Shown: positions 1 through 64,000 of the stretch, piece by piece | How the letters are laid out: every line of letters starts with the position of its first letter | Position numbering within the stretch: the first letter of the stretch is position 1 | Assembly (NCBI GenBank): GCA_964553245.1 | Contig: CAZKJM010000001.1 | Location: 362,667-426,666, forward strand | DNA length: 64,000 nucleotides | DNA from: an uncultured Gammaproteobacteria bacterium | GTDB taxonomy: Bacteria; Patescibacteriota; Microgenomatia; Levybacterales; UBA12049 | Reading direction: 5' to 3' | Translations under genes and position numbers: made by a program | The notes under the pieces: model-generated | The model's database searches: none | What the model was told of the DNA's origin: nothing | The model's input: the letters and a program-made list of their open reading frames with translations, nothing else

Positions 1-556
1 TTAAAAATAATATAAAAGCTTTTTCAGAAAAATTAATACTTATAAGAAATGAAAACGTGGAAAAAATGTAAAATAATTTATTCTTTTTGGAAAGTATAAA
101 AAATAAAAATGATAAAAAAAAGAAAAAAGAATACATAATATAACCTGCACCTGAAATCCATACAATTGATTCCGATAGGATCGGATGAATTACAAAAATT
201 GTTGTAGCAAAAATTGCCGTTTTTTTATTAATTAAAATAGAAAAAATAATAAAAATTAAAACCGAGGATAAAAAATGAGTAAATATATTTACAAATCTAA
301 AAACTGCTGGATTTAATCCTGATATCTTATTTCTTAAATAAAAATCTATTCTATTTAAGGAAAAATCTTCTCTAACATATTCAAAGCTTGAAATATTTTG
401 ATTAACTATGCCACCTATATCATCGGAAATAAAATCATTATTAACAGAATTGATATAGGTAAAAAAAACTAAGCAAGCAAAAACCATTACCCAAACAAAA
501 TTTTCTTTAAAAAATTTTACAAAAGAAAAATTATTTATATTTAGATCCCTATTCAT
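1..556 (-). CDS. Partial (start only, runs off window) polytopic membrane protein, possibly GT-C type glycosyltransferase-like
   Basis: Reverse-strand ORF open from ATG (rc of 554-556) to position 1 by manual translation: MNRDLNINNFSFVKFF...VNNDFISDDIGG...several hydrophobic helices; overlaps stop of upstream MTase gene by 8 nt. Family assignment is weak pattern recall. Confidence 0.35.
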   Translation of the reverse strand, partial: MNRDLNINNFSFVKFFKENFVWVMVFACLVFFTYINSVNNDFISDDIGGIVNQNISSFEYVREDFSLNRIDFYLRNKISGLNPAVFRFVNIFTHFLSSVLIFIIFSILINKKTAIFATTIFVIHPILSESIVWISGAGYIMYSFFFFLSFLFFILSKKNKLFYIFSTFSFLISINFSEKAFILFL

Positions 557-1079
557 TTTTTATTTTGTGAATATATATCTTATTTTCTTGATCATATTTT
601 ATAAGTGGTAATTCCATCTTGTATTTATAGCTTATTATTTTTGTATTAGGTTTTAATTCTTTTACTAATTTTGGGATTATTTTTTTAAGGACCCTTGGAA
701 CCAGATACATGGAAATTATTGTTGCGCCTGATAAATCTTCTTTAAAAAAATTTTCCTTTTTTACTTTTATTTTTTTAGATAAATTATTAAAACATACTCT
801 TGTCTTGCTAATTAAAAATCTAGCCGGATCAATTTCTATCCCGATACACCTTGCTCCATATTCTTTTGAAGCAACAATAACTAAACTGCCATCACCGCAA
901 CCAAGATCATAAACAATATCTTTAGAAGTAACTTCAGCCAATTTACAGATTTTCCTAGCGGTTTTTTTACTTGTTCTCCACCAAGGAGACCATGGGCTAT
1001 CAGGCGGCCAAGTCATAGAAAGAAGAATAAGCAAAAAAATTAAAATTATTACTACTATTGAATTAATTATTATTAACAT
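549..1079 (-). CDS. Class I SAM-dependent methyltransferase with N-terminal TM helix
   Basis: Motif I DLGCGDGSLVIVASK, followed by acidic motif GIEIDP; N-terminal hydrophobic stretch. Confidence 0.55.
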   Translation of the reverse strand: MLIIINSIVVIILIFLLILLSMTWPPDSPWSPWWRTSKKTARKICKLAEVTSKDIVYDLGCGDGSLVIVASKEYGARCIGIEIDPARFLISKTRVCFNNLSKKIKVKKENFFKEDLSGATIISMYLVPRVLKKIIPKLVKELKPNTKIISYKYKMELPLIKYDQENKIYIHKIKNE

Positions 1080-1121
1080 CGTCCTGTTTTAATTATATAT
1101 TTCAAAAAATACAATCAAAGA

Positions 1122-2153
1122 TTGTCTTTTAACTTAGCTTCTGCTAAGATTTTATTGACTATGAATAATTCATTCTTAAAATATATCTGGCAAAATCATT
1201 TTTTAGCATCGATTATTATAGTTCTTTTTGGTTATTTTATATTCCTTATTAAGGATATTCTAATTTTAGCATTTATTTCTTTTATTATTATGGCCACTCT
1301 TTCTCCTGCGGTAAAGTTTCTTAAATCAAAAAGGATTCCCAATATGGTTTCTGTTATACTATCTTACTTTTCTGCCTTAGGAATATTATTATTGATAATT
1401 TTTCCTTTAGTTCCTTTCTTCGTATCTCAAATGCAATCCTTGTTTAATAGCCTTCCAAAATATGTGGATCAAGTGGCTTTATTATTTAAACTACCTACCT
1501 CAAGTCAGCAAATAAACTCTTTTTTAGCAACGGAAGTAAATATTATAAGTAAAAATGCATTCACTGTAACCAGCAGACTATTTGGAGGATTCTTCTCTAC
1601 GCTTACGGTTTTTGTAATCAGTTTTTATATGCTATTGGATAAACAAAGGGTTCAAAATGGAATAATATCATTGTTTCCTAAAAACAACCAAAAGAAAGCA
1701 ATGGAAACATTAATTCAGGTTGAAGAAAAGCTTGGAGCCTGGTTTAGGGGACAAGTCATCCTTTGCTTCTCTATTGGATTCTTAACGTGGCTTACGTTAA
1801 CTATTTTGGGTTTGAATTTTGCACTTCCTCTAGCAGTTGTTGCGGGATTACTGGAAATAATACCAACGATTGGACCAATAATTTCGTCTATACCGGCAAT
1901 AATTGTTGCGTTAACAATTTCGCCAACAATGGCAATAATTGTTGCACTTTCCTACATTGTAATACAGGCGCTGGAAAACAACCTACTGGTTCCGAAGATT
2001 ATGCAGAAAGCAGTCGGATTAAATCCGATATTAATTATACTCGCGGTAATAACAGGAAGCAGAGTTATTGGCATCATTGGAGCTCTTCTTGCGATTCCAT
2101 TTATCTCAATGTTAATTATAGTATTTAGAGGAATTAAGTCTTCTTCAAATTAA
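1122..2153 (+). CDS. AI-2E family transporter (PerM/UPF0118)
   Basis: 8-TM-like hydropathy, conserved LLEIIPTIGPIISSIPAIIVAL segment typical of AI-2E family. Confidence 0.65.
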   Translation: MSFNLASAKILLTMNNSFLKYIWQNHFLASIIIVLFGYFIFLIKDILILAFISFIIMATLSPAVKFLKSKRIPNMVSVILSYFSALGILLLIIFPLVPFFVSQMQSLFNSLPKYVDQVALLFKLPTSSQQINSFLATEVNIISKNAFTVTSRLFGGFFSTLTVFVISFYMLLDKQRVQNGIISLFPKNNQKKAMETLIQVEEKLGAWFRGQVILCFSIGFLTWLTLTILGLNFALPLAVVAGLLEIIPTIGPIISSIPAIIVALTISPTMAIIVALSYIVIQALENNLLVPKIMQKAVGLNPILIILAVITGSRVIGIIGALLAIPFISMLIIVFRGIKSSSN

Positions 2154-2187
2154 CAATATTGCTTCTTAACCTCCACCGTGATATTAT

Positions 2188-2742
2188 TTGGTCAAATATA
2201 TGAACAAATATATTTTGCCCAGCGCAATAATTTTTGGTCTTGTAATCATTGTTATCTATTCAGAAATCAATAAAAACCCCAACCAAAGTAAGATAGATAC
2301 ATCAATTACTACTACCCAACCATCAAGTGTTGAAAAACTTAATTCTCTCTCAACGACATCTACTAATGCATCCGCTCCTTTACCCGCTGGAGAGGATATT
2401 ATTAAGACTTTTTTTTCTTTAATCAACGAAAAAAAACCAGCTAATGCAATTAGCATGATGACAACAGAAATGATAGGAGATGAATCATCAAAACAAGCCT
2501 GGGGAGTTCAATTTAATAATATTAATTCCGTTTCTTTAAAAGAGATTAATTCATATTCAAAAAGTGAATGGGTTGAAGGCGAACAAATTTACAAGGTTAT
2601 CTTAGATATAAAAATGGACCCCAAATCTGTAAGCGCAGCAATTCCTTATTACGGTTGGGAAAATGGAGAAAATACCAGGTGGATTGTTATAAAAAAAGAT
2701 GGTAATCTTTGGAAAATATCTTCGATAAACACCGGTCCTTAA
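2188..2742 (+). CDS. Hypothetical membrane-anchored/exported protein
   Basis: N-terminal TM/signal-like segment then Ser/Thr-rich linker and soluble domain; no recognised motif. Confidence 0.4.
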   Translation: MVKYMNKYILPSAIIFGLVIIVIYSEINKNPNQSKIDTSITTTQPSSVEKLNSLSTTSTNASAPLPAGEDIIKTFFSLINEKKPANAISMMTTEMIGDESSKQAWGVQFNNINSVSLKEINSYSKSEWVEGEQIYKVILDIKMDPKSVSAAIPYYGWENGENTRWIVIKKDGNLWKISSINTGP

Positions 2743-2824
2743 AGTAATTACTCAACTATCAAAATTGCTCATTTCTGCAATAAAAAATTATTATTGACTT
2801 TAAAAGAATGGATAAATATAAGTT

Positions 2825-3601
2825 TTATTTTTTAGGAAACCACGGCAAGAATATACTGGTTCTTTTTTTATATAAATCAAAATCCTTATTTCCAATATAT
2901 TTCTTTTCTAAAAGGGGAATTCCAGAAACTTTTAAAATTAGATATGTAATCAATATCGGCGACAGTATACTTAAATACCAATATTGAAATTCTAATGATA
3001 TTAAAAAAATCCCCCACCACATCGTTACTTCTCCGAAATAATTAGGATGCCTTGTGTATTTCCAAAGACCCTTTGTTATGATTTTACCTTTGTTTTGCGG
3101 ATTTCTTTTAAAAATATATAATTGCCAATCCCCAACTGCTTCGAAAAAATATCCCAATATCCAAATTAATACGCCTATAAAGCTAATAAAATTTAAGTCA
3201 ATATTATTTAATGAATTAGTAACAATAATGGGTAAAGATACAATAAATAGAAAAACTCCTTGTAGGATAAAAACTTGAAAATATGTTTTTAAGTAAAAAT
3301 TTTCCATCCATTCATTTCTCCATTTTTTATACCTAAAATCTTCTTTTTTATTTTTATTCCTAAGATAAATTTGAAATGCTAATCTTAGTCCCCATAAAAA
3401 AATCAACGTATTTAACAAAATTTGTTTTTGACCAAAATTTTTGTCTAAAAACAAAGTTAGTGTAGAAATAAAAATAAAACCAAGACCCCAAGCTATATCT
3501 GCAATGTCGTTTCTTTTCTTTAGAACAGAAATAAAAAAGAAAACATTCATATACAAAAACAGTCCTATAAAAGAGGTTAAAGCCAAATTAAGAAAATCCA
3601 T
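2825..3601 (-). CDS. DUF1295 / steroid 5-alpha-reductase-like membrane protein
   Basis: Polytopic; C-terminal motif [16 protein letters not shown] characteristic of DUF1295/ICMT-like superfamily. Confidence 0.5.
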
Positions 3602-3996
3602 TATTTAAGCCAATTAGAAATAATTATTGCAATATAGCCAACTGTGCCACAAAGAAGTGTGCCCCAAATCATATCTATAATTGTCATTTTTAAAGACCAA
3701 TTAGCAAGAGTTGCAAGATTGGTAAGATCATAAACTCCGTAAGAAAGAAAACCAAAAATTCCTGCCCAAATAAATCCTTGCCATGGATCTGATGAGTTTC
3801 TTGATAACGAAAATACTACAATCCCTAAAACCAAAACCAAGTATACTGATATTGCCGCCGGCCAATTTAACGTTCTTTCAAACGAAGATAACTCTTGATC
3901 GTATATTTTTTTTGCTATTAAACCAAGCCAAATAAAATCGATTACTAAAAATATCGGCAAGGAAATTAAAAATACCTTTAAATAATGTACGAGCAT
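3601..3996 (-). CDS. DUF2177-like small membrane protein
   Basis: 131 aa, 4 predicted TM, N-terminal [27 protein letters not shown] pattern resembling DUF2177. Confidence 0.4.
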
Positions 3997-4002
3997 ACTT
4001 AC

Positions 4003-4560
4003 TTATTCTCCTATATTATTTGTTTTTAAATTATTCATCATTTGCTCTTGAAGTTTACTTAAATCAGTAAAAACTACTGTATCTGGTGGATTAAATATTG
4101 AGTCCGGAACAACAACTGACGAACACTTGTCTTTAAATTTTTCTAATTCAGCTATTATCTCATCTTTATTAGCTTGATCCGATAATTCTTGATTATTCTT
4201 TGCAGTCTTTTCATTTATTTCCATCACTATTCCGTCCTTTTCTCCCTCGCTCCAACTCCACATTTTGTTTTCTTTAAAAATAGCGTTACCTGTCTTTACA
4301 TTGCTTTTTGCCCCCTCCACCATTATTCTGACCTTGTCCCCTTTGATATAAGTTATTGTTTTTCCTTCATTGCCCTGATATTCACATTTTAAACTTAGGG
4401 ATTTTGACATTGCGTCCTTTATTGAAGTAAATAGGTCTTTTTTTGTAGTTTGATTATTTAAAAACTTGGTTTCTGAAGGAGTATTTTTACTAATAAAAAA
4501 ATATCCTCCTATTACTAATAAAACTAAAACGATAATTATTGCAGGTAGATATTTTTTCAT
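4003..4560 (-). CDS. Hypothetical membrane-anchored protein
   Basis: Single N-terminal TM, Lys/Glu-rich soluble domain. Confidence 0.4.
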   Translation of the reverse strand: MKKYLPAIIIVLVLLVIGGYFFISKNTPSETKFLNNQTTKKDLFTSIKDAMSKSLSLKCEYQGNEGKTITYIKGDKVRIMVEGAKSNVKTGNAIFKENKMWSWSEGEKDGIVMEINEKTAKNNQELSDQANKDEIIAELEKFKDKCSSVVVPDSIFNPPDTVVFTDLSKLQEQMMNNLKTNNIGE

Positions 4561-4644
4561 TTATGTTTTCCAATATTAAGTATACTACTTATTGTCAACA
4601 TTTGCTGGTTTGTTTTTTAAAAAAAATTATGCAATATTTTAAAA

Positions 4645-5001
4645 ATGATTTATAATAATACTATGGAAACTAAGCCACGCAGGAAAATGACAACTCCATT
4701 TGGTAAATATTTTAAATATTTGGATAAAATTGATAAATCGCCTAAGAAAGAGGAGTTTGGTTCAATGCTTATTCTTACTTTAGTTGAGGAGATTGGAGAA
4801 ATGTCCAGAGCTTATCTTGCAAAGCATGGCAGAAAACCATCAAATATCGCTGCTCAAAAAGACGAAACATACGAACAGGAACTAGGAGACATACTGGTGT
4901 CTATTATTAGATTTGCAAAAATTAAAAATATTGATCTTCATAAAAGAATAATGTACTCTTTAAGAAAAATAAAAAGAAGAAAAAATAAGCCTAAGATATG
5001 A
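4645..5001 (+). CDS. MazG-like nucleotide pyrophosphohydrolase domain protein
   Basis: LILTLVEEIGEMSRAY ... ELGDILVSIIRFA pattern (EEXXE/ D motifs) of MazG/NTP-PPase all-alpha family. Confidence 0.5.
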   Translation: MIYNNTMETKPRRKMTTPFGKYFKYLDKIDKSPKKEEFGSMLILTLVEEIGEMSRAYLAKHGRKPSNIAAQKDETYEQELGDILVSIIRFAKIKNIDLHKRIMYSLRKIKRRKNKPKI

Positions 5002-5006
5002 TGAAA

Positions 5007-6053
5007 TTACTTTCTTGTTGTTATTAGAAAATCTTCTTCAAGTTTTGAATTTTCCAAGACATTTAAATGTCCTAACTCTGCTTCTAAAACATAAATAATC
5101 TCTTTTTTAAGGTCTTCGTCTATATCCTGTTTATATTCAAGAATTGAGTCCCCCGTTTCTGTATCGTCTGCGTTGCCTGTCTCTAAATTTTCTTCCCTAA
5201 AGCCTTCATTTATTAACAATTTTTTAATCTCTCCCGCTTGTCCAGAAATCCCCGATCCGTTTAAAATAGTTATCTTTACGCTTTCTTTTTCTTTGGGTTT
5301 TATCTCCTTTTTAAGCTGTAGCGTAGTTGTCGTACTTACCACCTTTACCTTATTATTTAGCTTATTTAAATTTTGATTTGAAAGAATAATTAAAACAACC
5401 CCTGTTATTATAAACAGCAATGTAATGATTAAAGCAAAACATACCAAGTACTGTTCTTTTTTCCTAGCTTTTTTAGCTTGATAATCGTCTTTATTAATCT
5501 TTAGCCCTATCTCCTTTTCCTTTAAAAGTAATAAATTATTATTTAAAATTTTTTTGTTTTTTATAATTTTTTTATAATTTTCTCTGTCTAATCCGTTTGT
5601 TAAACTACCATAAACTGACGCAGGTAAAACAGAAATTACGTTCCAGTCAATATTTTCCAAAATTCTTACTAAGCTTTCGTATAAGTTTTTATTAACAATA
5701 ATTATATGAAAAACTTCTTTTTCTTCTAACTTTAATAAGGTGGTCTTTTCTGGCGAAAAACCAATACTTTCTTTAAATAGGTCTAATTCTTTTTCGTAAT
5801 CTTCGGACTCTTTTTTTGAAATTATTTTTTCGGATACTAATTCATCCGCTAATAAAATTAGGGATTTTTGTATTTTAAAATCTATTTTATTAATGAATCC
5901 TATTACTTCTTCTTTAAACTTATCCTGATTTAACACTTGCTTATCTTTAATTACTTCCGTTGAAAATTCATAATAAGCAGAGCCTTTGGGGACTACAATC
6001 TCTAGTGATTTTTCTCTTAAATAAAATATTGCTGTTTTATTTTGGGCAAACAT
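5007..6053 (-). CDS. Membrane protein with C-terminal LytR_C (LytR/CpsA/Psr C-terminal) domain
   Basis: Central TM (LVCFALIITLLFIITGVVLIIL) and C-terminal VKITILNGSGISGQAGEIKKLLINEGF typical LytR_C. Confidence 0.45.
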   Translation of the reverse strand: MFAQNKTAIFYLREKSLEIVVPKGSAYYEFSTEVIKDKQVLNQDKFKEEVIGFINKIDFKIQKSLILLADELVSEKIISKKESEDYEKELDLFKESIGFSPEKTTLLKLEEKEVFHIIIVNKNLYESLVRILENIDWNVISVLPASVYGSLTNGLDRENYKKIIKNKKILNNNLLLLKEKEIGLKINKDDYQAKKARKKEQYLVCFALIITLLFIITGVVLIILSNQNLNKLNNKVKVVSTTTTLQLKKEIKPKEKESVKITILNGSGISGQAGEIKKLLINEGFREENLETGNADDTETGDSILEYKQDIDEDLKKEIIYVLEAELGHLNVLENSKLEEDFLITTRK

Positions 6054-6099
6054 AAAACTTTATTCTATTATAGTATAGCAGTTTAATATGTGATACGAT

Positions 6100-6591
6100 T
6101 TACGAAATAATTTTAAAGTCGATAACACTTTCGTTTTCATCAAATAAAAACCACGCGTTAATTTTTTGACCGGATAAAACCTTCGGTAGCCAATACATAT
6201 CGTCGTGCCACATTTTCTTAAAAGGCAATCTGCTTACAGAAAACCACCTTGGTCTCATTTCATCTGTTTCAATTGGTTCATTTTTCCACTTGCTACATAT
6301 AAAAATAATTACTCTTTGATTAAATTCGGGGTTGTTTTTAAAATAAAAATCAATCTTTCCCATTCTCTTTATGTTTTTTACGCTTATGCCAACTTCCTCT
6401 TTAATTTCTCTTATTGCCGCTTTTTTTATAGTTTCCTTTTCTTGAGGTTTGCCGCCAATTCCATTCCATTTTCCTTTTCCGAATCCTCTCTTCTTAAATC
6501 CCAACAAAACCTTATCCTTGTTTAGTAAAAAACAAAGAGTAACTTTTCTTAATTTTTTATTTTTCTCATTCAAAAACGTCTTTTTTACCAT
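6100..6591 (-). CDS. NUDIX hydrolase (MutT-like)
   Basis: Nudix box GGKPQEKETIKKAAIREIKEEVGI (GX5EX7REUXEEXGU). Confidence 0.65.
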   Translation of the reverse strand: MVKKTFLNEKNKKLRKVTLCFLLNKDKVLLGFKKRGFGKGKWNGIGGKPQEKETIKKAAIREIKEEVGISVKNIKRMGKIDFYFKNNPEFNQRVIIFICSKWKNEPIETDEMRPRWFSVSRLPFKKMWHDDMYWLPKVLSGQKINAWFLFDENESVIDFKIIS

Positions 6592-6598
6592 AATACAT

Positions 6599-7759
6599 TC
6601 ACTCTCTACTTAAAACTCCTCTCAAATAAAACGAAAGTAAAAGAATAATAAAGGCTGATATCAAAAAGGGTGAACTTCGACCGGATAATTCATATAATTT
6701 TCCGCCTGCAATTGGACCTATTACCCTTCCTATGCTCCCCGCAGATTGCAAGATACCAAGAGCTTCTCCATACTCTTCTTTTTTAACACTTTTTGACGCC
6801 ATTGATTGGAGAACCGGTCCTAAAATGCCGTTGCCGATTGCTAAAAACAACAGGGCAAAACCGATTAATAAATAACTTTTTCCTATAGGTAGAATCAATA
6901 AGCCCAAGCTAAAAACAGGAAGTGCATTTAAAAGAATTTTTCTTTCGGAAAGTTTCCTTGATATTATTGGCAATATTTTTAATTGTGTAAAAACCGCGAT
7001 AATTCCTATATAAGCGAATAAGTAACCGTTTTCGCTTGGACCAAAAGAATATGTTTCCTTTGCCCACAAAGCAAAAACTCCTTGAAACAAAGAAAACGCA
7101 AGGCTTATAACCAAAAATGTGATTATAAAATAAGAAAATGGCTTTATTTTAAGTTCATTTATTATTCTAAAAAAAGATATCTTTAATTTTTGGCTTTTTA
7201 CCGTTTTTTTAAGATCTATTGTTTCCTCTAAAACAACTGCTGTTAAGATTGTTGTTAATAACGATATTGCTGCTGCAAAAAAGGCAGGAGCCCAAAATCC
7301 GTACTTTGCCAAAACTCCACCAACAGCCGGACCAAAAATAAATCCTAAACCAAAAGCTGCTCCAAGCACGCTCATTCCTTTAGTTCTTTCCTCTTTTTTA
7401 GTAATATCAGAAATGTAAGCTTGCGCTATAGAAATATTTCCTCCAGTAATACCGTCTATAACTCTTGAAAGAAAGACTATCCAAAGATTTGTGCTTAAAC
7501 CGAGGATAACAAAACCGATAGTGCTTCCTACTTGGGATATAATTAGTAATTTTTTTCTTCCATATTTATCAGATAATTGCCCTAATATCGGAGTCGAGAA
7601 AAACTGCACCAGAGAATAAGATGATGCTAAAGCCCCAATTTCAAATGCTCCTCCTCCAAATTTTTCTGCAATAAACGGCAAAAGCGGCAGAATAAGACCA
7701 AAGCCAAAAAGACTCATAAAAACTATCAAGAAAATTGCCACGAGTGGTTTTTTATGCAT
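6599..7759 (-). CDS. MFS transporter
   Basis: 12-TM pattern, MFS signature-like GQLSDKYGRKK loop between TM2-3. Confidence 0.65.
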   Translation of the reverse strand: MHKKPLVAIFLIVFMSLFGFGLILPLLPFIAEKFGGGAFEIGALASSYSLVQFFSTPILGQLSDKYGRKKLLIISQVGSTIGFVILGLSTNLWIVFLSRVIDGITGGNISIAQAYISDITKKEERTKGMSVLGAAFGLGFIFGPAVGGVLAKYGFWAPAFFAAAISLLTTILTAVVLEETIDLKKTVKSQKLKISFFRIINELKIKPFSYFIITFLVISLAFSLFQGVFALWAKETYSFGPSENGYLFAYIGIIAVFTQLKILPIISRKLSERKILLNALPVFSLGLLILPIGKSYLLIGFALLFLAIGNGILGPVLQSMASKSVKKEEYGEALGILQSAGSIGRVIGPIAGGKLYELSGRSSPFLISAFIILLLSFYLRGVLSRE

Positions 7760-7858
7760 AAAGAATTATTTTAACATATTATTTTTTATTTAATTGACAT
7801 TATCCCGCTATTTATATATAAAAAGTTTATCTATTGTTAAGAGTGTTTTTTAACACTT

Positions 7859-9631
7859 ATGAAGATATTTTCTTTAAGAAAAAAGAAGTGGATTGTCTAT
7901 GTAATTTTTTTGCTCATCTTTTTTTATCTCTCTTGTTTTATAACCTACCCGTTAATTTTTAATTTGGGTCGCCTTTCGACAGGGTTTGCGGATGAATTAC
8001 TAATAGCATGGATTCAAAACTGGAATATTCATACATTTTTAAACCACCCATCAAATATTCTTGGCATCTTTAACACAAACTCTTTCTACCCTTATTTGAA
8101 CACTCTTGCGTATTCTGAAACATTTTTAACCTCGAGTATATTATCTTTAGTACCAATAATTTTTATTAAAGAACCTATTGCTGCCAATAATTTTACTATC
8201 ATTTCTTCTTTAACACTGCTCGGATTTTTTTCTTACATATTATCTTTTTATATAACAAAAAAGCATCTTTTTTCTTTTTTATCCGGTATTCTAATACAAT
8301 TTTCCCCAGCAATACTTGATAAAATTGTACATATTCAAGTATTAACAGTTTACTTTTTTCCGTTGTCAATTTATTTTTTATTAAATTTTTTAAAAACAAA
8401 AAAATATATTTATTATTTATTATTTCTTCTTATTTTATTGGCTCAAATTTACAATAGTTTTTTACCCGGCTACTATATAATTTTTTCCTCTCTGTTAATA
8501 ATTTTGTTTTTTATATTAAAAGACAAAAAAAGAATAAAATTATTTATTTCTAAAAAAATTATTTTTTCTTCTTTAATCTTGGTTCTTTTAATACTACCTG
8601 TAATTACTCCCTATTACTTCGTATCGAGTGAATTCAAATACACAAGAGACCTAAGAGATTCTATTCACCTTGCTCTTCAACCCGAAGATCTTATATCCAC
8701 TAACTCATACAGTAAATTTAACAACATATTTTCAACTTTCTTTTTTAACAAATGTTCCTCTTCTAAATGCGATATAAAACCTGGTTTTATTGGTGGAATA
8801 TTTTCAATTCTTTCTGTTTTTTCAATTTTTTATCTAATTAAAAATTGGAAAAAAGAAGATCATACCATAAAAGGATTAACCGCTTCTGCTATCTTGGGAA
8901 TTATATTATCTCTTGGTCCATTTTTGCATTTATTTAGAGCTACTATACACAAACCTTTCCCAATTCCCCTTCCGTATTCTTTATTTTATTTTCTATTTCC
9001 CGGATTTAATGGCTTTCGTAATTCTTCTCGATTTGAGATATTATTTATACTTACGATAGCAATCTTAATCGCTTATGTGTTAAAAAATTTCTTTAAAAAA
9101 ACAAATAAAATAAAACTAGGAATTATTTCTGCTGTTCTTATCCTTGGAATTATTTATGAATTTAATTTTCCAATTAACTTTTATCCGATTTTACAAAAGA
9201 AAGATTTTCCAAAAGTATATACTTGGTTAGATAAAACTCCTAAGGAAACAGTGATAATTGAAATGCCGATTTTTACCTGGAATATGCAGCCTTATGTATT
9301 TAATGAAAATTGGCGACTTTATTATTCAACCGTGCATTTTAGAAATATGATTAATGGCGCAAGCGGTTTTTCCCCTTTCCCATGGCAAGATTTTGTAATT
9401 AAAGTGTTAAGAGAATTTCCGTCTAATAATTCTATTCTTGAATTAAAAAAAAGAAGGGTAGATTTAATAATTTTCCACAAAGAAGAATACGATAATCTTA
9501 ATAAAAATAATTTTTCTTTATCCGGAAAAAAAATCGATAACGGTAAAACTTTGTTTGATGTTTTAATAAAAAATCCAAACTTGAAATTAATCAAGGTTTT
9601 TAATCAGGACTATGTTTTTAGAATTAAATAA
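7859..9631 (+). CDS. Large polytopic membrane protein (possible GT-C/YfhO-like)
   Basis: 590 aa, >10 hydrophobic helices with large C-terminal soluble part; no specific motif recognised. Confidence 0.4.
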   Translation: MKIFSLRKKKWIVYVIFLLIFFYLSCFITYPLIFNLGRLSTGFADELLIAWIQNWNIHTFLNHPSNILGIFNTNSFYPYLNTLAYSETFLTSSILSLVPIIFIKEPIAANNFTIISSLTLLGFFSYILSFYITKKHLFSFLSGILIQFSPAILDKIVHIQVLTVYFFPLSIYFLLNFLKTKKYIYYLLFLLILLAQIYNSFLPGYYIIFSSLLIILFFILKDKKRIKLFISKKIIFSSLILVLLILPVITPYYFVSSEFKYTRDLRDSIHLALQPEDLISTNSYSKFNNIFSTFFFNKCSSSKCDIKPGFIGGIFSILSVFSIFYLIKNWKKEDHTIKGLTASAILGIILSLGPFLHLFRATIHKPFPIPLPYSLFYFLFPGFNGFRNSSRFEILFILTIAILIAYVLKNFFKKTNKIKLGIISAVLILGIIYEFNFPINFYPILQKKDFPKVYTWLDKTPKETVIIEMPIFTWNMQPYVFNENWRLYYSTVHFRNMINGASGFSPFPWQDFVIKVLREFPSNNSILELKKRRVDLIIFHKEEYDNLNKNNFSLSGKKIDNGKTLFDVLIKNPNLKLIKVFNQDYVFRIK

Positions 9632-9632
9632 A

Positions 9633-10139
9633 TTAATTTAGGATTACTATGAATAGATTTAAAAAAGAGGCAAAGCTAACCCAAAGTATATAAGGCAACA
9701 ACAAATAAGCCGATATTTTCGATATCTTATAAAATTTAATAATCGTTAACAAGATTGCTCCCCAAAGTATTATTATTTCAAAAAAAGCTAATAATGGATT
9801 TTGAAATCCAAAAAATAAAAACGACCATATTAAATTTAGCCCTAATTGTATTAAAAAAACTTGAATAGCCATTTTATTTTCTTTATTTTTAAAACCTTTT
9901 TTCCAAATTAAATACAAAGAAATTCCCATTAAAACATAGAGCGTTGTCCATACCGGAGCAAAAATCCAGTTTGGGGGATTAAAAGAAGGTTTATTTAATG
10001 TTGAGTACCAAGTTGGAATAGCAGGAGTTGTTGCAATAGAACCTAAAAAACCAATCGCCAAACAACCCACTGTCGAAATTAATAATTTAGAAAAATTGTT
10101 CATCTTAATAATTGTAGTCGACTTTTTTAAATTTATCAA
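9633..10139 (-). CDS. tspO: TspO/MBR family tryptophan-rich sensory protein
   Basis: 5 TM, WYSTLNKPSFNPPNWIFAPVWTTLYVLMG signature of TspO/MBR. Confidence 0.6.
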   Translation of the reverse strand: MINLKKSTTIIKMNNFSKLLISTVGCLAIGFLGSIATTPAIPTWYSTLNKPSFNPPNWIFAPVWTTLYVLMGISLYLIWKKGFKNKENKMAIQVFLIQLGLNLIWSFLFFGFQNPLLAFFEIIILWGAILLTIIKFYKISKISAYLLLPYILWVSFASFLNLFIVILN

Positions 10140-10642
10140 ATTTTTCTACTGTCATATGCCCAATGAAGAAGTGCTTGTCTTTGTTTTTTTCGGCAACTTA
10201 AATCACCTTTTTTACAGTGTATTTTTATTTGTGCTATATGTCTTTTCATTGCCTTCCAGCGCATAATTTGCCTTTCATCGTCCGCAGTTCTTCTTCCAAT
10301 ATAATACCTACAATACCACTGAAACCAACCTCTTGGGTCTTGCTGATTTATCCAGCCTTTTTTCTGCCAATAAATTAATGGTTTTGAAGCGTCAACTTTA
10401 AAATAATTTAAAGAAGGGTTTTTTTTAAGAGGGGACAACTTTACATTTTTAAACCATTCTTTTGGAAATTCTTTTCTCGTATCGGTCATATATTTACCGC
10501 CAAAGACTCCAAGCTCCAACATTTGTTTAGGCGTTAAATTAGGTTTAAATTCAGGATCAAAGTTTTTTCCAACCGGTTCACTTAGTACATAACGATAATC
10601 TTTTTGCATTTTATCGCTTACTACAATTATTTTCTTTTTCAT
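10136..10642 (-). CDS. Conserved hypothetical cytoplasmic protein, Trp/Cys-rich C-terminus
   Basis: 168 aa, 4-nt overlap with tspO; motifs GWFQWYCRYYIGRR and HCKKGDLSCRKK; family not recognised. Confidence 0.35.
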   Translation of the reverse strand: MKKKIIVVSDKMQKDYRYVLSEPVGKNFDPEFKPNLTPKQMLELGVFGGKYMTDTRKEFPKEWFKNVKLSPLKKNPSLNYFKVDASKPLIYWQKKGWINQQDPRGWFQWYCRYYIGRRTADDERQIMRWKAMKRHIAQIKIHCKKGDLSCRKKQRQALLHWAYDSRKI

Positions 10643-10655
10643 TTAATAAAAGAAG

Positions 10656-10886
10656 TTAAAGTTCGTATCCGCCTGCCGGCGGCTCCTCGGATTCTGTTAC
10701 GGCATAATAAACTTCGTTTGTATCAATCTCTACTCCATCATCAAAATCATACTCTTTATGATCTTCGTTATATTCTATAAGGTGTTTTTTAATCCCGTGG
10801 TACAAGGTTTTGGAGGCAGCCTCTTTACTTGTGTTAAAAGTATAAAAAACTTTAGTGCAGTATGAACACTTATGTGAATAGTACAT
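10656..10886 (-). CDS. Small hypothetical protein with CxxC...H motifs (possible zinc ribbon)
   Basis: 76 aa ORF, HKCSYCTKVF ... acidic tail. Confidence 0.3.
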   Translation of the reverse strand: MYYSHKCSYCTKVFYTFNTSKEAASKTLYHGIKKHLIEYNEDHKEYDFDDGVEIDTNEVYYAVTESEEPPAGGYEL

Positions 10887-10947
10887 ATTTATTAATGTCT
10901 ATTATAATATAACCTTACAAATGATAAAATAAAACAAAGGAGGAATT

Positions 10948-11034
10948 ATGGCCAAGTCTAAAAGAAAAACAGTTGGAAAAGGTAATATTGCCAGAAGAAA
11001 AAGAGGCATCAGGCGAGGAACGCAACATAACTAA
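10948..11034 (+). CDS. Unannotated 28-aa highly basic peptide (MAKSKRKTVGKGNIARRKRGIRRGTQHN), possibly a small ribosomal-type protein
   Basis: Strong RBS AAGGAGG 7 nt upstream of ATG; composition resembles small basic ribosomal peptides; below the 60-aa cutoff of the ORF track. Confidence 0.3.
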   Translation: MAKSKRKTVGKGNIARRKRGIRRGTQHN

Positions 11035-11175
11035 CTATAAGTAAATATAATCATTTAGATTTAATCTGTTAGTACCTCAATAATAAAATTTGCATACTAT
11101 GCATAAGGTAAAAATATAATGCGTATAATGATTGACTGATTTGCATTTATCTATAACAAACGTTAATATAACCGC

Positions 11176-11699
11176 ATGCAAAAAAAATCACTTATTATCG
11201 CCTTAATTTTTATTTTGTTGTTTATTTTTTTGTTCTCTTACACACTGTCTTCTAAAGCAGCAAAGTTATCTAATAAGATTAAAAAAAAGAGCCTCTAGTA
11301 AAAATCTCTACTATTACTTTAACTCCAACTGCAACTCCTTCGCCAACACTAACCCCAATACCGACAATCACATTAACTCCAAGTCCTAGCCCAATTCCAA
11401 TAATGATTGCCCCTAAACAGCTCGAGGATCTTTTTGCAAAATACAGTAATGATTACAATATAGACAAAGAACTTTTAAAGAGAATTGCCAATTGTGAATC
11501 AACTCTTAATATTAATGCCATTTCCAATAATTATGCAGGGCTTTTTCAATTCTCCGAACAAACATGGATCAATGCAAGAACAACTATGGGAAACGACACC
11601 AATGTAGAATTGCGTTTCAATGCTGAGGAATCAATTAAAACAGCTGCTTTTTTAATCTCCAGAGGAAGGCTTAATCTCTGGCCAAACTGCAATAATTAA
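11176..11699 (+). pseudogene. Secreted transglycosylase-domain protein (signal/TM + Thr/Pro linker + lytic transglycosylase-like domain) interrupted by a frameshift in an A8 run at 11281-11288
   Basis: ORF 11176-11298 encodes MQKKSLIIALIFILLFIFLF... and stops right after the A-run; frame 0 is open from 11283 encoding TPTATPSPTLTPIPT linker then ANCESTLNINAISNNYAGLFQFSEQTW transglycosylase motif (11403-11699 in track). One extra A would fuse the frames. Confidence 0.45.
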
Positions 11700-12111
11700 A
11701 AAAATTATTTATTAAGCCCATATCTCCAAAAACAGCTGTTATGTTTAATCCACCGCTTGTAAGATTAATAGCTTTCTTAAGTTCATATTGACTAATTGTT
11801 TTGTTAAGTGGTTCCCTTTCGGGAATATTTCCTGTATAAAAACTTTTTAAAACAGGCAAAGCACGACCATCACCAAGTTGACCAAGTGCCCAAATTGCTG
11901 AATTTCTTGATCTAAAATCTCTTTTTTCGTCTTTGAGAAGATTTATTAATGATTCAACGCAATCGCCTTTGTATTCTCTTTTTGCATTTAGACACTGGTC
12001 TTTAACATCATAACCAATCCATGAACAACCAATAAAAAAGAATAAAAGAAAAATGCTTACGCCAATCGCTAAAATATAAAATATACCATTTTTAATTTTT
12101 TTAGTTTTCAT
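11671..12111 (-). CDS. HEAT/PBS-lyase repeat lipoprotein-like protein
   Basis: N-terminal TM/lipobox-like (FFFIGCS), repeats RNSAIWALGQLGDGRALPVL typical HEAT_2/PBS lyase. Confidence 0.5.
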   Translation of the reverse strand: MKTKKIKNGIFYILAIGVSIFLLFFFIGCSWIGYDVKDQCLNAKREYKGDCVESLINLLKDEKRDFRSRNSAIWALGQLGDGRALPVLKSFYTGNIPEREPLNKTISQYELKKAINLTSGGLNITAVFGDMGLINNFFNYCSLARD

Positions 12112-12310
12112 ATACCTCTTCTTCGTAAATAAAAATATCTTCGATATTAATCTTAAAAAGACCTGCGATCTTAAAAGCCAATCCCAAAGACGGCGAATAT
12201 TTATTGCTTTCTATAGCAATTACCGTTTGCCTAGTTACCCCTATTTTATCCGCTAATTGCTCTTGTGTTAAATTATGCATAGCTCTGTAAACTTTTAATT
12301 TATTTTTCAT
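12101..12310 (-). CDS. XRE-family HTH transcriptional regulator
   Basis: LTQEQLADKIGVTRQTVIAIESNKYSPSLGLAFKIAGLF - canonical HTH_3. Confidence 0.65.
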   Translation of the reverse strand: MKNKLKVYRAMHNLTQEQLADKIGVTRQTVIAIESNKYSPSLGLAFKIAGLFKINIEDIFIYEEEVYEN

Positions 12311-12722
12311 TACCAGCGCCCCCGTATTTTCTATTTAAAAAAAAATAGGAAATGGCGTAAACTACAATTAAGAATAAAGTTAAATAAGCAAGTATCGTTC
12401 CTAAAGACTCTAGGTAAGTAAATTCTCCCTTGGCAAAAACCGGAGATAAGTCTTGATAAGGAATCAGTAATAAAAATGCACCAATACCTATAGTGGGAGC
12501 AAAAATTGCATAAGTAAGTTTTGCCGCTTTTTCTCTGATTAAAGTTTCTCGTTCATCTATTTTAATTTTAACTTTTGAACGAACCAAAATAAAAAATAAA
12601 ATTCCTGTAAGAATACTGACTAAAGTTAAAAAATAACTATTTAAATAAGTAGCAACAGTAATAATTGCGCCGATAAAAAGAATTATTGCTGATCTTAATT
12701 GCCTATACCTTTTAATGTCCAT
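12300..12722 (-). CDS. DUF2178-like membrane protein (partner of XRE regulator)
   Basis: 4-TM 140-aa protein immediately upstream of and overlapping XRE gene, arrangement typical for DUF2178/XRE pairs. Confidence 0.4.
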   Translation of the reverse strand: MDIKRYRQLRSAIILFIGAIITVATYLNSYFLTLVSILTGILFFILVRSKVKIKIDERETLIREKAAKLTYAIFAPTIGIGAFLLLIPYQDLSPVFAKGEFTYLESLGTILAYLTLFLIVVYAISYFFLNRKYGGAGNEK

Positions 12723-12914
12723 TTGTCTAAAGTAACATATACTTTACAAAATGTCAAGTAGATATTACATTAAATTTGCCTAAAATTAAACATAAAAAGC
12801 GATTTACTCTATAATCAAATTAATAAACTTTCAAAAAAAGTAAAAGCTCTCTATGGATTTCAAATAGAAGATCATAAAATTGAATTCTTCGGAAAATGCA
12901 AAAATTGCAAAAAA

Positions 12915-14045
12915 TTAAATTAAACCAGATACAATTATAACTCCCATCCCAAGCATAATAATCCCTGCAATTAAATGAAGTATTCTCAATTTGCTTTGCC
13001 TTATTTCTTCTGCTTTTTTCGGATCAAAACCTCTGTAAACAGCGTAGGAAATAAATACCATCGGGAAAATAAAGATTAAATTATATAAAACAAGATATGA
13101 AATTGCCTTAACTAACTCTGTTTTATTAGCCAACATTCCTAAAATAACTATATAAGGACCGCTTGTACACGGTAGAAGAAATAAACTAACTAAAAAACCA
13201 ATCATAAAAGCGCCTCTTGGGTTCGTAACAGAACTAATTATGCTTTTAAGTTTTGGCCTCCAAGATAAAGGAACTTCCATTAGAAACCCTTTACCGTACC
13301 ATAAATAGTCTTTAAGGTTAAGTATCCCTAAAATAATCGCAAGCCATCCTATAAATTTAAAAAACCAACCCGAAATCCCGCCAAAATCCAAGGCTTTATA
13401 GAAACCCAGTCCCATTAAAAAGTAAGAAATAAATATCGATAAAGAAAAAGCTAATCCTGCTTTAAGGGCATTTTTGGAATTTCCTGATGAAAGAATGGTG
13501 GTCATAAGTATTATTAAAACTGCAAATTCACAAGGGTTAATTGAGTCCACTAATGCTCCCAAAATAACTGCTAAAAACGTTAACCTATTACTATCTTTAG
13601 TGTCGGTATTTTGAACGGATAATTTAGTTGTGGTAGTCAAGGCTGGATTTCTTTCTAAGGTTGTTGTAGTTGTGTTAGATATTTTTTTATCTTCTAAAAA
13701 CTTATCCGCCTCTATAACAAAATTTTCAATTATAGGAGTATCGCCAATTAAAATTTTTTTACCAATAACAACTGCTGGAACTCCCCGATCATTTTGAGGA
13801 ATATTTAATTGATCCATAATCAAGTTAAATAAAATTGCATTTTCACGATTAAAATAAATCTCTTTTTTATCAACGTTATATTTTTCAATCAATTTGTTGG
13901 TTTCAAAAAAATTATCCACTTGAGCACAGTGTGGACAACCTGTTCCGTAAAAAAGATAAATTTTATCAGTGTCTTGAGCAAATATAGAGGATGTGGAAAT
14001 TAAAAATAAAAAAAGCGTAAAAAAAATAAATTTAACTATCTTCAT
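12915..14045 (-). CDS. Thioredoxin-like (CPHC) domain fused to DsbD/CcdA-type cytochrome c biogenesis transmembrane domain
   Basis: Signal peptide, YGTGCPHCAQV thioredoxin motif, C-terminal 6-8 TM with paired Cys (CEFAV, LLPCTSGP). Confidence 0.55.
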   Translation of the reverse strand: MKIVKFIFFTLFLFLISTSSIFAQDTDKIYLFYGTGCPHCAQVDNFFETNKLIEKYNVDKKEIYFNRENAILFNLIMDQLNIPQNDRGVPAVVIGKKILIGDTPIIENFVIEADKFLEDKKISNTTTTTLERNPALTTTTKLSVQNTDTKDSNRLTFLAVILGALVDSINPCEFAVLIILMTTILSSGNSKNALKAGLAFSLSIFISYFLMGLGFYKALDFGGISGWFFKFIGWLAIILGILNLKDYLWYGKGFLMEVPLSWRPKLKSIISSVTNPRGAFMIGFLVSLFLLPCTSGPYIVILGMLANKTELVKAISYLVLYNLIFIFPMVFISYAVYRGFDPKKAEEIRQSKLRILHLIAGIIMLGMGVIIVSGLI

Positions 14046-14048
14046 GTT

Positions 14049-15188
14049 TTATTTTGTCTTAAGCTTATTCCTAGAAATATCAAAAACAATAACAGCGATA
14101 AAAGTTGTAATCGGAACTGCAAGTATTAAACCGATGCTCCCTACTAAAGTTCTAACAATTTCATCAGCTATTATTTCATAATTTATAATTTCTGTAAATG
14201 GATGGGGATTATCAACAAAAATAATAAGTAAAGGCAACGCTGCTCCAGTATAAACAAGCACCAAAGTATTAACCATCGATGCAATATGATCTTTTCCAAC
14301 GGTCATTGCTTTTTTATAAAGTTCTATATCTTTAAGATTTGGGTTTGCTAATTTTAACTGTTGAACAATTGCAGATTGAGAAATAGTAATATCGTCTAGA
14401 ACCCCCAACACACCGATGATAATACCTGCTAGAATAAGGCCTTTGATATCAATTAATCCTGGTTTATATGTCTGTAAAAAGCCTGCTTCTTCCGAAGCAA
14501 AACCTGTCAGCCTTGTTGCGTTAACAAAAACACTAGCCAGAATACCTGTTATTACTAAAGCAATCAAAGTCCCTACAATAGCAATTAATGTTTTTTTATT
14601 TATACCATGTGACAAAAGAAAAGTTGCAGGAATAATAATTAGTGATCCTAAAATCGCCATCTCTACAGGATTTCCTCCTGATAATATTTTTGGAATAATA
14701 AACCAAAAAATTACCAAAAAAGATATTGCCATTCCAATTAAAGAAGTAAGTCCCCGCCAACGACCAATAGCAACAGCCATAACTACAAAAATTAAAAACA
14801 ACCACAATAAAGCATTATGCCTTACATAATCAGTAATATAAAAAACATCTTTTCCTTCAGAATTTTTAGTATAAGCAATAACAAACTTATCGCCGGTATA
14901 ATATTTCTGTAAATTACTTATTGGTAGATTACCACTTTCAATAATTACCTTTTTGTCTTTTAAAGATCCTTTTGTTATTAAAACCTCTAATTTTTGGTAG
15001 AGCTGGGATTTATTCGTGCCAATGGGTGTAATTTGTTTTTCTTCTAAGATTTTTATCGCTTTTCCTTCAAGGTTCTCTTCTTTAAAAACATTACCAGTTG
15101 TATTTGCTTGCGCAAAAATAGGTTCGCTTAAAACAAAAAATGCTGTTATTAAAAATAAAATAGCTATAATTAATTTTTTAATTATCAT
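14049..15188 (-). CDS. YibE/F-family membrane protein
   Basis: N-terminal exported domain followed by ~8 TM, GRWRGL segment typical of YibE/F. Confidence 0.45.
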   Translation of the reverse strand: MIIKKLIIAILFLITAFFVLSEPIFAQANTTGNVFKEENLEGKAIKILEEKQITPIGTNKSQLYQKLEVLITKGSLKDKKVIIESGNLPISNLQKYYTGDKFVIAYTKNSEGKDVFYITDYVRHNALLWLFLIFVVMAVAIGRWRGLTSLIGMAISFLVIFWFIIPKILSGGNPVEMAILGSLIIIPATFLLSHGINKKTLIAIVGTLIALVITGILASVFVNATRLTGFASEEAGFLQTYKPGLIDIKGLILAGIIIGVLGVLDDITISQSAIVQQLKLANPNLKDIELYKKAMTVGKDHIASMVNTLVLVYTGAALPLLIIFVDNPHPFTEIINYEIIADEIVRTLVGSIGLILAVPITTFIAVIVFDISRNKLKTK

Positions 15189-15463
15189 CTGGGTTCTATT
15201 TTTATTGCTTTGCCTTTAATAATTGCCTCTGCAATTTTTTTATTTGCACTATCCAATAACCTTGCAAAAGTAGGCTGTGATATTTTCATTTTTAATGCTG
15301 CCTTTGTCTGCTCTAAATCATCAACCTCATAAAGTTTTAATGCCTCCAGCTCATCAGGCAATAAAACAATTTCCTCAAGTTCCCGTAAAGGAATTCCTCT
15401 AGGTTTAAAATAAGTAACGTTTGGGGCAAAACACAAACATCTTGGTATTTTATTTCTTGGCAT
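15185..15463 (-). CDS. DUF134 (UPF0251) predicted DNA-binding protein
   Basis: MPRNKIPRCLCFAPNVTYFKPRGIPLRELEEIVLLPDELEALKL matches the DUF134 N-terminal signature. Confidence 0.6.
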   Translation of the reverse strand: MPRNKIPRCLCFAPNVTYFKPRGIPLRELEEIVLLPDELEALKLYEVDDLEQTKAALKMKISQPTFARLLDSANKKIAEAIIKGKAIKIEPR

Positions 15464-15486
15464 ATTTTTATTATAATCTATAAAAT

Positions 15487-15532
15487 CCCTATCTTATCAT
15501 TTAATTTTAAAACCCTAAAGATAAGATAGGGA
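15487..15532 (-). terminator. Intrinsic terminator/processing hairpin between DUF5320 and DUF134 genes
   Basis: Perfect 13-bp inverted repeat TCCCTATCTTATC ... GATAAGATAGGGA (15487-15499 / 15520-15532), followed on the minus strand by UUUUAUAG. Confidence 0.45.
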
Positions 15533-15537
15533 CTTTA

Positions 15538-15816
15538 TTATTCCTCTTTTTTTACTTCTGAGAGACTTTTATTAACGTCCTCCAACTCTTCTTCCAAGGC
15601 TTTTTTATATTCCTTAAGATCTTCTATCTCCTCATTTTTGTTTAAAGGAGCCCCCCAGCCGAAATACCTTCCCAAACCTCGTCCTCGTCCGCGGCCAAAT
15701 CTTGGACACATCCCAAAGCCTAATCCAAGACCTCTTCCGCAAGGGCCCATTCCTCTTCCTGTTCTTGGACCCATTCCTTGAGGTCCTGTTCCGTCAAATC
15801 TTGGCATTTTACTCAC
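15538..15816 (-). CDS. DUF5320-like Gly/Arg-rich protein
   Basis: MSKMPRFDGTGPQGMGPRTGRGMGPCGRGLGLGFG...RGRGRGLGRYF then coiled-coil tail; DUF5320 typically pairs with DUF134. Confidence 0.55.
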   Translation of the reverse strand: MSKMPRFDGTGPQGMGPRTGRGMGPCGRGLGLGFGMCPRFGRGRGRGLGRYFGWGAPLNKNEEIEDLKEYKKALEEELEDVNKSLSEVKKEE

Positions 15817-15993
15817 CTCCTTTATGTATTTATATTGAATACCTATTCATTATAGCAAACTGCTTTTTTTTGTCAAGATAAAAATTAACTAAATACATCT
15901 AATTATAATTAGAATTAAAAATGAGCAATTAAAATAGTTTAATTGAATAAATTTATATATAAAAACTATTTCTCTTGTAAGCTAATTAGGGTT

Positions 15994-16317
15994 TTATGAA
16001 GTTTTTTTAGGCCAAAGGCTACCTTTTTCTTTTTTTAATTTATCTCCTACTTTAATTTCATTAAAAAATTTTTGACTGGTAGCAATATTATGCTCTTCAC
16101 CATTTTCAATTCTTACCTTGAAGAAATAAAAATGTTCTATTTTATTCGATGAACTATCTCTTTTAGTATTATGACCCTTATCGATTACCTCTCCAACCCA
16201 GGAATCCGATTTTGCTTTAAAGATTAATTTTCCAACCAATATAAAAAATCCGATGACCAATAACGCAAAAATGGCAAAGAAAACAATTATTGGTCCAAAA
16301 ACTACATATTTTTCCAT
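15994..16317 (-). CDS. DUF3592-like membrane-anchored protein
   Basis: N-terminal TM then beta-rich domain; weak family recall. Confidence 0.3.
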   Translation of the reverse strand: MEKYVVFGPIIVFFAIFALLVIGFFILVGKLIFKAKSDSWVGEVIDKGHNTKRDSSSNKIEHFYFFKVRIENGEEHNIATSQKFFNEIKVGDKLKKEKGSLWPKKTS

Positions 16318-16585
16318 ATCTGTTATAAAACGATAATATTATACTCTGGTTTAAAAAGCAACTAATATTTATCTAGCCTTAACTAATTTTTTTACATTAT
16401 TTAGAATAATAAACACAGAATTTTAAATTTTCTAATCATTATTCAACAAAATTCCTTGCACAATCGAAGCTCTAATCATTACAAAAGTTAAAGCTAGCAC
16501 ATATTGCCAACGGTAATAAATAAATATTTATTACCTTATTGTATAAAAAAACGCAATTAAACCATTTCTTGTCAAAAAAGGTAAT

Positions 16586-17347
16586 TTAAATAAAAAGAAG
16601 ACTAAGTAAAACGATTGCCATACCGATAAACAACCCTAAAATAGCAAAATGTCCCTGGTTATCCCTAAAACTTGCAGGAAGCAATTCGTCAAAACTTATA
16701 TAAACCATTATGCCTGCAACGATAGAAAATATATACGCAAGTATATTTTGATTAAGAAAAGGTTTTAAAGCAAAATAAGCAATAATTGCACCCAATGGCT
16801 CTGCTATCCCTGAAATAAATGAGTATTTGATCGCTTTTACCTTATCGCCAGTAGCATGGTAAATAGGTGCCGAAACGGCAATTCCCTCCGGGATATTATG
16901 CACTGCAATCGCAAAAGCTAATAGAATACCTAACTTCAACTCGCTGAATGCGCTTAAAAAAACCGCTATTCCCTCTGGAAAATTGTGAATTATAAGTCCC
17001 AACGAAACCATTAATCCTGTTGAAAAAAGTTTAGGATCAAGAATGCGCTGTTGCTTACAAATTTTTTCTTCCAGATAATGATGTGGGAGAATAAAATCTA
17101 TAAGCCCTATTACAATAATACCTATGAAAAAAAATATGTTTGCATTAAGAAATCCTACTTCTTTTATCGCAACCGGTAAAAGCTCTATGAATGATAGGTA
17201 AATCATTACCCCTGCAGATAACCCGAGCATAAATCCAAGATATCTTCTTTTACAAAAATGCCGAAGATAAAGAATACTACCTAAAACTGTTGATAAACCT
17301 GCCAAAAAAGTCAGAAGAAAAGGAATAGCAATTTGATTAAGTTCCAT
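16586..17347 (-). CDS. zupT: ZIP family zinc transporter (ZupT-like)
   Basis: HNFPEGIAV and HNIPEGIAVSAP metal-binding motifs, 8 TM. Confidence 0.7.
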   Translation of the reverse strand: MELNQIAIPFLLTFLAGLSTVLGSILYLRHFCKRRYLGFMLGLSAGVMIYLSFIELLPVAIKEVGFLNANIFFFIGIIVIGLIDFILPHHYLEEKICKQQRILDPKLFSTGLMVSLGLIIHNFPEGIAVFLSAFSELKLGILLAFAIAVHNIPEGIAVSAPIYHATGDKVKAIKYSFISGIAEPLGAIIAYFALKPFLNQNILAYIFSIVAGIMVYISFDELLPASFRDNQGHFAILGLFIGMAIVLLSLLFI

Positions 17348-17514
17348 TTGCTTATTATAGCAAAGGAATTATTGCTAAAACTAAGTATTTTAAAAGTAAA
17401 TTTTATTATGTAATCTTAAAAATAAGGAATTTAGTAAACACTATTAAGCAAAATAGAAAAGTGAGATGTTAAAATATATTTACATTAATCTTAACTAATG
17501 CTAGTTTTAGTATT

Positions 17515-18966
17515 ATGTATAAAAATTGGGTATTAAATATTTCCCTAGTTTTTTTAGTTATTTTAATGGTTTTCGTTTTGTATGTTAAGCTGGTAGATCC
17601 TTACTCACCAATTACCATTATCAAATCTCCTTTTTCAACAATTTTAACCAATGAAGAAATAAAACTTACAAAAAATTACGATCCTGTTTTTGTTTATAAT
17701 CCTTTTTCAAAGCTCATTACCTATCTAATGATGGGGGTTAAAATTCCAAGTTTTGCTTTTTTTCCAGAAGAAAAATTATTGGGCAATAATCATCAAATAA
17801 TTGAACAGATTCATAAAGAAAGATTCGATCCATCAAGACCCTATATAATAACAGGAGGGCATTTTTCGGAATTATATATTAGAAACTTAGGTATTTTCTA
17901 TGCTTCGCTACTAAATTCATGTACTGCATTAAGCGTAAAAGACTGGGAAAATAGACAACGAATAGCACTACAAACAATAGCTCTCGATCTTGAGCATTTT
18001 AAAACTACAAAAGAAGAAAACACAACAATTATTCCGTTGGGAGGAAAATATTTTACTTCAATAAACATTAATATAAAACCATCCGACTCCTTACATGCTG
18101 TACTATTTACGCTAGATAAATTTATTAATCCCGTTGACGATTGTTATAAAGGTCAAGCAAAAAACGAAGCTATAAAACTATTAAATGAAAACAAAAAAGA
18201 TTTAAATAGACTAGTTATTAATTACAAAAATTCAATTATTGATAAAAAAACAGGCTTAATAAGAAAAGACATTTGTCTATCTAGTGCCAGAGACGGAGTA
18301 AAAAGAGAATCTTCTTTCTACGATAATGTTATCGCATGGAAAACTTTTTATCTTGCTAATAAATTAGGGATTGCTTCTTTTTCTAAAGAGTACCTAATCG
18401 AGTTTAAAAAAAGAATAATAGACAACTTTTGGTATGAAAAGGATGGTATATTCTTAAACGATTTATCAGACGAATCTAAAAGTGAAAAAACATTCGGAGG
18501 AGATTTTACAATTGCAGTTACATCTGACTTCTTAAATTTAGAAGATAAAAAAGATAGAGATAAAATTATAAAACAAGTTGCATATGTTGAAAAAAATAAA
18601 CTTTCCTCCCCCTTCCCTCTAAGGTATGCAAAAAAAGATGATCCTAAAAAAATGTATTTTTTTGTTGGTAAGTTTGTTACTTCTTATGGTGGAGAAAGCA
18701 TTTGGAGTCACATCGGTACTGATTATATTTTAATACTTAATAAATTGTCTAAATATAATTGTGAATATAAAATATTGGGAGAAAAATATCTAAAACTTTA
18801 TTCTGAAAATATTCAAAGCAATGGTGGTTATCCAGAGTTATATGATAAAAAAGGAAATTTTTTTACAACTTTCTTTTACCGCTCTGTTTTACATTCCGGA
18901 TGGGTAGTTGGATATGAAAAAGCTGTAAAAGATTTAGCTATAAATAACTACTGCGAAAAAAACTAA
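17515..18966 (+). CDS. Hypothetical protein with N-terminal TM anchor (possible glycoside-hydrolase-like fold)
   Basis: 483 aa, single N-terminal TM; no motif recognised. Confidence 0.35.
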   Translation: MYKNWVLNISLVFLVILMVFVLYVKLVDPYSPITIIKSPFSTILTNEEIKLTKNYDPVFVYNPFSKLITYLMMGVKIPSFAFFPEEKLLGNNHQIIEQIHKERFDPSRPYIITGGHFSELYIRNLGIFYASLLNSCTALSVKDWENRQRIALQTIALDLEHFKTTKEENTTIIPLGGKYFTSININIKPSDSLHAVLFTLDKFINPVDDCYKGQAKNEAIKLLNENKKDLNRLVINYKNSIIDKKTGLIRKDICLSSARDGVKRESSFYDNVIAWKTFYLANKLGIASFSKEYLIEFKKRIIDNFWYEKDGIFLNDLSDESKSEKTFGGDFTIAVTSDFLNLEDKKDRDKIIKQVAYVEKNKLSSPFPLRYAKKDDPKKMYFFVGKFVTSYGGESIWSHIGTDYILILNKLSKYNCEYKILGEKYLKLYSENIQSNGGYPELYDKKGNFFTTFFYRSVLHSGWVVGYEKAVKDLAINNYCEKN

Positions 18967-19234
18967 ATTTTTTTCGATGGGGTTAAAGTGGATTAATAAA
19001 CATAAAGAAAATTTTTACAATACAATTAATAGATTAACAACTTTATAAGCAACTTTTAAAGGAATTAAATTCCTTTAGTTAATTCATTCTAAATTATTAT
19101 GAATCTTGGTAGTGCTATAGTTTATTGTTTCCTCAGCAATATTTGCAATGTAACTCCTAATCCTTTCAAGACTATCTTGCAAAAATATATTAAAAGATGA
19201 TTTCTTTATTTGGATTTGTTTATAATTAATTTAC

Positions 19235-19570
19235 ATGACTGGAAAAATTCTTAAGAGAATTGGAATAGGATTACTCTTAATCCCTCTTGGTATTTTGCTT
19301 TTGTTTACATTCGGCGAGGTATTTTCAGGAGATATATCGGGGCTTTCCCATCTAATTCAAGCAGCACCATTATTATTATTACTTTTTCTTGCGTACAAAA
19401 AATCATTTATTGGCGGCTTGATTCTTTTACTCACCGGCATTACTTTGGGAATTTTGTATCCACTTAAAGCTCCTTTTGAACCACGAACTATTTTTTTTGT
19501 AGAAATAACTCTTTTTCTTCCGCCGGTTATTGCAGGACTTCTTTTGATTTTGTCTTCAAAAAAGAAATAG
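19235..19570 (+). CDS. Small membrane protein
   Basis: 111 aa, 3-4 hydrophobic helices. Confidence 0.35.
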   Translation: MTGKILKRIGIGLLLIPLGILLLFTFGEVFSGDISGLSHLIQAAPLLLLLFLAYKKSFIGGLILLLTGITLGILYPLKAPFEPRTIFFVEITLFLPPVIAGLLLILSSKKK

Positions 19571-19575
19571 GCTTT

Positions 19576-19598
19576 GGATAAAGGATGTTAGAACCTAT
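19576..19598 (-). repeat. Family-1 dispersed repeat copy A (partial, tail only)
   Basis: GGATAAAGGATGTTAGAACCTAT; core GGATGTTAGAACCTAT shared with 5 other copies; ends at stop codon of 19598-20290. Confidence 0.6.
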
Positions 19599-20290
19599 CA
19601 TGCTAGCTGCTTTTGAGCAGAACTATTAGATGCTTCCCATAATTTTTGAAACCATTTACTGTTTCTTTCTTTTCTTCTTGCTACTCTTCGGGAATTTTCA
19701 ATTTTCGCATGAATTGCATGCTCTCTTGGTAAAGATTTAAGCGCTTCTTCATTGATAAACATTAAGGGATTGCTCCTCCTAAGAGAAATATAATCACCAT
19801 CAGATTTTGAATACCAAACTTCTTCTTGATATTCAGGTGATTGAGGTGAATATTCTTTTAAAGAAGGCGTATAATATGTCATAAATTTAAGATCAATCTC
19901 TGTTATTTTATAACCTAAGTTTTTAAATTCATAAAGATTTCTTCTAAAAGCTAAGTATCCATTTTCCGATTCGTCAGAACCCGTATACACTGTAAGTTTT
20001 TCATACGGTTTGTTTGCTAAAAATCTCGCTGTTGCCTCTCTGGTTTCTTCGTGATTTTCTAGGCTCGATGTTCTATCTAGCTCTACTACTTTAATCGCAA
20101 ACTTCTTTTCATCACCAGGTAAATATATCCCCATCATCGCTTCCATAGGAATTGATCCTTCTCCTCCTGAGAATACTATTGTTGCATTAGTGGGATTTCC
20201 TGGAACAGTTTCCAATAAATTCCATAGAATTTGCTGATCTGGTTTTTCGATTTTGTCTTTGGGGGGGAATGTTAAACGCTCTGCGCTCAT
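19598..20290 (-). CDS. Hypothetical protein (less AT-rich gene carrying family-1 repeat at 3' end)
   Basis: 230-aa ORF; composition differs from neighbours; repeat core GGATGTTAGAACCTAT abuts stop. Confidence 0.4.
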   Translation of the reverse strand: MSAERLTFPPKDKIEKPDQQILWNLLETVPGNPTNATIVFSGGEGSIPMEAMMGIYLPGDEKKFAIKVVELDRTSSLENHEETREATARFLANKPYEKLTVYTGSDESENGYLAFRRNLYEFKNLGYKITEIDLKFMTYYTPSLKEYSPQSPEYQEEVWYSKSDGDYISLRRSNPLMFINEEALKSLPREHAIHAKIENSRRVARRKERNSKWFQKLWEASNSSAQKQLA

Positions 20291-20475
20291 TAAAAATTAA
20301 AATAACATTATAATTTAGCTATGTCAATAATGGAAATTATTGATAAAAATATTTTCCTAATGGCATCTACTCCAACAAAAAATTCCTGCTCACTAATTGA
20401 CTCCGGAAAATGTCGAGTGATGGTGAGATTCTGGAAAAAATCGAAGAGGAGAAAATTAAAAATTATTTATCCCAA

Positions 20476-21339
20476 TTATTTTCTTAATCTTCTTGAGTAA
20501 AAATTAGCAAGCCTAATTCCCGCAATAGATAAAGCATAAATCCGATCTGTTTCTGGAATTACTTCTATTATCTCGTCCATTTTTTGCATATCCCCCATTG
20601 CTCCTGCTACTTTTACTGCTCCGGTTAGATTACCTTTTTTTATTAAAAGATCAATTATCTTGCCTGCCCTTTGAGCATCGTCGATTATTGCTGCAGCTTC
20701 TCCTGCTATTGAATTTAGATAACCTTTTTCTGCTCTATCATACAATGCCGCATCTATTGCTTTAATTGAAAAGTCTTTATTACCTGACAATGCAGTTATA
20801 TATGCTGCTATTTCAAACTTTTGCATTCCAAAAAGTTCTTCTGCTTTTTTTGTTACATCCTGCGTATCACCAGTTATTCTACTAAGCTTTGCGCTTAGGG
20901 TTCCTGCATCAAGAGAAGTAGGAGATAATTGATTAATTGCTTCTTTAACAGATTCTGTATCATTTATTTCAGCTGCAATTGCTCCTGCTGTCCCTGCTCC
21001 GTGGACTCGAGAAAAACAATGTTCCATAGCAACTGTTGCCTGATCAGTTATTCCCAATAACGCTGAAATCATTCCATATTCATAGACGCTCGAACCCAAA
21101 TCTATGTCGCTTTGAGGATGAGCGATTTGTTTTTTTAGTTTTTTAAGCGTTTTTTTTGCTAAGCCTTTGTTTTCAACTGTAGCTGCAATAATTCCTGACC
21201 CTTTATAATATTTATTTTTAAAAAGATAGCCAGCAATTTCATTTAGTCTTTTCTTTACCGCTGACTCTTTACTTTCTATTTTTATAAAAACCTCTTGTTG
21301 TTCTGAAATAAAATTATCTCCAACTTGTCGCTCAGCCAT
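20476..21339 (-). CDS. Hypothetical Ala/Gly-rich protein
   Basis: 287-aa ORF, no recognised motif. Confidence 0.4.
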   Translation of the reverse strand: MAERQVGDNFISEQQEVFIKIESKESAVKKRLNEIAGYLFKNKYYKGSGIIAATVENKGLAKKTLKKLKKQIAHPQSDIDLGSSVYEYGMISALLGITDQATVAMEHCFSRVHGAGTAGAIAAEINDTESVKEAINQLSPTSLDAGTLSAKLSRITGDTQDVTKKAEELFGMQKFEIAAYITALSGNKDFSIKAIDAALYDRAEKGYLNSIAGEAAAIIDDAQRAGKIIDLLIKKGNLTGAVKVAGAMGDMQKMDEIIEVIPETDRIYALSIAGIRLANFYSRRLRK

Positions 21340-21384
21340 AAACGTATTCTATCAAAAAAAATATAATATATCAAACAATATCAA

Positions 21385-21417
21385 CTCCGCGGGATGGACG
21401 ATGTTAGAACCTATTTT
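21385..21417 (-). repeat. Family-1 dispersed repeat copy B
   Basis: CTCCGCGGGATGGACGATGTTAGAACCTATTTT, 5 nt downstream of stop of 21422-22216. Confidence 0.6.
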
Positions 21418-21421
21418 ATAA

Positions 21422-22216
21422 CTATTGACTAGTAACTAAACCTATTCCTTCTGCTATCTTAGCCTGCCTATCAAATCGCTGAGCTTTGCCTCTTAGCCAT
21501 TCCTTCATCTCTTCTTCAAGTTTAGGAAGTCTTTCTCTGGTTTTTTTATAAACTCCATCATTGTCTTCAACTTTCTTAAACCATTCTGGTTCATCCATAT
21601 CATAAAAAGTTTTGCCATATTTTTCTTTGAACTGCTGACCCCATGTTAAGAAAGTCACTCTAAACTCTGCTCCTTCGATATCATTCATACCATAATGACC
21701 AAATGCAACAACTCCCCAAAGATTTTTAAATAAAGCAAACTGTTCCATTTCCCGAGCCTGTCCTTCATCAAGTACGCCTGGATCTTTTTTCTTAATATCT
21801 ATTCCTAATTGATGAGGAATAGAAGGGTATTTATCGTCTTTGGATACTCCAAGTGTTGGACGAAGATATTCTCTTAACCCTTCGCTAATAATACCTTTTG
21901 CTGCATCTGTTCCTGGATAATAAAAATCTATTAAATCCCCTAATCTTTCGTCCATTGGGTTTTTAGGAGAGTTATAATTATCGTAGCCGCTAAAAGACTT
22001 ATTTATGCCTATCGTCCAAATGTTTCCTCTCAATTGCTTAGGTAATTTCTTACAAAGCTCTACAATTTCTTTCGCTGCCTCTATTGGAGACTGGGGTGTC
22101 TCGTGTATTAATCTTATTGCCCTAGAGGCCTTTTTATAATCAGGGTCGTGCTTTTGAGCTTGCTCTCCTAGCTTAATTGCAATATCTGGTCCTGTAGGTC
22201 TGTCTAATTCTGTCAT
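21422..22216 (-). CDS. Hypothetical protein
   Basis: 264-aa ORF flanked by family-2 repeat upstream and family-1 repeat downstream. Confidence 0.4.
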   Translation of the reverse strand: MTELDRPTGPDIAIKLGEQAQKHDPDYKKASRAIRLIHETPQSPIEAAKEIVELCKKLPKQLRGNIWTIGINKSFSGYDNYNSPKNPMDERLGDLIDFYYPGTDAAKGIISEGLREYLRPTLGVSKDDKYPSIPHQLGIDIKKKDPGVLDEGQAREMEQFALFKNLWGVVAFGHYGMNDIEGAEFRVTFLTWGQQFKEKYGKTFYDMDEPEWFKKVEDNDGVYKKTRERLPKLEEEMKEWLRGKAQRFDRQAKIAEGIGLVTSQ

Positions 22217-22264
22217 CTTACTGAGGCAGTTAGCTTATTATAGTTAATAAATATTAAATTTCAA

Positions 22265-22317
22265 GGGCTAAAAACGGAGCTCTGTGTGTCGGTCAAGAAC
22301 CATTTGAGGTCATAGTC
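22265..22317 (-). repeat. Family-2 dispersed repeat copy G
   Basis: GGGCTAAAAACGGAGCTCTGTGTGTCGGTCAAGAACCATTTGAGGTCATAGTC; shares head with family 1 and core TGTCGGTC...ATAGTC with copies at 35676, 35728, 36838. Confidence 0.55.
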
Positions 22318-22378
22318 TGTTTTTTCTCCAAAATAAATAAGACGAATGAGACAGTATAAAAATGTCTTAAAAATAAAG

Positions 22379-22407
22379 TTGACATATGCGACTTAGTCGC
22401 ATATAAT
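22379..22407 (+). promoter_or_regulatory. Sigma70-type promoter (TTGACA-17-TATAAT) with embedded 21-bp perfect palindrome ATATGCGACTTAGTCGCATAT = probable Zur operator; transcript likely leaderless
   Basis: TTGACA 22379-22384, palindrome 22384-22404 fills the spacer, TATAAT 22402-22407, ATG of zur at 22414. Confidence 0.55.
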
Positions 22408-22413
22408 AACCTT

Positions 22414-22797
22414 ATGAGTTTTCTTCAAAATCAAAAAACGAGAAAAAACGAAACTAAAAAAGAAATTATTGATCTTCTTTCAAAAACAAAAGCTCCTGTT
22501 GATGTAAATTTTATTATTTCAAAAGTTAAGTCTCATCGGGCAACAATTTTTAGATCCCTTAATAAGCTTGTAAATACCGGAGATATAAAAAGGTTAGACT
22601 TTCAAGAAAAAAAAGCCAGATATGAACTCGCCAAAGATCATCATCACCACCTAATATGCGAAAATTGCGGAAAAATTGAGAAAATCTCAAATTGTATTGT
22701 TTCGAACTTGGAAGAAAAGGTCAATAAAGAGAAGAAATTTTTAATAAAGTCTCATTCTCTTGAATTTTTTGGCTTATGCCATAAATGTCATACTTAA
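22414..22797 (+). CDS. zur: Fur-family metalloregulator, probably Zur
   Basis: Winged-helix N-terminus, HHHHLICENCGKIEKI ... CHKCH metal sites; first gene of znu operon. Confidence 0.65.
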   Translation: MSFLQNQKTRKNETKKEIIDLLSKTKAPVDVNFIISKVKSHRATIFRSLNKLVNTGDIKRLDFQEKKARYELAKDHHHHLICENCGKIEKISNCIVSNLEEKVNKEKKFLIKSHSLEFFGLCHKCHT

Positions 22798-23794
22798 AAC
22801 AATGAAGAAAAATATTCTATTTATTTTTGTAATCTTAATTATTATCGCCGGTTTTTATACTCTGTTTTCATTCTTAAACAAAACTACTACTAATAACTCG
22901 GGAAAAATTGTAATTATAACCACTCTTTTCCCAACTTATGATTTTGCCAAAAATATTGGAGGCGACAAAGTTGATGCTTCTCTACTTTTGCCACCCGGGG
23001 TAGAAGCTCATTCCTTTGAGCCAAAACCAAGCGATGTCACAAGAATTAATCAAGCAAATATTTTTGTTTATACAGGTGAATTCATGGAACCGTGGGCCCA
23101 TGACATTATTGAAGGTGCTAATAAAAAAGTGAGAATAGTTGATGCAAGTACCGGAATTAAACTGTCTGTAGATAATGGCCATGACCATGACCATAATCAT
23201 GAAACGGAAGAGCATAAAGATGAAGAACATTACGCAGAGGAAGAACATCATCATGTCCACAATGGAGTAGATCCTCATATCTGGCTTGATTTCGATAACG
23301 CCATCCAAATGGCAAGTAATATTGAAAAAGCTCTGGAAGAAATTGACCCAAAAAATAAAGCTTATTATCAAGATAATTTAAATAAATACCAACAATCTCT
23401 CTTAGAACTCGATGATACATATAAAGAATCTCTTTCTAATTGTCAGACTAAAACAATCGTATATGGTGGTCATTATGCTTTTGGCTATTTAGCAAAGAAG
23501 TATGGGCTTGAATATGAAGCAGCTCAAGGCTTCTCGCCTGATGCAGAACCAACTGCAAAAGACATGATTTCCCTTATAGAACAAATCAAGAAAAACAACA
23601 TTAAGTACATTTTCTACGAAGAGCTAAGCAGTCCAAAGATTGCGGAAACTTTAGCTAAGGAAACAAGCGCAAAGATGCTTCTTCTAAATGGTGCTCATAA
23701 TTTGTCAAAAGAAGACTATGAAAAAAATACTTCTTATCTAACAATCATGAAAGAAAACCTCGCCAATTTAAAAATTGGGTTAATATGCAATTAA
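22760..23794 (+). CDS. znuA: Zinc ABC transporter substrate-binding protein ZnuA (true start probably M at 22805)
   Basis: Signal/TM, cluster-9 SBP fold motifs, His/Asp/Glu-rich loop DNGHDHDHNHETEEHKDEEHYAEEEHHHVH. Confidence 0.7.
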   Translation: MNFLAYAINVILKTMKKNILFIFVILIIIAGFYTLFSFLNKTTTNNSGKIVIITTLFPTYDFAKNIGGDKVDASLLLPPGVEAHSFEPKPSDVTRINQANIFVYTGEFMEPWAHDIIEGANKKVRIVDASTGIKLSVDNGHDHDHNHETEEHKDEEHYAEEEHHHVHNGVDPHIWLDFDNAIQMASNIEKALEEIDPKNKAYYQDNLNKYQQSLLELDDTYKESLSNCQTKTIVYGGHYAFGYLAKKYGLEYEAAQGFSPDAEPTAKDMISLIEQIKKNNIKYIFYEELSSPKIAETLAKETSAKMLLLNGAHNLSKEDYEKNTSYLTIMKENLANLKIGLICN

Positions 23795-23817
23795 TGTCTG
23801 CAAAGGAAGTGAAGTAA

Positions 23818-23982
23818 ATGAAGTTTTACAATGTTAAAACAAGACAATTTGTCGGGGTTGATGACAGCAAGGTTGAAGTAATAACCATGAAAAATGGGAA
23901 AAAAGCCGCAAGAGCCATTGTAGATGGCATGAAACTATTTAAAATCATGAGCACAGAAGACGCAGTGAAATTAAGCAAGTAA
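23818..23982 (+). CDS. Unannotated 54-aa ORF inside znu operon (MKFYNVKTRQFVGVDDSKVEVITMKNGKKAARAIVDGMKLFKIMSTEDAVKLSK)
   Basis: Open frame between znuA and znuC with plausible spacing; below ORF-track size cutoff; function unknown. Confidence 0.3.
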   Translation: MKFYNVKTRQFVGVDDSKVEVITMKNGKKAARAIVDGMKLFKIMSTEDAVKLSK

Positions 23983-24093
23983 CAGTATTTGCCAAATGCC
24001 TTCGTTCGGCATTTTACACAATATATTTTTCAGAGAGTTTTTATAGAAAAGAACTCTCTGAATTTGGTATTATTAGCTATAAATATTAAAATT

Positions 24094-24843
24094 ATGGATA
24101 CTATTTTAAAAGTTAACGATTTATCAATTCGCTATGAACAAACAGAAGCAATTAAAAATGTTTCTTTTGAAGTTAAAAAAGGCGATTTTATTGGACTGGT
24201 AGGGCCGAATGGCGGAGGGAAAACAACATTAGTAAAAGCTATTTTAGGCCTTATTCAATATTCTGGAGAAATTAATCTTCTAAGTAAAACTCAAAAAAAA
24301 TTTAATTCCTTTTCAAAAATCGGCTATTTACCGCAAAAACAAACGAGCGTTAATCCGCTCTTTCCTGCCTCAGTTAAGGAAGTTGTCTTACTTGGATTAT
24401 TGTCAAGCAAGAAATCTTTTAAAAAAATTAATAAAGAAGATCTGCAGAAAACAGAAAATACACTCGAGACGCTTCACATCTCAAAGCTTAAAAATAAAAT
24501 GTTTTCAGATCTTTCAGGAGGCCAACAGCAAAAAGTATTGCTGGCTCGAGCCCTAGTTTCAAATCCGGAAATTTTAATTCTTGATGAACCCTCAACAGCT
24601 CTTGATCCTAAATCAAGAGAGGATTTTTTTTCTCTTGTTGAAAAACTAAATAAAAAAAATAAAACAACAATTATTTTAATTACTCACGATACCGGATATA
24701 TCGGAAAATATGCCAATAAGCTTCTCTATATCGATAATCAGTTAGTATTTTTTGGAGAAATAAAAAAGTTCTGTCCATCTAAAGATGTTAAGACATGTTT
24801 TGAAAAAAGCGATAAGCATATTATTTGGCATCAACATAAATAA
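24094..24843 (+). CDS. znuC: Zinc ABC transporter ATP-binding protein ZnuC (start taken at internal ATG 24094; track ORF begins 23989)
   Basis: Walker A GPNGGGKTT, signature LSGGQQQKVLLARAL, Walker B ILILDEP. Confidence 0.7.
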   Translation: MDTILKVNDLSIRYEQTEAIKNVSFEVKKGDFIGLVGPNGGGKTTLVKAILGLIQYSGEINLLSKTQKKFNSFSKIGYLPQKQTSVNPLFPASVKEVVLLGLLSSKKSFKKINKEDLQKTENTLETLHISKLKNKMFSDLSGGQQQKVLLARALVSNPEILILDEPSTALDPKSREDFFSLVEKLNKKNKTTIILITHDTGYIGKYANKLLYIDNQLVFFGEIKKFCPSKDVKTCFEKSDKHIIWHQHK

Positions 24844-24846
24844 ACT

Positions 24847-25656
24847 ATGGAATTATATCAATTATTTCAATATGCCTTTATTCAAAAAGCTTTTCTAGCT
24901 GGATCATTTATTGCGATTAGCTGTGCTTGTCTTGGTCTTTTCCTTGTACTTAGAAAGATGTCTTTAATAGGAGACGGATTATCGCATGTAAGTTTCGGAG
25001 CAATAGCCCTAGGACTATTTTTTGGCTTATATCCTTTTTACGTTGCAATTCCTCTGGTTATCATGGCTTCTCTTCTAATTCTAAAAATTAGTGAAAAAGC
25101 AAAAATTTATGGAGATTCTGCAATTGGCATCGTATCAGCATTTGGAATTGCAGGGGGAATAATCTTGGCCAGTCTTTCTAATGGATTTAACGTTGATTTA
25201 TTTAGTTATCTTTTTGGAAACATCCTTGCTGTTAGCACAAATGAAGTAATTACTTCTGTCTTCCTTTCATTGGTTGTTCTGATTACAATTTACTTTTTTT
25301 ATTGGGATTTATTCTCTGTCACATTTGATCTTGAGTATGCAAAAACTACCGGAATTAAACCAAATTTTATAAATTCCCTTTTAACCATTCTCACCGCTGT
25401 TGTCGTTGTTTTGTCAATCAAGGTAGTTGGAATCATGCTGGTTTCTGCTCTTTTAATTTTACCTGCAGTCACCGCTTTGCAAATTTCAAAAAAATTCAAA
25501 ACCACTTTGTTTATTAGCTGCATTACATCTTTTATATCGGTATTCTTGGGAATAGCAATTTCGTTTTTAATTGATCTCCCAACAGGGGCTACAATTGTAA
25601 TGATTAACGCTTTTTTCTTTACAACAGCTTTCTTTTCTAAAAGATTACAACGGTAA
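24847..25656 (+). CDS. znuB: Zinc ABC transporter permease ZnuB
   Basis: 8-TM ABC-3 type permease immediately after znuC. Confidence 0.7.
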   Translation: MELYQLFQYAFIQKAFLAGSFIAISCACLGLFLVLRKMSLIGDGLSHVSFGAIALGLFFGLYPFYVAIPLVIMASLLILKISEKAKIYGDSAIGIVSAFGIAGGIILASLSNGFNVDLFSYLFGNILAVSTNEVITSVFLSLVVLITIYFFYWDLFSVTFDLEYAKTTGIKPNFINSLLTILTAVVVVLSIKVVGIMLVSALLILPAVTALQISKKFKTTLFISCITSFISVFLGIAISFLIDLPTGATIVMINAFFFTTAFFSKRLQR

Positions 25657-25685
25657 AATTATACTTACCAAAAGATCTACTTTTC

Positions 25686-25729
25686 CTAAAAACGGAGCTC
25701 CGAGGGATAGAGGATGTTAGAACCTATTT
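25686..25729 (-). repeat. Family-1 dispersed repeat copy C (full length, contains stop codon of 25724-26176)
   Basis: CTAAAAACGGAGCTCCGAGGGATAGAGGATGTTAGAACCTATTT; stop CTA(rc TAG) at 25724-25726 lies inside AACCTATT. Confidence 0.65.
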
Positions 25730-26176
25730 AGGCTTAACATGCCAAGAGGTTTTTATTGCAGGGAGCTCTTCTCGTATAGCTGATAATCTGTTATTAACTT
25801 GATCTGCAGGGGTTTCATCTTTAAATATTTCTGGAAAGATGATTTTTCTTCCACTTGCTGATTCTGAAGTGAAAACTACACGTGACAGAACAGAACCCTT
25901 ACTTTCAATTACTGCATCAACGGATGTTCCACCTTTATCTTTTAAAGCATCTATAAAAGTTCCTAGCGATTTTTTTCTAATAGTAGACTTTCTTACTCTA
26001 TCCATTATCTTGGTAAATTTTCCTCTAGTTAGATCAACAACCTTAACGCTTTCATCCAATCCTTCAACAATTACTTTAGTTCCTTTTGGGGCTTTAAGAA
26101 TTGTTACTTCCGTAACTGTCCCAACAGGATTTCCATACATATCTTCAAGTCCATGTGGCGTTTCAACTAATGGCAT
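25724..26176 (-). CDS. Hypothetical protein
   Basis: 150-aa ORF, stop embedded in family-1 repeat. Confidence 0.4.
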   Translation of the reverse strand: MPLVETPHGLEDMYGNPVGTVTEVTILKAPKGTKVIVEGLDESVKVVDLTRGKFTKIMDRVRKSTIRKKSLGTFIDALKDKGGTSVDAVIESKGSVLSRVVFTSESASGRKIIFPEIFKDETPADQVNNRLSAIREELPAIKTSWHVKPK

Positions 26177-26220
26177 AGTTGGGTGATTATATTGTTCAAA
26201 CAGTAAAAAGTCAAATTGAG

Positions 26221-26267
26221 GCTAAAAACAGAGCTCCGAGGAATGGAGGATGTTAGAACCTTATTTT
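26221..26267 (-). repeat. Family-1 dispersed repeat copy D (full length)
   Basis: GCTAAAAACAGAGCTCCGAGGAATGGAGGATGTTAGAACCTTATTTT; stop of 26261-26596 at 26261-26263 inside repeat. Confidence 0.65.
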
Positions 26268-26596
26268 CCTAATTTCGTATTCAAATTTTGTTTTTTTTCA
26301 ACAAAAGCTGTTTTTTTATTTTCCTTCCTAATTGGTCCGTGAACTTCATTTGGAAACATTTCTTGATATACATTATCTAAAACCCTTGGCTTATCTCCTG
26401 TTGCTATATTGGCGATTGCTCTTAAATAATGACTTCCCAAGCCTTGTTCGGTAAAAATTACCCAGCTGTCTTTTTTATAACCGTATCCTTCCAATATTTT
26501 TTGAGCCGCTTCTGGACTCATTCCTGGAATGCCTTTTACCGCTTCTCGTCTCTGTTCTTCAATTGGCCTTGGTGTTTCTTTCGAATCTTCAAGCAT
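26261..26596 (-). CDS. Hypothetical protein
   Basis: 111-aa ORF. Confidence 0.4.
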   Translation of the reverse strand: MLEDSKETPRPIEEQRREAVKGIPGMSPEAAQKILEGYGYKKDSWVIFTEQGLGSHYLRAIANIATGDKPRVLDNVYQEMFPNEVHGPIRKENKKTAFVEKKQNLNTKLGK

Positions 26597-26627
26597 AAAC
26601 TGATTATATCAGAAGTTCGAAGCATGA

Positions 26628-26675
26628 GGGCTAAGAATGAAGCTCCGAGGGATGGAGGATATTAGAACCTATTTT
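26628..26675 (-). repeat. Family-1 dispersed repeat copy E (full length, variant GGATATTAGAACC)
   Basis: GGGCTAAGAATGAAGCTCCGAGGGATGGAGGATATTAGAACCTATTTTT; stop of 26662-27306 (TTA rc TAA at 26662-26664) inside repeat. Confidence 0.65.
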
Positions 26676-27306
26676 TGTGATAAATATTCTCATTGCTGAA
26701 GGAACTCTTGTTAACAACAACACTTCTACGTCCAGATGTATTAATTTTCAAAAGCGTATTAACCTCAATGCCTGTTTCTTCTTTTATTTTATTTAGGCCT
26801 TCTTTTTCTACTCTTTCTGCTATTGCTATTGCTCTTATTATTTTAACATTCATTTGCTGAAGCGTTTTAATCATCGCAGTCATTGTTTTCCCAGAATCTA
26901 TGATATCATCTACGATGACTACCCTATCATTCCCCAAAAGTCCATTAAAATAAAGAGACATGTTCTTATTGTAAGATATTGAAAATTTTACCCCTTTTTC
27001 CCCTGGTATCTTACATGGATTTTGTTTTGCCAAACAAAAAGGAAGATCAACCGCTAAGGCTAAACAGGCAGCGATATATCCTCCCCTTTCTTCTTCTCCA
27101 ACTATCTTGTTTATCCTGTTTAAATCTGTTCCTAAACTATCTATAACCCCATTAATTACCTGCTTCATGATTAAAGGTGTTGTTGAAGGAATATGATCAG
27201 TTAAAGTATTTATTAAATACGTATCCCTTTCATTAATCTTAATTATTTTTTGATTATCGAATGCCTTAATTAAATCTTTCATTAAAATTAAGTAAAGATT
27301 ATACAT
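26662..27306 (-). CDS. Type I phosphoribosyltransferase domain protein
   Basis: PRPP-binding motif VVIVDDIIDSGKTMTAM. Confidence 0.55.
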   Translation of the reverse strand: MYNLYLILMKDLIKAFDNQKIIKINERDTYLINTLTDHIPSTTPLIMKQVINGVIDSLGTDLNRINKIVGEEERGGYIAACLALAVDLPFCLAKQNPCKIPGEKGVKFSISYNKNMSLYFNGLLGNDRVVIVDDIIDSGKTMTAMIKTLQQMNVKIIRAIAIAERVEKEGLNKIKEETGIEVNTLLKINTSGRRSVVVNKSSFSNENIYHKNRF

Positions 27307-27360
27307 ATAGACTGTGGTTTACGCAAGAATGTATACAGATATTAATAAGATAACCGTTTA

Positions 27361-28566
27361 TTAAATTACTTTTTCAAGCAATATAACACTTTTCCCTTTT
27401 GCTTTTTTTCGAAAAGCTATTCTAATATTCTTACTTTTTGCTATTGTTCCAAAAAGGACAGATATTACCGTTGAACTAGAAGAAAGACACATTAAGCCAT
27501 TATTACTTAATAAATCTGTAAATTGCTGCAGGTATAAACCATATGTTAATATTTTTTGTTTTCTAGGAACAATACCGATAATTAAGTTGAATTGTTTTTT
27601 GGGAATTTTAAATTCAACTTGATGATAAATAAAGGCTTTTATTCCATATTTCTTAAGATTATGTCTTGCGGTAAGTAATGCTAATAAATCCCTATCTACT
27701 AAATGAACTGCATTTCTCTGAAATGCTTTACATGCTACTAATGGAATATATCCTTGTTTTACATTAAAACATATAATTTCATTAGTATTGTTGTTTTTAA
27801 TTTTTTTTATATTATCTATTAATAAGCTTGTTTCGTAGTTTAATTGATCAAACTCAGGCAAATTGTAACTAACATCTAGTTCATATTCACAATCCTCAAA
27901 CCTTAACTTATTTTGCCCACGAAAGAATAATTTCCTCCCAAAAAGAAGTTGCTTTGGTTTCAATAGTCCTTTATGGTTAATAAATTTATAGTGATAAACA
28001 TGATGCCCGGGCCAATTCTGATGGTAAAGTATTGCAATATCGTCGTCTTTTTCTAGGAACTGTGAAACTAGATCATTAATATCATCAATAACCACTATTG
28101 CCATCGTTCCATTTTCCGTTAAATACCTTTTTGCTTCCTTAATCATATGTTTCAGAGTCGCCTTGCCTACTTTAGCTGGAATATTAGAAGTAATTAAATT
28201 AAACTCATTAGTAGCAATTTGCTCATACCCTAAGCTAGGGTAAACCTTAACATTGTCAACATGATTAAGCTTAACGTTTTCCTTGCAGTATTCTATTGCT
28301 AAAGCATCATAATCGACCATATGTACTTCTGCTGACGGACATATTTTTTTTAACACAATTCCTATTGGCCCATAGCCACATCCTAAATCAAGAGCTTTTT
28401 TATAAGAATTTATCTTTTGATAAAGCAGAGACCGGATTAATCTTTGAGTACCATGATCAATGTTCTGTGAACTAAATAAGTCTTGAGATACCTTAAATTT
28501 TAATTCTTGATCAAGAAATTTATATAAAATTGTTTTTTTATAAAATGATTCTGTTATATTCATCAC
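27361..28566 (-). CDS. Class I SAM-dependent methyltransferase (MTS/RsmC-like, two-lobed)
   Basis: DLGCGYGPIGIVLKK motif I; 401 aa with second degenerate MTase-like half. Confidence 0.5.
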   Translation of the reverse strand: MMNITESFYKKTILYKFLDQELKFKVSQDLFSSQNIDHGTQRLIRSLLYQKINSYKKALDLGCGYGPIGIVLKKICPSAEVHMVDYDALAIEYCKENVKLNHVDNVKVYPSLGYEQIATNEFNLITSNIPAKVGKATLKHMIKEAKRYLTENGTMAIVVIDDINDLVSQFLEKDDDIAILYHQNWPGHHVYHYKFINHKGLLKPKQLLFGRKLFFRGQNKLRFEDCEYELDVSYNLPEFDQLNYETSLLIDNIKKIKNNNTNEIICFNVKQGYIPLVACKAFQRNAVHLVDRDLLALLTARHNLKKYGIKAFIYHQVEFKIPKKQFNLIIGIVPRKQKILTYGLYLQQFTDLLSNNGLMCLSSSSTVISVLFGTIAKSKNIRIAFRKKAKGKSVILLEKVI

Positions 28567-29579
28567 TGGTAGATATCTTTGGAAAATGCCTTCTGTGGGC
28601 TAATGTTTTGGTTATTGTACCACAATATATGGGTTTTTATAATTTGATCTATTTGTGAATGCTTGGTTTTAAAACCTAAAACCCTATTGAGCTTAAAGGG
28701 ATCTGCTATTAAAATTTCGGGATCACCTAGTCTTTTGCCCTTGAATATAATTGATATTTTTTTAGATAAAAGTTTTTCACAGGTTTTAATAACCTCTAGA
28801 TTCGAATACCCCTTGCCTGTACCAACGTTAAAAACATTGAATTTTTTAATTTTTCGAGACAACATTGCTCTAAGTGCAACTACATGAGCTTCTGCTATAT
28901 CGAGAACGTGAACATAATCTCTTATGCATGTTCCATCTTTGGTATTATAATTATTACCAAAGATCAATATGGGTTCTTCGTTTATGGCATTTTTAATAAC
29001 ATTTGGGATAAGATGAGTTTCTTTTTTGTGGTTTTCCCCAAGATTACCATCTAAAGAGGCTCCAGCAACATTAAAAAACCTTAGGCAAGCAACGTTTAAC
29101 GTATCTGATTTTGATACATAACGTAAAAGGTTTTCTGTTTCTAATTTTGTTTCCGCATAAGGATTAATCGGATGAGGAATCATATTCTCATTTATTTTTT
29201 TACTAGAACTATTTCCATATATTGAACAACTAGATGAAAAAATAAAATTTTTAATGTTTGCATTCATACATTCTGAAATTAAAATATAAGATGCTACGGA
29301 ATTATTCTCATAATATTTCATGGGATTCTTATAGGATTCCTCTACCGATGCACAAGCAGCAAAATGCATAATTGCGGAAAACCTATATTTGTTTAAAATC
29401 GTTTTAAGTAAAGCTTTGTCTTGAATTTGCCCTTGATAAAATTCTGCCCTAGAATTGATTGCTGACCTATCGCTATTTTCAAGACTATCAACAACAACCA
29501 CCTTGTAACCAAGATCTATTAATAGCTTCGTAGTGATTGCTCCTATATATCCTGCTCCTCCAGTAACTAAAATGTTCAT
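28563..29579 (-). CDS. galE: UDP-glucose 4-epimerase family (GalE-like NAD-dependent epimerase)
   Basis: MNILVTGGAGYIGAITTKLL Rossmann motif, catalytic YAETK. Confidence 0.6.
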   Translation of the reverse strand: MNILVTGGAGYIGAITTKLLIDLGYKVVVVDSLENSDRSAINSRAEFYQGQIQDKALLKTILNKYRFSAIMHFAACASVEESYKNPMKYYENNSVASYILISECMNANIKNFIFSSSCSIYGNSSSKKINENMIPHPINPYAETKLETENLLRYVSKSDTLNVACLRFFNVAGASLDGNLGENHKKETHLIPNVIKNAINEEPILIFGNNYNTKDGTCIRDYVHVLDIAEAHVVALRAMLSRKIKKFNVFNVGTGKGYSNLEVIKTCEKLLSKKISIIFKGKRLGDPEILIADPFKLNRVLGFKTKHSQIDQIIKTHILWYNNQNISPQKAFSKDIYQ

Positions 29580-29621
29580 AATGACATAAATTATACTATA
29601 ATACGCGTTAATATCTATATT

Positions 29622-30479
29622 ATGAACAAAAAAGAAAGAATTCTGATAATCGGAGCTTCTGGATTCTTAGGAACATGTCTTTATAATTTTTTTTCAAAGA
29701 AGACGAGCTTTGTCGTAAAAGGAACATATTTCAATAATGAAAACGAGATATTCGAAAAATTAGACATTTTAGATTATGACCAAGTATTAAGAATCGTTAA
29801 ATTGTTTAAACCTACAATAATAATTCATGTGGCAGGAGCTGCTAGGCCTACTTTATTCAAAAACAGACAGAATAATAATTTACATGAACTAAATTACTGT
29901 GGAACAAAGAACATTATTGATTGTGCTAATATCATTAAGGCAAAAATTATTTTTTTTTCATCTTTGTTTGTTTTCAATGCAAATGATAATAATCTTTTCT
30001 CTGAATTGAGCCAAGTTTGTCCTCTTGGTCTTTATGGTAAATCTAAAGCTGAATCTGAAAAATTAATTAAAACAAATAATAAGTATTTAATCATTAGAAC
30101 AGACCTTTTATTTGGTTATAATGGCAAAAAGCTCAATAATGGATTGTTAAATCTAATATTAGACAATAATGACATGCATTTTCCTAAAAATGAGATAAGA
30201 AAGCCTTTATACGTTGATGATTTATGCAGTATAGTAGAAGCTCTAATTAAGCAGAAATATACAGGGATCTTACATATTACAGGAAATCAGCCTATTTCAT
30301 ACTATGATTTTGTAAAAACAATTAGTCTTGAACTTGGTATGAGCCAGAAAATTAAAAATTATAATAGCGAATATCAATCTTTGCCCATTCTAGATACTAA
30401 TAAATTTAAAAATATGAAACACAAAATTTCTTCTATTAGTGAATCAATAAACAAGATTAAGAGGAAAATTAATGTTTAA
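29622..30479 (+). CDS. RmlD-like NAD(P)-dependent sugar reductase/epimerase (dTDP-4-dehydrorhamnose reductase family)
   Basis: ILIIGASGFLG Rossmann motif, YGKSK catalytic dyad, 285 aa. Confidence 0.5.
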   Translation: MNKKERILIIGASGFLGTCLYNFFSKKTSFVVKGTYFNNENEIFEKLDILDYDQVLRIVKLFKPTIIIHVAGAARPTLFKNRQNNNLHELNYCGTKNIIDCANIIKAKIIFFSSLFVFNANDNNLFSELSQVCPLGLYGKSKAESEKLIKTNNKYLIIRTDLLFGYNGKKLNNGLLNLILDNNDMHFPKNEIRKPLYVDDLCSIVEALIKQKYTGILHITGNQPISYYDFVKTISLELGMSQKIKNYNSEYQSLPILDTNKFKNMKHKISSISESINKIKRKINV

Positions 30480-31593
30480 TATGAAAGCATTAACAATAGC
30501 AGAAGCTATAAATAAGCACAATAATGACTATTCAAATTTAGAAAATAAGTTTACTAAAAAATATGGCTTTTCTATCAATCTTGACCCTTTTCATCCACCA
30601 ATATGGGCGAGAAAATCAATAGTAAAATCTATTAGTGTAGTTATTCCTTCTTATAATAGCTCTAACTCAATTGTCACCTGTCTTTATGCTATAGAAAAAA
30701 GTAGCTTTAATTATAAATTCCCAGAAAAATTAGAAGTTATAGTGGTAGATGATGGTTCAACAGATAACACATGGGATAAGCTAATATCACAAAATTATAA
30801 CTTAAACTTAATGTTAATTAAGCAAAAAAACTATGGACAAGCCCAAGCTTTAAATACGGGCATCAGTAAAGCAAAGGGAGAAATTATTGTGTCTTGTGAT
30901 TCTGATATGATTTTATCGTATTACACATTAGAACATTTTTCATTAAGGCACTCAGAATGCCCAAATGCTTTATTTGCTGGCTTTAGGCACGATACTCATG
31001 TTTCTGACGTAAGAGTTGACGAAAACTATATAAAAAGGAACGGGCCGCATAGATACCCAATCTTCATAGCTGACGAAAGGCTTAATTTTCCTCATAAAGA
31101 CTTTTATAGCTCAATGTGTATTAGTACAAATCATTATAAAGATTTTAGAAATGGAAAAAAATTATATATGCCCAATAATAAAGAATGGCTTTTGCCAGAT
31201 CTTGTTTTCGGAGCTTTATTTAGTTTGAGTAAAAATGTTTTTACACAAATAGGTGGCTACGATGAAAGATTTAAGGGCTGGGGGTGCACAGATGGCTTCT
31301 TAGCTGCAAAAGCTATTTCTACTGGAAGTTTTATTATCCCTTTGTATTGTGCATCGGGATTACATATACACCATAAAGACAGAAGCAATAAAAAAAATAG
31401 TGAATTTCAGAATAATAGAAAAAAGTTTTATCGATTTATAAAAAATGATAAAACGAGTCACTATAGAGACTACTTAAAACATGCTTATAGGCGGATAGAG
31501 GAAATAAAACTAATTAAACATGGAAAAAATAATGCAAATAAAGCAGCAAATAAGCATAGAGCCTTAGGTGAAAACATCTTGAAATATAACTAA
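30472..31593 (+). CDS. Family 2 glycosyltransferase
   Basis: SVVIPSYNSSNSI ... LEVIVVDDGSTDNT ... DSD motifs of GT2. Confidence 0.6.
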   Translation: MFNMKALTIAEAINKHNNDYSNLENKFTKKYGFSINLDPFHPPIWARKSIVKSISVVIPSYNSSNSIVTCLYAIEKSSFNYKFPEKLEVIVVDDGSTDNTWDKLISQNYNLNLMLIKQKNYGQAQALNTGISKAKGEIIVSCDSDMILSYYTLEHFSLRHSECPNALFAGFRHDTHVSDVRVDENYIKRNGPHRYPIFIADERLNFPHKDFYSSMCISTNHYKDFRNGKKLYMPNNKEWLLPDLVFGALFSLSKNVFTQIGGYDERFKGWGCTDGFLAAKAISTGSFIIPLYCASGLHIHHKDRSNKKNSEFQNNRKKFYRFIKNDKTSHYRDYLKHAYRRIEEIKLIKHGKNNANKAANKHRALGENILKYN

Positions 31594-31594
31594 T

Positions 31595-32638
31595 ATGAAT
31601 AAATTAAAAATAGCAATAATCTCAAATTTTGAATATCATTGTGGATCAAGCAATACTATTTTAGGCTATCTTAAGGCTTGTAAAAAAAAAGGTATTGACC
31701 TCCGATTATCCGAACTTGGCAACATTGATAATGTTGGAAAAGAAAAATTTCCCATCGCTGATTCTTCATGGAATCCAGATTTAGCGATTATTGTATTTGA
31801 ATCGTATCAGTTCTTATCAGAAGCAAAGATTTGTAAAATAATTTCAAGAATTCCAAGAACAAGGAGAATTATCATTGATCCAGATGCAAAATATTCTACT
31901 CCATGTCATTACAAAAATGACTGTAACCATAAAAACAATAACGAATATATGAAATGGCATGATTTATATAACTGTCTCTCTGATACTATATTGCAGCCAT
32001 CCCTAGTAGGATCTCGTACATTAAACGTTCATACTTTTTTATATTTCGGAATGGATAATATGAAGCAAACAACTGCAAAGACGAGACTTTATGATCTGAT
32101 ATATATTGGAAACAACTGGTTTCGTTGGCAAGATATGTCTAAGTTAATAAGAAAAACACAAACAATCAGAGAAATATTGCCAAAAATTGCAATTGGTGGT
32201 CGTTACTGGAATGAAGAAAATATGAATAATTTTAGCTATGCTACGTTTTCTAATCCTAAATACCTAGTTAATAATAATATCGATTTGTTAGGAGTAATTC
32301 CTTTCGGGAAAGTTGAATCAACCATGAGTCAGGGGAAAATAAATCCAATATTCATTCGTTCAATATTAAATCACATGAATTTAGTTACTCCAAGAATGTT
32401 TGAGACTTTTTGTGCTGATACAGTTCCAATAGTACCCTCCTATTTCAAAGAAGCAGAAACGTTGTATGGAGAAAAAATAAAAGAATTAATCTTTTCGGGA
32501 AACAATACCAAAGAAAAGCTTATTGACATTGTTAAAAACAATAATTATTATAGCAACTTAACTAATGAGATCAAGAATGAGCTTTTTAAGAAACACTCCT
32601 ATGAACAAAGACTAAAGGAATTGTTAAATTTTTTATAA
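31595..32638 (+). CDS. Hypothetical protein in glycan cluster
   Basis: 347 aa, soluble, Cys/His-rich; translationally coupled to GT2. Confidence 0.35.
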   Translation: MNKLKIAIISNFEYHCGSSNTILGYLKACKKKGIDLRLSELGNIDNVGKEKFPIADSSWNPDLAIIVFESYQFLSEAKICKIISRIPRTRRIIIDPDAKYSTPCHYKNDCNHKNNNEYMKWHDLYNCLSDTILQPSLVGSRTLNVHTFLYFGMDNMKQTTAKTRLYDLIYIGNNWFRWQDMSKLIRKTQTIREILPKIAIGGRYWNEENMNNFSYATFSNPKYLVNNNIDLLGVIPFGKVESTMSQGKINPIFIRSILNHMNLVTPRMFETFCADTVPIVPSYFKEAETLYGEKIKELIFSGNNTKEKLIDIVKNNNYYSNLTNEIKNELFKKHSYEQRLKELLNFL

Positions 32639-32646
32639 AGAAATCT

Positions 32647-33771
32647 ATGAAAAAAATAATTCTAACTGCACAAGACTTCGCTTATGGACCAATTGGTAAA
32701 TTACTTGATCTAGTTTCACACATGGAAAATAAGTTTTTTGAGCTAGTATTTATTGGTTTTGGAACATCTTTGCAACTTGCAAAAAAACATAAGTTTAGCA
32801 AGGTATACAAAATAGATACGGAATTGAGCAAGAACAAGAATAAATTAAAAAACATCGTCAAAGATGCAGATCTTTTAATAAGCTCCATGGATCTTCCAAG
32901 CTTAGAAATCGCACAAGAGTTGGGGATAAAAAATGTTTGGATAGATTGTTTATTTTGGTTTTGGGATGAAATTCCAAAGATTGCCCAAAAAGCGGATCTT
33001 TACATAGCAGAAATATCTATAAATAATAAAAAAAATTTAAAAAAATTTAAAAAAAAAATTAATAACTTACTAATGGTTAATACTATTTTACCAAAACTCA
33101 ATAAGAAAAAAGTTGAAAAACAGGTCCTAATTTCCCTTGGAGGAGCTGAAGCAACTCACTGTTATCAAATAGGAAAAGATACCTATTTCCCTTTTATTAT
33201 GACAGAGATTTTATTAAAATATGTTGATTGGTCATGTTTTGACAAAATATATTTAGCAACCAATCAAAGAATTTTGTCAAAACTAAAAGGATTGTTTAAA
33301 AAAACTAAAATTATCTTCTGTTGCCTAGAGCACACAAAGTTTGTAAATACCTTATCCAATTCAGAAGTGACATTAATAACACCAGGACTTGTAACAACCC
33401 AAACAGCTTTCTATGCAAAAACCCCTGTACTTTTTTTACCTGCGTCAAACAATAGCCAATATTTACAACTGGAGGAATATCGTAAGGAAGGGCTTGCTAA
33501 GGCTTCTGTTTCACTGTCTGATTTTATTGGAAAATTAGATTTTTCTAATAAAAGAGAGGCTGAAGCAAATGAAATGGTAATTAATCAAATAAGCTCCATT
33601 AGGAACAATACTTTTGTGAAAAAAGCCATTGGGGACAAAATTGATAAATTACTCAAGGATAGAAATCGTTGGGCTCAAAACGCCGTTAATGTTGGCAGTA
33701 ACTATATTTATAAACGAGGAGCAAATGGGGCGATTCAGGCACTAAGAGCGATAGAAAGTTTAATGCGCTAG
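32647..33771 (+). CDS. Hypothetical protein in glycan cluster (possible GT-B-like)
   Basis: 374 aa soluble protein; no confident motif. Confidence 0.35.
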   Translation: MKKIILTAQDFAYGPIGKLLDLVSHMENKFFELVFIGFGTSLQLAKKHKFSKVYKIDTELSKNKNKLKNIVKDADLLISSMDLPSLEIAQELGIKNVWIDCLFWFWDEIPKIAQKADLYIAEISINNKKNLKKFKKKINNLLMVNTILPKLNKKKVEKQVLISLGGAEATHCYQIGKDTYFPFIMTEILLKYVDWSCFDKIYLATNQRILSKLKGLFKKTKIIFCCLEHTKFVNTLSNSEVTLITPGLVTTQTAFYAKTPVLFLPASNNSQYLQLEEYRKEGLAKASVSLSDFIGKLDFSNKREAEANEMVINQISSIRNNTFVKKAIGDKIDKLLKDRNRWAQNAVNVGSNYIYKRGANGAIQALRAIESLMR

Positions 33772-33782
33772 TTATTACTTAC

Positions 33783-34382
33783 ATGAATACACAAGCTTTA
33801 GTTAGAAATAATTATAATAAGATATTTAAAATTTATTCTGAGCAAAGACATAAAACGAAAAATGATTACTATCTTAATCTATTCAATAAACTACTAAAAA
33901 GAAACTCAACGATATTAGATCTAGGTTGTGGCTGCGGGAAACCTGTCTCAGAGTTTTTTTTAAAGAGAAAACATAAGATTGTCGGTTTAGACATTTCGAT
34001 AAAACAAGTTGAATTGGCGAAAAAAAATTTTCCTAAAGAAAGTTTTTTCGTAAGAGACATAGCTAATTTAGAATATAATGAGTTTTCTGTAGACGCAATT
34101 GTATCTTTCTATACAATATTTCACATAGCACGTAACACGCAGGAAGAATTATATAGGAAGATTAACTCTTTTATGTACAGCGGTGGAAAAATATTATTAA
34201 CATTGGGATCGTTTGAATGGGAAGGTATTGCAAATTTTCATGGAGGGAAAATGTACTGGAGTCAATTTGGGAGAAAAAAAAATATAAAATTATTAAAAAA
34301 TGCTGGCTTTAATATTTTATTAGAGGAAATTGATAAAAATGACGAATTTAAACACCAAATAGTTATTGGTGAAAAAATATAA
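33783..34382 (+). CDS. Class I SAM-dependent methyltransferase
   Basis: ILDLGCGCGKPVSEF motif I, VDAIVSFY motif. Confidence 0.55.
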   Translation: MNTQALVRNNYNKIFKIYSEQRHKTKNDYYLNLFNKLLKRNSTILDLGCGCGKPVSEFFLKRKHKIVGLDISIKQVELAKKNFPKESFFVRDIANLEYNEFSVDAIVSFYTIFHIARNTQEELYRKINSFMYSGGKILLTLGSFEWEGIANFHGGKMYWSQFGRKKNIKLLKNAGFNILLEEIDKNDEFKHQIVIGEKI

Positions 34383-34498
34383 CCAAAATTAGTTTAAAAA
34401 AAACTTTCTAAACAAATCGTAGATCTTCAATTGTGCGACATGAGCTATAATATTCCTAATGACTGGTAATACCCTATTTTACGTTTATATCGTTGAAT

Positions 34499-34532
34499 GC
34501 TCCGTGGGATGGACGATGTTAGAACCTATTTT
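34499..34532 (-). repeat. Family-1 dispersed repeat copy F
   Basis: GCTCCGTGGGATGGACGATGTTAGAACCTATTTT, 9 nt downstream of stop of 34541-35620. Confidence 0.6.
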
Positions 34533-34540
34533 ATTTCCTA

Positions 34541-35620
34541 TTAACTTGTCTCTGGCTTTTGAGAAAGAGAATCATTCCATAGATCTAATAAATCATCAGG
34601 TCGCTTGGTATGTTCAAATTTCCCTGCTTCTACCATTTTCATAATTTTATATTCAATCCTTCGCCCAATCCAATCAGTAATTTTATCAAGTCCTTGAGGA
34701 AATGGCCTTTTAATCTCGGAACTTGCTTTTTCTAGAATATCTTTTGTATCAGAATCTTCTGTAAAGACCTCTTCAATTTCCAGTATTTTGTTGTTAATTA
34801 TTGACTGTAAAATACTCTCTTGATTATCTGAATAAGCTGCGGGTTCAAGAGGAGGCTTGTATCCTTTTATTCTTCTAGAAAGACCTTTAGCTAGCCCTTT
34901 CTTAGCAAAAACAATATCTAACAAGTCTTTTTTGGGAATATAATCTCTGCCTTCCTGGGTTTTTCTAGTTGCATCTTCTAATTCTGCTGTAAATTCAACA
35001 GAAGGTAAAACATCATATCTATAAGGGGCGCTTTTAAGCTTTTCCCATTGTTTCCTGTAATATTCATCTCTTTTTTCTCTTCGAGTTTGAGCGTCTTCAT
35101 ATAGACTTCTTCCGCCTTTTTGTAAAAATTCTTCCACTTTTGGCCCTACCTCAGCTCGTGCTTCTGTCCATGACATACCCTGGGCAACATAATTACCATA
35201 TATTGCTGCATGCCTAAGCGCTGGGTCTTCTCCCCTAAGCTGTCCTGATAGTAAAGAAGCTTTTTCTGCAGTTGGAGATGCAAAACGATAATCTCCTCCA
35301 GCTCTACGACTAAGAACTGCTAACCCCTGACTTAATATTAACAAGCTTGGGCTATCAACAACTCCATATACTCTACGAAAGTGTTCAGCTTTTTCAATAG
35401 GAATTACTATTCCAAAGGGATCTTTGCTGCTATCCTCTGAGTCAAGTATTAGTGTTCCTAGTCCTCGATTGTCTAAGTCTTTAACTACACCAAGAAATGG
35501 CAAACGTTCTCCTTTTTGTTCTTTTCTGCTAAAAGAGGATTTAATATCTGCTTTTAATTTACCAAATTGTATTTCGCCTGGAGCTTTTGGTCGCTCTGAT
35601 ACACCTTCTCCGACTTCCAT
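34541..35620 (-). CDS. Hypothetical protein (charged, less AT-rich)
   Basis: 359-aa ORF flanked by family-1 (3') and tandem family-2 (5') repeats. Confidence 0.4.
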   Translation of the reverse strand: MEVGEGVSERPKAPGEIQFGKLKADIKSSFSRKEQKGERLPFLGVVKDLDNRGLGTLILDSEDSSKDPFGIVIPIEKAEHFRRVYGVVDSPSLLILSQGLAVLSRRAGGDYRFASPTAEKASLLSGQLRGEDPALRHAAIYGNYVAQGMSWTEARAEVGPKVEEFLQKGGRSLYEDAQTRREKRDEYYRKQWEKLKSAPYRYDVLPSVEFTAELEDATRKTQEGRDYIPKKDLLDIVFAKKGLAKGLSRRIKGYKPPLEPAAYSDNQESILQSIINNKILEIEEVFTEDSDTKDILEKASSEIKRPFPQGLDKITDWIGRRIEYKIMKMVEAGKFEHTKRPDDLLDLWNDSLSQKPETS

Positions 35621-35675
35621 ATATCAAAATTAGTATCTAATATAAAATATATTTTGTCAAACTAAAACTAAACCT

Positions 35676-35727
35676 GAGCTCCGCATGTCGGTCTAGACCC
35701 GTTTCGGGTTATAGTCCTATCTGGCTC
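35676..35727 (-). repeat. Family-2 dispersed repeat copy H1
   Basis: GAGCTCCGCATGTCGGTCTAGACCCGTTTCGGGTTATAGTCCTATCTGGCTC; internal hairpin ACCCG-TTT-CGGGT. Confidence 0.55.
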
Positions 35728-35763
35728 TATGTGTCGGTCAAGAATCATTCAAAGTCATAGTCG
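35728..35763 (-). repeat. Family-2 dispersed repeat copy H2 (tandem, truncated head)
   Basis: TATGTGTCGGTCAAGAATCATTCAAAGTCATAGTCG directly abutting H1. Confidence 0.5.
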
Positions 35764-35834
35764 TTCAGGCCTAAATCTTTGAACAATAAACAACTCTTCA
35801 GTATAATTTAAAATGCTATAATGCGAATAAGTCT

Positions 35835-36176
35835 ATGAAAAATTTCATATCGCTTCTTATTTTAGTTATTTTACTTTCTTTCTTTATAACAACTAATTCT
35901 TCTCCAGTCTCGATTTACATAGGCCCATATATATTTAATGTCCCTTTTTCAATAGCTTTAATACTCCCTCTTTGCATAGGCCTTTTAATTTTTACAGTTG
36001 TTTATTTAGCTAAGGTTAGAAGAATAGAATCTGTAATTAAGCACAATGAAAACGAAATAAATGATCTGCAAAATTCTATTACCCAGTTAAATAAACAAGT
36101 ACATCAATTAAAAATAGAAAATAATAAACTAAAAACCAGACTTGGAGATAAATCATTTGACGATGAATCTATATGA
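35835..36176 (+). CDS. Small membrane protein with C-terminal coiled coil (LapA/DUF1049-like)
   Basis: Two N-terminal TM then heptad-rich LQNSITQLNKQVHQLKIENNKLK. Confidence 0.35.
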   Translation: MKNFISLLILVILLSFFITTNSSPVSIYIGPYIFNVPFSIALILPLCIGLLIFTVVYLAKVRRIESVIKHNENEINDLQNSITQLNKQVHQLKIENNKLKTRLGDKSFDDESI

Positions 36177-36697
36177 TCGAATCCCTGCTTAAGCTTTGGC
36201 GTAAGTTTAATTTCTCTAAAAATTTGCAACTTAGAATTATGCGAACCATAAATGCCCAATTTTTAGTTGGGGTAACAGGAGTTATTTTTAACAATAACAA
36301 TGAGGTCTTGTTGTTTAAACATTCGTATAGATCGATTGCTTGGAGCTTGCCAGGTGGGTACATGAAAGGCAAAGAGCATCCAAAAGAAGCATTAGAAAGA
36401 GAAATTAAGGAAGAGTCTAATTTTACAGTCAGCATAGATTGGCGGATGAAAATAAGAACCGATAGACAAACTTCTAGGCTAGATATTCCTTACATAGGAA
36501 CATTTATTGGAGACTCTTTTAAACCTTCCGCAGAGGTCATTGAATTCGGTTTTTTCTCTTTGGACAACCTGCCACATATAAGAACTGACCAACTTTTTCT
36601 GATAAATAAAGCCTTAGAGGAAAGAAAAATATTCTTTAGTACAAAAAAGCTAGCTCCGATTGAAAAAGCTAAAAAGTCAGAAATTGCTAATTTGTAG
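36173..36697 (+). CDS. NUDIX hydrolase
   Basis: Nudix box GGYMKGKEHPKEALEREIKEESN. Confidence 0.6.
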   Translation: MIESLLKLWRKFNFSKNLQLRIMRTINAQFLVGVTGVIFNNNNEVLLFKHSYRSIAWSLPGGYMKGKEHPKEALEREIKEESNFTVSIDWRMKIRTDRQTSRLDIPYIGTFIGDSFKPSAEVIEFGFFSLDNLPHIRTDQLFLINKALEERKIFFSTKKLAPIEKAKKSEIANL

Positions 36698-36837
36698 TCT
36701 CGCTTATAACTTGCTTTTCGGGATTTAATTTTACACAAAGTAAGTTAAAAATACTCTGAAGCTAAAGTTGTTTAAATCCTATATGCTCTGTGCATCAGTC
36801 AAAAAAATTTTTCGGCTTTAGTTATATTATCCAGGAT

Positions 36838-36893
36838 CTGGCTCTGCATGTCGGTCAAGACCAGTTTAGGGTTATAGTCCTACTCGGCTCGAG
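36838..36893 (+). repeat. Family-2 dispersed repeat copy I at left edge of the less AT-rich island
   Basis: CTGGCTCTGCATGTCGGTCAAGACCAGTTTAGGGTTATAGTCCTACTCGGCTCGAG. Confidence 0.55.
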
Positions 36894-37052
36894 AAATGGG
36901 TACAATTTCGGACAACTGACTGGATAAATTACCTGGAATACCCAGAATTCACAAACAAAGAAGTAAATAGATTCCTTAATGCTTAATCCCCAGGTTGATG
37001 CTGTTTGATTTGTTTCCAATTATCTTATGAATATGTATAATTAAGTTGAGGT

Positions 37053-38861
37053 ATGCCGAATAAATTGTCGTTAAAACTAGACAGGGATAAAATTCTTCGC
37101 AGGATCACCAAGATCTCTATCTTCATCTGGCTGGCATGCATTATAGGCGTCTTTGCAATTATGGGTTATGTTGTGGGTATCAGGAAAGAGCTTTTTGATA
37201 AAGCACCTGATGTCTTCGCCTTCTCTCTCCTCGGGTTAATATTGCTCGGTTGCCTTGCCTTTTTAATCGGTGCAATAGGCATTACCGCACAAATTTTATC
37301 TAAGAGATCCCAGAAGAAACAAAACATCTTTTTATTCCTAATTAAACTGTTCTTTGCGCTAGCCATCCTCCCCCTCTACTTATTGGTCGTTATCATCAAA
37401 CCACTTGAAATCGTAAAGAGACTAAAACAAGAGAAATTAAGAGGTTTATTGAAATCCCTGCGTCCAAAGCTAGTTTTAACGAAATTAGTAGCACTTGTAT
37501 TGGTTTGTGCAATTATTTTACCCATCTGGGTTGTTGGATATGTATCTGTTGGTGCTTTGGCTGCGAACCAGCTAGGTTACATAACAGAGGATATCAATAT
37601 CGTAGGAACTGGTTCTATGTATCCGACTTGGGACAAAGGAACAAAGGGTAAAAGCAACAAGGATCTTGCCAAAGAGATAATTACTACCGCGGGTTTCTTG
37701 CCCTATCCAAACGGCATCGTTATTGGTGGAAAAAGATATCTAGGACATACTCTAGGTAGAGGTGACATTATCACCTGGGAAAATGATGCTACAAGAGAAC
37801 TTACAAGTAGAGACGGAGCAAACCCTGCGGGATTGTTAAAAAGAATCATGGGGCTTCCAGGAGACACAATCGAACTTAGAGACGGTATTGTTTATCTCAA
37901 TGGCGAGCCACAAAAAGAGCCATATATTGCCAAACCGCGCTCAACATTCGGGGAAAAGTTTCTAAAAGAATGTCAGGCAGTAACTGTCCCTCAGGATGCA
38001 ATCTTTGCTATGGGCGACAACCGAAAAGGTAGTTCCGACTCAAGAGAAATTGGCTTTGCTCCAATAAAAGACATCCGCCTAGTCCTTCCTCTGGAAAAAC
38101 AGAAGGGAAAGCTTGATAAGAACTGGCACGACGCAACCAATGACTTATCAGACACAGTAAAACCAACAATAGACAGAAACAGGTTTGTCGAGCTACTTAA
38201 CGAAAAACGCAAAGAGAATGGCGCAACTCCAGTGAAATACGAGCCTAAACTTGATGAATCTGCAAAAATACGAGCAGAATCTTTGTTAAAGAATAACGCT
38301 ACTCAACAACAAGCTTCTTACGATGTCGTTTCAAGTGCAATGTCAAAAGCTGGGTATTGGAACAGCTATGTGTGGGAATGGTCGTTAGAGGGTTATTACA
38401 CTGCTGACGAGTTAGTTGAAGACTATCTCGAAAGAGATTCAACAGATGCTAAAAATGTGTGGTTTGATAAAAAGTTTGACGATGTGGGGATTGCAGAAGT
38501 CCAAGGCAACCTAAACGGATGCCCTACACAGCTTATTGTTGTCCATGCTGCTGGCTACATCCCTCCAAGCTATAAGAAAGAGGATATTGAGTCTTGGAAA
38601 ACAAGCCTATCAAGGCTACGAGAAATTCAGCCAAGCTGGTCAAGTCTCAAAAACAACTCAGGTTTCTACGAAAAAAACAAGGCAGATGTTGATAGAATCA
38701 ATGAGATAATTGGAGTAAGAATTGCTAATATTTCAGTAATCGTTTCCAAGATGGAAGCTAATCAGTGGTTAAGCGCTACCGAACAGAGGATGATCGATCA
38801 GGATAAACCTCTGTATGACGAGCAGGAAGCCATAGCAACCAGGCTTAACAGCCAACATTAA
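37053..38861 (+). CDS. Polytopic membrane protein fused to signal peptidase I (S26) domain and C-terminal CAP/SCP-like domain
   Basis: Approx 5 N-terminal TM; S26 boxes GTGSMYPT (Ser), KRIMGLPGDTIELRDG, GDNRKGSSDSRE; C-terminal ~230 aa with NVWFDKKFDDVGIAEV ... TQLIVVHAAGY reminiscent of CAP/YkwD fold (low confidence for CAP part). Confidence 0.55.
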   Translation: MPNKLSLKLDRDKILRRITKISIFIWLACIIGVFAIMGYVVGIRKELFDKAPDVFAFSLLGLILLGCLAFLIGAIGITAQILSKRSQKKQNIFLFLIKLFFALAILPLYLLVVIIKPLEIVKRLKQEKLRGLLKSLRPKLVLTKLVALVLVCAIILPIWVVGYVSVGALAANQLGYITEDINIVGTGSMYPTWDKGTKGKSNKDLAKEIITTAGFLPYPNGIVIGGKRYLGHTLGRGDIITWENDATRELTSRDGANPAGLLKRIMGLPGDTIELRDGIVYLNGEPQKEPYIAKPRSTFGEKFLKECQAVTVPQDAIFAMGDNRKGSSDSREIGFAPIKDIRLVLPLEKQKGKLDKNWHDATNDLSDTVKPTIDRNRFVELLNEKRKENGATPVKYEPKLDESAKIRAESLLKNNATQQQASYDVVSSAMSKAGYWNSYVWEWSLEGYYTADELVEDYLERDSTDAKNVWFDKKFDDVGIAEVQGNLNGCPTQLIVVHAAGYIPPSYKKEDIESWKTSLSRLREIQPSWSSLKNNSGFYEKNKADVDRINEIIGVRIANISVIVSKMEANQWLSATEQRMIDQDKPLYDEQEAIATRLNSQH

Positions 38862-38862
38862 T

Positions 38863-39045
38863 ATGAGTAAGGATAAAACACTACCAAAGTTACTAACAAT
38901 TAAACAGGCTTCAGAGATCCTTAATGTGCATGTGGAGACTTTGAGGCGTTGGGACAAGCGTGGGAAGCTCAAAGCCATAAGGGTAAACGAGCGCGGTGAC
39001 AGGCGTTACCGCCCAGAGGACATAGAAAAATTAATGAAAATATAA
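38863..39045 (+). CDS. Excisionase/MerR-type HTH (HTH_17) DNA-binding protein
   Basis: 60 aa, LTIKQASEILNVHVETLRRWDKRGKLKAIRVNERGDRRYRPEDIEKL. Confidence 0.55.
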   Translation: MSKDKTLPKLLTIKQASEILNVHVETLRRWDKRGKLKAIRVNERGDRRYRPEDIEKLMKI

Positions 39046-39046
39046 T

Positions 39047-41629
39047 ATGAACAACTTATATCAACAATTAAAATCAGATGTAATTAACTGGAGACAGCAG
39101 GGTTATCCCTCCTCCTATCCCGTCATTGCAACCGTTCTCAACTTCAACAAAAACAACTTTCTAAGACAAGCACAGTTTGAAGCCTTAGAAACTTACTGGT
39201 ATCTGCGCCTAGTTAAGAACACTCCAAATATCTTTGAACTTTATAAAGGGTATTTTCAAGGCAAAGACCTACTCAAAGCCCTGGGAATATCATTATCAGA
39301 AGAAGACTTAACCGATCTTTTGCTAGCTGGCGGCGGACTAGACTCCATTATCGAGAAAGTTAGGACTGATGATACCTTTGTTAAGAAATACAGGCTAGAA
39401 GCCCTTAGAGAAACCCTTACACTTCCATATCCCAGCTACATCCTCGCCCTGGCGATGGGAGCGGGTAAGACAATTCTTGTTGCCTCTATTATAGCCACCG
39501 AGTTTGCTATGGCACTTGAATACCAGGAGAAAGACGGGATCTTTGTCAGGAACTCCCTCGTCTTTGCACCAGGAAAAACAATTCTAGGAGCATTGAAAGA
39601 AATTGCCGATACTCCCTACGACAAAATCCTACCCGCACGATTCTATAAGTCCTTCATCACCAATGTAAAGTTTACCTACACTAGAGATGGCGAAAAGGAT
39701 ATTCCCGTTATTAGAGGCAGTTCCTTTAATGTAATTGTCACTAACACTGAAAAAATCAGACTACAGAAAAATAGCATTCCTAAGTCATTCCTGGGCACAC
39801 AATTGAGCCTAGGATTAGAAGAAGCCAAAGAACTTGTTGCCAACCTGCGCTTACAATCAATCACCTCCCTACCACACTTGGCAGTCTTTTCAGACGAAGC
39901 CCACCACACTTACGGACAAGCTCTCGCCGAGGATCTCAAGCGAGTCCGCCAAACCATCAACTATATAGGCGAGAAAACTAACCTTCTGGCAGTTATTAAC
40001 ACAACAGGCACACCTTACTATCAACGCCAGCTTTTACGAGATGTTATCTACTGGTATGGACTCTCTCAGGGCATTGAAGACGGCATCCTTAAAGAAGTCC
40101 GAGGCAATATTGTCGCCTACAAAGAGGTTTCAGAGGAAGACTTTGTTATCGATATCGTCAAAGACTTTTTCCAGGAATACAAAGATGTGCGAGTTAATAA
40201 CGGCGAATATGCAAAACTGGCAATCTACTTCCCCCAGGTTGACGACCTAGACCAAGCCAAGCCGATTGTTGAGCAAACACTTATCTCTCTGGAACTCGAC
40301 CCATCAATTGTCTTACCAGTCCATAACAAATCTCCAGAAGACATCAAAGATCTTTTTGACAACCGTATCAACGACCCGCACCTACCTTACAGGGTGTTTC
40401 TGCTAGTTAATAAAGGCACTGAAGGATGGAACTGTCTATCTCTTTTTGCGACTGCTCTGGCGAGAAAACTCTCCTCAAGTAATAATTTCGTGCTTCAGGC
40501 AGCCAGCAGATGTTTAAGACAAGTGAACGGCAATACCAAGAAAGCCAAGATTTATCTCTCCAAAGCCAATGTCTCGGTGCTTGATCGCCAGCTGCAGGAA
40601 ACCTTCGGAGAAGGTTTAGATGACCTTAACCGCGCTAAGACCGACACTTATCCTGTTAAAATTACCCTCAGAAAGCTTGAGATTGAACCCGTTGTTATCA
40701 AGAAGCTCATCCAAAAGATTGTTCCCGAAGACGATACTTCTACCGCCTTGAGGGTCGAGAAGCCCAAATCTGACGCTGTAGCGGGGCTTGAGAAAACTAT
40801 TTACACCATGTCCAAGACCCAGAGGAAGGGCGTCCTGGTCGAGGTTGATAGCGAAAAATCAAAACCCAGAGATGTAAAGGTTGATCTATATCAGGCAGCA
40901 GTCCTGCTTGCCCACACTTATCGCCTTGATTCCCTAGAGATCTTCAAACTCCTTACTCCTCTCTATCATGACGGAGAAATGTCAGTTGTCGACCTGGAAC
41001 TTATCCGACTGCAACTAGAAAAACAGGTTATCAGATACAAAGTTACCACTGAAACCGTTGAAGAAGCCCTGGCGCTTATTAAAACCAAAGGCTTTGAGGA
41101 AGAAGTCGAAGATGGCAAGACCTCGTATGTCACCCATATTAGAGTCAATAAGGACAACCTCGAAAAGTATGTTTTAGATACCAATGCCTACAAAAAGAAG
41201 GCTGGTCAAATGCCTTTGTTTGGTTTTCATTACGATCCATACAACTTTGATTCAGAAGACGAGCGTGCCTTCTTTGAGCAAATGTTGGACAAACTCGGCG
41301 AAGACCCAGATAATGTTGAAGATATTTACTTTACAGGAGCGCTGACAGACAGGGAGAAAACCGATTTTGCGTTTGAATATAAAGACAATAAAGGAGACTG
41401 GCACTCGTATACACCTGACTTTTTGATCAGGAAAAAGGATGGCAAGTCCCTTATAGTCGAAGTCAAGGGCAAGCCATACAGGAATGAGGCGGCAGAGAAG
41501 GAAATGAAACAACTAGAGGCGATAAATCCTGATAAAATTAGATATGAACTCCTGCTCTTAGAGGAAGGCGAATCGGTGTTTGGTAAAGTAGCACCAGTCT
41601 TTAATTGGATTTACCAAACCCAAAAATGA
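39047..41629 (+). CDS. res: Type III restriction endonuclease Res-like subunit (SF2 DEAH helicase + C-terminal PD-(D/E)xK nuclease)
   Basis: Walker [17 protein letters not shown] box VFSDEAHH, motif [11 protein letters not shown]-terminal TPDF...LIVEVKGK nuclease motif. Confidence 0.65.
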
Positions 41630-43515
41630 CTATGACAAACGATACAACCAAAAAAATTAAAATCGGCACACCAAACGGCAGACCCATGCTAACCTGGGTG
41701 AACAAGAAACCCCTTGAGTCAGTTACTGGCTATCCCACACAACTTACCGAGAGTTTCGGAGATAAAGAGGCACTTAAAGTGCCTGAATACAACAAGCTAG
41801 AAAAGAACTGGCACAATCTCCTCTTCCACGGCGATAACAAAGAAGTCCTCGCCTCCCTCCTAGAACAAGGATTCAGAGGAAAAGTTGATTTGATCTACAT
41901 CGATCCTCCTTTCGCAAGCAATAAAGATTACATGCGGAATATTGAACTAAGAGGTTTGAAAAACCTGGGACAAATTGAAGAAGATAGTGAATCTATTATT
42001 CAACAAACGATGTATGAGGATATTTGGAAAAGAGATGAGTATTACCAATTCATGTATGAAAGACTAATTTTGTTAAAGGAATTACTTTCAGAAAACGGTG
42101 TTATTTATCTCCACATCGACTACAGAGCCGCTCATTATATGAAAGTTCTTATGGATGAAGTTTTCGGTGAAGATAACTTCCTAAACTCACTTGTCTGGAT
42201 GTTTTCGACAAGAAGTTCCATCAAAACAACCTGGAAAAGAACTCATCACGATATTCTTCTTTACAAGAAACATGGTGATCCTGTTTTTAACTGGAATGAC
42301 GAAATGGTAATTGAACCCCTTTCTGAAAGCACGATCTCAAAATACAAGTATGAAGACGAAGTTGGTAAATATAGGCTAAACGGTAGGAATATCAAAGGAA
42401 GTCCGATTAAGAGCGCAAAAGATGTTGATCCAAAATGGGAAGAAACAAACCCAGAATGGGTGGTAAGAGATTACTTAAGGGGAGGTAAAGTAGCCAGTGA
42501 TTATTTTTTCATCGAGATAGAAAATCAGGCATCAAAAGACAGAACTGACTACGCAACACAAAAACCAGAAGAATTACTTTATAAACTTATTTCTGCTTCC
42601 TCAAAGCCAAATCAACTAGTGTTAGATTGCTTTGTTGGCTCTGGAACAACCTGTGCTGTAGCTCAAAAACTTGGTAGGCGATGGATTGGTGTTGATGTCA
42701 ACAAGGGAGCTATTCAAGTAACCAGTAAGAGATTACAGAAAATTATTAAGGAACAAAACAAAAAACTTCTTGACGGACAAATTAGCAAAGCCTTTGGAAT
42801 CTATAAGGTCAACAATTACGATCTCAGAATTCTAAAAACAGAGGCTAAGGAACTGGCAATTCAGCAATATGGAATCACCAGGACAAAAACAGAGGCTTTC
42901 TTTGATGGCTTACGGGATAGTGGTGAGCTGGTAAAAATCATCGATTTTAATCACCCACTTACGCTCCTAGACCTGCAACTCATCAAAGATGAACTCGACA
43001 AACGACCTGACGAAGACAGGGATATTGTCGTGATCTGTCTAGGCAGAGAAACAAAGGTAGATTCCTGGGTTGAGGAATGGAACAAAAAGCAACCTCACAA
43101 AGACGCGCGCACCAGTCGCCGCATGAGGCAATTCGTCGTCTTTGATCTTAAAGACAAGAACTTTGTCAGTTACGAGCCTTCCAAAGCTGAAGTGGAAATT
43201 ACCAGAGCGGGCAAGAATAAAGCAAAAATTAAAGTTACTTCCTTTATTTCCCCCACTATCATCAAGCGCTTGGAGCTTGAACCAGGATTGCTGCAGAAAA
43301 AAATTCCAGATTTCAGATCAATGATTGATGTCGTCTTGGTTGATACCAACTACGACGGCGAGGTGTTCAAAATTGGCTTCTCTGATGTCCCAGAGAAACA
43401 AAACGATCTGGTCAAAGGAGAATACGAACTTGAGATAACAGAAAAACCAACCAAAGCGGCAGTCAAAATCATTGACATGTTAGGAGAAGAAGTCTTGGTT
43501 ACCAAAGAAGTGTAA
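41605..43515 (+). CDS. mod: Beta-class (motif IV before motif I) DNA methyltransferase, type III Mod-like
   Basis: [13 protein letters not shown]...[18 protein letters not shown] (motif IV DPPF) followed by [26 protein letters not shown] (motif I); 25-nt overlap with res. Confidence 0.65.
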
Positions 43516-43546
43516 CCAGAACTTCTCCGAAAAAATACCTGTAGAC

Positions 43547-43572
43547 GACTGCCCTTAATTGGGCAGTTTTTT
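43547..43572 (+). terminator. Rho-independent terminator after mod
   Basis: CTGCCC-TTAATT-GGGCAG hairpin followed by TTTTTT. Confidence 0.55.
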
Positions 43573-43580
43573 GTAGAAAT

Positions 43581-44126
43581 ATGGCAAAAAATCAAATAAC
43601 AACAAACAGCGACAAACTCATCTTTGAGGAAATCAAGGAACGGCTAAAAGATCAGCTTGATTCGGTAGACAGTATGGATACAAAGGCTGGGATAGTCCTC
43701 GGCTTTAATGGAGCAATTTTAGCTGCCCTACTTAACTCCGACTGGTTTAGAACTCTTCCAATTTACTTCTTAGGTTTCATCTTGTTGGCAATTTGTGTGA
43801 CAACTGGAGTTGCCCTAAAAGCATTTCTCGTCAGAGCTTATAAAAAAGACCCAGACCCCTCGAAGTTAATCGAAGGTTATCAAGGAAAAAAAGAAAATGA
43901 GACACGAGGGCAACTAATCAGAAACTTTGAGAAGTGTTTCAATAACAACAAAGAAATGATTGAAAACAAGAAGAAATATATAAATTGGAGTTTTAAGCTA
44001 TTGGCTTTAACTGTAGGGATCGTTGCATTTGTTGCTCTTATAACAACTTTTATTAACAACGCAAATTATTATTCTCCATGGAGAATGCATAGACAGGAGG
44101 TGACCAAACATGGCAGATTCAGATAA
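43581..44126 (+). CDS. Small membrane protein (2 adjacent TM + third C-terminal TM) with cytoplasmic helices, SLATT/abortive-infection-effector-like topology
   Basis: 181 aa; TM at approx 36-52, 58-82, 136-160; topology only, no sequence motif. Confidence 0.4.
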   Translation: MAKNQITTNSDKLIFEEIKERLKDQLDSVDSMDTKAGIVLGFNGAILAALLNSDWFRTLPIYFLGFILLAICVTTGVALKAFLVRAYKKDPDPSKLIEGYQGKKENETRGQLIRNFEKCFNNNKEMIENKKKYINWSFKLLALTVGIVAFVALITTFINNANYYSPWRMHRQEVTKHGRFR

Positions 44127-44334
44127 CACACAACCACAACCAAGCCAACAAGTTAATACAACACCCACCCCTCCTGCGCCAGAACCAAGCAACATACCGC
44201 CAAGCGCAGATCAAAACCTATCCTCGACAATGAATAAAGGTTTAACTCCAAACTCGAGTATCTCAGCTAAACCCGATGTTTCATTGAATTCGACGAAAAC
44301 TATGAACGAGGACGGCTTGAGGATAACCAAATAA
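44110..44334 (+). CDS. Pro/Thr/Ser-rich low-complexity small ORF, in frame with downstream 1141-aa ORF (separated by TAA-TAT-ATG)
   Basis: 74 aa; may be non-coding or an N-terminal extension if stop is read through/erroneous. Confidence 0.2.
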   Translation: MADSDNTQPQPSQQVNTTPTPPAPEPSNIPPSADQNLSSTMNKGLTPNSSISAKPDVSLNSTKTMNEDGLRITK

Positions 44335-44337
44335 TAT

Positions 44338-47300
44338 ATGATCGATTTATACCAAGGTAAGCTCGATAACCAGAAAATTAAACAAAAAATAAGAAGGCGC
44401 AATTACTCAGGTAATTACAAGCCTTCCGAATCATTGATACAAGATATCATTGAGCAATTTTGGTTTCACGATCATTACAACAGTCTTATATCTGACGAGC
44501 TTTACCTTAGCTTTTTACTTAGTTACCTAAAAAGTACTAAACCTCGCGAATTCAGTCGATACGATTTCTATAAATTCATTTTTGATCAGATCGATAAGGA
44601 ACCTAGTGGAAGAGTAATTTTGCAGCAGATTGCTCTTGCGTTTGAGAAACAGATGAGCGATGCAATGCTACCAGATGACTACACTACCCTCTTACAAGGT
44701 GTTGGGAATATACCAGATGGTAAATTTGACGCTTTGTGGATGGATAAAAATCACCTCGCGAAGATAGGGAAACGGGACGAGAAAGAATTATTCATTTGGG
44801 AACATCACACTTTAACCGAGTTTTTAGTTGCTGAGAACTTAGTTAACCAAGACGAGAAAGTTATTGAGGAATTTCAAAAGTTAGCAATCTTAAAACACGA
44901 GGGCGTAACTGCTTTCAAGCCGTCTTGGTCTGGTGTTTTGCGTTTCCTAATGGAATCTGAAAAGGGTCAGAAGACAATTGTATGGTTTATGGACTTTCTG
45001 GAAAAACATCCAGACAATTTAGATGACAACCTGGCAGAACTATTGGTTTACGAGATAAAAGGTCAAGCCTCAAAGTTGGGACAAAGAGTTTTTAATCTTA
45101 TTTACAATTCTTACTTTGACAAGGTAACCTGGATGCCAATTTGGGCAAGAGTCAGTTTATCAAAGTTCGTTGATAAACAATCATATGAACGATTAAAAAC
45201 CGACATCAAGGTTTGGTCTAATAAGACTGAAACTTTTGTGCGTCGAGGGAATGTCGTTTCAATCGTGGAAGGGTTACTAAAAGATAAAAATAAATTAGTT
45301 AGTGCAAATGAGAGAAAGTTCTGGCTCTCAAAACTAATTGAGTTTGCTAATAGTCCAGACGATGATGGAAATGGCGTTTTACAAAGACATAGCCTGGGAG
45401 CATTAGCTCAATATAAAGACGAGAAGATCATACCCAAAGTAGCACAGAAGTGTTTCAAGGAAACACGAGAATCCCTAGTTAGAGATGAGTTTACAGAATT
45501 CTGTATTGCTACCAATCCAAATTCCGAGGAGGCTATAAACTATTTTATTGAAGGAACTCCAAGTATTTACGCCCGTCATGGACTTTATCAAATCACTTCA
45601 CAAAAAGGAATTGAATATTTCCTTTCCAAGATTGTTGAAGATGAAAACTTTTTGAGGGTATTTTTGGACAAAGAAAGTATCTTTGATGAGGATGGTAGCG
45701 ATAAAAAACTCATTAATAACATTAAAAGACATGTTAACAATAAAGTGATTCCTTTATTGAAGAAACTCATTTATACCGTCATGCGGATAAGTGATTATTA
45801 TCATGAGGGACAATCCAGCTTTCTCCGTCAGATAATCCAATTAATAAACGGGCACGAACCTCGTTATCTATTTGAGATGTTGACAGACATAAAAAATGAA
45901 AACGATGAACAAAAGATAGATAGACTTTTTTGGGATTCAAGAGAACTGCTTGCACTTGCTTTAACCAAAGAAAATGTAAAAGAATACTTTGACTTTCTTA
46001 AGGATTTCCCAGACAGAACAAAAAGGGATGCACAATCTGTCGTTTATAGCGCGAAACGACTGAATGGAGTAGTTGGCGACCATGTCTATCAAGAGGCAGT
46101 TAGGCTGAAACTTGTTAAAAAAATCGACACAAGGCAATCAGAGAAATACTACGAAAAACAGGAGAAACAACGGAAACAAGGTATTTACAAGAGTTTCCTC
46201 AAACAACTCGAGTCAAAGCCAGGACAATATCTAACAAGTGTGTTTGAATACTTCACAAAAAACAAAGAGGAAATCAAAAAACAGTGGAAAGCTAACGATC
46301 AGAAAAAATTATGGAAAATAGCGATAGAAATAGGCATTAGAAAAATCAACCCGCGTGAATTTAAAGTAACACTCTCAAACAGGAAAGAAGGGAATAGCTC
46401 CTTCACCTGGAGCGCACCAGCATCATATTATGGCGATTTACTCAAAGTTGTTCAGGAATTAGCTCCAGAAGAAATTGAAAAATATAGACAAAACATCATT
46501 GATTATATTCCCTACGAATTCGATACAGGCGCGCCAGCAGATTTCATTAAGCAATTAGACGATAAAGATTTGGTATGGGTTAATCAGATAATGAGTGACC
46601 AGAGCGATGATCGTCGTTATCTCATACCACAAACTTATATTTATTTAGTTAGTGAATATGCTAAAAATGGAAGCAAACTTACTACAGTTAAACCAGTTCT
46701 GCAATCCTTTATTACTGATCCAAATATTCGAGACTATGTTCAGCGTTCTGCTCTTGAAGCCATCGCTTTCTTTATTGATAAAACCGACAAAGAAACTAAA
46801 AAATTACTCAAGGATATCTGCGCACATTCCAAAGACCAAGAGCTTGTCGAAATAGCAAATGGTATTTTGATCAGTATTTACGAAGATGAAAAAGCTATTG
46901 ACTGGCGCTTTGCAAAGGTTAAAGAACCGTTGGAGTTTCAAAGAGTCGAGGGGGTTCATTCAGTTGGTCGCGTTGAAGAAGAGTTGATGAGTATGTCCTT
47001 AGCCAAACCATTAATGGAATTAGGTGATGAAAAATACTTACCTAAATTCCTTGACTTATTAGAGTACTCGTTCAAGTTTACTGAAGGGAAAAGCGATAAG
47101 AAATATTGGGAATATGTTAACTACCTTTGGAAAACAGCAACACAGTTTGTAGACGGACTTAAAAGAAAGGGGTCATTTATCCCCCTTATGGAATTAGAAG
47201 GTTGGATCGAGGAACATTCTCAATACGAGAACATTAACTGGCTCGAGGCTCGTATAAAAGAGATTAAAAGAAATTATCTTAATCTCGTACATCCTTTTGA

Positions 47301-47763
47301 TAAATTAATAGACGGGATCGATGAACTCGGTAAGGTCAACTCGCCCACAGCTCAAATCGCTTTGTTTTTGTTTAAGGCACAACTTGTTGAAACAAGATTG
47401 CGAGAACTGATCTTAGGCATTAACTACTTTCTACAGAAGAAAAATAGCAAACTGCCGATTTATAGAAAAATTAACAGCGAAACCAGGAAATGGATAAAAA
47501 ATTTGACACTAAGTAAATTGTGTGAAGAGTTAAATAACTATCAAAGTGCATCGGTAGAAAGGTTAAAGAGTAAGTTAGGGCAATTTGCCCACTCCGAAGG
47601 AAGAAATAGATTTAACCATGAATTGTTTAATCAGACTAAGCCCGTGCAAGAATTAGCAGAAGAAGCAAAACAATATACAAAATTTGCTGAGGAAAGTTTA
47701 GACTTGATCCACAAGGTGTGGGAAGAGATCCTCTCTATTAGCACAAACAACTCGACAAACTAG
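44338..47763 (+). CDS. Large alpha-helical repeat protein with post-NACHT-like motif (FIWEHHTLTEFLVAENLV) but no Walker A; candidate STAND-derived/defence-associated protein
   Basis: 1141 aa; no GxxxxGK[ST] anywhere; motif F-x-H-x-T-x-x-E-F-L-x-A-x-x-L at aa ~150 resembles the helical region following NACHT NTPase; remainder HEAT/TPR-like helical repeats. Confidence 0.45.
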   Translation: MIDLYQGKLDNQKIKQKIRRRNYSGNYKPSESLIQDIIEQFWFHDHYNSLISDELYLSFLLSYLKSTKPREFSRYDFYKFIFDQIDKEPSGRVILQQIALAFEKQMSDAMLPDDYTTLLQGVGNIPDGKFDALWMDKNHLAKIGKRDEKELFIWEHHTLTEFLVAENLVNQDEKVIEEFQKLAILKHEGVTAFKPSWSGVLRFLMESEKGQKTIVWFMDFLEKHPDNLDDNLAELLVYEIKGQASKLGQRVFNLIYNSYFDKVTWMPIWARVSLSKFVDKQSYERLKTDIKVWSNKTETFVRRGNVVSIVEGLLKDKNKLVSANERKFWLSKLIEFANSPDDDGNGVLQRHSLGALAQYKDEKIIPKVAQKCFKETRESLVRDEFTEFCIATNPNSEEAINYFIEGTPSIYARHGLYQITSQKGIEYFLSKIVEDENFLRVFLDKESIFDEDGSDKKLINNIKRHVNNKVIPLLKKLIYTVMRISDYYHEGQSSFLRQIIQLINGHEPRYLFEMLTDIKNENDEQKIDRLFWDSRELLALALTKENVKEYFDFLKDFPDRTKRDAQSVVYSAKRLNGVVGDHVYQEAVRLKLVKKIDTRQSEKYYEKQEKQRKQGIYKSFLKQLESKPGQYLTSVFEYFTKNKEEIKKQWKANDQKKLWKIAIEIGIRKINPREFKVTLSNRKEGNSSFTWSAPASYYGDLLKVVQELAPEEIEKYRQNIIDYIPYEFDTGAPADFIKQLDDKDLVWVNQIMSDQSDDRRYLIPQTYIYLVSEYAKNGSKLTTVKPVLQSFITDPNIRDYVQRSALEAIAFFIDKTDKETKKLLKDICAHSKDQELVEIANGILISIYEDEKAIDWRFAKVKEPLEFQRVEGVHSVGRVEEELMSMSLAKPLMELGDEKYLPKFLDLLEYSFKFTEGKSDKKYWEYVNYLWKTATQFVDGLKRKGSFIPLMELEGWIEEHSQYENINWLEARIKEIKRNYLNLVHPFDKLIDGIDELGKVNSPTAQIALFLFKAQLVETRLRELILGINYFLQKKNSKLPIYRKINSETRKWIKNLTLSKLCEELNNYQSASVERLKSKLGQFAHSEGRNRFNHELFNQTKPVQELAEEAKQYTKFAEESLDLIHKVWEEILSISTNNSTN

Positions 47764-47874
47764 CCACCGTGACCGCGCGTAGCGGCTTGTGTGAGGCTTT
47801 CGTGCCTGGGGTGGCATAAGATTACCTTAATTTAGCTTCGGAAGCCTTGTTGGAGCTGTGTTGAGGAATGTCCG

Positions 47875-48747
47875 TTAAAGCTTATCGATGTCCCAGCCCT
47901 CATTGTCGTAGACGGCAATTTGACCACCTTGAGTAATAGTGAGACTAACCATTGGGTAACGAGTTGACTTGGTTTTGAGACACCAGACACCCTGATCGTT
48001 CTGGTAAGCACCTTCGCGGGTATTGTCAGCATCCCCACATTCCTCAAACTCCTTGGTGAAGGGTTTGGTGTAGTCATACCACTTTACAAAGAAATTACCT
48101 GGTTTTGTGCCTTCGAACTCGTAAGTCATCTTGGTGATATCAACACCAAAAATATCCTTATGCTTAGTCATGAAGTCCTCAGCTACCTTGCGGATCTGCT
48201 CCTTAGTGGTATAGCGGGGAGTATTGTCATATTCAGGCATATTTTCGAACCAACGAGTGCCGTCATCCTTAGTCCCCCAGCGACGCTCGGCTTCACCTAC
48301 CTCAACAATGTAATTTGTCTTAGGATCGATAGTGAAACCAAACCGAGCAGCTTCGTAGTGTTCTGAGGCGGGATTATTATAATCAGTTCCACTCTCGTCA
48401 GGCTTGTTATTAAATCGACTACAGAGGAATTCTACAGGAATATCAGACATACCTAGGAACTCACGGATATTAGCGATAGCTTTTTCCCTTTCAGCAACAG
48501 GGCGCGCAGTTAACAAGCAAAACTTCTGTTGAGCTTCTTGATACTCTTGAGAGTCCTTATTAGGGTTCTTGCTCATAATAGCCAGAAGCTCAGAAACCTC
48601 TTTGTCCTTAGTGTTTTGTTGCACAGTCTGAATGACTTTTGATTTAGTAAGGAAGCGAGGAGCTAGAACAACAACTAGGACAGCAAGCACAGAGAGGAAA
48701 ATAATAGCGGGAAGAATCCGAGATTTATTTTTATGTTTCATTATCAT
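47875..48747 (-). CDS. Membrane-anchored exported protein of unknown function
   Basis: N-terminal TM ILPAIIFLSVLAVLVVVLA then soluble Cys-containing domain. Confidence 0.45.
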   Translation of the reverse strand: MIMKHKNKSRILPAIIFLSVLAVLVVVLAPRFLTKSKVIQTVQQNTKDKEVSELLAIMSKNPNKDSQEYQEAQQKFCLLTARPVAEREKAIANIREFLGMSDIPVEFLCSRFNNKPDESGTDYNNPASEHYEAARFGFTIDPKTNYIVEVGEAERRWGTKDDGTRWFENMPEYDNTPRYTTKEQIRKVAEDFMTKHKDIFGVDITKMTYEFEGTKPGNFFVKWYDYTKPFTKEFEECGDADNTREGAYQNDQGVWCLKTKSTRYPMVSLTITQGGQIAVYDNEGWDIDKL

Positions 48748-48887
48748 TTTTACCTCCTCTTGGTTAAATTAATAACTTTACCCTAGAGGTGTTGCATATT
48801 AACTTCGTTGAGGGGAGATTGTCAAATCAAACCAAAAAGCTCCCCCCAGCGATGACTTGCGTCACCTGCCACCCTTTCGGGAGACAG

Positions 48888-48926
48888 CCTCGTGAGCGCT
48901 CTAGGGAGAGCTTATTGCTCACGAGG
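48888..48926 (+). other. Nested hairpin element: CCTCGTGAGC [GCTCT-AGGG-AGAGC] TTATT GCTCACGAGG
   Basis: 10-bp perfect outer stem plus 5-bp inner stem, in 440-bp intergenic region. Confidence 0.45.
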
Positions 48927-49115
48927 ACTTGTTTAACCATGCCCATTACTGGGTTTAGGTCGTTAGGGATATTTTACCAATCTTAGAGGAAATAAGAAAT
49001 AACAATCAGAAATAACTAAAAGTGGAGATAATGTGAGCAAAAGTTAACTTGACTTTATATCTTTAATTTGTTTGAATGAGAATAGATTTAGGAAGTAAAG
49101 CCTAACGAAACGATC

Positions 49116-49175
49116 GGGGCTGTGGCTTCTGAGTATACGCACTCGCGTGTATTTAGAAGTTACAGCCCCTTTTTT
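49116..49175 (+). terminator. Long imperfect hairpin (GGGGCTGT ... ACAGCCCC with nested TATACGC-ACTC-GCGTGTA) followed by TTTTTT; terminator or attenuator 15 nt upstream of the 49190 ORF
   Basis: Stem 49116-49123 / 49162-49169, T-run 49170-49175. Confidence 0.45.
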
Positions 49176-49189
49176 GTTGCCTAATAACT

Positions 49190-49435
49190 ATGAATACACT
49201 TAATAACGATTATTACTCAACCAGCGACCTCTCACTGGCTACCACCCTCTCTCTTTGGTGTCCTATTGAAGATATTGACCGATCAAATCCCCGTAAGGCT
49301 TTGTTCATTTTCCAAAACACAGGAAAGCTTCAAGAACTTGTTGCTGAGTATTACCGCGACGAAATAAAAATATCGCCACAAGTTTATTTCAACCAATTAC
49401 GAGTCGTGAAGGCGCGGCTCTATGCCAATGGATAA
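49190..49435 (+). CDS. DUF5659-like small protein
   Basis: 81 aa; STSDLSLATTLSLWCPIEDIDRSNPRKALFIFQNT...ELVAEYY pattern recalled for DUF5659 (mobile-element associated). Confidence 0.4.
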   Translation: MNTLNNDYYSTSDLSLATTLSLWCPIEDIDRSNPRKALFIFQNTGKLQELVAEYYRDEIKISPQVYFNQLRVVKARLYANG

Positions 49436-49620
49436 CTATGATAAGCAGAAACCTATTACTAGAACTAAAACAGATCTTGGAAGAAGACTATCGTCTCAAA
49501 TTAACTATCCAGGAAGTGATGGAGATTGCCATGACTTTATTAGGGTACACCGAGACATTACTCAAGATTGAAGGAAAGAAAATGAATACCAGTTAGCAGA
49601 AATCTTAAATAAAAATAACT

Positions 49621-49974
49621 ATGACAATCACAATTAATGACATTACCGTTAAAGTCAAATTGCTTAAATCCGACACCATCTTAGCTCAGGCAACAGTAAT
49701 ACTCTTCGATATTTGGATAGAGCATGGTTGGAAAATCCTAAAGTCAGATCGGCTTCATCCCCAATTACAAGACTATGTTTGGATTCAAGCTCCTAGTTAT
49801 AAATTTATCGGTAAGTGGAACGAAATCGTTTTTATTGACGATAGCAAGCTGTTTGATCAGGTTGTGGAGAAGGTCTACGACGCTTATCACCTTGCCAGAA
49901 GCAAAGATCCTAATTACGGAACCAAAGAACCTGTACCAACAGAGGAGGTAAACCTAGATGACATCAACATATAA
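49621..49974 (+). CDS. SpoVG-like protein
   Basis: ITINDITVKVKLLKSDTILAQATVILFDIWIEHGWKILKSD...VWIQAPSYK resembles SpoVG (ITDVRLR...AIASITLD..FVVHDIRVIDG...FVAMPS). Confidence 0.35.
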   Translation: MTITINDITVKVKLLKSDTILAQATVILFDIWIEHGWKILKSDRLHPQLQDYVWIQAPSYKFIGKWNEIVFIDDSKLFDQVVEKVYDAYHLARSKDPNYGTKEPVPTEEVNLDDINI

Positions 49975-50063
49975 AACGCATAGTAACTATATAGGGATTT
50001 ATAAAGGGACATTTACAGTAACAATTTTTCCCTTTAAGAGGGAATGTATTAAAAAGTAACTAT

Positions 50064-50522
50064 ATGAAGAAATCAATAAAAACATTAAGAAACAAAGATA
50101 AAGAATTACGCGACGAGTTGCCATTTAATGAATTTGTAACAAAGCTCGAAAACGAATCTAATCTCCAATACGCAGTATTTCTACTTTACTGTGAGTCAAA
50201 AAGTATCACCGATCTTACGAGGCAGTTGGCGGTGGAAGTTGGTCACAATGAGGGCAGAATGAGTACGGTTTTACGGCATTTTAAGGCTAATTTATCAAAA
50301 CGAACACTTGAGAGATGGAGCAGTAAATATTTCTGGGTCAAGCGCAAAGACGAACAAGTAAGAATATTCTCCAGAGATCTCGTCAAAATAATACAAGAGG
50401 ATGAGCAAAAGAAAGCGGAGGAATTTATCAGAGCCTTGAGTTCCGTCAATAGATTAATTCCAGAAGATGGAAGGAGATTTAACGGGCGAAACTTCAAGAA
50501 AAATAAGGAGGGCTGCAAATGA
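50064..50522 (+). CDS. Hypothetical phage-like regulatory protein
   Basis: 152 aa, charged, no motif. Confidence 0.35.
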   Translation: MKKSIKTLRNKDKELRDELPFNEFVTKLENESNLQYAVFLLYCESKSITDLTRQLAVEVGHNEGRMSTVLRHFKANLSKRTLERWSSKYFWVKRKDEQVRIFSRDLVKIIQEDEQKKAEEFIRALSSVNRLIPEDGRRFNGRNFKKNKEGCK

Positions 50523-50625
50523 CGGTAAAACTGCTCCATATTGACGCCAAAATGACTCCAACTATTGGGGTCTTTAGCTTGATATTCCTTAAATGTTTGT
50601 TTATGTTGTGTGTTGCAAAATAACT

Positions 50626-52233
50626 ATGAAAACTGCCATATTCTGCCGAGTAAGCAGTAAAGAACAAGAGGAAACAGGCTACTCCCTGCCAGCCCAGGAA
50701 AAGTTCTTAAACGAGTATCGAGACAAGCGTGGGTTTGAATCGGGAAAAGTATTCTCCATCTCTGAATCCGCGAGCGGAAAGAAACAAAGACAGTTATTCG
50801 ACCAGATGATGGCGTATGTCAAAAAAACCGATACGAAAATCTTAATCTGTGAGAAGGCAGACCGAATGACTCGCAATTTCAAAGACATGGTTATGATCGA
50901 TGAATGGCTTGAGGAAGACGAGGAAAGAGAAGTTCACCTAGTTAAAGACTCTCTTGTCCTTAATAAGAATTCCCGCTCCCAAGAAAAATTAAACTGGGGT
51001 ATCCGTATCCTATTTGCGAAAAACTACATAGACAACCTATCCGAAGAAGTAAAGAAGGGACAAAAAGAAAAGATTGCCCAGGGGTGGCTACCAACCAAAC
51101 CGCCAAACGGTTACAAGACCATTGGTGAGACTGGGCATAAAATCCATGTCATCGACGAGGACACCGCTCCTTTTGTGAGGAAAATGTTTGAACTATATCT
51201 CACAGGCAACTATTCAACTAAACGGTTATCCAAGAAAATGTATGCCGAGGGCATGAGATCGCAATTAGGGCACAAGCTTCCACACAGCAGAATCCATTCC
51301 CTGCTGCGTGAACCTTTTTATATTGGTAAAATTAAATGGAACGACGAGTTGTATGAAGGTAAACATCAGCCGTTGATTACCGTCGAGCAATTTAATAAAG
51401 TCCAGGCTATGCTTACTAGCAGAACCACACCCAAATACCGCAAGCACAATTTCCTCTTCCGAGGGCTTATCAAATGTGCTGGTTGCCACAACTCAATCAC
51501 CTTCGAAACGGCTAAGGGTCATATTTACGGTCATTGCAACCATTACCATGAATGCCCACAAACAACCTGGGTCAAGGAATATGAAGTTGAAGATCAGCTT
51601 TTAGAAGGCTTTGAAACCTTAAAAATCCAGAATGGTCGTATTGTTGATTGGCTTAAGAAGGCGCTCAAGGAAAGCCATCAAGACGAGGTTGAATATCACA
51701 ACAGCACTGTTAGCGAGCTTGAAGCCCGCTATGAAGCGGTGCAGAAGCGATTGGACAAATTGTATGACGATAAGCTCGATGAGAAAATCACTTCAGACTT
51801 CTACAACAGAAAATTCAAACAATACTCAGATGAGAAAGACGAGGTAACTGAGTCTATAAAGAAACACTCCCAGGCAAGCACAAGCTACATCAACTTAGGA
51901 GTGAACCTCTACGAGCTTTCACAGAGAGCCAAGGAGTTATACCTGCAAGCGAGAGCTAAAGGCATGATAGATGAGCAAAGGGCATTAATCAGGTTTATCT
52001 TCGCCACATTAACGGTTAATGAGGGAAAACTCAGCTATACCTACAGCAAGACATTTAAAATCCTCTCTGAGGCAGTCGAAGCGACCAACGGTTCGAAAGT
52101 GGATAAAACAGACGACTTGGAAAATAAAAAATTCGAACTTACAAAAAAGCCCGACAGTTCAACACAAAAGGACGCTTTGTTGCCTCTGCGTCCCATCTGG
52201 CTCCCCCGCGAGGATTCGAACCTCGAACCTTGA
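50626..52233 (+). CDS. Large serine recombinase (resolvase catalytic domain + recombinase domain + zinc ribbon); 3' end overlaps 3' exon of tRNA-Asn
   Basis: N-terminus MKTAIFCRVSSKEQEETGYSLPAQ (catalytic Ser), central recombinase domain, Cys cluster CAGCHNS...CNHYHEC; start taken at ATG 50626 (track ORF from 50593). Confidence 0.75.
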   Translation: MKTAIFCRVSSKEQEETGYSLPAQEKFLNEYRDKRGFESGKVFSISESASGKKQRQLFDQMMAYVKKTDTKILICEKADRMTRNFKDMVMIDEWLEEDEEREVHLVKDSLVLNKNSRSQEKLNWGIRILFAKNYIDNLSEEVKKGQKEKIAQGWLPTKPPNGYKTIGETGHKIHVIDEDTAPFVRKMFELYLTGNYSTKRLSKKMYAEGMRSQLGHKLPHSRIHSLLREPFYIGKIKWNDELYEGKHQPLITVEQFNKVQAMLTSRTTPKYRKHNFLFRGLIKCAGCHNSITFETAKGHIYGHCNHYHECPQTTWVKEYEVEDQLLEGFETLKIQNGRIVDWLKKALKESHQDEVEYHNSTVSELEARYEAVQKRLDKLYDDKLDEKITSDFYNRKFKQYSDEKDEVTESIKKHSQASTSYINLGVNLYELSQRAKELYLQARAKGMIDEQRALIRFIFATLTVNEGKLSYTYSKTFKILSEAVEATNGSKVDKTDDLENKKFELTKKPDSSTQKDALLPLRPIWLPREDSNLEP

Positions 52234-52478
52234 AGTTACACTTAATCTCCGATTTTCATCGAAGCGTGGACTATCTCATAGCCATATCTTCTTCAGATTT
52301 AGGCTCCAGGCGTATAGTCTCTGAACCTTCCCCGATATAATCGAGACTTGGCTGCGGATTACCTCGCATTTCTGCAGGGGCTTCCCGACAATTAACCCAG
52401 TTTTCACTCCGATGTTTCCATCGAAGGCTGCAATTTCAAATACTACAGCTTCCTGCTCTACCATTGAGCTACAGGGGA
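52198..52478 (-). tRNA. tRNA-Asn(GUU) interrupted by a ~206-nt group I intron in the anticodon loop (exons complement 52445-52478 and 52198-52238, CCA encoded)
   Basis: Exons give UCCCCUG-UA-GCUC-AAUGGUA-GAGC-A-GGAAG-CUGU/UAA-CUUCA-AGGUU-CGAGG-UUCGAAU-CCUCG-CGGGGGA-G-CCA; U1:A72, G73 and loop CUGUUAA as in bacterial tRNA-Asn. Confidence 0.7.
52239..52444 (-). ncRNA. Group I self-splicing intron (no ORF)
   Basis: Contains AAUCCGCAGC (Q), GUUCAGAGACUA (R), AAGAUAU..AUAGUCC (S), P-like AAAUGCGAGGUAA; P1 pairing GAAGCUGU with GCAG(C)CUUC gives U.G at 5' splice site; last intron nt is G. Confidence 0.7.
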
Positions 52479-53224
52479 ATATCTGCTATTTTACCATCAA
52501 ACAGAGCAAGAATCCACCCCATAATTTTACGATGTATCATGGAATCACTAAAGCGAATAGTAAAAACGCCATACTTGTGAATGTTTTTTCTAATTTTTTT
52601 AGTATCTTTTTTTATTTTAGCGATATAAGTTTTATTAAACTGATTTAGCGGAATTCCTGTCAATTTTGACCAAAATATTTTTGCCTTTTTTTCATCTAAT
52701 TCTTCATGAATCCAAATCACTCCTCTAATTCTATCTGGGGAAATCTTGGTAAATCTTAAAAACCATTGCATCATAAATTTAATCAACAGAGGGTCGGAGT
52801 TAGCAAATCCTACATTATGATCTCTTTTGGTTCCCTCAGCCGCATATAAAGCAACCCCTGCTATAAAGCTTTCCCTATCATTTATTTTTCCTATGTCTTT
52901 TCTTGCCTCTTTTCTTGCCTTGTTCGTCTTGAGTATTCTTTCCTGGCGCTTATTTTCAGCAGCAACCAAAGACCCTCTCTTCTGACCAAACATTTTATTA
53001 CTTAAAAGTCTTAATTTTTGTTTTTCAGTCAAAGAAATATCTTTACACCAATCACTTAAGGTGCTTTTTTGCACATCAATCTGCCGTTGAATTTCTCCAT
53101 AAGACAAACCTTGCCTTCTTAATTCTTGCGCCTTTAATTTATCTTCCAATCTACCAAAATAGCCCATTAATTTAATCTTAATCTGCGAACTATCAAAAAA
53201 CAAGTGAGTAAGGATATATACCAA
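52469..53224 (-). CDS. HTH-containing protein with a single LAGLIDADG-like motif (possible homing-endonuclease relative), abutting 5' end of the intron-containing tRNA
   Basis: HTH SYGEIQRQIDVQKSTLSDW; ESFIAGVALYAAEGTKRD resembles a degenerate LAGLIDADG; AT-rich like host genes. Confidence 0.3.
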   Translation of the reverse strand: MVYILTHLFFDSSQIKIKLMGYFGRLEDKLKAQELRRQGLSYGEIQRQIDVQKSTLSDWCKDISLTEKQKLRLLSNKMFGQKRGSLVAAENKRQERILKTNKARKEARKDIGKINDRESFIAGVALYAAEGTKRDHNVGFANSDPLLIKFMMQWFLRFTKISPDRIRGVIWIHEELDEKKAKIFWSKLTGIPLNQFNKTYIAKIKKDTKKIRKNIHKYGVFTIRFSDSMIHRKIMGWILALFDGKIADIPL

Positions 53225-53358
53225 GGTTCGAATAATTAAAGCTTCTTAAAACTAAGAAGTTTTACTTGTCATCATAGTCAGAGTTGTGGAGCATATAGCA
53301 GGTTTCATCTCTACGATTATCTGAAGCTTAGTAAACAAAAAGGGGTAAAGTTATAAAA

Positions 53359-54681
53359 TTAGCTTATTAGTTTTTTTTCTTTAAGGATTTTTTCGATTTG
53401 TTTTTTTGCCTCTTTTGGAACTTCGTATTTTACTCTTGTTGCCGGTTTATTTATTTTTATAAATCTTTCTAAGTTAATCGGCGTTCCTATTACAACCGAA
53501 TCACACTTAACTTTATTAATTGTTATTTCCAGATCTTTTACTTGTTCGTTGCTGTATCCCATTGCCGGAAGAAGAGTGCCGATGTTTGGGTATTGTTTAA
53601 AAGTTTCCTTTATTTTTCCAACTAAATAAGGGCGCGGATCAATAAGCTGTTTTGCGCCGTATTTTTTAGAAGCAGTAATTCCTGCTCCGGTTTTCATTTC
53701 GCCATGGGTTAAGGTTGGCCCATCCTCAATTACCAAAACTTTTTTGTTTTTTATTAAATCAGGCTTTTCTGTTGTAACTTCTGACTCTGTTTTAACAATT
53801 TCCGCTTTTGGATTATATTTTCTAATATTTTCTATTAATTTATATAAGTCTTCTTTTTTAGCATCATTAACTTTATTAACAACCACTAAGTCAGCAAGTC
53901 TTAAGTTTACTTCACCCGGATAATAACCTATTTCGTGTCCTGGTCTTAAAGGATCAACAACCGTTATTGTAAAATCGGGAACATAAAAAGAAGTATCATT
54001 GTTTCCTCCATCCCAAATAACAATATCTGCTTCTTTTTCCGCTTGTCTTAGAATTCCTTCATAATCAACACCTGCGTAAATAATATTTCCGATTGAAATA
54101 TGCGGCTCGTATTCTTCCATTTCCTCAATTGTGCATTTATGTTTTTTAAGATCCGCTATTGTTTCAAATCTTTGGATTTTTTGTTTCTCCAAATCCCCAT
54201 ACGGCATTGGATGTCTTACTAAGACTACTTTTTTACCTGATTTTTTTAATATATTTACAACCGCCCTTGATACCGGACTTTTACCACAGCCTGTTCTTAC
54301 TGCAACTATTGCAATTACCGGTTTTTTACTTTTTAGCATTGTTTTTGTAGCAGAAAGAATAGAAAATTTTGCACCGGCAGTAATTACTCTTGATGCTAAA
54401 TGCATTACTGTACCATAAGATAAATCACTGTATGACAAAACACACTCATCAATCTTTTTTTCTTGAATAATTTTTTCCAAGTCTTTTTCTTCCAAAATCG
54501 GTATTCCTTTTGGATAAAGTTTTCCGGCTAAGCTTTTTGGGTATTTTCTTCCGGCAATATCCGGAATCTGATTGGCTGTAAAGGCAACTACTTGATAATT
54601 AGTATTGTTTTTAAAAACGACGTTAAAGTTGTGGAAATCTCGTCCTGCGGCTCCGATTATTACAATTTTAGTTTTAATCAT
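53359..54681 (-). CDS. P-loop protein resembling cyclic 2,3-diphosphoglycerate synthetase / DUF1611 family
   Basis: 440 aa, N-terminal Rossmann-like IVIIGAAGRDFHNF and P-loop-like VRTGCGKSPVSRAV; length and motif pattern fit cDPGS-like proteins (recall only). Confidence 0.3.
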   Translation of the reverse strand: MIKTKIVIIGAAGRDFHNFNVVFKNNTNYQVVAFTANQIPDIAGRKYPKSLAGKLYPKGIPILEEKDLEKIIQEKKIDECVLSYSDLSYGTVMHLASRVITAGAKFSILSATKTMLKSKKPVIAIVAVRTGCGKSPVSRAVVNILKKSGKKVVLVRHPMPYGDLEKQKIQRFETIADLKKHKCTIEEMEEYEPHISIGNIIYAGVDYEGILRQAEKEADIVIWDGGNNDTSFYVPDFTITVVDPLRPGHEIGYYPGEVNLRLADLVVVNKVNDAKKEDLYKLIENIRKYNPKAEIVKTESEVTTEKPDLIKNKKVLVIEDGPTLTHGEMKTGAGITASKKYGAKQLIDPRPYLVGKIKETFKQYPNIGTLLPAMGYSNEQVKDLEITINKVKCDSVVIGTPINLERFIKINKPATRVKYEVPKEAKKQIEKILKEKKLIS

Positions 54682-54747
54682 TAGAACTTAAAATAAATTC
54701 TAATACTAAAGGATAGTTAAATTAAAAAGAAAAAACAAGGGGCAATT

Positions 54748-56115
54748 TTAAACAAAAAGAAGCCCTGCAAAGCTAAACATTATTACAACAAACATACCGA
54801 TCGCAAATTTATAAGCAAACTCTTTTTTGCCCTGAATAAAGCTATAGAATGACTTTGCTATTAAATTAACTGTGCTAATTAAAATAAACGCTAAAATTGC
54901 CGTTTCGAGATCAATGGTTTTACCAACTAGGGTAGAAACGTTAATAATTGCAGCATCTGTTCCTGTTAAAGAAGCAATTGCGGAGGCAATATAAAATCCA
55001 CTTTGCCCAAAATACAAAAGCGCAATCTGGCTTACAATTTTAATTGTTAAAAATAGAAAAGCAAACTTTATTGCCGGAATCATTGCAAATATTTCGGTCT
55101 CTTTTTCTTTGTTTAAGCTTTTTTCTTCATTGTTAACTTTGCCTTTTTTTAGAAGAAAAAATAATCCTACCAAAAATGCTCCGAATATCGTAGAAGACCA
55201 AACCGGAGTTACACTAACTAAATATGGTCCGTTAATAGATGCCATTAAGATAAATAGGGAAAAATAGCTTACTAAATTAGCAAAAACAGCAGATGCAACA
55301 AGGCTATTTGTGTTTTTTCCGGTTTTGCTTTCCTGAGCAAGTGATTGTGTCGTTGCAGTTGAAGAAATAAATCCTCCTACCATACTTGCCAGAAGCAATC
55401 CTTTTTTCTTACCGATTGTTCTTTCTAAAATATATCCTGCCATATCTACTCCAGTTATAATTGCAATGATAAACCAAAGATTAAACGGATTTATCAACTC
55501 TATTTTTGATAAATCCCCCGCCTGAACACCATAAGTTGATAAAAGATTAATAAAACCAGGAATATCGGAAAGTGAATAGGACTGATTTGGTAAAAAAGGC
55601 AGAATCACAACCGCAATTAAAGCATAGCTTATAAAAGCGTTTATCTCTTCTCTTTGAATTCCTTTAATAGCTAAATTAACTGCTTCTTTTTTAGAAAGAA
55701 TTAAAGTTAGCACAATGGTAATCGCAAAAATTATTTGCAGTGGGAAAAACTCGGTTGAAATTAAAAATCCGATAATAAAAGTGAGCATTATTGCTAGTTC
55801 TGTTGTAATTCCAAAATCCTTAGTAATTAAGCTGTTAATAACATAATATGCTATGGATAAAATAAAAAAAGATGATGCTATAATAAGCGCTATTGATTGA
55901 TAATTATTAATAAGAAGTCCCGTTATGACACCAAGTGTGCTAATTAAAGAAAAGGTACGTACTCCTGCTAAATGAAATTCGCTTTCCAAGCCTTTTTCTT
56001 CTTTTGGTTTTTCAATAATATCTCTTGATTCTCTTTCGAGTCCAATTAAAAGACCCATTACTAACCCTAGTAAAAGTTTTAACGGCAAAATAAGATGCAT
56101 ATTTACATTATACAA
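54748..56115 (-). CDS. MgtC/SapB N-terminal domain + DUF4010 membrane protein
   Basis: GLLIGLERESR motif near N-terminus, ~12 TM. Confidence 0.5.
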   Translation of the reverse strand: MYNVNMHLILPLKLLLGLVMGLLIGLERESRDIIEKPKEEKGLESEFHLAGVRTFSLISTLGVITGLLINNYQSIALIIASSFFILSIAYYVINSLITKDFGITTELAIMLTFIIGFLISTEFFPLQIIFAITIVLTLILSKKEAVNLAIKGIQREEINAFISYALIAVVILPFLPNQSYSLSDIPGFINLLSTYGVQAGDLSKIELINPFNLWFIIAIITGVDMAGYILERTIGKKKGLLLASMVGGFISSTATTQSLAQESKTGKNTNSLVASAVFANLVSYFSLFILMASINGPYLVSVTPVWSSTIFGAFLVGLFFLLKKGKVNNEEKSLNKEKETEIFAMIPAIKFAFLFLTIKIVSQIALLYFGQSGFYIASAIASLTGTDAAIINVSTLVGKTIDLETAILAFILISTVNLIAKSFYSFIQGKKEFAYKFAIGMFVVIMFSFAGLLFV

Positions 56116-56141
56116 ATCACTGAAGATGAATTACAAATGGA

Positions 56142-57224
56142 TTAACCGAGGTAATCTTTTAGTTTATTTCCTCTAGAGGGATGTCTTAGCTTTCTCAGTG
56201 CTTTTGCCTCGATTTGCCTGATTCTTTCCCTTGTTACAGCAAACATTTTCCCAACTTCTTCCAAAGTTTTTGGTCTTCCGTCTTTTAAACCGAATCTTTC
56301 TTCCAAAACCCTTTTTTCCCTGTCGGAAAGCGTTGACAATACCTGCTCCACCTGCTCTTTTAATAATTCCCTTGAGGCAGTGTCAAAAAGCGTTGGGGCG
56401 GATGAATCGTGAATAAAATCACCAAGTCTTGAGTCTTCCTCGTCACCAACAGGTGATTCAAGGCTTGCCGGCTCTTGAGAAATCTTAATTATTTCAAGCG
56501 CTTTCTCAGGATCAATACCTAATGTTTTTGCAACTTCTTCCGGAGTCGGTTCTCTCCCTAATTCCTGCATTAACTTTCTAGATGCTCTTAAAAACCTGTT
56601 TATGTTTTCTACCATATGAACAGGAATTCTAATTGTTCTTGCCTGATCAGCAATTGCTCTTGTAATGGATTGTCTTATCCACCAAGTTGCGTAAGTGGAA
56701 AATTTAAATCCTCTTTGCCAATCATATTTTTCGACCGCTCTTATTAATCCCTGATTTCCTTCTTGGATTAAATCCAAGAGCGTTAATCCTCTACCAACGT
56801 ATTTTTTTGCAATTGAAACAACTAACCTTAGGTTTGAATTAACCAATGTCGCTTTTGCTCTTTTATCTCCCTTTTCTACTCTTTTTGCAAGAGAAATTTC
56901 CTGATCAAAAGTTAAAAGAGGAATTCTTCCGATTTCTTTTAAGTACATTCTTACCGGATCGGAAACTGTTCCTTCGGTAAGAACAGTTAATGCCTCCAGC
57001 TCTTTTTCCAAATCCTCGATTGGTTTTTGATCGTCTTTTTCTGCTGCAACGGATTCAAAAACATCTATATCTGAATTTAAAAGTTTGTTATAAAGTTCGT
57101 CTAGTTCGACAATGTGTTCTTCCGGATGCGGGAAAATGGATAAAATCTCGTCCTGAGTTATGTAACCTCTTTTTTTAGCTGACACTACAATATCACCCAA
57201 GATATTTGGTTGCTTTTGCTTCAT
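56142..57224 (-). CDS. rpoD: RNA polymerase sigma-70 factor RpoD/SigA
   Basis: Region 2 [46 protein letters not shown], region 4 HTH. Confidence 0.85.
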
Positions 57225-57269
57225 AAGAATTAACCTATTTTAGCACGTTGAGCCTATAAAAGAAACTGT

Positions 57270-59045
57270 CTATATGTTCTTAGGAAGCTTACTAATAATT
57301 AAAGATAGTTCTTTTTCTAAGGCTTCGGTTATTTCTAAGTTATTTTCCTGCTTTGCCTTCTTGAGTTTTTCCGAAATAATTTTTATTTTTTCTTTACCGT
57401 CAATTAAAACCATTTCTTTAACTACTTTTTCCAACTCCTCACTGTATTTTTTTAAATTCTCAAAATCAGATATGGGAAAAATGTAACAAGCATCAAAGGT
57501 TGGCAAAAGTTCCTTTGGTAAAGCACTTGAGAATTTTTTATGATCAAATTCTTCTATGTTTTTAAAATAGTTTATTAAGTAATCCAATATTCTTTTAATG
57601 GCTGGTATTTGAAAAGAATAATTGCTTAATATTGTATTGACCGATTGAAACAATTGTCTTTGGTTTTTACCCTGAATAACCAAAGACAAAAAGTATTCTT
57701 CCAAAATCTCTTTTCTTATTTTTTTATCTTTCCTTTTTATAAAAACACCTTCTTCTTTTTTGCCGCTTTGGATTTTTTGAACCTGTTTAATCAAAGATTC
57801 ATAGGAAACCTCTATTTCTTTACTTAATAATTTTAGATAATGCTCTTTTACTATTTCGTTTTCTATCTGGGAAAGTATTGGAAGAAGCTCGTCTGTAATA
57901 TTTCTTTTTCCTTCGATTTTATTTTTATTGTTCTTAGCAATTGTTCTTGAAATTAAATAATCGTATACACCGATTTCATTTTTAACTGCTTTTTTAAATT
58001 CGATCGGGTCATTTTTAATCGCTTCATCAGGATCTTTTCCGTTGGAGATTAGAATAACCGTTGTTGTTAATCCTCTTTTTTCTAAAACCGCAAGGCTTCT
58101 TTTAATAGCCTCAAATCCGGCTTCGTCTTGATCAAGACATAAAGTAACTTTTTGACAAAACCTGGACAAAAGTATTGCCTGATTTTCCGTTAATGCAGTC
58201 CCCTTTATAGCAACAACATTTTTAATTCCCTCCTTAACCATTGATATCAAATCAAATTCCCCCTCAACTACGATCACTTGGTTTTGTTTTTTTATTTCTT
58301 CTTTTGCAAGGTCCAACCCGAAAAATAATTCACCTTTGTGATATACAGGCGTATCCTTGGTGTTTATATATTTTGGGCCATCCGCTGCGCTTGATTCCTC
58401 AAAAGTTCTTGCCGAAAAACCGACAATGTTTCCTCTATGATCTTTTAAAGGAAACATAATCCTGCCTTTAAAAAAATCAATTATTCTTCCTCTTATTTCA
58501 AAACTTAAACCAGCTTCGATTAAATCTTTTTTTTCTGTCTTTTTCTTATTAATTAAATAATTGGAAAGACTGCTTATTCTCGGAGAAAAACCGATTGAAA
58601 AAGTTTCTATTAAGCCTTTATTCATTTTTCGTTTTTCAAAAAGATAATCTAATGCCTTTTTTCCAACGGAATGGTTTAGCAAAAGATAAGAGTAAAATTT
58701 GGCTGCTTTTTCGTTTAAATTATAAATTTTTTCTTTTTTACCCTGATTTCCTTTATCAAAAATATAATCCTTTAATTCAACTCCTGCTTTTTTAGCTAAA
58801 ATTCTTAAAGCCTCTGGAAACTCAAGGTTTTCATACTCCATTAAAAAAGTAAAAGCATCCCCGCCTTTTCCGCAACCAAAACAATGCCAAATCTGTCTTT
58901 CCGGGGAAATAACAAAAGAGGGTGTTTTTTCGTTATGGAAAGGACAAACAGCCTTAAAATTTCTACCCGCCTTTTTAAGCGAAAGATATTCCGATATTAA
59001 ACTTACGATATCTATTTTTTCCCTGACTTGATTTACCTGATCCAT
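57270..59045 (-). CDS. dnaG: DNA primase DnaG
   Basis: Zinc-binding CPFHNEKTPSFVIS...WHCFGCGKGGD, TOPRIM domain. Confidence 0.8.
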   Translation of the reverse strand: MDQVNQVREKIDIVSLISEYLSLKKAGRNFKAVCPFHNEKTPSFVISPERQIWHCFGCGKGGDAFTFLMEYENLEFPEALRILAKKAGVELKDYIFDKGNQGKKEKIYNLNEKAAKFYSYLLLNHSVGKKALDYLFEKRKMNKGLIETFSIGFSPRISSLSNYLINKKKTEKKDLIEAGLSFEIRGRIIDFFKGRIMFPLKDHRGNIVGFSARTFEESSAADGPKYINTKDTPVYHKGELFFGLDLAKEEIKKQNQVIVVEGEFDLISMVKEGIKNVVAIKGTALTENQAILLSRFCQKVTLCLDQDEAGFEAIKRSLAVLEKRGLTTTVILISNGKDPDEAIKNDPIEFKKAVKNEIGVYDYLISRTIAKNNKNKIEGKRNITDELLPILSQIENEIVKEHYLKLLSKEIEVSYESLIKQVQKIQSGKKEEGVFIKRKDKKIRKEILEEYFLSLVIQGKNQRQLFQSVNTILSNYSFQIPAIKRILDYLINYFKNIEEFDHKKFSSALPKELLPTFDACYIFPISDFENLKKYSEELEKVVKEMVLIDGKEKIKIISEKLKKAKQENNLEITEALEKELSLIISKLPKNI

Positions 59046-59118
59046 AAGAGGTACGCCTATTTTAACACGTTATAGATTAATTTTCCCACTGGACTAAAAA
59101 ATAAATATTTGTTAAGTT

Positions 59119-59868
59119 TTGATTATGAATTATAAGGCAATTATCTTTGACGTTGACGGAACTTTAATTAACAAATTTGATGGCAAAATAAGTAATATGG
59201 TAATAAAAGCCGTTAAAAAAGCAAAGAAAAAAATTCATATCTCAATAGCTACGGGAAGACCAAGACACGCAGTTGAAAAAATTATAAAGGACTTAGACCT
59301 TGACGGATTAGCAATATTATGTGATGGAGCACAAATAATAAACCTCAGAACAAACGAAGTTTTATTTCAGCAAGAAATTGAAAAAGAAGATTTTTTAAAA
59401 ACATTAAAAATTATTAAAAAATTTAATTGCGAATATTGTATCCTTGATGACAATAGAGATATCTCTTATAAAGAGAAATATACATACAAAACTCCTTTAT
59501 CTGTCTTTTCTTTTAATCTTAGTGATAAACTTGCTGATAATCTAATAAAAGAATTATCGATTCTCTCTAATATTTCTATTTATAAAATTCATAAGTGGGG
59601 CGATCAAGAAAAAGCAGGGGTAGTTGTTTCGCATATTAAAGCAACTAAACAACATGCAATCTTAGAGTATTCAAAATTATTGGGTATAAACACGCATGAA
59701 ATAATCGGTGTCGGAGATTCATACAATGATTTCCCAATGTTTATGGCTTGTGGACTAAGAATAGCTATGGGAAATGCTATTAATGAATTAAAAGAAATCG
59801 CGGACTATATAGCACCATCTGTAGATGAAGATGGAGTTGTTAAAGTAATAGAAAAATTCATTCTTTAA
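59119..59868 (+). CDS. HAD-superfamily hydrolase, Cof-like (IIB)
   Basis: AIIFDVDGTLI motif I, GDSYNDFPMF motif IV. Confidence 0.6.
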   Translation: MIMNYKAIIFDVDGTLINKFDGKISNMVIKAVKKAKKKIHISIATGRPRHAVEKIIKDLDLDGLAILCDGAQIINLRTNEVLFQQEIEKEDFLKTLKIIKKFNCEYCILDDNRDISYKEKYTYKTPLSVFSFNLSDKLADNLIKELSILSNISIYKIHKWGDQEKAGVVVSHIKATKQHAILEYSKLLGINTHEIIGVGDSYNDFPMFMACGLRIAMGNAINELKEIADYIAPSVDEDGVVKVIEKFIL

Positions 59869-59907
59869 TTTATTTTCCGAAAGTTTTTTTAATGATACTA
59901 TACTTAT

Positions 59908-61443
59908 ATGCTTTCTAAGGTAAATTCTGCTGCTATTATTGGTCTTGAAGCAGTATTAATAGAAGTAGAGGTTGATATTGCATCTCAAGGACTCCCCTCT
60001 TTTACAATTGTCGGTCTTCCCAATAAGGCAGTTGAGGAATCAAAGGAAAGAGTAAGATCTGCTATAAAAAATATCGGCGCTACGTTTCCGGCAAAAAGAA
60101 TTACCGTAAACCTTGCTCCGGCTGATCTTCCCAAGGAAGGTCCTTCTTATGACTTGCCAATTGCACTGGGGATATTACTTGCCTCAGAGCAAATAAAAAC
60201 AGATATTAGCAATGCTGTTTTTATCGGAGAACTTTCCTTGGATGGAAAATTAAGACATATTAACGGAATAATTTCTTCCGTATTAATGGCAAAAAACAAC
60301 AAGAAACAGCGGATTTTTTTGCCAAGCGTAAATATTAACGAAGCTTCGATTATTAGCGGGATAGAGATTTATCCATTAGATTCATTAACCCAACTTTTAA
60401 AACACCTGCAGGAAACAGAAGTAATTCCGCCGCAAAAACACGTTAAGCTTGAATCTTATTTAAAAATCGAAGAATATGAATTTGACATGGCAGACATTCA
60501 AGGACAGGAACAGGCAAAAAGAGCAATGGAAATTGCAGCAGCAGGAGCACACAACATTTTACTAAAAGGCCCTCCGGGTGCCGGAAAAACATTAATTGCC
60601 AAAACCCTTCCCTCGATTTTACCAAAGCTAAGCCTTGAGGAAGCATTGGATGTCACAAAAATTTATTCGACATCGGGGTTACTGGGAAACGATGCCATTG
60701 TTACAAAACGACCGTTTAGAAATCCGCACCATACTACTTCTCACGTTGGTTTAATCGGAGGGGGAACTGTGCCAAAACCGGGCGAAATTTCTCTTGCCCA
60801 TAGAGGAGTATTGTTTTTAGACGAATTCCCGGAACTTCCGAGAAACGTTTTAGAAGCTTTAAGACAACCATTGGAAGACGGTTTTGTTACTGTTTCAAGA
60901 GCCCATGGCAGAATAACTTTTCCTTCTAAATTCATGCTTGTCGCAGCACAAAATCCTTGCCCGTGCGGATATTTTGGAGACAAAACACATAATTGTAAAT
61001 GCCAGCCCGGACAAATAATCCGCTACCAAAAAAAAGTTTCCGGGCCAATGCTTGATAGAATTGACATCCATTTGGAAATTCCTGCCGTTAAAGTAGAAAA
61101 ATTAGCAACAACTTATAAGAATGCAAAAACGGAAAACAGCAGGCAAATCAGAAAAAGAGTACAACTAGCCCGCGACCTACAACTAAAAAGGTTTAAAAAA
61201 TTAAAAATTTCTTCAAATTCGGAAATGTCTAATAAGATTATTAAAGAGTTTTGTCCGCTTTCCGAAGATTGTATGTCAATATTAAAAATGGCGGTATCAA
61301 GAATGAATTTATCTGCAAGAAGCTACTATCGAACCATAAAACTGGCAAGGACAATTGCCGATCTTGAACAAAGCGATAAAATAAAAACTGCTCATGTCGC
61401 AGAGGCACTTCAATACCGTCCAAGAAACGAGGATATAATATGA
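59908..61443 (+). CDS. comM: YifB/ComM family Mg-chelatase-like AAA+ ATPase
   Basis: N-terminal Lon-like domain, Walker A KGPPGAGKT, Walker B VLFLDEFPE, Cys cluster CPCGYFGD..C.C. Confidence 0.75.
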   Translation: MLSKVNSAAIIGLEAVLIEVEVDIASQGLPSFTIVGLPNKAVEESKERVRSAIKNIGATFPAKRITVNLAPADLPKEGPSYDLPIALGILLASEQIKTDISNAVFIGELSLDGKLRHINGIISSVLMAKNNKKQRIFLPSVNINEASIISGIEIYPLDSLTQLLKHLQETEVIPPQKHVKLESYLKIEEYEFDMADIQGQEQAKRAMEIAAAGAHNILLKGPPGAGKTLIAKTLPSILPKLSLEEALDVTKIYSTSGLLGNDAIVTKRPFRNPHHTTSHVGLIGGGTVPKPGEISLAHRGVLFLDEFPELPRNVLEALRQPLEDGFVTVSRAHGRITFPSKFMLVAAQNPCPCGYFGDKTHNCKCQPGQIIRYQKKVSGPMLDRIDIHLEIPAVKVEKLATTYKNAKTENSRQIRKRVQLARDLQLKRFKKLKISSNSEMSNKIIKEFCPLSEDCMSILKMAVSRMNLSARSYYRTIKLARTIADLEQSDKIKTAHVAEALQYRPRNEDII

Positions 61444-63137
61444 AATATTTAAATTACTTAATAGGATCTTTAATTTTTTTACTTTTATTTATTGGATATT
61501 TCCATCCGATAAATGCAATTACCCAAGATCTAGGAAGGCATTTTTTACTGGGAGATATTATTTTAAAAACTCATAATGTCCCTGATACAAATTTATTTTC
61601 TTACACATACCCCAATTTTCCCTTTGTAAATCTTCACTGGTTATCCGAAGTTGTTTTTTATTTAATTTTTAAATTTATCGGATTTAACGGGTTGTTAATC
61701 TTCTCAACAGCAATAATTTTAATATCTTTTTCGATTGTATTTTTTTATTCTTTTAAAAAAGAAAACATTATTCCGCTTTCTATTATTTCCGTTTTTTATA
61801 TCCCGGTTCTTTTTGAGCGAACCGACATAAGACCGGAAATTTTCAGCTTTTTATTTTTAGCAATTTTCGTAGCCGTTCTTTATAAATTCAAATTTGAAAA
61901 AACAAAATTAATATTCATTCTTCCTTTTATTGAGCTTTTATGGGTAAATATGCATATTTACTTTATTATCGGCATTGCTGTTTTGGGAATATTTTTACTA
62001 GATTCCATTATTCAATCTTATAAAAATAAAGATAAAAAATTTTTATCGCTTCTTTTTATTACCGTTTTTTCCACCCTTGCCACATTTATAAATCCCAATT
62101 TTATTACCGGAGCAGTTTATCCACTTAGGGTATTTGAAAATTACGGCTATTCAATCGAGGAAAATCAAAATATTCTCTTTTTATGGAATCTTTTTCAAAA
62201 ACAGACAATTCTTTATTTTGTAATTTCTGCTTTTACATTAATCATTGTTTTATTTATAAATATCAAAAAAAGTAAAAAGATCGATTGGCTGCTTTCTTTA
62301 TTTTTTATAGCGCTTTCCATTATGCAAATAAGGAATTTCCCCTTGTTTGTTTTTGGAACATTTATTCCCTTTGCAAAAAACTTATCCGATATTTATACAA
62401 GGCTTCCTACTATTGTAAAAAAAACAATTCCTTGTTTACTACTTCTTTTAATAATTTGGCAGGGAAACCAAGTTGTTAAGGATAAAGGGTTCGGATTCGG
62501 CGTAGAAAAAGGAGCTGAAAAAGGTGTTGATTTTTTTATAAAAAATAAGCTTAAGGGACCGATTTTTAACGGATTTGACGTTGGTGGATATTTGGATTAC
62601 AGGCTTTATCCGAATGAAAAAGTTTTTGTAGACAATCGACCGGGAGAATATCCGGTAAGTTTCTTTCAAAACGTCTATATTCCAATGCAAAATGATCAAA
62701 AAATATTTGATGAAATAGATAAAAAATATAATTTTAATGTCATTTTCTTTAATCATACCGACCAAACCCCTTGGGCAGAAAACTTCTTAAAACAAATAAT
62801 TAGAAACAAAAATTGGGAACTAATTTATCTTGATGATTATTGTCTAATTTTTGTTAAAAACAATAAAAATAATGCTGAATTAATAAATAAATATCGTATG
62901 CCCGAAAGGAAAAATTTAAGCAACGTTGATTATAAAAATAAAAATTCACTTATTGGACTTTCGGTTTTTTTTAATAAAACCGGTCTTTTAGAAAATGAAG
63001 TTGAGATTCATAATAAAATATTGGGGCTAGATCCAAATTTTTGTTACTCCTTATATAGGATGGCTAATCTTTTATCCCAAAAAAATAGTTCTTCGGCAGA
63101 TATTTATGGGTTGAAGTTCAGGAATTTATGCCGCTAG
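61440..63137 (+). CDS. Polytopic membrane protein with C-terminal soluble domain (possible glycosyltransferase-like)
   Basis: 565 aa, ~10 TM; no motif. Confidence 0.4.
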   Translation: MKYLNYLIGSLIFLLLFIGYFHPINAITQDLGRHFLLGDIILKTHNVPDTNLFSYTYPNFPFVNLHWLSEVVFYLIFKFIGFNGLLIFSTAIILISFSIVFFYSFKKENIIPLSIISVFYIPVLFERTDIRPEIFSFLFLAIFVAVLYKFKFEKTKLIFILPFIELLWVNMHIYFIIGIAVLGIFLLDSIIQSYKNKDKKFLSLLFITVFSTLATFINPNFITGAVYPLRVFENYGYSIEENQNILFLWNLFQKQTILYFVISAFTLIIVLFINIKKSKKIDWLLSLFFIALSIMQIRNFPLFVFGTFIPFAKNLSDIYTRLPTIVKKTIPCLLLLLIIWQGNQVVKDKGFGFGVEKGAEKGVDFFIKNKLKGPIFNGFDVGGYLDYRLYPNEKVFVDNRPGEYPVSFFQNVYIPMQNDQKIFDEIDKKYNFNVIFFNHTDQTPWAENFLKQIIRNKNWELIYLDDYCLIFVKNNKNNAELINKYRMPERKNLSNVDYKNKNSLIGLSVFFNKTGLLENEVEIHNKILGLDPNFCYSLYRMANLLSQKNSSSADIYGLKFRNLCR

Positions 63138-63155
63138 TTTGCTAAAATAAATTAA

Positions 63156-64000
63156 TGACCCAAGGGCTAACCGAAACAGAAGCAAAAAACCGATTAAGAA
63201 TTTACGGTAAAAACGAGATTAGCTTTAAAAAGAGATTTGTTGGTGTAAAAATATTTCTTTCTCAGTTTATATCGATTCTCAATATCATTTTAATCCTAGC
63301 TGCTTTTTTCTCTTTTATCGCCACGGATAAAATTGATGGAATTTTAATACTGGCAATTGTTTTTATTACCGCAGCTTTTGGTTTTTTTCAGGAATATCAA
63401 GCAGAGAAAGAACTGGAAAAATTAAAAAAATATGTTACTCCTTTATCAAGGGTTATTAGGAACGGAAAAGAAAAAGAAATCCCGACAACGGAAATTGTTC
63501 CCGGAGACATCGTTGTAATAGAAGAGGGAAATTATGCTCCTGCAGACGGAAAAATTATCCAAAATCATCATCTTGAAACCGATGAATCCATGCTGACTGG
63601 AGAATCTCTTCCTGTTGCAAAAGAATTAAACGACGAAATATTCTCCGGTAGCTTAATTTTAAAAGGAAGAGCACAGATAATTGTGACTGAAACAGGTAAA
63701 AAAACAAAATTTGGAAAAATTGCTCAAGAGTTATCGAAAATAAAAAGTGAAAAAACACCCCTTCAGAAAAAATTGAACGGTCTTGGAAAAATATTATCCA
63801 TTGTCGTGGCTGTAATTTCTTTTTCTTTAATTCCAATCGGGCTTGCCAATAATAAAGAATTTATTCCTTTGGTTTTTTTAGCAGTAAGCATTGGCGTTGC
63901 TGCAATTCCGGAGGGATTACCCGCCGCAATTACCGTTGCTCTGGCAATTGGCACAAAAAGAATGGCTAAGAAAAATGCCGTTGTCAGAAAAATGGCGTCG
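63156..64000 (+). CDS. P-type cation-transporting ATPase, N-terminal part (runs off window)
   Basis: MTQGLTETEAKNRLRIYGKNEI..., actuator motif DESMLTGESLPV; frame open to 64000. Confidence 0.65.

Follow-up and report, generated by a model that had tools for sequence, protein, structure and literature searches.

Gene-end repeats as probable attachment-site scars of a tRNA-Asn-anchored island of serially integrated cassettes in a candidate-phyla bacterium

In classical tRNA-linked islands and prophages with a duplicated tRNA 3' end, the crossover segment of the repeat usually matches the tRNA gene exactly, and recombination is mostly the work of a tyrosine integrase. Canonical large serine recombinases (LSRs) carry out attP x attB recombination only. 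In staphylococci, the conserved protein-coding gene rlmH/orfX receives SCCmec and pseudo-SCC elements at its 3' end through the LSRs CcrAB and CcrC. These cassettes are kilobases long, some reaching tens of kilobases, and their tandem composite arrays include recombinase-less cassettes and are split by short direct repeats holding the integration site. Integrons rely on IntI, a tyrosine recombinase, and on attC sites that fold as single-stranded hairpins of 57-141 nt; their cassettes lack promoters and depend on Pc for expression. Sublocation classes for tRNA-linked islands and prophages are said to have been defined by Williams in 2002. In the tycheposons of Prochlorococcus, integration at tRNA genes is site-specific, newcomers displace older elements deeper into the island, which is strewn with remnants in the form of partial tRNAs and integrase fragments, the cargo comprises nutrient-uptake genes, including genes for zinc homeostasis, and a minority of elements of this type use an LSR (Hackl et al., bioRxiv 10.1101/2020.12.28.424599).

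The stretch of DNA analysed here, a 64-kb window (W; labels such as L031 denote other loci in the analysis), carries six copies of a repeat, F1. The best reading of the region from 19.6 to 52.2 kb is an array of serially integrated cassettes anchored at tRNA-Asn, an island akin to the tycheposon or SCCmec-like islands. We regard F1 as a diverged copy of the last third or 3' half of tRNA-Asn, an element-side attachment arm left as a scar in a tRNA-anchored serial-integration island, with an LSR as the probable catalyst; we give this reading a probability of roughly 0.7. Since F1 would mark the far end of each inserted segment, its copies trace out a putative island of captured genes, 33 kb long, in this tiny bacterium of the candidate phyla.

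The F1 island appears to share with tycheposons tRNA integration, outward displacement, tRNA and integrase remnants and zinc-type cargo, but it differs in its Levybacteria-like candidate-phyla host, in its single target, tRNA-Asn(GTT), and in an LSR reading frame that extends into the tRNA. In addition, F1 is not an exact partial tRNA but a conserved, non-folding variant common to several genomes, and many segments consist of one gene only (0.4-1.8 kb), begin with a left end of standard form that bears a promoter, and carry no recombinase or replication genes. As in SCCmec, there is an LSR, a target at a gene 3' end, arrays split by direct repeats and recombinase-less cassettes; however, the target is a tRNA gene, and the recombinase frame overlaps it, whereas in SCCmec there is no such overlap. 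Classical tRNA islands likewise extend from an intact tRNA, with a recombinase gene adjoining it, to a direct repeat of the tRNA 3' part at the opposite end, but here only about GGAGC(CA) is exactly common, the remainder being a conserved look-alike. The arrays resemble those of integrons in running in one direction, in being made up mostly of single genes, many of them ORFans, and in having a repeated site that can contain the stop codon, but IntI, attC hairpins and Pc-driven promoterless cassettes were not found in the F1 arrays.

A first-pass annotation of this sequence had described the repeat as six same-strand copies at the 3' ends of leftward genes, and this description is borne out. 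The pattern GGATGTTAGAACC, with up to two mismatches, matches six times in the window, always on the + strand (starts at 19583, 21399, 25712, 26248, 26657 and 34514), against an expectation of 1.06 from shuffled sequence, and 0 of 100 shuffles attained six; a repeat search of the window returned the same six copies as family D1. A profile built from 67 copies outside the window recovered five of them at E 1e-11 to 1e-13, and the 19577-19598 copy at only E 1e-4. The F1 core is 29 nt long (gene sense AGGTTCTAACATCGTCyATCCCnCGGAGC) and 90% conserved over this length across genomes. All six copies share one orientation and fall within 15 kb of sequence downstream of a single tRNA gene. Each is preceded by a minus-strand ORF whose stop codon overlaps the copy or lies 0-16 nt before it; relative to the AGGTTC that opens the core, the stop begins at the earliest 16 nt ahead and at the latest 6 nt within. 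The same annotation had assigned a head, GGCTAAAAAC.GAGC, to four copies; it is present at three of the six (25.7, 26.2 and 26.6 kb), and a fourth head, at 22262-22278, lies beside a D2 member and not beside F1. The 264-aa protein encoded before copy 2 has no homologue but itself among 5.8e9 proteins. The features are collected in Table 1.

Table 1. Coordinates of the F1 copies, companion motifs and proposed island features in the window
Feature	Position	Strand	Remarks
F1 copy 1	19577..19598	-	Putatively the most distal scar; past 230-aa gene; degenerate, 3'-truncated; E 1e-4
F1 copy 2	21385..21417	-	9 nt past stop codon of 264-aa ORFan gene
D2 unit with B block	22279-22328 (D2), 22262-22278 (B)	-	Upstream of promoter of 264-aa gene
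Degenerate B block (GTTTTTAGG)	25685..25696	-	After F1 copy 3
F1 copy 3	25697..25729	-	First bases overlapped by TAG stop of 150-aa gene
B block (TTAGCCTC + spacer)	26218..26232	-	After F1 copy 4; proposed P' arm
F1 copy 4	26233..26266	-	Immediately past stop of 111-aa gene
B block	26626..26641	-	After F1 copy 5; followed by extended -10 promoter and 111-aa gene
F1 copy 5	26642..26675	-	Contains TAA stop of 214-aa phosphoribosyltransferase gene
F1 copy 6	34498..34532	-	Pseudo-tRNA-Asn 3' half (putative P arm / attR-type scar); 13 nt past stop codon of 359-aa gene; E 3e-13
Two tandem D2 units, GAGC bounding each	35678..35773	-	Upstream of 359-aa gene
D2 unit	36841..36890	-	Proposed distal end of LSR element
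Degenerate F1-like arm (..GTACCCATTTCTC then GAGC)	~36891-36920		Precedes D2 unit 36841..36890
Proposed LSR integrative element	36891..52197	.	Distal boundary putative
LSR gene	50593..52233	+	Pfam Resolvase + Recombinase + Zn_ribbon_recom
tRNA-Asn(GTT)	52478-52198	-	Exon 1 52478-52445, intron 52444-52239, exon 2 52238-52198 including CCA
Whole tRNA-Asn-anchored island (proposed)	19577..52197	.	At least 7 segments bounded by F1/D2 scars, all in tRNA orientation

Related contigs contain repeat-gene-repeat-gene arrays on a single strand. All F1 copies lie on one strand in 24 of the 25 multi-copy loci, and a co-directional ORF stop is found within 30 nt upstream of 52 of the 74 copies, compared with 7% at random positions. 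The strict F1 pattern gives one exact match per contig in contigs of 62-679 kb. Two further observations concern the surroundings of the repeat: F1 adjoins reverse-oriented genes in L015 and L046, and in L008 it is followed by a clear intrinsic terminator.

F1 is similar, though not identical, to the 3' half of tRNA-Asn(GTT), the two having about 22 of 29 positions in common, including AGGTTCTA and CGGAGC. When 58 other F1-bearing loci were scanned with ARAGORN, 13 of the 14 tRNA genes detected were tRNA-Asn(GTT). This tRNA lies upstream of F1 copies in 10 loci besides the window, and in 11 of the 12 loci that contain it, the window included, all F1 copies follow it downstream in its own orientation. 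The window gene was missed by ARAGORN in its unspliced form because it is split by a group I intron (Rfam match, 52444-52239); the spliced exons are called as tRNA-Asn(gtt), and all six F1 copies lie downstream on its strand. The region has, as in tRNA-anchored islands with partial-tRNA attachment repeats, an intact tRNA at one end and co-oriented, downstream direct repeats derived from the tRNA 3' part. Counting against the tRNA/LSR reading, the acceptor-like part of F1, CnCGGA, differs from the local tRNA acceptor strand (CGGGGGA in W). Exchange 5' of the acceptor strand would give a match, and the mismatch thus points to exchange at GAGCCA or to arrays assembled elsewhere.

The link to a recombinase comes from the LSR gene: in the window, its final 11 codons (LPREDSNLEP*) read antisense through the 3' half of tRNA-Asn, so that the gene ends inside the tRNA. 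Among the C-terminal tails of 36 LSR homologues, about 20 are tRNA-antisense (WLPR.DSNL.P) and about 7 are F1-like (for example P0011, WLRAMDDVRTY), and all diverge directly past W-L, encoded by TGGCTC, the antisense of GAGCCA. The same LSR gene occurs in L075 and L076 (99.7% identical over 1656 nt), and identity ends at the 5' edge of GGAGCCA, the tRNA 3' end, past which L075 has tRNA-Asn and L076 has a gene stop and an F1-like arm. Both this pair and the LSR tails present attP- and attB-type partners with only a short common core, as in LSR attachment sites. In L070, L072 and L075 the LSR homologue is located on tRNA-Asn, and in L074 on a tRNA of this type that is split by an intron; in these four loci, as in the window, a site-specific recombinase gene adjoins the tRNA. 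A remnant of an LSR gene in L037 ends antisense in a canonical F1. That canonical F1 stands beside an LSR only in the form of this remnant counts against the LSR reading; the intact LSR genes with F1-type tails have more diverged arms (L065, L066 and L076). When 721 ORFs from the window and the loci were searched with XerD (phmmer), no tyrosine recombinase emerged at E < 1, nor did any of 46 window ORFs show a Phage_integrase domain in Pfam scans. A further point against the reading is that no circular form was detected, L076 having no terminal overlap.

Comparison of relatives agrees with the earlier proposal that F1 is a cassette-boundary element rather than a simple terminator: the copies delimit segments, the segments differ between strains, and strain breakpoints fall at F1. 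Between W and L031, whose flanks are 97-98% identical, homology breaks off at the CCA end of the tRNA (52198) and is regained only from F1 copy 6 onward; the interval measures 17.6 kb in W, and L031 has 10 kb of other sequence in its place; the flank beyond copy 6 is 97.8% identical, and the gene before the copy differs. Similarly, L026 and L016 have in common a flank made up of a promoter and an S51 peptidase gene; ahead of it stands tRNA-Asn in L026 and a gene stop with F1 in L016, the join lying exactly after GGAG(C/T), as filled and empty sites. The finding of variable content with breakpoints at the tRNA end and the repeat rests on these two comparisons and on L075 versus L076. Two window segments contain housekeeping-looking genes (znuABC-fur and a glycan synthesis cluster), which counts against the cassette-island reading. 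The F1 core has breakpoints to either side of it (L015/L048 versus L019; W versus L031).

We propose that mobile DNA integrates at the 3' end of the tRNA-Asn(GTT) gene, F1 being the P arm of the attachment site. After integration, F1 would persist as a scar of attR type where the new segment ends, on the side away from the tRNA, and each new integration at the tRNA would displace older segments outward. The outcome would be a one-directional array of tRNA-Asn, segment, F1, segment, F1 and so on, which in the window would run from the intron-split tRNA-Asn at 52.2 kb to 19.6 kb; small cassettes may still be moving. The exchange point may lie within or beside GGAGCCA, which corresponds to the tRNA acceptor end, the discriminator base and CCA, and autonomous elements would carry the LSR gene at their tRNA-proximal end, antisense across the junction. 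Because the segments appear compact, the last gene ends right at the arm and F1 falls on stop codons, and the arm itself supplies stop codons, TAG and TAA, in two of its frames. The P' side that matches F1 would be formed by the B block (TTAGCCTCAA) together with the 5' half of D2 and would be related to the final codons of the LSR gene. The sequences directly show the linkage to tRNA-Asn, the likeness of F1 to the tRNA, where the junctions lie and the overlap with the recombinase gene; catalysis and the order of integrations are inferred from them. An LSR is the probable catalyst; to our knowledge, repeated integration into an occupied attL-like site is not established as permitted for this LSR family.

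The strongest competing explanation, which we consider unlikely, also treats F1 as partial-tRNA scars at a tRNA-Asn island but assigns the segments to another integrase encoded elsewhere, or has the mosaic shuffled mainly by homologous recombination acting on the 30-nt repeats once DNA has been taken up, and implies that the repeats have no present function. Most arrays have no adjoining recombinase gene, and the acceptor-strand mismatch and the breakpoints on either side of the F1 core would also fit this explanation, as would the resident LSR of the window, which probably uses another arm, near 36.9 kb, and may therefore be the wrong enzyme for the six F1-bounded segments. On the other hand, LSR ORFs run into F1 or F1-like arms in L037, L065, L066-69 and L076, the LSR family is tied to tRNA-Asn in all cases examined, no tyrosine recombinase matched XerD among the 721 ORFs, and 30 nt is short for efficient homologous recombination. 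We favour serial integration, probably by an LSR.

F1 is accompanied by two further motifs, the B block and the D2 family. The B block at 26218..26232 is followed by the -35/-10 promoter of the 150-aa gene, and in L007 the tRNA itself is followed by a B block, a promoter and a gene, the same order as after F1. The 5' half of D2 (35678..35773) resembles the antisense of the final LSR codons (GAGCCAGATAGGAC), the 3' part resembles and aligns with the tRNA-Asn 3' half, and the internal joint is conserved across genomes. An LSR attachment site spans about 40-50 bp, and its imperfect dyad symmetry is centred on the crossover dinucleotide. Weak inverted motifs are present in F1/B (AGG(TT)CTAA with TTAGCCT; GTCTATCC with GATAGGAC), with variable spacing and a centre off GAGC; the centre of the first dyad lies about 8 nt 5' of GAGC, and between 3 and 8 nt separate F1 from B. 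The BOX-like modularity of F1, D2 and B, the weak inverted repeat and the conserved D2 joint might suggest an autonomous MITE, REP or BOX repeat that enters gene 3' ends via a transposase encoded elsewhere, and the first-pass annotation had leaned towards a MITE/REP-like module. We find this improbable: F1 has no palindrome or terminal inverted repeats of its own and no stable hairpin, 67 aligned copies show no target-site duplication, and F1 alone was never seen inserted in conserved sequence, the neighbouring gene always differing too. REP, MITE and BOX repeats are dispersed genome-wide in two orientations; F1 is instead clustered in a single orientation downstream of one tRNA gene, with six copies on one strand within 15 kb of the 64-kb window and single matches to the strict pattern in the 62-679 kb contigs. 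The earlier interpretation is thus partly supported; the tRNA-Asn origin and the link to a serine recombinase had escaped it.

Even less probable is an RNA-level 3'-UTR element, that is, a terminator, processing site or stability element common to many mRNAs, to which the position of F1 directly past stop codons and its presumable transcription within the 3' UTR before the L008 terminator would lend themselves. The small hairpin and U-run described previously do not hold up: the CUCC/GGAG stem has 4 bp, CUCCG separates it from the U-run, and folding energies are no better than those of shuffles (z -1.3 to +1.8). In most family members elsewhere the hairpin is lost because GTCC replaces CTCC. 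F1 does not have the form of an intrinsic terminator, in which a U-run comes directly after a G+C-rich stem. Furthermore, there is no Rfam match up to E 10, F1 also flanks the reverse-oriented genes noted above, and an RNA function would leave the tRNA-Asn linkage and the recombinase reading frames unexplained.

Least probable of all is that F1 and B form an unusually short attC in integron cassette arrays, since the one-orientation arrays of mostly single, unrelated, often ORFan genes with a repeat after each, the stop codon in an R''-like TTCTAAC and the possible bulged bases in the AGG(TT)CTAA/TTAGCCT pairing are set against the absence of an integron-type tyrosine recombinase from the window and loci, of IntI/attI, and of a GTTRRRY partner and hence of the R''-L''...L'-R' palindrome (RYYYAAC, GTTRRRY) hairpin, an element of 39-47 nt rather than the at least 57 nt of known attC, folding no better than shuffles, cassettes with their own promoters, 90% conservation over 29 nt across genomes, unlike attC, and a tRNA-Asn anchor and LSR overlap that have no integron counterpart.

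In the favoured reading of a tRNA-anchored island of serial integrations, the segment next to the tRNA (36891..52197) would be the integrative element of the resident LSR. The arm at its proposed distal end (~36891-36920) resembles that of L076, a likeness judged by eye only. The segment has a higher G+C content (0.37-0.43) and contains restriction-modification genes, a DUF5659 gene, a LOOT RNA and the LSR gene, and this gene module recurs in L066, L070, L072, L074 and L076.

The dispersed repeat that the first-pass annotation had placed at the ends of six leftward genes is real: the 13-mer GGATGTTAGAACC, allowing at most two mismatches, occurs six times in the AT-rich window (G+C ~30%, from what looks like a Levybacteria-type candidate-phyla genome), always on the plus strand, against 1.06 expected and with none of 100 shuffles reaching six. 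A repeat search (find_repeats) grouped the same copies as one family, here called F1 and numbered 1 (19.6 kb, degenerate and truncated) to 6 (34.5 kb). A minus-strand ORF precedes each copy, with the stop codon starting anywhere from 16 nt ahead of the repeat core to 6 nt into it. F1 supplies TAG and TAA in two frames, and in a phosphoribosyltransferase gene it encodes the last residues as well as the stop codon. The proteins encoded just upstream are mutually unrelated, which argues against a common neighbouring protein; one of them, of 264 aa, has zero homologues among 5.8 billion proteins, and PADLOC and NCBIfam searches of the cassette proteins were uninformative except for one purine phosphoribosyltransferase. 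A "head" motif described for four of the six copies is present at three, the fourth adjoining another repeat family instead. The small hairpin read into the repeat has a 4-bp stem, and shuffled sequence folds at least as well; no folding signal emerged when eight copies were checked, each on both strands.

A strict 22-nt pattern matched nine loci in species-representative genomes, mostly Levybacteria MAGs together with contigs binned as Saccharibacteria, Omnitrophota and a Geothermarchaeota archaeon, and 54 loci in metagenomes. The conserved core reads (AAAT)AGGTTCTAACATCGTCyATCCCnCGGAGC in gene sense. Profile searches revealed core-gene-core-gene arrays whose copies all lie on one strand in 24 of 25 multi-copy loci, and a co-directional stop codon stands no more than 30 nt upstream of 52 of 74 F1 copies, compared with 7% of random positions. 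Because a few cassettes (loci L015 and L046) hold a reverse-oriented gene, F1 goes with the ends of segments and not with transcripts. Neither BLAST of a 55-nt consensus against phage and plasmid collections nor a pattern scan of viral contigs returned a match.

ARAGORN found 14 tRNA genes in 58 F1 loci, 13 of them tRNA-Asn(GTT), and in 11 of the 12 loci with that tRNA (the window counted) the F1 copies are all downstream of it and co-oriented. L056 (847-919, 3029-3060) is the exception: its copies are found upstream of the tRNA and on the other strand, perhaps owing to an inversion or to a second array. The F1 core aligns with the 3' half of tRNA-Asn. Common to both are AGGTTCTA, which spans the variable loop and the first part of the T stem, and CGGAGC, which comprises the acceptor end, the discriminator base and the first C; in between, the core resembles the T arm but does not pair. 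ARAGORN called no tRNA in the window sequence as it stands because a 206-nt group I intron, matched by Rfam, interrupts the anticodon loop of tRNA-Asn(GTT); all six F1 copies lie downstream of this gene, on its strand. The gene is similarly split in L031 (10135-10342), a 97-98%-identical relative of the window, and in L074 (11613-11842), and is uninterrupted in most relatives. The genes rpoD, dnaG and purA recur near F1; we do not regard them as linked to it, since they simply make up the conserved flank of tRNA-Asn. Upstream of the window tRNA, the stop codon of a 251-aa ORF, for which HTH matches were weak, overlaps the tRNA 5' end; the region of this ORF spans 876 nt in the window and only ~100 nt in L031, and the ORF is therefore an insertion/deletion difference upstream of the tRNA.

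Features of the tRNA-Asn locus and the proposed segments downstream of it in the window
Feature	Position or size	Strand	Remarks
ORF, 251 aa	52469-53224	-	
tRNA-Asn(GTT)	52478-52198	-	exons 52478-52445 + 52238-52198; joined exons called tRNA-Asn by ARAGORN
Group I intron (Rfam)	52247-52454		
Large serine recombinase gene	50593-52233	+	Resolvase, Recombinase, Zn_ribbon_recom domains
LOOT RNA (RF03000)	48851-48961	-	
Recombinase element	~52.2-36.9 kb		first outward from tRNA; higher G+C; restriction-modification genes, DUF5659 gene, LOOT RNA
D2 repeat	36841-36890		46-50 nt, GAGC-bounded
D2 repeat, partial copy	near 36778-36830		
D2 repeat, two units	35678-35773		46-50 nt, GAGC-bounded
Segment after recombinase element			ends at F1 copy 6
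Glycan-synthesis segment	7.8 kb		ends at F1 copy 5
Single-gene cassette	409 nt		ends at F1 copy 4
Single-gene cassette	536 nt		ends at F1 copy 3
D2 repeat	22279-22328		46-50 nt, GAGC-bounded
znuABC-fur + ORFan segment	4.3 kb		ends at F1 copy 2
Outermost segment	1.8 kb		ends at decayed F1 copy 1

We propose that F1 is the element-side (P) arm of an attachment site, used by DNA that would integrate into the 3' end of the tRNA-Asn gene, probably through a large serine recombinase; the arm would then be left behind at the far end of the inserted segment. The segments are compact and their last gene abuts the arm, hence the association of F1 with stop codons. Comparison of junctions is consistent with such a site. 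Loci L016 and L026 have in common a promoter and peptidase gene (92% identical) that is preceded by gene, stop and core in the former and by a tRNA-Asn(GTT) gene in the latter, the join falling exactly after GGAG(C/T). L075 and L076 carry the same large serine recombinase (LSR) gene, 99.7% identical over 1656 nt, and their identity ends at the 5' edge of GGAGCCA, before which one has tRNA-Asn and the other a gene stop with a repeat-like arm. Between the window and L031, agreement breaks off at the tRNA CCA end (52198) and returns at F1 copy 6; in place of the 17.6 kb that the window has between these points, L031 has 10 kb of other sequence, which includes an FtsK-like gene and a type I restriction system. 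A circularity test on L076 was negative.

The window LSR gene terminates antisense within the 3' half of tRNA-Asn, its product ending in RPIW-LPREDSNLEP, where DSN is the T loop read antisense, and an LSR gene remnant in L037 ends likewise inside a canonical F1 copy (SPNW-LREMDDVRTCFK, then stop). More than 2,500 proteins belong to the family, most of them in candidate-phyla bacteria. Among 36 homologues inspected, ~20 have tRNA-antisense tails and ~7 repeat-like tails such as that of P0011 (WLRAMDDVRTY), seven stop straight after W-L and two end otherwise; the divergence point in all 36 follows TGG-CTC, the antisense of GAGCCA. The genes for P0014, P0021 and P0013 lie on tRNA-Asn(GTT) and that for P0053 on such a tRNA split by an intron, and the tRNAs carrying these genes often adjoin rpoD-dnaG; the reading frames of P0011 and P0027 run into repeat-like arms placed after the stop of a convergent gene. 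A close recombinase homologue (P0032) occurs on a 385-kb Bathyarchaeia MAG contig, and the Geothermarchaeota-binned contig with an F1 copy (L005) has 54% G+C; these archaea-assigned contigs reflect either cross-domain spread or mis-binning.

The strongest rival keeps the same model without a serine recombinase, the segments having been placed by another integrase or by homologous recombination between scars. The enzyme that placed the six canonical F1 copies was not identified in the window, and LSR integration has to accommodate acceptor-like bases in F1 that differ from the local tRNA and a dyad symmetry of the site that is weak and off-centre. With the recombinase tails on the other side of the balance, we consider this rival improbable. 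Readings of F1 as a MITE/REP-like module (one of two options in the first-pass annotation), as attC or as a 3'-UTR element each fail defining tests in the window and the other loci scanned. Rfam gave no hit at the copies (window at gathering threshold; 25.5-26.8 kb at E up to 10), and GTTAGAA-like attC partners, sought by eye at variable distance, were weak and inconsistent. One frame through F1 is open (GSNIV(H/Y)P.E); a coding role on the gene strand is dismissed because there is no start codon, L007 has an indel and the substitutions are mixed, and it is the opposite strand that does encode recombinase tails. A DNA uptake sequence, Ter site or dif site was ruled out, by reasoning only, from orientation, clustering and lack of dyad symmetry.

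Under LSR integration, the sequences around F1 would also find a place. A short motif, the B block (TTAGCCTCAA), comes 3-8 nt after many F1 copies (18 of 67, against a background of 1.1%) and is followed by a good -35/-10 promoter and then the next gene. A second repeat family, D2, occurs singly or in tandem and is present in at least eight other loci; outside the window, too, it accompanies F1, and it can stand between core and B block, as in L033; it contains an ACCCG-AAA-CGGGT hairpin, and its 3' part also aligns with the 3' half of tRNA-Asn. The sequences found after GAGC, be it recombinase 3' end, D2 5' half (GAGCCAGATAGGAC) or B block, are all related to one another, which fits a common P' arm, and a D2 unit looks like P' and P arms fused with nothing between. 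We infer the catalysis, the order of events and the present-day mobility of the segments. Going further, we assign a probability of about 0.3 to a candidate-phyla gene-capture platform, integron-like in working and built from other parts, in which recombinase-less single-gene cassettes with the layout B block (P'), own promoter, gene and F1 (P) would be inserted serially at the tRNA-Asn 3' end and mobilised in trans by the LSR family, which would include attachment-site-only mini units of 46 nt (D2) and autonomous elements carrying the orphan LOOT RNA.

LOOT RNA lies inside LSR elements in four of six element loci examined, including L066 (5677-5790), L072 (7005-7112) and L076 (1048-1155); in the last two, a small excisionase-like gene (HTH_17/MerR-like) lies immediately 5' of it. 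LSR elements that target tRNA-Asn give this orphan RNA a genomic home and may carry it as a regular part. The DUF5659 gene of the window element also recurs in sister elements.

SCCmec composite arrays follow a logic matching that of the window island. In Prochlorococcus, tycheposon-built islands have tRNA targets, older elements pushed outward and scattered partial tRNAs, and some tycheposons use large serine recombinases (bioRxiv 10.1101/2020.12.28.424599); the window island has the same logic in each of these respects. Unlike the tycheposon and SCCmec islands, it belongs to a different host group and has a single tRNA-Asn target with a recombinase frame overlapping the tRNA, a conserved non-tRNA look-alike arm common to several genomes, and many tiny cassettes that bear promoters and lack a recombinase. 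We found the F1/tRNA-Asn/LSR system described nowhere in the literature searched, and nothing relevant on integrons in Patescibacteria or LSRs at tRNA-Asn.

Patescibacteria genomes are tiny, and gene gain in candidate phyla is little understood. Our analysis suggests that half of the 64-kb window is a one-directional record of insertion at a single tRNA gene, comprising ORFan genes, a zinc-uptake operon, a glycan synthesis cluster and a restriction-modification element. F1 and D2 with tRNA-Asn offer a sequence tag for locating flexible islands in candidate-phyla genomes, and the very short natural target predicted for the LSR family makes it interesting for genome engineering. A group I intron in a tRNA can conceal an integration hotspot from standard annotation. 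In L011 (5564-8509), the DnaG primase beside rpoD contains an intein that bears a LAGLIDADG homing endonuclease; it measures 981 aa, whereas DnaG has ~590 aa in the window and in other relatives.

Follow-up and report, generated by a model that had tools for sequence, protein, structure and literature searches.

A repeat beside an intron-containing tRNA-Asn gene in a Levybacteria-like bacterium as a probable attachment-site module for mobile DNA

The 64-kb stretch of DNA analyzed in this study (the window) comes from a CPR, Levybacteria-like bacterium and carries short intergenic repeats, one of them at the edge of an integrated island. The original prediction had offered recombination sites, a small RNA or a MITE as explanations, and the question raised by this locus is which of these the repeats might be. 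Scanning the window with the pattern GCTCYGYRTGTCGGTCWAGA revealed matches at 22279, 35678, 35724 and 36841, on the plus strand every time, and no match was found in 100 shuffles; the four predicted family-2 copies, including the tandem pair 35678/35724, are therefore real. Repeat finding regrouped the same four copies (family D2), and they align without gaps as GCTC-N4-TGTCGGTC-W-AGA-N10-GTYATAGTC. Among 24 aligned family-2 copies 16 columns are invariant, and the invariant blocks, CGGTC.AGA and T.ATAGT, reach 35-40 bp from GCTC. The family-2 units of the window and the segments beside them are as follows.

22265-22278, plus strand: left arm 'type A' (AGGGCTAAAAACGGA)
22279-22320, plus strand: family-2a unit, GCTC TGTG TGTCGGTCAAGAACC ATTTGAG GTCATAGTC TGT (nhmmer E=1.8e-16)
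22321-22366, plus strand: 'module C' (..AATGAGACAGTATAAAAATGTCT..), found after some family-2a units
35678-35723, plus strand: family-2b unit, GCTC CGCA TGTCGGTCTAGACCC GTTTCGG GTTATAGTCC TATCTG
35724-35771, plus strand: family-2a unit, tandem partner of 35678-35723
36785-36835, plus strand: degenerate family-2c unit (…TAGTTATATTATCCAGG), absent from the original prediction
36836-36886, plus strand: family-2b unit with head ATCTG-GCTC (unit proper 36841-36886), chromosomal, B arm of attL

On the minus strand the type A arm reads TTAGCCC, followed by the TTGAAA-N16-TATAAT promoter of gene 21422-22216. A block of ~110 nt as at the 22265 region, made up of family 2, TTAGCCC, promoter, 5' UTR and ATGACAGAA, precedes an unrelated ORF in the related locus L009, and module C comes after family 2a also in L002, L005, L009, L025 and L028. 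The tail of the unit at 35678-35723 continues into the next GCTC; this tandem junction (35719-35727) is ATCTGGCTC, which is also the sequence of the island's junction on the tRNA side. The degenerate unit at 36785-36835 shares 36 of 51 bases, ungapped, with a family-2c unit, and the same tail stands before tRNA-Asn at an unoccupied site in L003.

The related family 1 is represented in the window by six copies, which repeat finding grouped as family D1.

19577-19598, plus strand: family 1, partial; overlaps the stop codon of leftward gene 19598-20290
21382-21418, plus strand: family 1; 5 nt off the stop codon of leftward gene 21422-22216
25692-25730, plus strand: family 1; TAG stop of leftward gene 25724-26176 inside
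26229-26266, plus strand: family 1; TAA stop of leftward gene 26261-26596 inside
26637-26675, plus strand: family 1; TAA stop of leftward phosphoribosyltransferase gene 26662-27306 inside
34497-34533, plus strand: family 1; 8-10 nt from the stop of leftward gene 34541-35620

An opposite-strand stop codon lies under family 1, or within 10 nt of it, in 16 of 17 copies. Genes 21422-22216 and 34541-35620 have a family-1 copy behind their 3' end and a family-2 copy in front of their 5' end, exactly the bracketing that had been described; the former gene has almost no detectable relatives and the protein of the latter no known ones. The proposal that the two families are variants of one element also held: GCTC is the start of both, they stand in tandem in L021 and L036, they have the same set of left-hand neighbours, both occur in every related locus, and the family-1 head noted for copy 22265, GGGCTAAAAACGGAGCTC, is present in the family-1 copies 25686 and 26222. 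Judged by these shared parts, the two families are modules of a single system.

A small structured or cis-regulatory RNA transcribed from the units, a reading already disfavoured, is highly improbable. The units are intergenic, and one copy could form a short stem (ACCCG-TTT-CGGGT), for which partly compensatory changes had been claimed. Over 24 copies, however, 65% of cells pair, a value reached by 194 of 500 column shuffles; compensatory change was found in one cell only, and RNAalifold gave 0 pairs. No Rfam match was obtained even at E<=10, and single-copy folding z-scores ranged from -2.4 to +1.1 over both strands, which is ordinary stability without covariation. What is conserved is the sequence (the 16 invariant columns), not the pairing. 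In family 1, head and tail boxes pair in some copies only, and many copies have no head box. A MITE is not supported either: terminal inverted repeats are not evident in the aligned units (judged by alignment, with no dedicated search), and the copies are not dispersed, being confined to one tRNA flank.

All 11 copies of the window lie on the plus strand between 19.5 and 36.9 kb; the remainder of the 64 kb and the 9.4 and 4.3 kb beyond it contain none. In L002/L005, L003 and L009 the copies, too, are found on the 3' side of tRNA-Asn and are oriented alike relative to it. A strict pattern run against 185,579 species genomes gave matches in two Levybacteria genomes, on their tRNA-Asn contigs, and on one short contig, and nowhere else. 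The tRNA-Asn(GUU) gene comes after dnaG-rpoD, and on that side of the tRNA both genes are conserved (rpoD at 92-96% amino-acid identity), while 3' of the tRNA nothing is common to the four genomes compared. The search for further copies that the original prediction had called for thus found them in related genomes, with flanked genes that differ between genomes. The repeat units, which stand just upstream of promoters, are 85-93% conserved between genomes, against 71-83% DNA identity for neighbouring essential genes, a level of conservation unexpected for inert scars.

Analysis of the island provided the link to recombination. Its features and those of the adjoining tRNA gene are given below.

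36886-36890, plus strand: GGCTC crossover core of attL
36891-36961, plus strand: P' arm of the element (GAGAAATGGGTACAATTTCGGACAACTGACTGG…), 85-87% identical in L038 (344-424) and L039 (123-182)
36891-52199, no strand assigned: integrated element, 15.3 kb, ~40% GC against ~30% in the host
50593-52233, plus strand: large serine recombinase, Resolvase + Recombinase + Zn_ribbon_recom (PF00239, PF07508, PF13408)
52166-52198, plus strand: P arm of the element (AAAAGGACGCTTTGTTGCCTCTGCGTCCCATCT)
52199-52203, plus strand: crossover core GGCTC of attR; on the opposite strand these are positions 71-75 of tRNA-Asn
52198-52478, minus strand: tRNA-Asn(GUU), B' arm of the primary attB, with a group I intron inside

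GGCTC at both island junctions is the reverse complement of the tRNA end, and homology with the L038 and L039 P' arms, whose conserved start is GCTC followed by GAGAAATGGGTACAATTTCGGAC, begins right after GCTC 36887-36890. From its sequence, the island is an integrative element inserted at the 3' end of the intron-containing tRNA-Asn (exon 1 52478-52445, intron 52444-52239, exon 2 52238-52198). Besides the recombinase it encodes an S26 peptidase fusion, an HTH_17/MerR protein, a ResIII/TnsA-like protein, an N6_N4 methylase, a 1141-aa protein and a LOOT RNA; for a 181-aa protein the gene table holds a precomputed PycTM match, which a Pfam scan did not reproduce. The recombinase gene ends 30 nt past the core, its last ~10 codons crossing the core into the tRNA antisense strand, and a second recombinase did not turn up among the ORFs of the window that were scanned or listed. 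Read in the tRNA sense, the P arm is a hairpin and T-run terminator just past the tRNA; together with ATCTGGCTC it is nearly identical in 8 related loci. The family-2 copy that had been placed exactly at the left island border does abut the island but is not the island's own, since the island begins after GCTC 36887-36890; unit 36841-36886 is evidently the chromosomal arm of the left junction, outside the island. Demonstrable insertions in the window come to this one junction only, and the GCTC head of the units is what real serine-recombinase junctions use, which bears out the suggestion of recombination sites. The original prediction is partly confirmed in what it observed and partly supported in how it was interpreted.

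Comparison of related loci revealed which arms meet at GCTC. The host-side right arm next to this recombinase family is tRNA-Asn in six cases (the window, L038, L041/42, L043/44, L048 and L049/50). L045 has a pseudo-tRNA end in that place, L006 a family-2b unit, which serves as B' arm beside the recombinase's P arm, and L039/40 a family-1-like arm set against a stop codon. Element-side arms are kept among related elements and host-side arms vary with the host, the tRNA stems themselves differing from host to host. At L003, an unoccupied site with no element, a family-2c tail is followed by ATTTGGCTC and tRNA-Asn, with the caveat that this left arm is a 2c unit and not 2b. The left arms seen were the AGGCTAA type, the TATATCAAACAAT type, family-2 tails, the recombinase P arm and arm 'F', a second terminator-bearing left arm linked to a brnTA block. 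Each left-arm type is joined to several right arms (tRNA-Asn, pseudo-tRNA, family 1, 2a, 2b), and this reassortment always breaks at GCTC.

The relation of the units to tRNA-Asn resides in their head. Reverse-complemented, (AT[CT]TG)GCTC gives the 3' terminus of tRNA-Asn, GAGC-CA(GAT), and (G)GCTC covers the complement of the last paired bases, the discriminator base and the first C of the CCA end. The likeness of the 3' part of family 2 (GGGTTATAGTCC...) to a tRNA T-arm/acceptor was not upheld, because alignment of family 2 to tRNA-Asn was not significant in either orientation; the true tRNA link of this family is at the opposite end of the unit, on the other strand. Family 1, in an anchored alignment with the 3' end of tRNA-Asn, gave p~0.005-0.009. 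When the best match to the T-loop 9-mer ATTCGAACC was sought over all offsets, in right arms only, 7/7 tRNA arms had the 9-mer beginning 11 nt from GCTC, and in 3/3 genuine P' arms the best match fell at offset 16 (6/9 bases). The T-loop-like motif of family 1, GTTAGAACC, was likewise at offset 16 in 8/9 copies (7-8/9 bases), and family 2 gave a weak match, 5/9 at offset 11. The zinc-ribbon-domain motif of serine integrases lies 5 bp further outward in attP than in attB half-sites (PMC3783163). The family-1 motif, 5 bp further out like that of the element's P' arm, therefore suggests attP-type geometry.

We hold it moderately probable that both repeat families are attachment-site modules in a hotspot of integration 3' of tRNA-Asn(GUU). 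This reading builds on the junctions, the recombinase, the unoccupied site, the alternative partner arms, the 5-bp shift, the co-orientation, the clustering and the variable genes. (G)GCTC would be the cut-and-rejoin point of a large serine recombinase family widespread in CPR bacteria. At the primary site the tRNA 3' end would be the arm right of GCTC; in a family-2 unit the arm right of GCTC would replace the tRNA, and the tail (…TAGTCCTAYNYG) would be the left arm for the next GCTC, so that a row of units plus the tRNA would form attB-like landing sites. The resident 15.3-kb element would have gone in where the tail of unit 36841-36886 met the tRNA. Family 1, with its attP-type geometry, would close single-gene blocks at their far end, set against the stop codon, and copies 22279 and 35678/35724 would be older junctions in which a promoter-bearing block arm, GCTC and a family-2 arm follow one another; the gene blocks there have no or almost no detectable relatives. 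Family-2 units are arms of real junctions at 36841-36886 (B, attL) and in L006 (2b, B'). At 22279, 35678 and 35724 we only infer the family-2 arm role; the older copies may have arisen by such recombination, or may still recombine, and the enzyme moving the small blocks and the multiplication of tandem units belong to the same inference.

Several observations speak against this reading. Family 2 is not significantly tRNA-like and its T-loop-like match is weak. Its invariant blocks exceed the usual serine-integrase half-site, which suggests a different ligand or role. In the small gene blocks the left arms are unlike the recombinase P arm, so that a different enzyme may be at work there. The conservation of the units above that of neighbouring essential genes, the reconstructed attP and attB, with no dyad symmetry above shuffled controls, and the single demonstrable insertion in the window also count against it. 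The position of family 1 at stop codons and of units upstream of promoters would also fit transcript 3'-end formation or insulation.

An alternative, which we regard as rather unlikely, is a lineage-specific mosaic intergenic repeat of the BIME/REP or pneumococcal BOX kind, with a role in gene expression: family 1, in the gene sense, would be a 3'-end/terminator or mRNA-stability element, family 2 with TTAGCC an insulator or upstream promoter element, and the serine recombinase would merely have adopted one repeat as its target. The BIME/REP repeats of E. coli and the BOX repeats consist of short modules in variable order, intergenic and mostly after genes, and are palindromic and/or dispersed genome-wide. 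The modular mosaic order of the units, their conservation above that of flanking genes and the stop-codon position of family 1 agree with this, as does the C-rich, G-poor character of family 1 read in the gene sense in a region where canonical hairpin/T-run terminators are not enriched (12 found vs 9.2 expected). TTAGCC and a -35/-10 promoter come after the units, the promoter often so near the ATG that the mRNA would be leaderless. However, an expression element should follow genes genome-wide, including the plus-strand genes of the window, whereas copies occur on one flank of one tRNA gene wherever the context is known. Unlike BIME/REP and BOX, the units are non-palindromic and have no stable fold; family 2 has no fixed orientation to the nearest genes, and a terminator role does not predict a family-1 shift of 5 bp that matches a genuine P' arm.

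A cassette system of the integron kind, with family 1 in the role of attC, family 2 as an attI-type receptor, a recombinase acting in trans and cassettes moved one at a time, we consider improbable. As with attC and Vibrio VCR, the repeat is immediately 3' of a gene and often holds its stop codon; as in cassette arrays, the copies are co-oriented and the cargo is mainly genes of unknown function, their proteins without known relatives, and toxin-antitoxin pairs. Gene-family 1 arrays with 34-45-nt spacers (25692-27306), the brnTA block at 88-93% across three genomes in differing neighbourhoods, and GCTC as the point of arm reassortment also suit cassettes. Integron attC is an imperfect palindrome folding (R''-L''/L'-R') on a single strand, but no attC-like hairpin was found in the units, and neither the window ORFs that were scanned nor the gene tables contained an integron integrase (tyrosine recombinase). 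Moreover, each would-be cassette has its own promoter, ordinary operons (zur-znu, glycosyltransferases) break up the arrays, and no excised or duplicated cassette with identical ends was seen.

For the attachment-site reading, two further known systems are close parallels. As in the A118/LI, Bxb1 and phiC31 sites (attB, attP, attL, attR, pseudo-attB), the recombinase gene adjoins one junction; as in large serine integrase sites, a short core is present at both junctions, element-side arms are conserved and host-side arms variable, the motif of the attP-type arm is displaced outward by 5 bp relative to the attB-type arm, and secondary sites resembling the primary one are also used. Unlike the usual sites, the primary site here lies at the very 3' end of a tRNA gene, the host has conserved, tandemly iterated surrogate sites (family 2), and family 1, with its attP-type geometry, ends small gene blocks. 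Serine-integrase attachment sites have imperfect dyad symmetry about a central dinucleotide; the sites here, known from sequence alone, show no clear dyad symmetry above shuffled controls, with a local optimum on the TC of GGCTC that is within shuffle range (reconstructed attP 10/24, attB 12/24).

According to a published model of tRNA-anchored islands, successive integrations leave att repeats (10.1101/2020.12.28.424599), and the pattern of the window matches it. As in the tycheposon islands of Prochlorococcus, the tRNA is at one border with the newest element beside it and older material outward, att repeats of one orientation are spread along the island, and the cargo varies by strain; large serine recombinases are used by some tycheposon elements (10.1101/2020.12.28.424599). 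Tycheposon repeats are plain partial tRNA copies, whereas here two derived, conserved families are common to several genomes and a likeness to the tRNA is detectable in family 1 alone; the host here belongs to the CPR bacteria, and its tRNA contains a group I intron. Overall, our analysis suggests that the family-2 repeat most likely serves mobile DNA as a reusable docking site beside tRNA-Asn, and that the other copies most likely mark the borders of small gene blocks, several of them without known relatives.

Analysis of the window revealed four family-2 copies, at 22279, 35678, 35724 and 36841, all on the plus strand and correctly placed in the original prediction. A repeat search of the window returned the identical four copies (D2) along with six copies of family 1 (D1), a second short repeat with a GCTC head, and the family-2 pattern gave no matches in 100 shuffles. 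The family-2 units align ungapped as GCTC-N4-TGTCGGTC-W-AGA-N10-GTYATAGTC. Profiles from all known copies found no additional unit in the 64 kb, and none in the 9.4 kb to its left or the 4.3 kb to its right. All 11 units of the window are co-oriented and lie at 19.5-36.9 kb, on the 3' side of a tRNA-Asn gene; the same geometry was found in L002/L005 (a single 17-kb contig), L003 and L009, where labels of this kind denote related loci fetched from other genomes and metagenomes. The features are as follows.

Features of the window (coordinates, strand, description)
21386, 22279, 25695, 26232, 26640, 34500, 35678, 35724, 36841: GCTC heads
36785-36835: degenerate fifth family-2 copy, 36 of 51 bases identical
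36886-36890 and 52199-52203: GGCTC at the two island junctions
47875-48747, minus: gene of 290 aa
48851-48961, minus: LOOT RNA (RF03000), 77.8 bits, full length, within the integrated element
50593-52233, plus: large serine recombinase, last gene of the island
52478-52198, minus: tRNA-Asn(GUU) gene, right end of the 40%-GC stretch

Conservation of family 2 resides in the sequence, with 16 invariant columns. The helix first proposed for its centre did not hold up, as 65% of cells pair, the level also reached by column shuffles, and the 24 copies contain a single compensatory cell. Rfam gave no match to the units even at E<=10, minimum free energies of folding were ordinary (z-scores -2.4 to +1.1 for 11 constructs on both strands), and RNAalifold predicted no pairs for the 24 copies; a structured RNA was rejected on these results together with the pair counts. 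An attC-like palindrome was likewise rejected for family 1 because most copies do not have the head box; in some copies the head and tail boxes (AGGCTAA and TTAGAACCT) can pair, and one change is compensatory. Canonical terminators were not enriched at the units.

Comparison of the junctions placed the island precisely. The element-side arm P' begins at 36891 (GAGAAATGG…; GAGAAATGGGTACAATTTCGGACAACTGACTGG…) and is 85-87% identical in L038 and L039, where the matching sequences precede the recombinase genes by about 9.7 kb. In all three (window, L038, L039) this conserved arm starts directly after a GCTC, and the element therefore spans 36891-52199. A left crossover at the 9-bp ATCTGGCTC (36836-36844), with the family-2b copy as the island's own P' arm, was rejected because the true P' arm starts after the second GCTC (36887-36890). 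The family-2b copy at 36841-36886 is chromosomal and forms the host-side left arm. L003 represents the unoccupied arrangement, with a family-2c tail, then ATTTGGCTC, then tRNA-Asn. Dyad symmetry of the reconstructed sites, shown below, did not exceed that of shuffles.

Reconstructed attachment sites
Empty attB, join 36890/52200: …TAGTCCTACTCG-GCTC-CCCCGCGAGG
Circular attP, join 52199/36891: …GCGTCCCATCTG-GCTC-GAGAAATGG

An independent assembly of identical sequence, L001 (ENA ERZ27257500 k141_16500), covers about 34394-52338 of the window; one end falls about 100 nt from a family-1 copy and the other inside the tRNA intron, and these breaks could stem from assembly problems or from a heterogeneous population around these elements.

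Protein searches found more than 2,500 relatives of the recombinase at E<=1e-20, with Roizmanbacteria, Woesebacteria and Minisyncoccia among the source names. Junctions were compared across nine distinct related elements. In the window, L038, L041/42, L043/44, L048 and L049/50, …GCGTCCC-ATCTG-GCTC closes the recombinase gene and tRNA-Asn comes next. The recombinase-side GCTC is followed by a pseudo-tRNA end in L045, by two family-2b units in L006, and in L039/40 by a family-1-like arm (GCTC-CCGTGTGGGA…GAAC) directly adjoining a leftward gene's stop codon. Family 2 occupies the place of the tRNA, L006 being the direct case. The recombinase reading frame runs across the crossover core. The integrated form ends in …LRPIWLPREDSNLEP (546 aa), its last codons taken from the antisense strand of the tRNA gene, and the reconstructed circular form would end in …LRPIWLCMSVKTSLGL (547 aa); about ten C-terminal residues therefore depend on the integration state. 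Elsewhere in the element, the LOOT RNA lies just upstream of the 290-aa gene, and the block 47875-48959 is 73% identical in the related elements L043 and L038, which suggests that this RNA is part of the conserved backbone of the element family carrying this recombinase.

The tRNA-Asn gene is interrupted by a group I intron of about 206 nt (Rfam RF00028, 76 bits); comparison with the L009 gene, which has no intron, places it between anticodon positions 35 and 36. ARAGORN reports no tRNA in the window because this intron splits the anticodon loop. Intron-bearing genes also occur at L002 982-1263 and L043 ~11570-11800; among the Levybacteria-like genomes, the intron is present in the window, L002 and L043/44 and absent from L003, L009, L038, L041, L048 and L049. 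Group I introns occur in bacterial tRNA-Leu, -fMet, -Arg and -Ile; we know of none in tRNA-Asn. On the other side of the tRNA gene rpoD and dnaG are conserved, and nothing on its 3' side was common to the four genomes compared. Three genes, for an HTH protein, a CobW-like protein and an MgtC/DUF4010 protein (52469-56115, minus), separate tRNA-Asn from rpoD in the window, whereas the gap is only 330-430 nt in L002, L003 and L009; the 5' side is therefore variable too.

Several kinds of left arm were identified.

Left arms ending at GCTC
AGGCTAA + 3-7 nt: on the other strand, TTAGCC and then a promoter
TATATCAAACAATRTCA: promoter-bearing too
Tails of family-2 units
Recombinase P arm
Arm F: with a brnTA block, 88-93% identical in L004, L005 and L028

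Every kind joins several right arms (tRNA-Asn, pseudo-tRNA, family 1, 2a, 2b), always at GCTC. In the sense of the tRNA, the P arm and arm F carry a hairpin and T-run just past the core, and both are predicted to be terminators for whatever occupies the place of the tRNA. The brnT/brnA toxin-antitoxin block with arm F occurs in differing neighbourhoods (L005 5024-5752, L028 813-1540, L004 1735-2285), and its GCTC partner is family 2b, family 2a or other sequence; the partner of arm F itself is family 1 in L002, whereas in L009 it is a pseudo-tRNA end.

Repeat units are arranged head to tail in the related loci, and three family-2 subtypes were distinguished.

Family-2 subtypes
2a: …GGTCAAGAACCATTYRRGGTCATAGTC
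2b: …GGTCTAGACCCGTTTRGGGTTATAGTCCTAT
2c: tail …CATAGTTATATTATCCAGG

In L021 and L036 a family-1 unit directly follows a family-2 unit; both families are therefore modules of one system, which bears out the early suspicion that they are related. A scan of one genome per species with the strict family-2 pattern found only Candidatus Levybacteria MFNH01, JACRFQ01 and one 36%-GC contig binned as Gammaproteobacteria. Metagenomes yielded 31 loci, of which about ten low-GC loci are real and about 20 were discarded as chance matches inside high-GC genes; the single match among viral contigs was also chance, in high-GC coding DNA. L004 (CAZUZF010000036.1), a 7.7-kb contig of 36% GC assigned to 'uncultured Gammaproteobacteria', bears units of both families and the brnTA block, ~90% identical to their counterparts on Levybacteria contigs, and is probably a misbinned CPR contig. 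For CPR bacteria, the literature searches turned up no account of these repeats or of the recombinase/tRNA-Asn system.

In serine integrases the motif read by the zinc-ribbon domain is placed 5 bp further out from the centre in an attP half-site than in an attB one (PMC3783163). The tRNA T-loop 9-mer ATTCGAACC was slid along all right arms. It starts 11 nt past GCTC in 7 of 7 tRNA-Asn arms; in genuine P' arms offset 16 scores best of all offsets (TTTCGGACA, 6/9, three of three elements), and it is also the best in eight of nine family-1 copies (GTTAGAACC, 7-8/9). Family 2 matches weakly, 5/9 at offset 11. Anchored at GCTC, family 1 significantly resembles the tRNA 3' end (p~0.005-0.009), and family 1 therefore has an attP-type geometry. 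Family 2 showed no significant similarity to the tRNA end in local or anchored alignments, and its derivation from a decayed tRNA 3' half was rejected; a match of family 2b (plus orientation) to the tRNA 5' half (p=0.017) was lost after correction for six tests.

The data show one resident insertion, the junctions of its relatives and the motif geometry. On the reading with the best support, families 1 and 2 are probably attachment-site modules of a tRNA-Asn integration hotspot. The crossover core would be GCTC, the family-2 units would form a row of attB-like landing sites, and family 1 would be an attP-type arm left behind at the distal ends of small gene blocks. That the older copies are active, which enzyme moves the small blocks and how the tandem units arose are matters of inference. 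The growth logic is that of tRNA islands built by successive integration (10.1101/2020.12.28.424599), and the site architecture that of serine integrases (PMC3783163); the locus is unusual in that the site copies are conserved, tandemly iterated families common to several genomes.

The main rival takes the units for a mosaic element of gene expression, of which the recombinase merely makes a target. In 16 of 17 copies family 1 overlaps the stop codon of a gene on the opposite strand or lies no more than 10 nt from it, the units are linked to promoters, and conservation extends past the usual half-site, all of which fit an expression element. The genes bracketed by units have their own promoters, and several of these lie so near the ATG that the transcript would lack a leader. 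A 110-nt block (window 22208-22317, L009 1052-1161) is 81% identical and comprises family 2, TTAGCCC, TTGAAA-N16-TATAAT, the 5' UTR and the first three codons ATGACAGAA; the ORFs that follow are unrelated (264 vs 284 aa, BLASTP E=0.48), the break falling at about codon 4. All copies, however, are confined to one flank of one tRNA gene, and we regard the expression element as an unlikely explanation.

Six leftward genes (19598-22216, 25724-26596 and 34541-35620, minus), each with a promoter of its own, encode 111-359 aa at 35-37% GC vs ~30% around them. None has a Pfam family above the curated cut-off; the 359-aa protein has one marginal match (FAM192A_Fyv6_N, 20.9 bits), and its open frame is far too long for chance at this base composition. 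To follow possible cassette movement, the bracketed proteins were searched for relatives. Those encoded at 34541-35620 and 25724-26176 had none in 5.8 billion proteins, 21422-22216 had only two weak partial matches in 1.84 billion cluster representatives, and none of the three had relatives in the fetched loci. Flanked genes at other loci include RelB/YafQ, BrnT/A, AbiEii, subtilases and hydrolases. Nearby, a perfect TTGACA-N17-TATAAT promoter (22379-22413, plus) with an embedded palindrome ATATGCGACTTAGTCGCATAT, which looks like an autoregulated operator, precedes a Fur-like gene and a putative zinc-uptake operon (22414-25656), both named from sequence only; the window also has Pfam matches to a ZIP transporter (16586-17347) and a CobW-like protein (53359-54681).

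Beyond the attachment-site modules of a hotspot, it is conceivable, though rather doubtful, that CPR bacteria (Microgenomates) possess an integron-like gene-capture platform at tRNA-Asn, operated by large serine recombinases, with families 1 and 2 as the sites at which cassettes recombine. A single-gene cassette would carry its own, often leaderless, promoter and an attP-type family-1 arm mimicking the tRNA end; most cassettes would encode proteins without known relatives. They would enter successively at GCTC cores, the tandem family-2 units serving as a self-renewing row of attB-type landing sites. Unlike integrons, such a platform would have neither a tyrosine integrase nor folded attC sites.

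CPR bacteria have tiny genomes, and how they gain genes is little understood. The locus provides a concrete route of gene gain, in which recombinases of a very large family target the final bases of tRNA-Asn, and conserved site modules beside that gene part defence genes, toxin-antitoxin pairs and genes that have no relatives. Should the modules be only scars, this is an ordinary yet well-resolved case of an island growing beside a tRNA gene. Active surrogate sites would explain how a streamlined genome gathers variable genes at one place, and would supply natural variants of attB and attP, in which the 5-bp motif shift is visible, for a serine-integrase family testable as a genome-engineering tool.

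Follow-up and report, generated by a model that had tools for sequence, protein, structure and literature searches.

What has been inserted at the tip of a tRNA gene in this tiny-genome Patescibacteria bacterium, and by what means? The window, i.e., the whole 64,000-nucleotide stretch of DNA analysed, contains a block of ~15 kb that stands out by its composition and ends in a recombinase gene running into tRNA-Asn; the sequence-only reading had proposed either an integrated defence island or a prophage remnant. We conclude with good confidence that positions 36891-52203 are an integrative genetic element in a Patescibacteria (CPR) genome, inserted via a large serine recombinase at tRNA-Asn(GUU), that is, a foreign island with defence-type cargo. 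The junctions, the geometry seen throughout the family, the variability between strains, and the foreign composition make up the demonstrated part of this reading. The element has attL and attR at its ends and the integrase gene at one end.

Composition and integrity of the block

The 15,313-bp element has a GC content of 40.2% compared with ~31% in the host (0.402 for positions 36891-52203, 0.305 for 1-34543, and 0.326 for 52479-64000). In 3-kb windows the two ranges do not overlap, the host maximum of 0.346 lying below the element minimum of 0.365. Tetranucleotide distance from the host mean was ≥0.336 in element windows and ≤0.196 in host windows, and GC3 was 0.36–0.51 for element genes and 0.18–0.34 for host genes. 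The composition shift that had been noticed by eye thus holds by all three measures. The island with a left boundary at 36830 is likewise real, but its junction moves to 36886-36890.

A jump in composition at contig-internal junctions is also what an assembly or binning artefact would give if a repeated tRNA-like sequence had caused foreign DNA to be joined to the host contig, and an ENA contig of the tRNA/h251 region stops inside the tRNA intron at 52266, ~60 nt from attR. However, ENA and Logan contigs include two other assemblies, one from each source and from samples with different accessions, that cross the junctions: one spans attL with 0 mismatches over 12.3 kb and the second spans attR with 0 mismatches over 19.7 kb. 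As dozens of genomes from other assembly efforts show the same geometry, an artefact can for practical purposes be discounted.

The target tRNA and its intron

In its default mode ARAGORN called no tRNA; with introns allowed it returned tRNA-Asn(GTT) at c[52198,52478], the intron being 206 nt long and at position 35. The gene lies on the minus strand, with its 5′ exon at 52445-52478, its 3′ exon at 52198-52238, and the intron between them (52239-52444, minus strand, inserted at position 35/36). Rfam assigned the intron to group I (RF00028, 52247-52454 on the minus strand, 76.3 bits; threshold 50). It follows U35 of tRNA-Asn(GUU), and a P1 helix (GCUGU/GCAGC) with a U.G pair, together with the terminal G, could be read from the sequence. 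Group I introns at position 35/36 of Patescibacteria tRNAs are a published class (PMC13011429).

The recombinase gene (50626-52233, plus strand) converges on this tRNA. Its last ~36 nt had been placed within the tRNA-Asn 3′ exon on the opposite strand, and the overlap is exactly 36 nt because the reading frame stops at 52233. The classic tRNA-integration geometry suggested for the locus is correct in having a recombinase at the tRNA end, but not in the long duplicated tRNA segment that it implies, which goes with tyrosine integrases. Here a serine integrase is at work: the shared core is 4–5 bp and attP lies inside an open reading frame, as described below.

Attachment sites

A search for half-sites near both ends of the block, which had been suggested earlier, found both. 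A three-way alignment of attL, attR, and an attP-type site in the relative L030 places the crossover core GGCTC at 36886-36890 in attL and, with the family junctions, at 52199-52203 in attR. GGCTC is all that attL and attR have in common, and the minimal common block across the family is GCTC. The attR core corresponds to tRNA positions 71–75, which cover the final two bases of the acceptor stem, the discriminator, and both C residues of the CCA end. On the left, a D2 (family-2) repeat copy occupies the same positions as the host-side (B) arm of attL (36841-36890, plus strand), and its last 5 nt are the crossover core. The observation of a family-2 repeat at the left composition boundary is therefore correct, but the copy belongs to the host's side of the junction and has no demonstrated link with the att arms. 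Beyond the core come the P′ arm and a displaced recombinase tail of 31 codons plus stop (36891-36986, plus strand; EKWVQFRTTDWINYLEYPEFTNKEVNRFLNA), identified by identity to L030 and by profiles.

The uncut attP-type sequence of L030 reads ...GCGTCCCATCTGGCTC followed directly by GAGAAATGGGTACAATTTCGG. Its left arm matches attR of the window, where tRNA sequence comes after that arm; its right arm, the recombinase 3′ end, is identical to attL of the window at 40 of 40 nt, and there host DNA precedes it. attP therefore lies within the recombinase reading frame, so that insertion detaches the last 31 codons, now at 36891-36986. The displaced tail was recovered by a tail HMM (64 bits, E 2.7e-17), and nucleotide profiles built without the window recovered the window's P′ arm (E 4.8e-8) and P arm (E 1.5e-15). 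No free circular copy and no circular contig was found. L030 is not terminally redundant, and beyond its attP-type junction lie further island-type genes (RhuM family); this junction may therefore be internal to a tandem array.

From these alignments, the predicted attP would contain ...GCGTCCCATCTGGCTCGAGAAATGGGTACAATTTCGG... and the predicted attB ...TAGTCCTACTCGGCTCCCCCGCGAGGATTCGAACC... Counted from GCTC, the motif TTCGAAC of the tRNA arm occurs at +12 to +18 and TTCG(G/A)AC of the P′ arm at +17 to +23, i.e., 5 bp farther from the core in the latter. Such an outward offset in attP relative to attB fits the serine-integrase model (PMC3783163). The host-side attL arms of different hosts are unrelated when the family junctions are compared; this is unusual for the attB of a serine integrase and counts against our preferred explanation.

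Integration probably proceeded as follows. The 3′ tip of tRNA-Asn(GUU) would serve as attB and be joined to attP of the element by the predicted activity of the large serine recombinase, with crossover within the common GCTC, where the discriminator gives way to the CCA end; we infer the polarity of this event. The tRNA is kept intact, its terminal CA being supplied by the element's arm. That arm probably also brings a replacement terminator hairpin. The candidate is a hairpin with a U-run just 3′ of the tRNA (52166-52194, minus strand), which is antisense within the recombinase frame, in the P arm. It is weak in the window (z −1.4) and strong in relatives; RNAalifold recovered no common structure for it. 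The element may still be able to excise.

The recombinase and its tail

The protein at the right end of the block, predicted to be a large serine recombinase, has the domains to match: Resolvase (PF00239, 68.5 bits, cut-off 23.3, residues 15–164 of the 546-aa ORF), Recombinase (PF07508, 62.9 bits), and Zn_ribbon_recom (PF13408, 25.7 bits, cut-off 25.3). The integrated form is 535 aa. The catalytic RVSS motif is conserved across 21 and across 56 homologues; Cys284, Cys287, Cys304, and Cys310 are invariant among homologues. The AlphaFold model of a homologue shows long helices at 337–441, corresponding to the coiled-coil insertion.

The last 10 codons of the integrated gene (PREDSNLEP plus stop) are an antisense reading of the tRNA. 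On insertion, the 31 lost codons are replaced by these 10, read from the T-arm and acceptor stem. Homologues that do not adjoin a tRNA have tails matching the rebuilt uncut one, RPIWLEKWVQFRTTDWINYLEYPEFTNKEVNRFLNA. AlphaFold gives the attP-spanning segment as disordered and the tail at low confidence, and a function of the tail swap is therefore not supported. The recombinase belongs to a large family, apparently not described before, in which each insertion cuts the recombinase gene itself.

Relatives and the sister strain

Among 80 related Patescibacteria loci, the host flanks are unrelated and the core, including the LOOT RNA, is in common. In ~60 of the 80 the recombinase gene ends inside a convergent tRNA, overlapping it by 30–111 nt (mostly 33–42 nt); the target is tRNA-Asn in most of these, tRNA-Gln in seven, and tRNA-Leu in one. 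At least 12 of the overlapping loci have a displaced tail fragment on the same strand, 5–11 kb upstream, and the two junctions have nothing but GCTC in common. The P arms are conserved between elements, whereas the tRNA arms and host flanks vary with the host.

The sister strain L095 is ~97% identical to the window at 34408-34543 and across the tRNA and its intron. Between these flanks it has 9.9 kb of different DNA, without a recombinase; an FtsK-like gene was seen only in this different island. The expectation of an empty tRNA-Asn site in relatives is thus borne out as to the absence of the element in L095, but not as to a bare attB, because the other island is there; no exactly empty attB was found for the window's host. 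Both att junctions, an element-free sister strain, and relatives at tRNA-Asn in unrelated hosts together uphold the integrated defence island.

The complete absence of the recombinase from L095, its element-like rather than host-like composition (GC3 0.51), and its occurrence with the core in unrelated host flanks all speak against a resident platform, in which an integron- or SCC-like recombinase fixed in the host beside tRNA-Asn would have accumulated the block as an array of P′-bounded cassettes rather than acquired it as a single mobile unit, only the DNA upstream of the recombinase being gained and lost. Some loci do resemble such a platform. L097 carries four significant P′-like sites in a direct array beside tRNA-Asn, without a recombinase and with single reverse-oriented genes between the sites, and in L027, at a distance of 6 kb downstream from an intact copy, a recombinase 3′ remnant is joined to another P′ arm. 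The window's element has no internal P′-like sites. To its left are the D1 and D2 repeats, which all have the same strand orientation, and the left edge of the strain-variable region is marked by a D1 copy, but neither repeat significantly matches the arm profiles (E 2–10). Separate histories of cargo and core also favor a platform: the restriction subunit (39047-41629) is 96% identical to that of L003/L004 and the recombinase only 84%. Overall, we consider a resident platform improbable.

Core and cargo genes

The integrative element consists of a conserved core, which includes the recombinase, and swappable cargo. The leftmost core gene encodes a 60-aa HTH_17/MerR protein (38863-39045, plus strand; conserved in 23 related loci) that matches excisionase families, in line with the excisionase-like HTH first proposed. 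A 290-aa protein without a family match (47875-48747, minus strand; kept in 18 loci) has, by eye, an N-terminal hydrophobic stretch; directly upstream of its gene is a LOOT RNA (RF03000, 48851-48961, minus strand; 77.8 bits, Rfam gathering threshold 46.4), also present in relatives. The DUF5659-like and SpoVG-like genes noted before were both recovered, as an 81-aa DUF5659 protein (49190-49435, plus strand; in 48 loci) and a divergent 117-aa SpoVG-family protein (49621-49974, plus strand) whose homologues carry PF04026. Comparison among related loci adds to the core a 49-aa ORF (49422-49571, plus strand) and a 152-aa protein directly upstream of the recombinase (50064-50522, plus strand). The latter has a weak small-terminase-like HTH match (E 3e-4) and may be one candidate for a directionality factor.

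The cargo begins with a 602-aa membrane protein (37053-38861, plus strand) in which a signal peptidase S26 domain and, weakly, a CAP domain were recognized. It continues with a restriction–modification pair that agrees with the type III-like assignment made from the sequence, in the order Res then Mod with overlapping reading frames. The restriction subunit-like protein (860 aa, 39047-41629, plus strand) combines a ResIII helicase (25.5 bits) with a C-terminal TnsA/DUF1064-type nuclease; REase_III scored 20.7 bits and the BPTD_3080 family 59 bits versus a cut-off of 800. Its partner is a type III-like N6_N4_Mtase DNA methyltransferase (41605-43515, plus strand), for which PADLOC gave MTase_III at 207 bits (E 1.2e-61) and nearly equal scores for type II methyltransferase models. 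A PycTM-type membrane protein (43581-44126, plus strand; 43 bits) was the only Pycsar component detected, there being no cyclase among the neighboring genes. The large orphan protein pointed out previously (44338-47763, plus strand) indeed has no family match over its 1141 aa; of the loci fetched, L006 alone was seen to have a homologue (72%). The cargo would presumably act in defence.

No replication, conjugation, or packaging genes were detected in the element with Pfam and PHROGs, and no relaxase, coupling protein, FtsK-like translocase, or type IV secretion genes with Pfam. The gene content also bears on whether the block is a decayed prophage, left behind by a temperate phage with a serine integrase. 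HTH/excisionase-like, DUF5659, and SpoVG-like genes are found in phages as well, and one relative of the recombinase (47% identity) is on an IMG/VR contig with genes for an inovirus-type Zot, a G2P replication protein, and a LexA-like repressor. That contig is, however, the only match in 2.9 million viral contigs, and Zot and Rep are absent from all 80 genome loci. Pfam and PHROGs revealed no capsid, portal, terminase, tail, Zot, or Rep gene in the window. Moreover, the small core is intact across many hosts, which is more readily explained by a functional non-phage element than by separate events of decay. The prophage remnant entertained initially is therefore not borne out, and we judge it very unlikely.

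Comparison with known systems

The recombinase shares with those of phiC31, Bxb1, A118/LI, and SPbeta (SprA) the order Resolvase, Recombinase, and zinc ribbon with a long coiled coil. As with phage and ICE serine integrases, attP and attB are short with few central bases in common, the outer motif is 5 bp farther out in attP than in attB, and a separate directionality factor is expected for excision. Unlike those systems, the target is a tRNA gene, attP is inside the integrase ORF, the carrier is neither a phage nor a conjugative element, and the host-side arm varies between hosts. In a survey of mapped integrative elements, tRNA targeting by serine integrases was previously unreported and was seen in only 14 of 297 (PMC7192596). 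Among Tycheposons of Prochlorococcus, a large serine recombinase occurs in 27 of 937; an overlap of recombinase ORF and tRNA is not described there (bioRxiv 10.1101/2020.12.28.424599). Tycheposons, like the present element, are cargo-carrying, tRNA-targeting integrative elements of streamlined genomes, but mostly have tyrosine recombinases, many have replication genes, and their core genes differ.

In the SCC islands of staphylococci, a large serine recombinase (Ccr) inserts cargo at the 3′ end of a conserved housekeeping gene, which is preserved, and the islands stack into composite arrays in which recombinase-less cassettes persist. The present family is similar in all these respects, but differs from SCC in its target (a tRNA, not rlmH), its single recombinase, and its phylum. 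Identity with Ccr was rejected, the NCBIfam CcrA/CcrB/CcrC models scoring 67–84 bits versus cut-offs of 700–900.

Archaeal integrases of the SSV1 type, which are tyrosine recombinases, likewise have attP within the integrase gene and a tRNA-gene target, so that their ORF is partitioned on integration. There, however, two large gene parts are left, whereas the serine recombinase here is shortened by no more than its last 31 codons, with all catalytic and DNA-binding domains retained. Finally, Broussard et al. 2013 reportedly described integration-dependent immunity in mycobacteriophages BPs and Brujita, which have a tyrosine integrase and attP in the 3′ end of the repressor gene, such that integration into a tRNA gene is said to swap the repressor C-terminus and alter its behavior. 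The element described here resembles them in having attP in the 3′ end of a gene and in the exchange of a protein C-terminus on integration into a tRNA gene; the difference is that the protein predicted to be swapped is the recombinase itself.

A compositionally distinct island ending in a tRNA-Asn gene

The composition shift reported in the sequence-only reading was borne out at several scales. GC content in 1-kb steps was ~0.30 until 37 kb, 0.35-0.45 over 37-53 kb and ~0.32 beyond; for the element itself (36891-52203, 15,313 bp) it was 0.402, as against 0.305 and 0.326 in the left and right host flanks. Windows of 3 kb showed no overlap (host maximum 0.346, element minimum 0.365), tetranucleotide distances separated the two completely (host ≤0.196, element ≥0.336), and GC3 was 0.36-0.51 in element genes versus 0.18-0.34 in host genes. 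The gene calls made in that reading hold.

ARAGORN with default settings called no tRNA in the window because the tRNA-Asn gene is interrupted by a group I intron. With introns allowed, it placed a tRNA-Asn(GTT) with a 206-nt intron at c[52198,52478], and Rfam gave a group I intron match at 52247-52454 on the minus strand. Read from the sequence, the intron occupies 52239-52444 (minus strand) and is inserted at position 35/36 of tRNA-Asn(GUU), with a GCUGU/GCAGC P1 helix, a U.G pair at the splice site after U35 and a terminal G, leaving a tRNA 3' exon at 52198-52238. This 35/36 class of tRNA-Asn group I intron has already been published, in 2026 (PMC13011429); intron-bearing target tRNAs also occur in ~13 of 80 related loci. 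The final ORF of the block encodes a large serine recombinase (LSR) with Resolvase, Recombinase and Zn_ribbon_recom domains on the plus strand. Its start is likely at 50626, because the resulting 535-aa product is the form on record, and its stop at 52233 lies 36 nt inside the tRNA, whose 3' end is at 52198, in agreement with the overlap originally noticed.

Attachment sites and reconstruction of attP

The C-termini of >100 LSR homologues (56-90% identical) were mostly strings like RPIWLPREDSNLEP, which are the antisense translation of a tRNA 3' end: the W is TGG, antisense of CCA, and DSN is GATTCGAAC, antisense of the T-loop. A minority ended instead in a conserved peptide, W..FRT..W......PE......V..LL. 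When the left boundary was searched against related loci, window positions 36886-36925 matched the LSR gene of L030 at its 3' end with 100% identity; L030 is a related locus with no tRNA at its LSR end. In a three-way alignment, L030 reads uncut as ...GCGTCCCATCTGGCTC|GAGAAATGGGTACAATTTCGG; the right junction of the window (attR) has the left arm of L030 followed by the tRNA sequence CCCCGCGAGGATTCGAACC, and the left junction (attL) has host DNA, ...TAGTCCTACTCGGCTC, followed by the right arm of L030. This is a textbook att triad. The core common to both junctions is GGCTC (36886-36890 and 52199-52203).

Joining the P arm of the window (the element half next to attR) to its P' arm (the half next to attL) restored an ORF ending in RPIWLEKWVQFRTTDWINYLEYPEFTNKEVNRFLNA, in agreement with the tails of homologues located away from any tRNA. 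Two independent tests concurred. A nucleotide profile of the P' arm, built with the window left out, matched 36887-36929 (E 4.8e-8), with no other window site below E 0.4, and a P-arm profile matched 52153-52204 (E 1.5e-15). Half-sites sought near 36.8-37.0 kb and 52.2 kb were accordingly both found, and excision is predicted to yield attP GCCTCTGCGTCCCATCTGGCTCGAGAAATGGGTACAATTTCGGACAAC and attB GGGTTATAGTCCTACTCGGCTCCCCCGCGAGGATTCGAACCTCG. Both attL and attR are identical in one ENA contig and one Logan contig, which argues against misassembly. The proposed integrated island stands, with corrections and now precisely bounded; its enzyme qualifies as a bona fide large serine recombinase, and the island as a bona fide integrative genetic element.

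A family of elements in Patescibacteria

Scanning one genome per species recovered 172 relatives, from which 80 loci were kept. All came from Patescibacteria metagenome-assembled genomes, bar a few that are seemingly mislabelled. In the protein database, related recombinases number >3,700. In 60 of the 80 loci, ARAGORN placed a convergent tRNA 3' end inside the LSR ORF, at a depth of 30-111 nt (33-42 nt in most), and L043 and L070 are two further, intron-bearing cases of overlap; 12 loci had no tRNA at the LSR end, and ~6 stop at a contig edge, where overlap is not assessable. The target was mostly tRNA-Asn(GUU), with tRNA-Gln at seven loci, where the core is GCTG, and tRNA-Leu at one.

The displaced tail fragment, which in the window is at 36891-36986, was detected with a protein profile 5-11 kb upstream of the tRNA and on the same strand in at least 12 integrated loci, and in each of these GCTC alone was common to attL and attR. 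The P arms were nearly the same from element to element, the tRNA arms followed each host's own version of the tRNA, and attL had host-side arms that were unrelated among hosts and often resembled terminator hairpins. Counted from the core, the tRNA arm has a TTCGAAC motif at +12..18 and the P' arm has TTCG(G/A)AC at +17..23. This is the offset that has been proposed for the Listeria integrase, whose zinc-ribbon motif would be shifted by 5 bp from attB to attP (PMC3783163).

A widespread family of small integrative elements is thus defined by this locus to the base pair, and a search of the literature found no description of this Patescibacteria family. A survey of 2,168 genomes noted that serine integrases were not previously known at tRNA genes, found tRNA use by them in just 14 of 297 cases, and asked for it to be proven (PMC7192596); the elements described here pair a serine integrase with a tRNA target, the combination which that survey called unreported. 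In function, the closest parallels are SCC/Ccr, SSV-type integrases, integration-dependent immunity phages and tycheposons. Both the conserved attP arms and the tRNA target are short, clearly delimited sequences, and might be tried directly as a recombination system, also as a genetic tool for Patescibacteria.

Mobility and a sister strain with a different island

Genes of the element recur among the 80 loci, unlike the host flank genes of the window (NUDIX, LapA-like, 440-aa, MgtC), which were found in none of them. The tRNA-Asn site was also sought without its element. Exact look-up of flanking proteins (NUDIX, LapA-like and a 251-aa LAGLIDADG-like protein) recovered island-bearing contigs only, so no bare site was seen; a metagenome scan with the tRNA 3' half did recover a sister strain, L095 (Ga0302253_1002038), carrying a different island. 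This contig is 97-98% identical to the window at 34408-34543 and to the tRNA plus intron, and between those two points it has 9.9 kb of other DNA without a recombinase. Its alternative island (149-9909, at the same tRNA-Asn locus) encodes FtsK/SpoIIIE-like, PD-(D/E)XK nuclease, HARE-HTH, trypsin-like and HTH_3 proteins. Of the type I subunits it has HsdM and HsdR, whereas HsdS was not seen. Its lack of the element indicates that the LSR element is strain-specific, and comparison with a close relative, which could have spoken against an insertion, favours one.

The variable locus spans 34544 to the tRNA. The stretch 34544-36890, with genes for 359-aa, LapA-like and NUDIX proteins and a GC content of 0.349, lies outside the element, but because it too is replaced by other DNA in L095 it is part of the strain-variable locus, and it may be older inserted DNA. 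No free circular form was found: terminal redundancy was absent from L030 and from a further 15 whole-contig loci, and the attP-type junction of L030 is followed by RhuM-family genes.

Element type and cargo

The alternative that the island is a prophage remnant was not borne out. Capsid, terminase, portal, Zot, Rep, relaxase and secretion genes were not found in the window with Pfam, PHROGs, NCBIfam or PADLOC, nor were these gene classes found in two minimal relatives of 7-8 kb. The single relative in IMG/VR, L086 (IMGVR_UViG_3300025018_001141), has its recombinase (47% identical) at a contig end and is inovirus-like, with Zot, a G2P-type replication protein and a LexA-like repressor; an inovirus identity was nevertheless rejected, since Zot and Rep are absent from the window and from 80/80 genome loci. 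Lacking phage, relaxase and secretion genes, the element is best described as a small integrative element.

Among the 80 loci, homologues of its conserved genes were found for DUF5659 in 48, the 60-aa HTH protein in 23, the 290-aa protein in 18, the SpoVG-like protein in 15 and the 152-aa protein in 14. A LOOT RNA (RF03000; 77.8 bits), likewise conserved in the family, lies at 48851-48961 on the minus strand, opposite the recombinase. The 290-aa gene follows ~100 nt downstream, and in at least 18 related loci the RNA was present, every time directly upstream of that gene. The literature on LOOT RNA yielded no published context; the recombinase family provides a genomic home for this orphan RNA.

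Cargo differs between loci. Relative to the window, L003/L004 have a restriction subunit 96% identical and a methyltransferase 77% identical with a recombinase just 84% identical, and the 1141-aa protein has a homologue in L006 only. The cargo looks defensive: assignment of the methyltransferase as type III-like is strongly supported, and a ResIII helicase-nuclease that is a candidate type III Res subunit adjoins it. A Pycsar system was rejected, a PycTM protein being present without a cyclase. To our knowledge, few mobile elements have been characterised in Patescibacteria, so that the acquisition of defence and accessory genes by these reduced genomes is poorly understood.

Exchange of the recombinase C-terminus and a proposed replacement of the tRNA terminator

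Because attP lies inside the integrase ORF, integration rewrites the C-terminus of the enzyme, removing 31 residues and adding 10 tRNA-derived ones. Between the window and L030 the tail diverges in DNA past its first 35 nt while the protein remains similar, and the tail is intact in many integrated loci; this pattern of sequence conservation suggests that selection acts on the tail peptide. The DNA site itself would be enough to explain part of the conservation (DFRT, encoded by GATTTTCGAAC). An AlphaFold model of a tail-bearing homologue was confident to ~residue 485, with the attP-spanning segment 490-535 disordered and the tail modelled as low-confidence helices only, so that a docking site for the tail could not be proposed. 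Given the low-confidence tail and the DNA-site explanation of DFRT, we regard a regulatory role for the swap as hypothetical.

On the tRNA strand, the P arm has a hairpin and U-run directly after the CCA end. The hairpin was strong in relatives (z -3 to -5.8), whose stem sequences differ, and weak in the window (z -1.4); sequences folded singly supported the hairpin and U-run in five of six cases. RNAalifold found no common terminator structure in the P arms because the hairpins sit in different registers. Because integration moves the sequence that had followed the host tRNA to attL, we infer that the element supplies a replacement terminator for the tRNA.

Arrays and repeats near the tRNA-Asn site

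In locus L027, 6 kb downstream of an intact LSR whose tail is uncut, a 126-nt LSR 3' remnant is fused to another P' arm. On a second contig, L097 (Ga0155737_138, 215-3400), tRNA-Asn has upstream of it a cassette-like direct array of four significant P'-like sites (E 1e-5 to 3e-4). A CAACCTATAGTAGTAGACTTG-like stretch common to all four precedes each site, single genes in reverse orientation occupy the intervals, and the contig is without a recombinase. LSRs of five further loci (L089, L098, L101, L105, L107), 23-29% identical to that of the window, also end inside the tRNA-Asn 3' end, so several recombinase clades share the target. Together, these arrays and other-clade LSRs mark the tRNA-Asn site as a hotspot where elements stack and decay, and those chromosomal LSRs whose tail is uncut probably belong to the interior of such arrays.

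Two families of intergenic repeats, all on the plus strand, lie left of the element: D1 (21371-21418, 25684-25731, 26220-26267, 26629-26676 and 34486-34533) and D2 (22279-22328, 35678-35727, 35724-35773 and 36841-36890). The nine copies are confined to the stretch from 21 kb to the element's left end, and the region that differs from L095 has the D1 copy at 34486 as its left edge. By eye, D1 and D2 look like P' and P arms. A claim that they are old att scars was rejected on profile scores (E 2-10, or 0.02 for a single D2 copy); in anchored scoring of all 280 GCTC sites the D1 copies ranked only 4th to 16th, and the resemblance to att arms, which lacks statistical support, is only suggestive.

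A joint reading of platform, tail swap and repeats strikes us as improbable. Were it true, the tRNA-Asn 3' tip would be a dedicated serine-recombinase docking platform in Patescibacteria, where full elements and recombinase-less single-gene cassettes with P'-type half-sites would stack as arrays, giving a gene-capture locus like an integron or SCC in very small genomes. Exchange of the last 31 residues would then be a state sensor biasing integration against excision, and D1 and D2 (21-37 kb) would be old, decayed array junctions.

As a separate observation, copies of D1 and D2 bracket single genes or operons, such as Fur-ZnuABC at 22414-25656.
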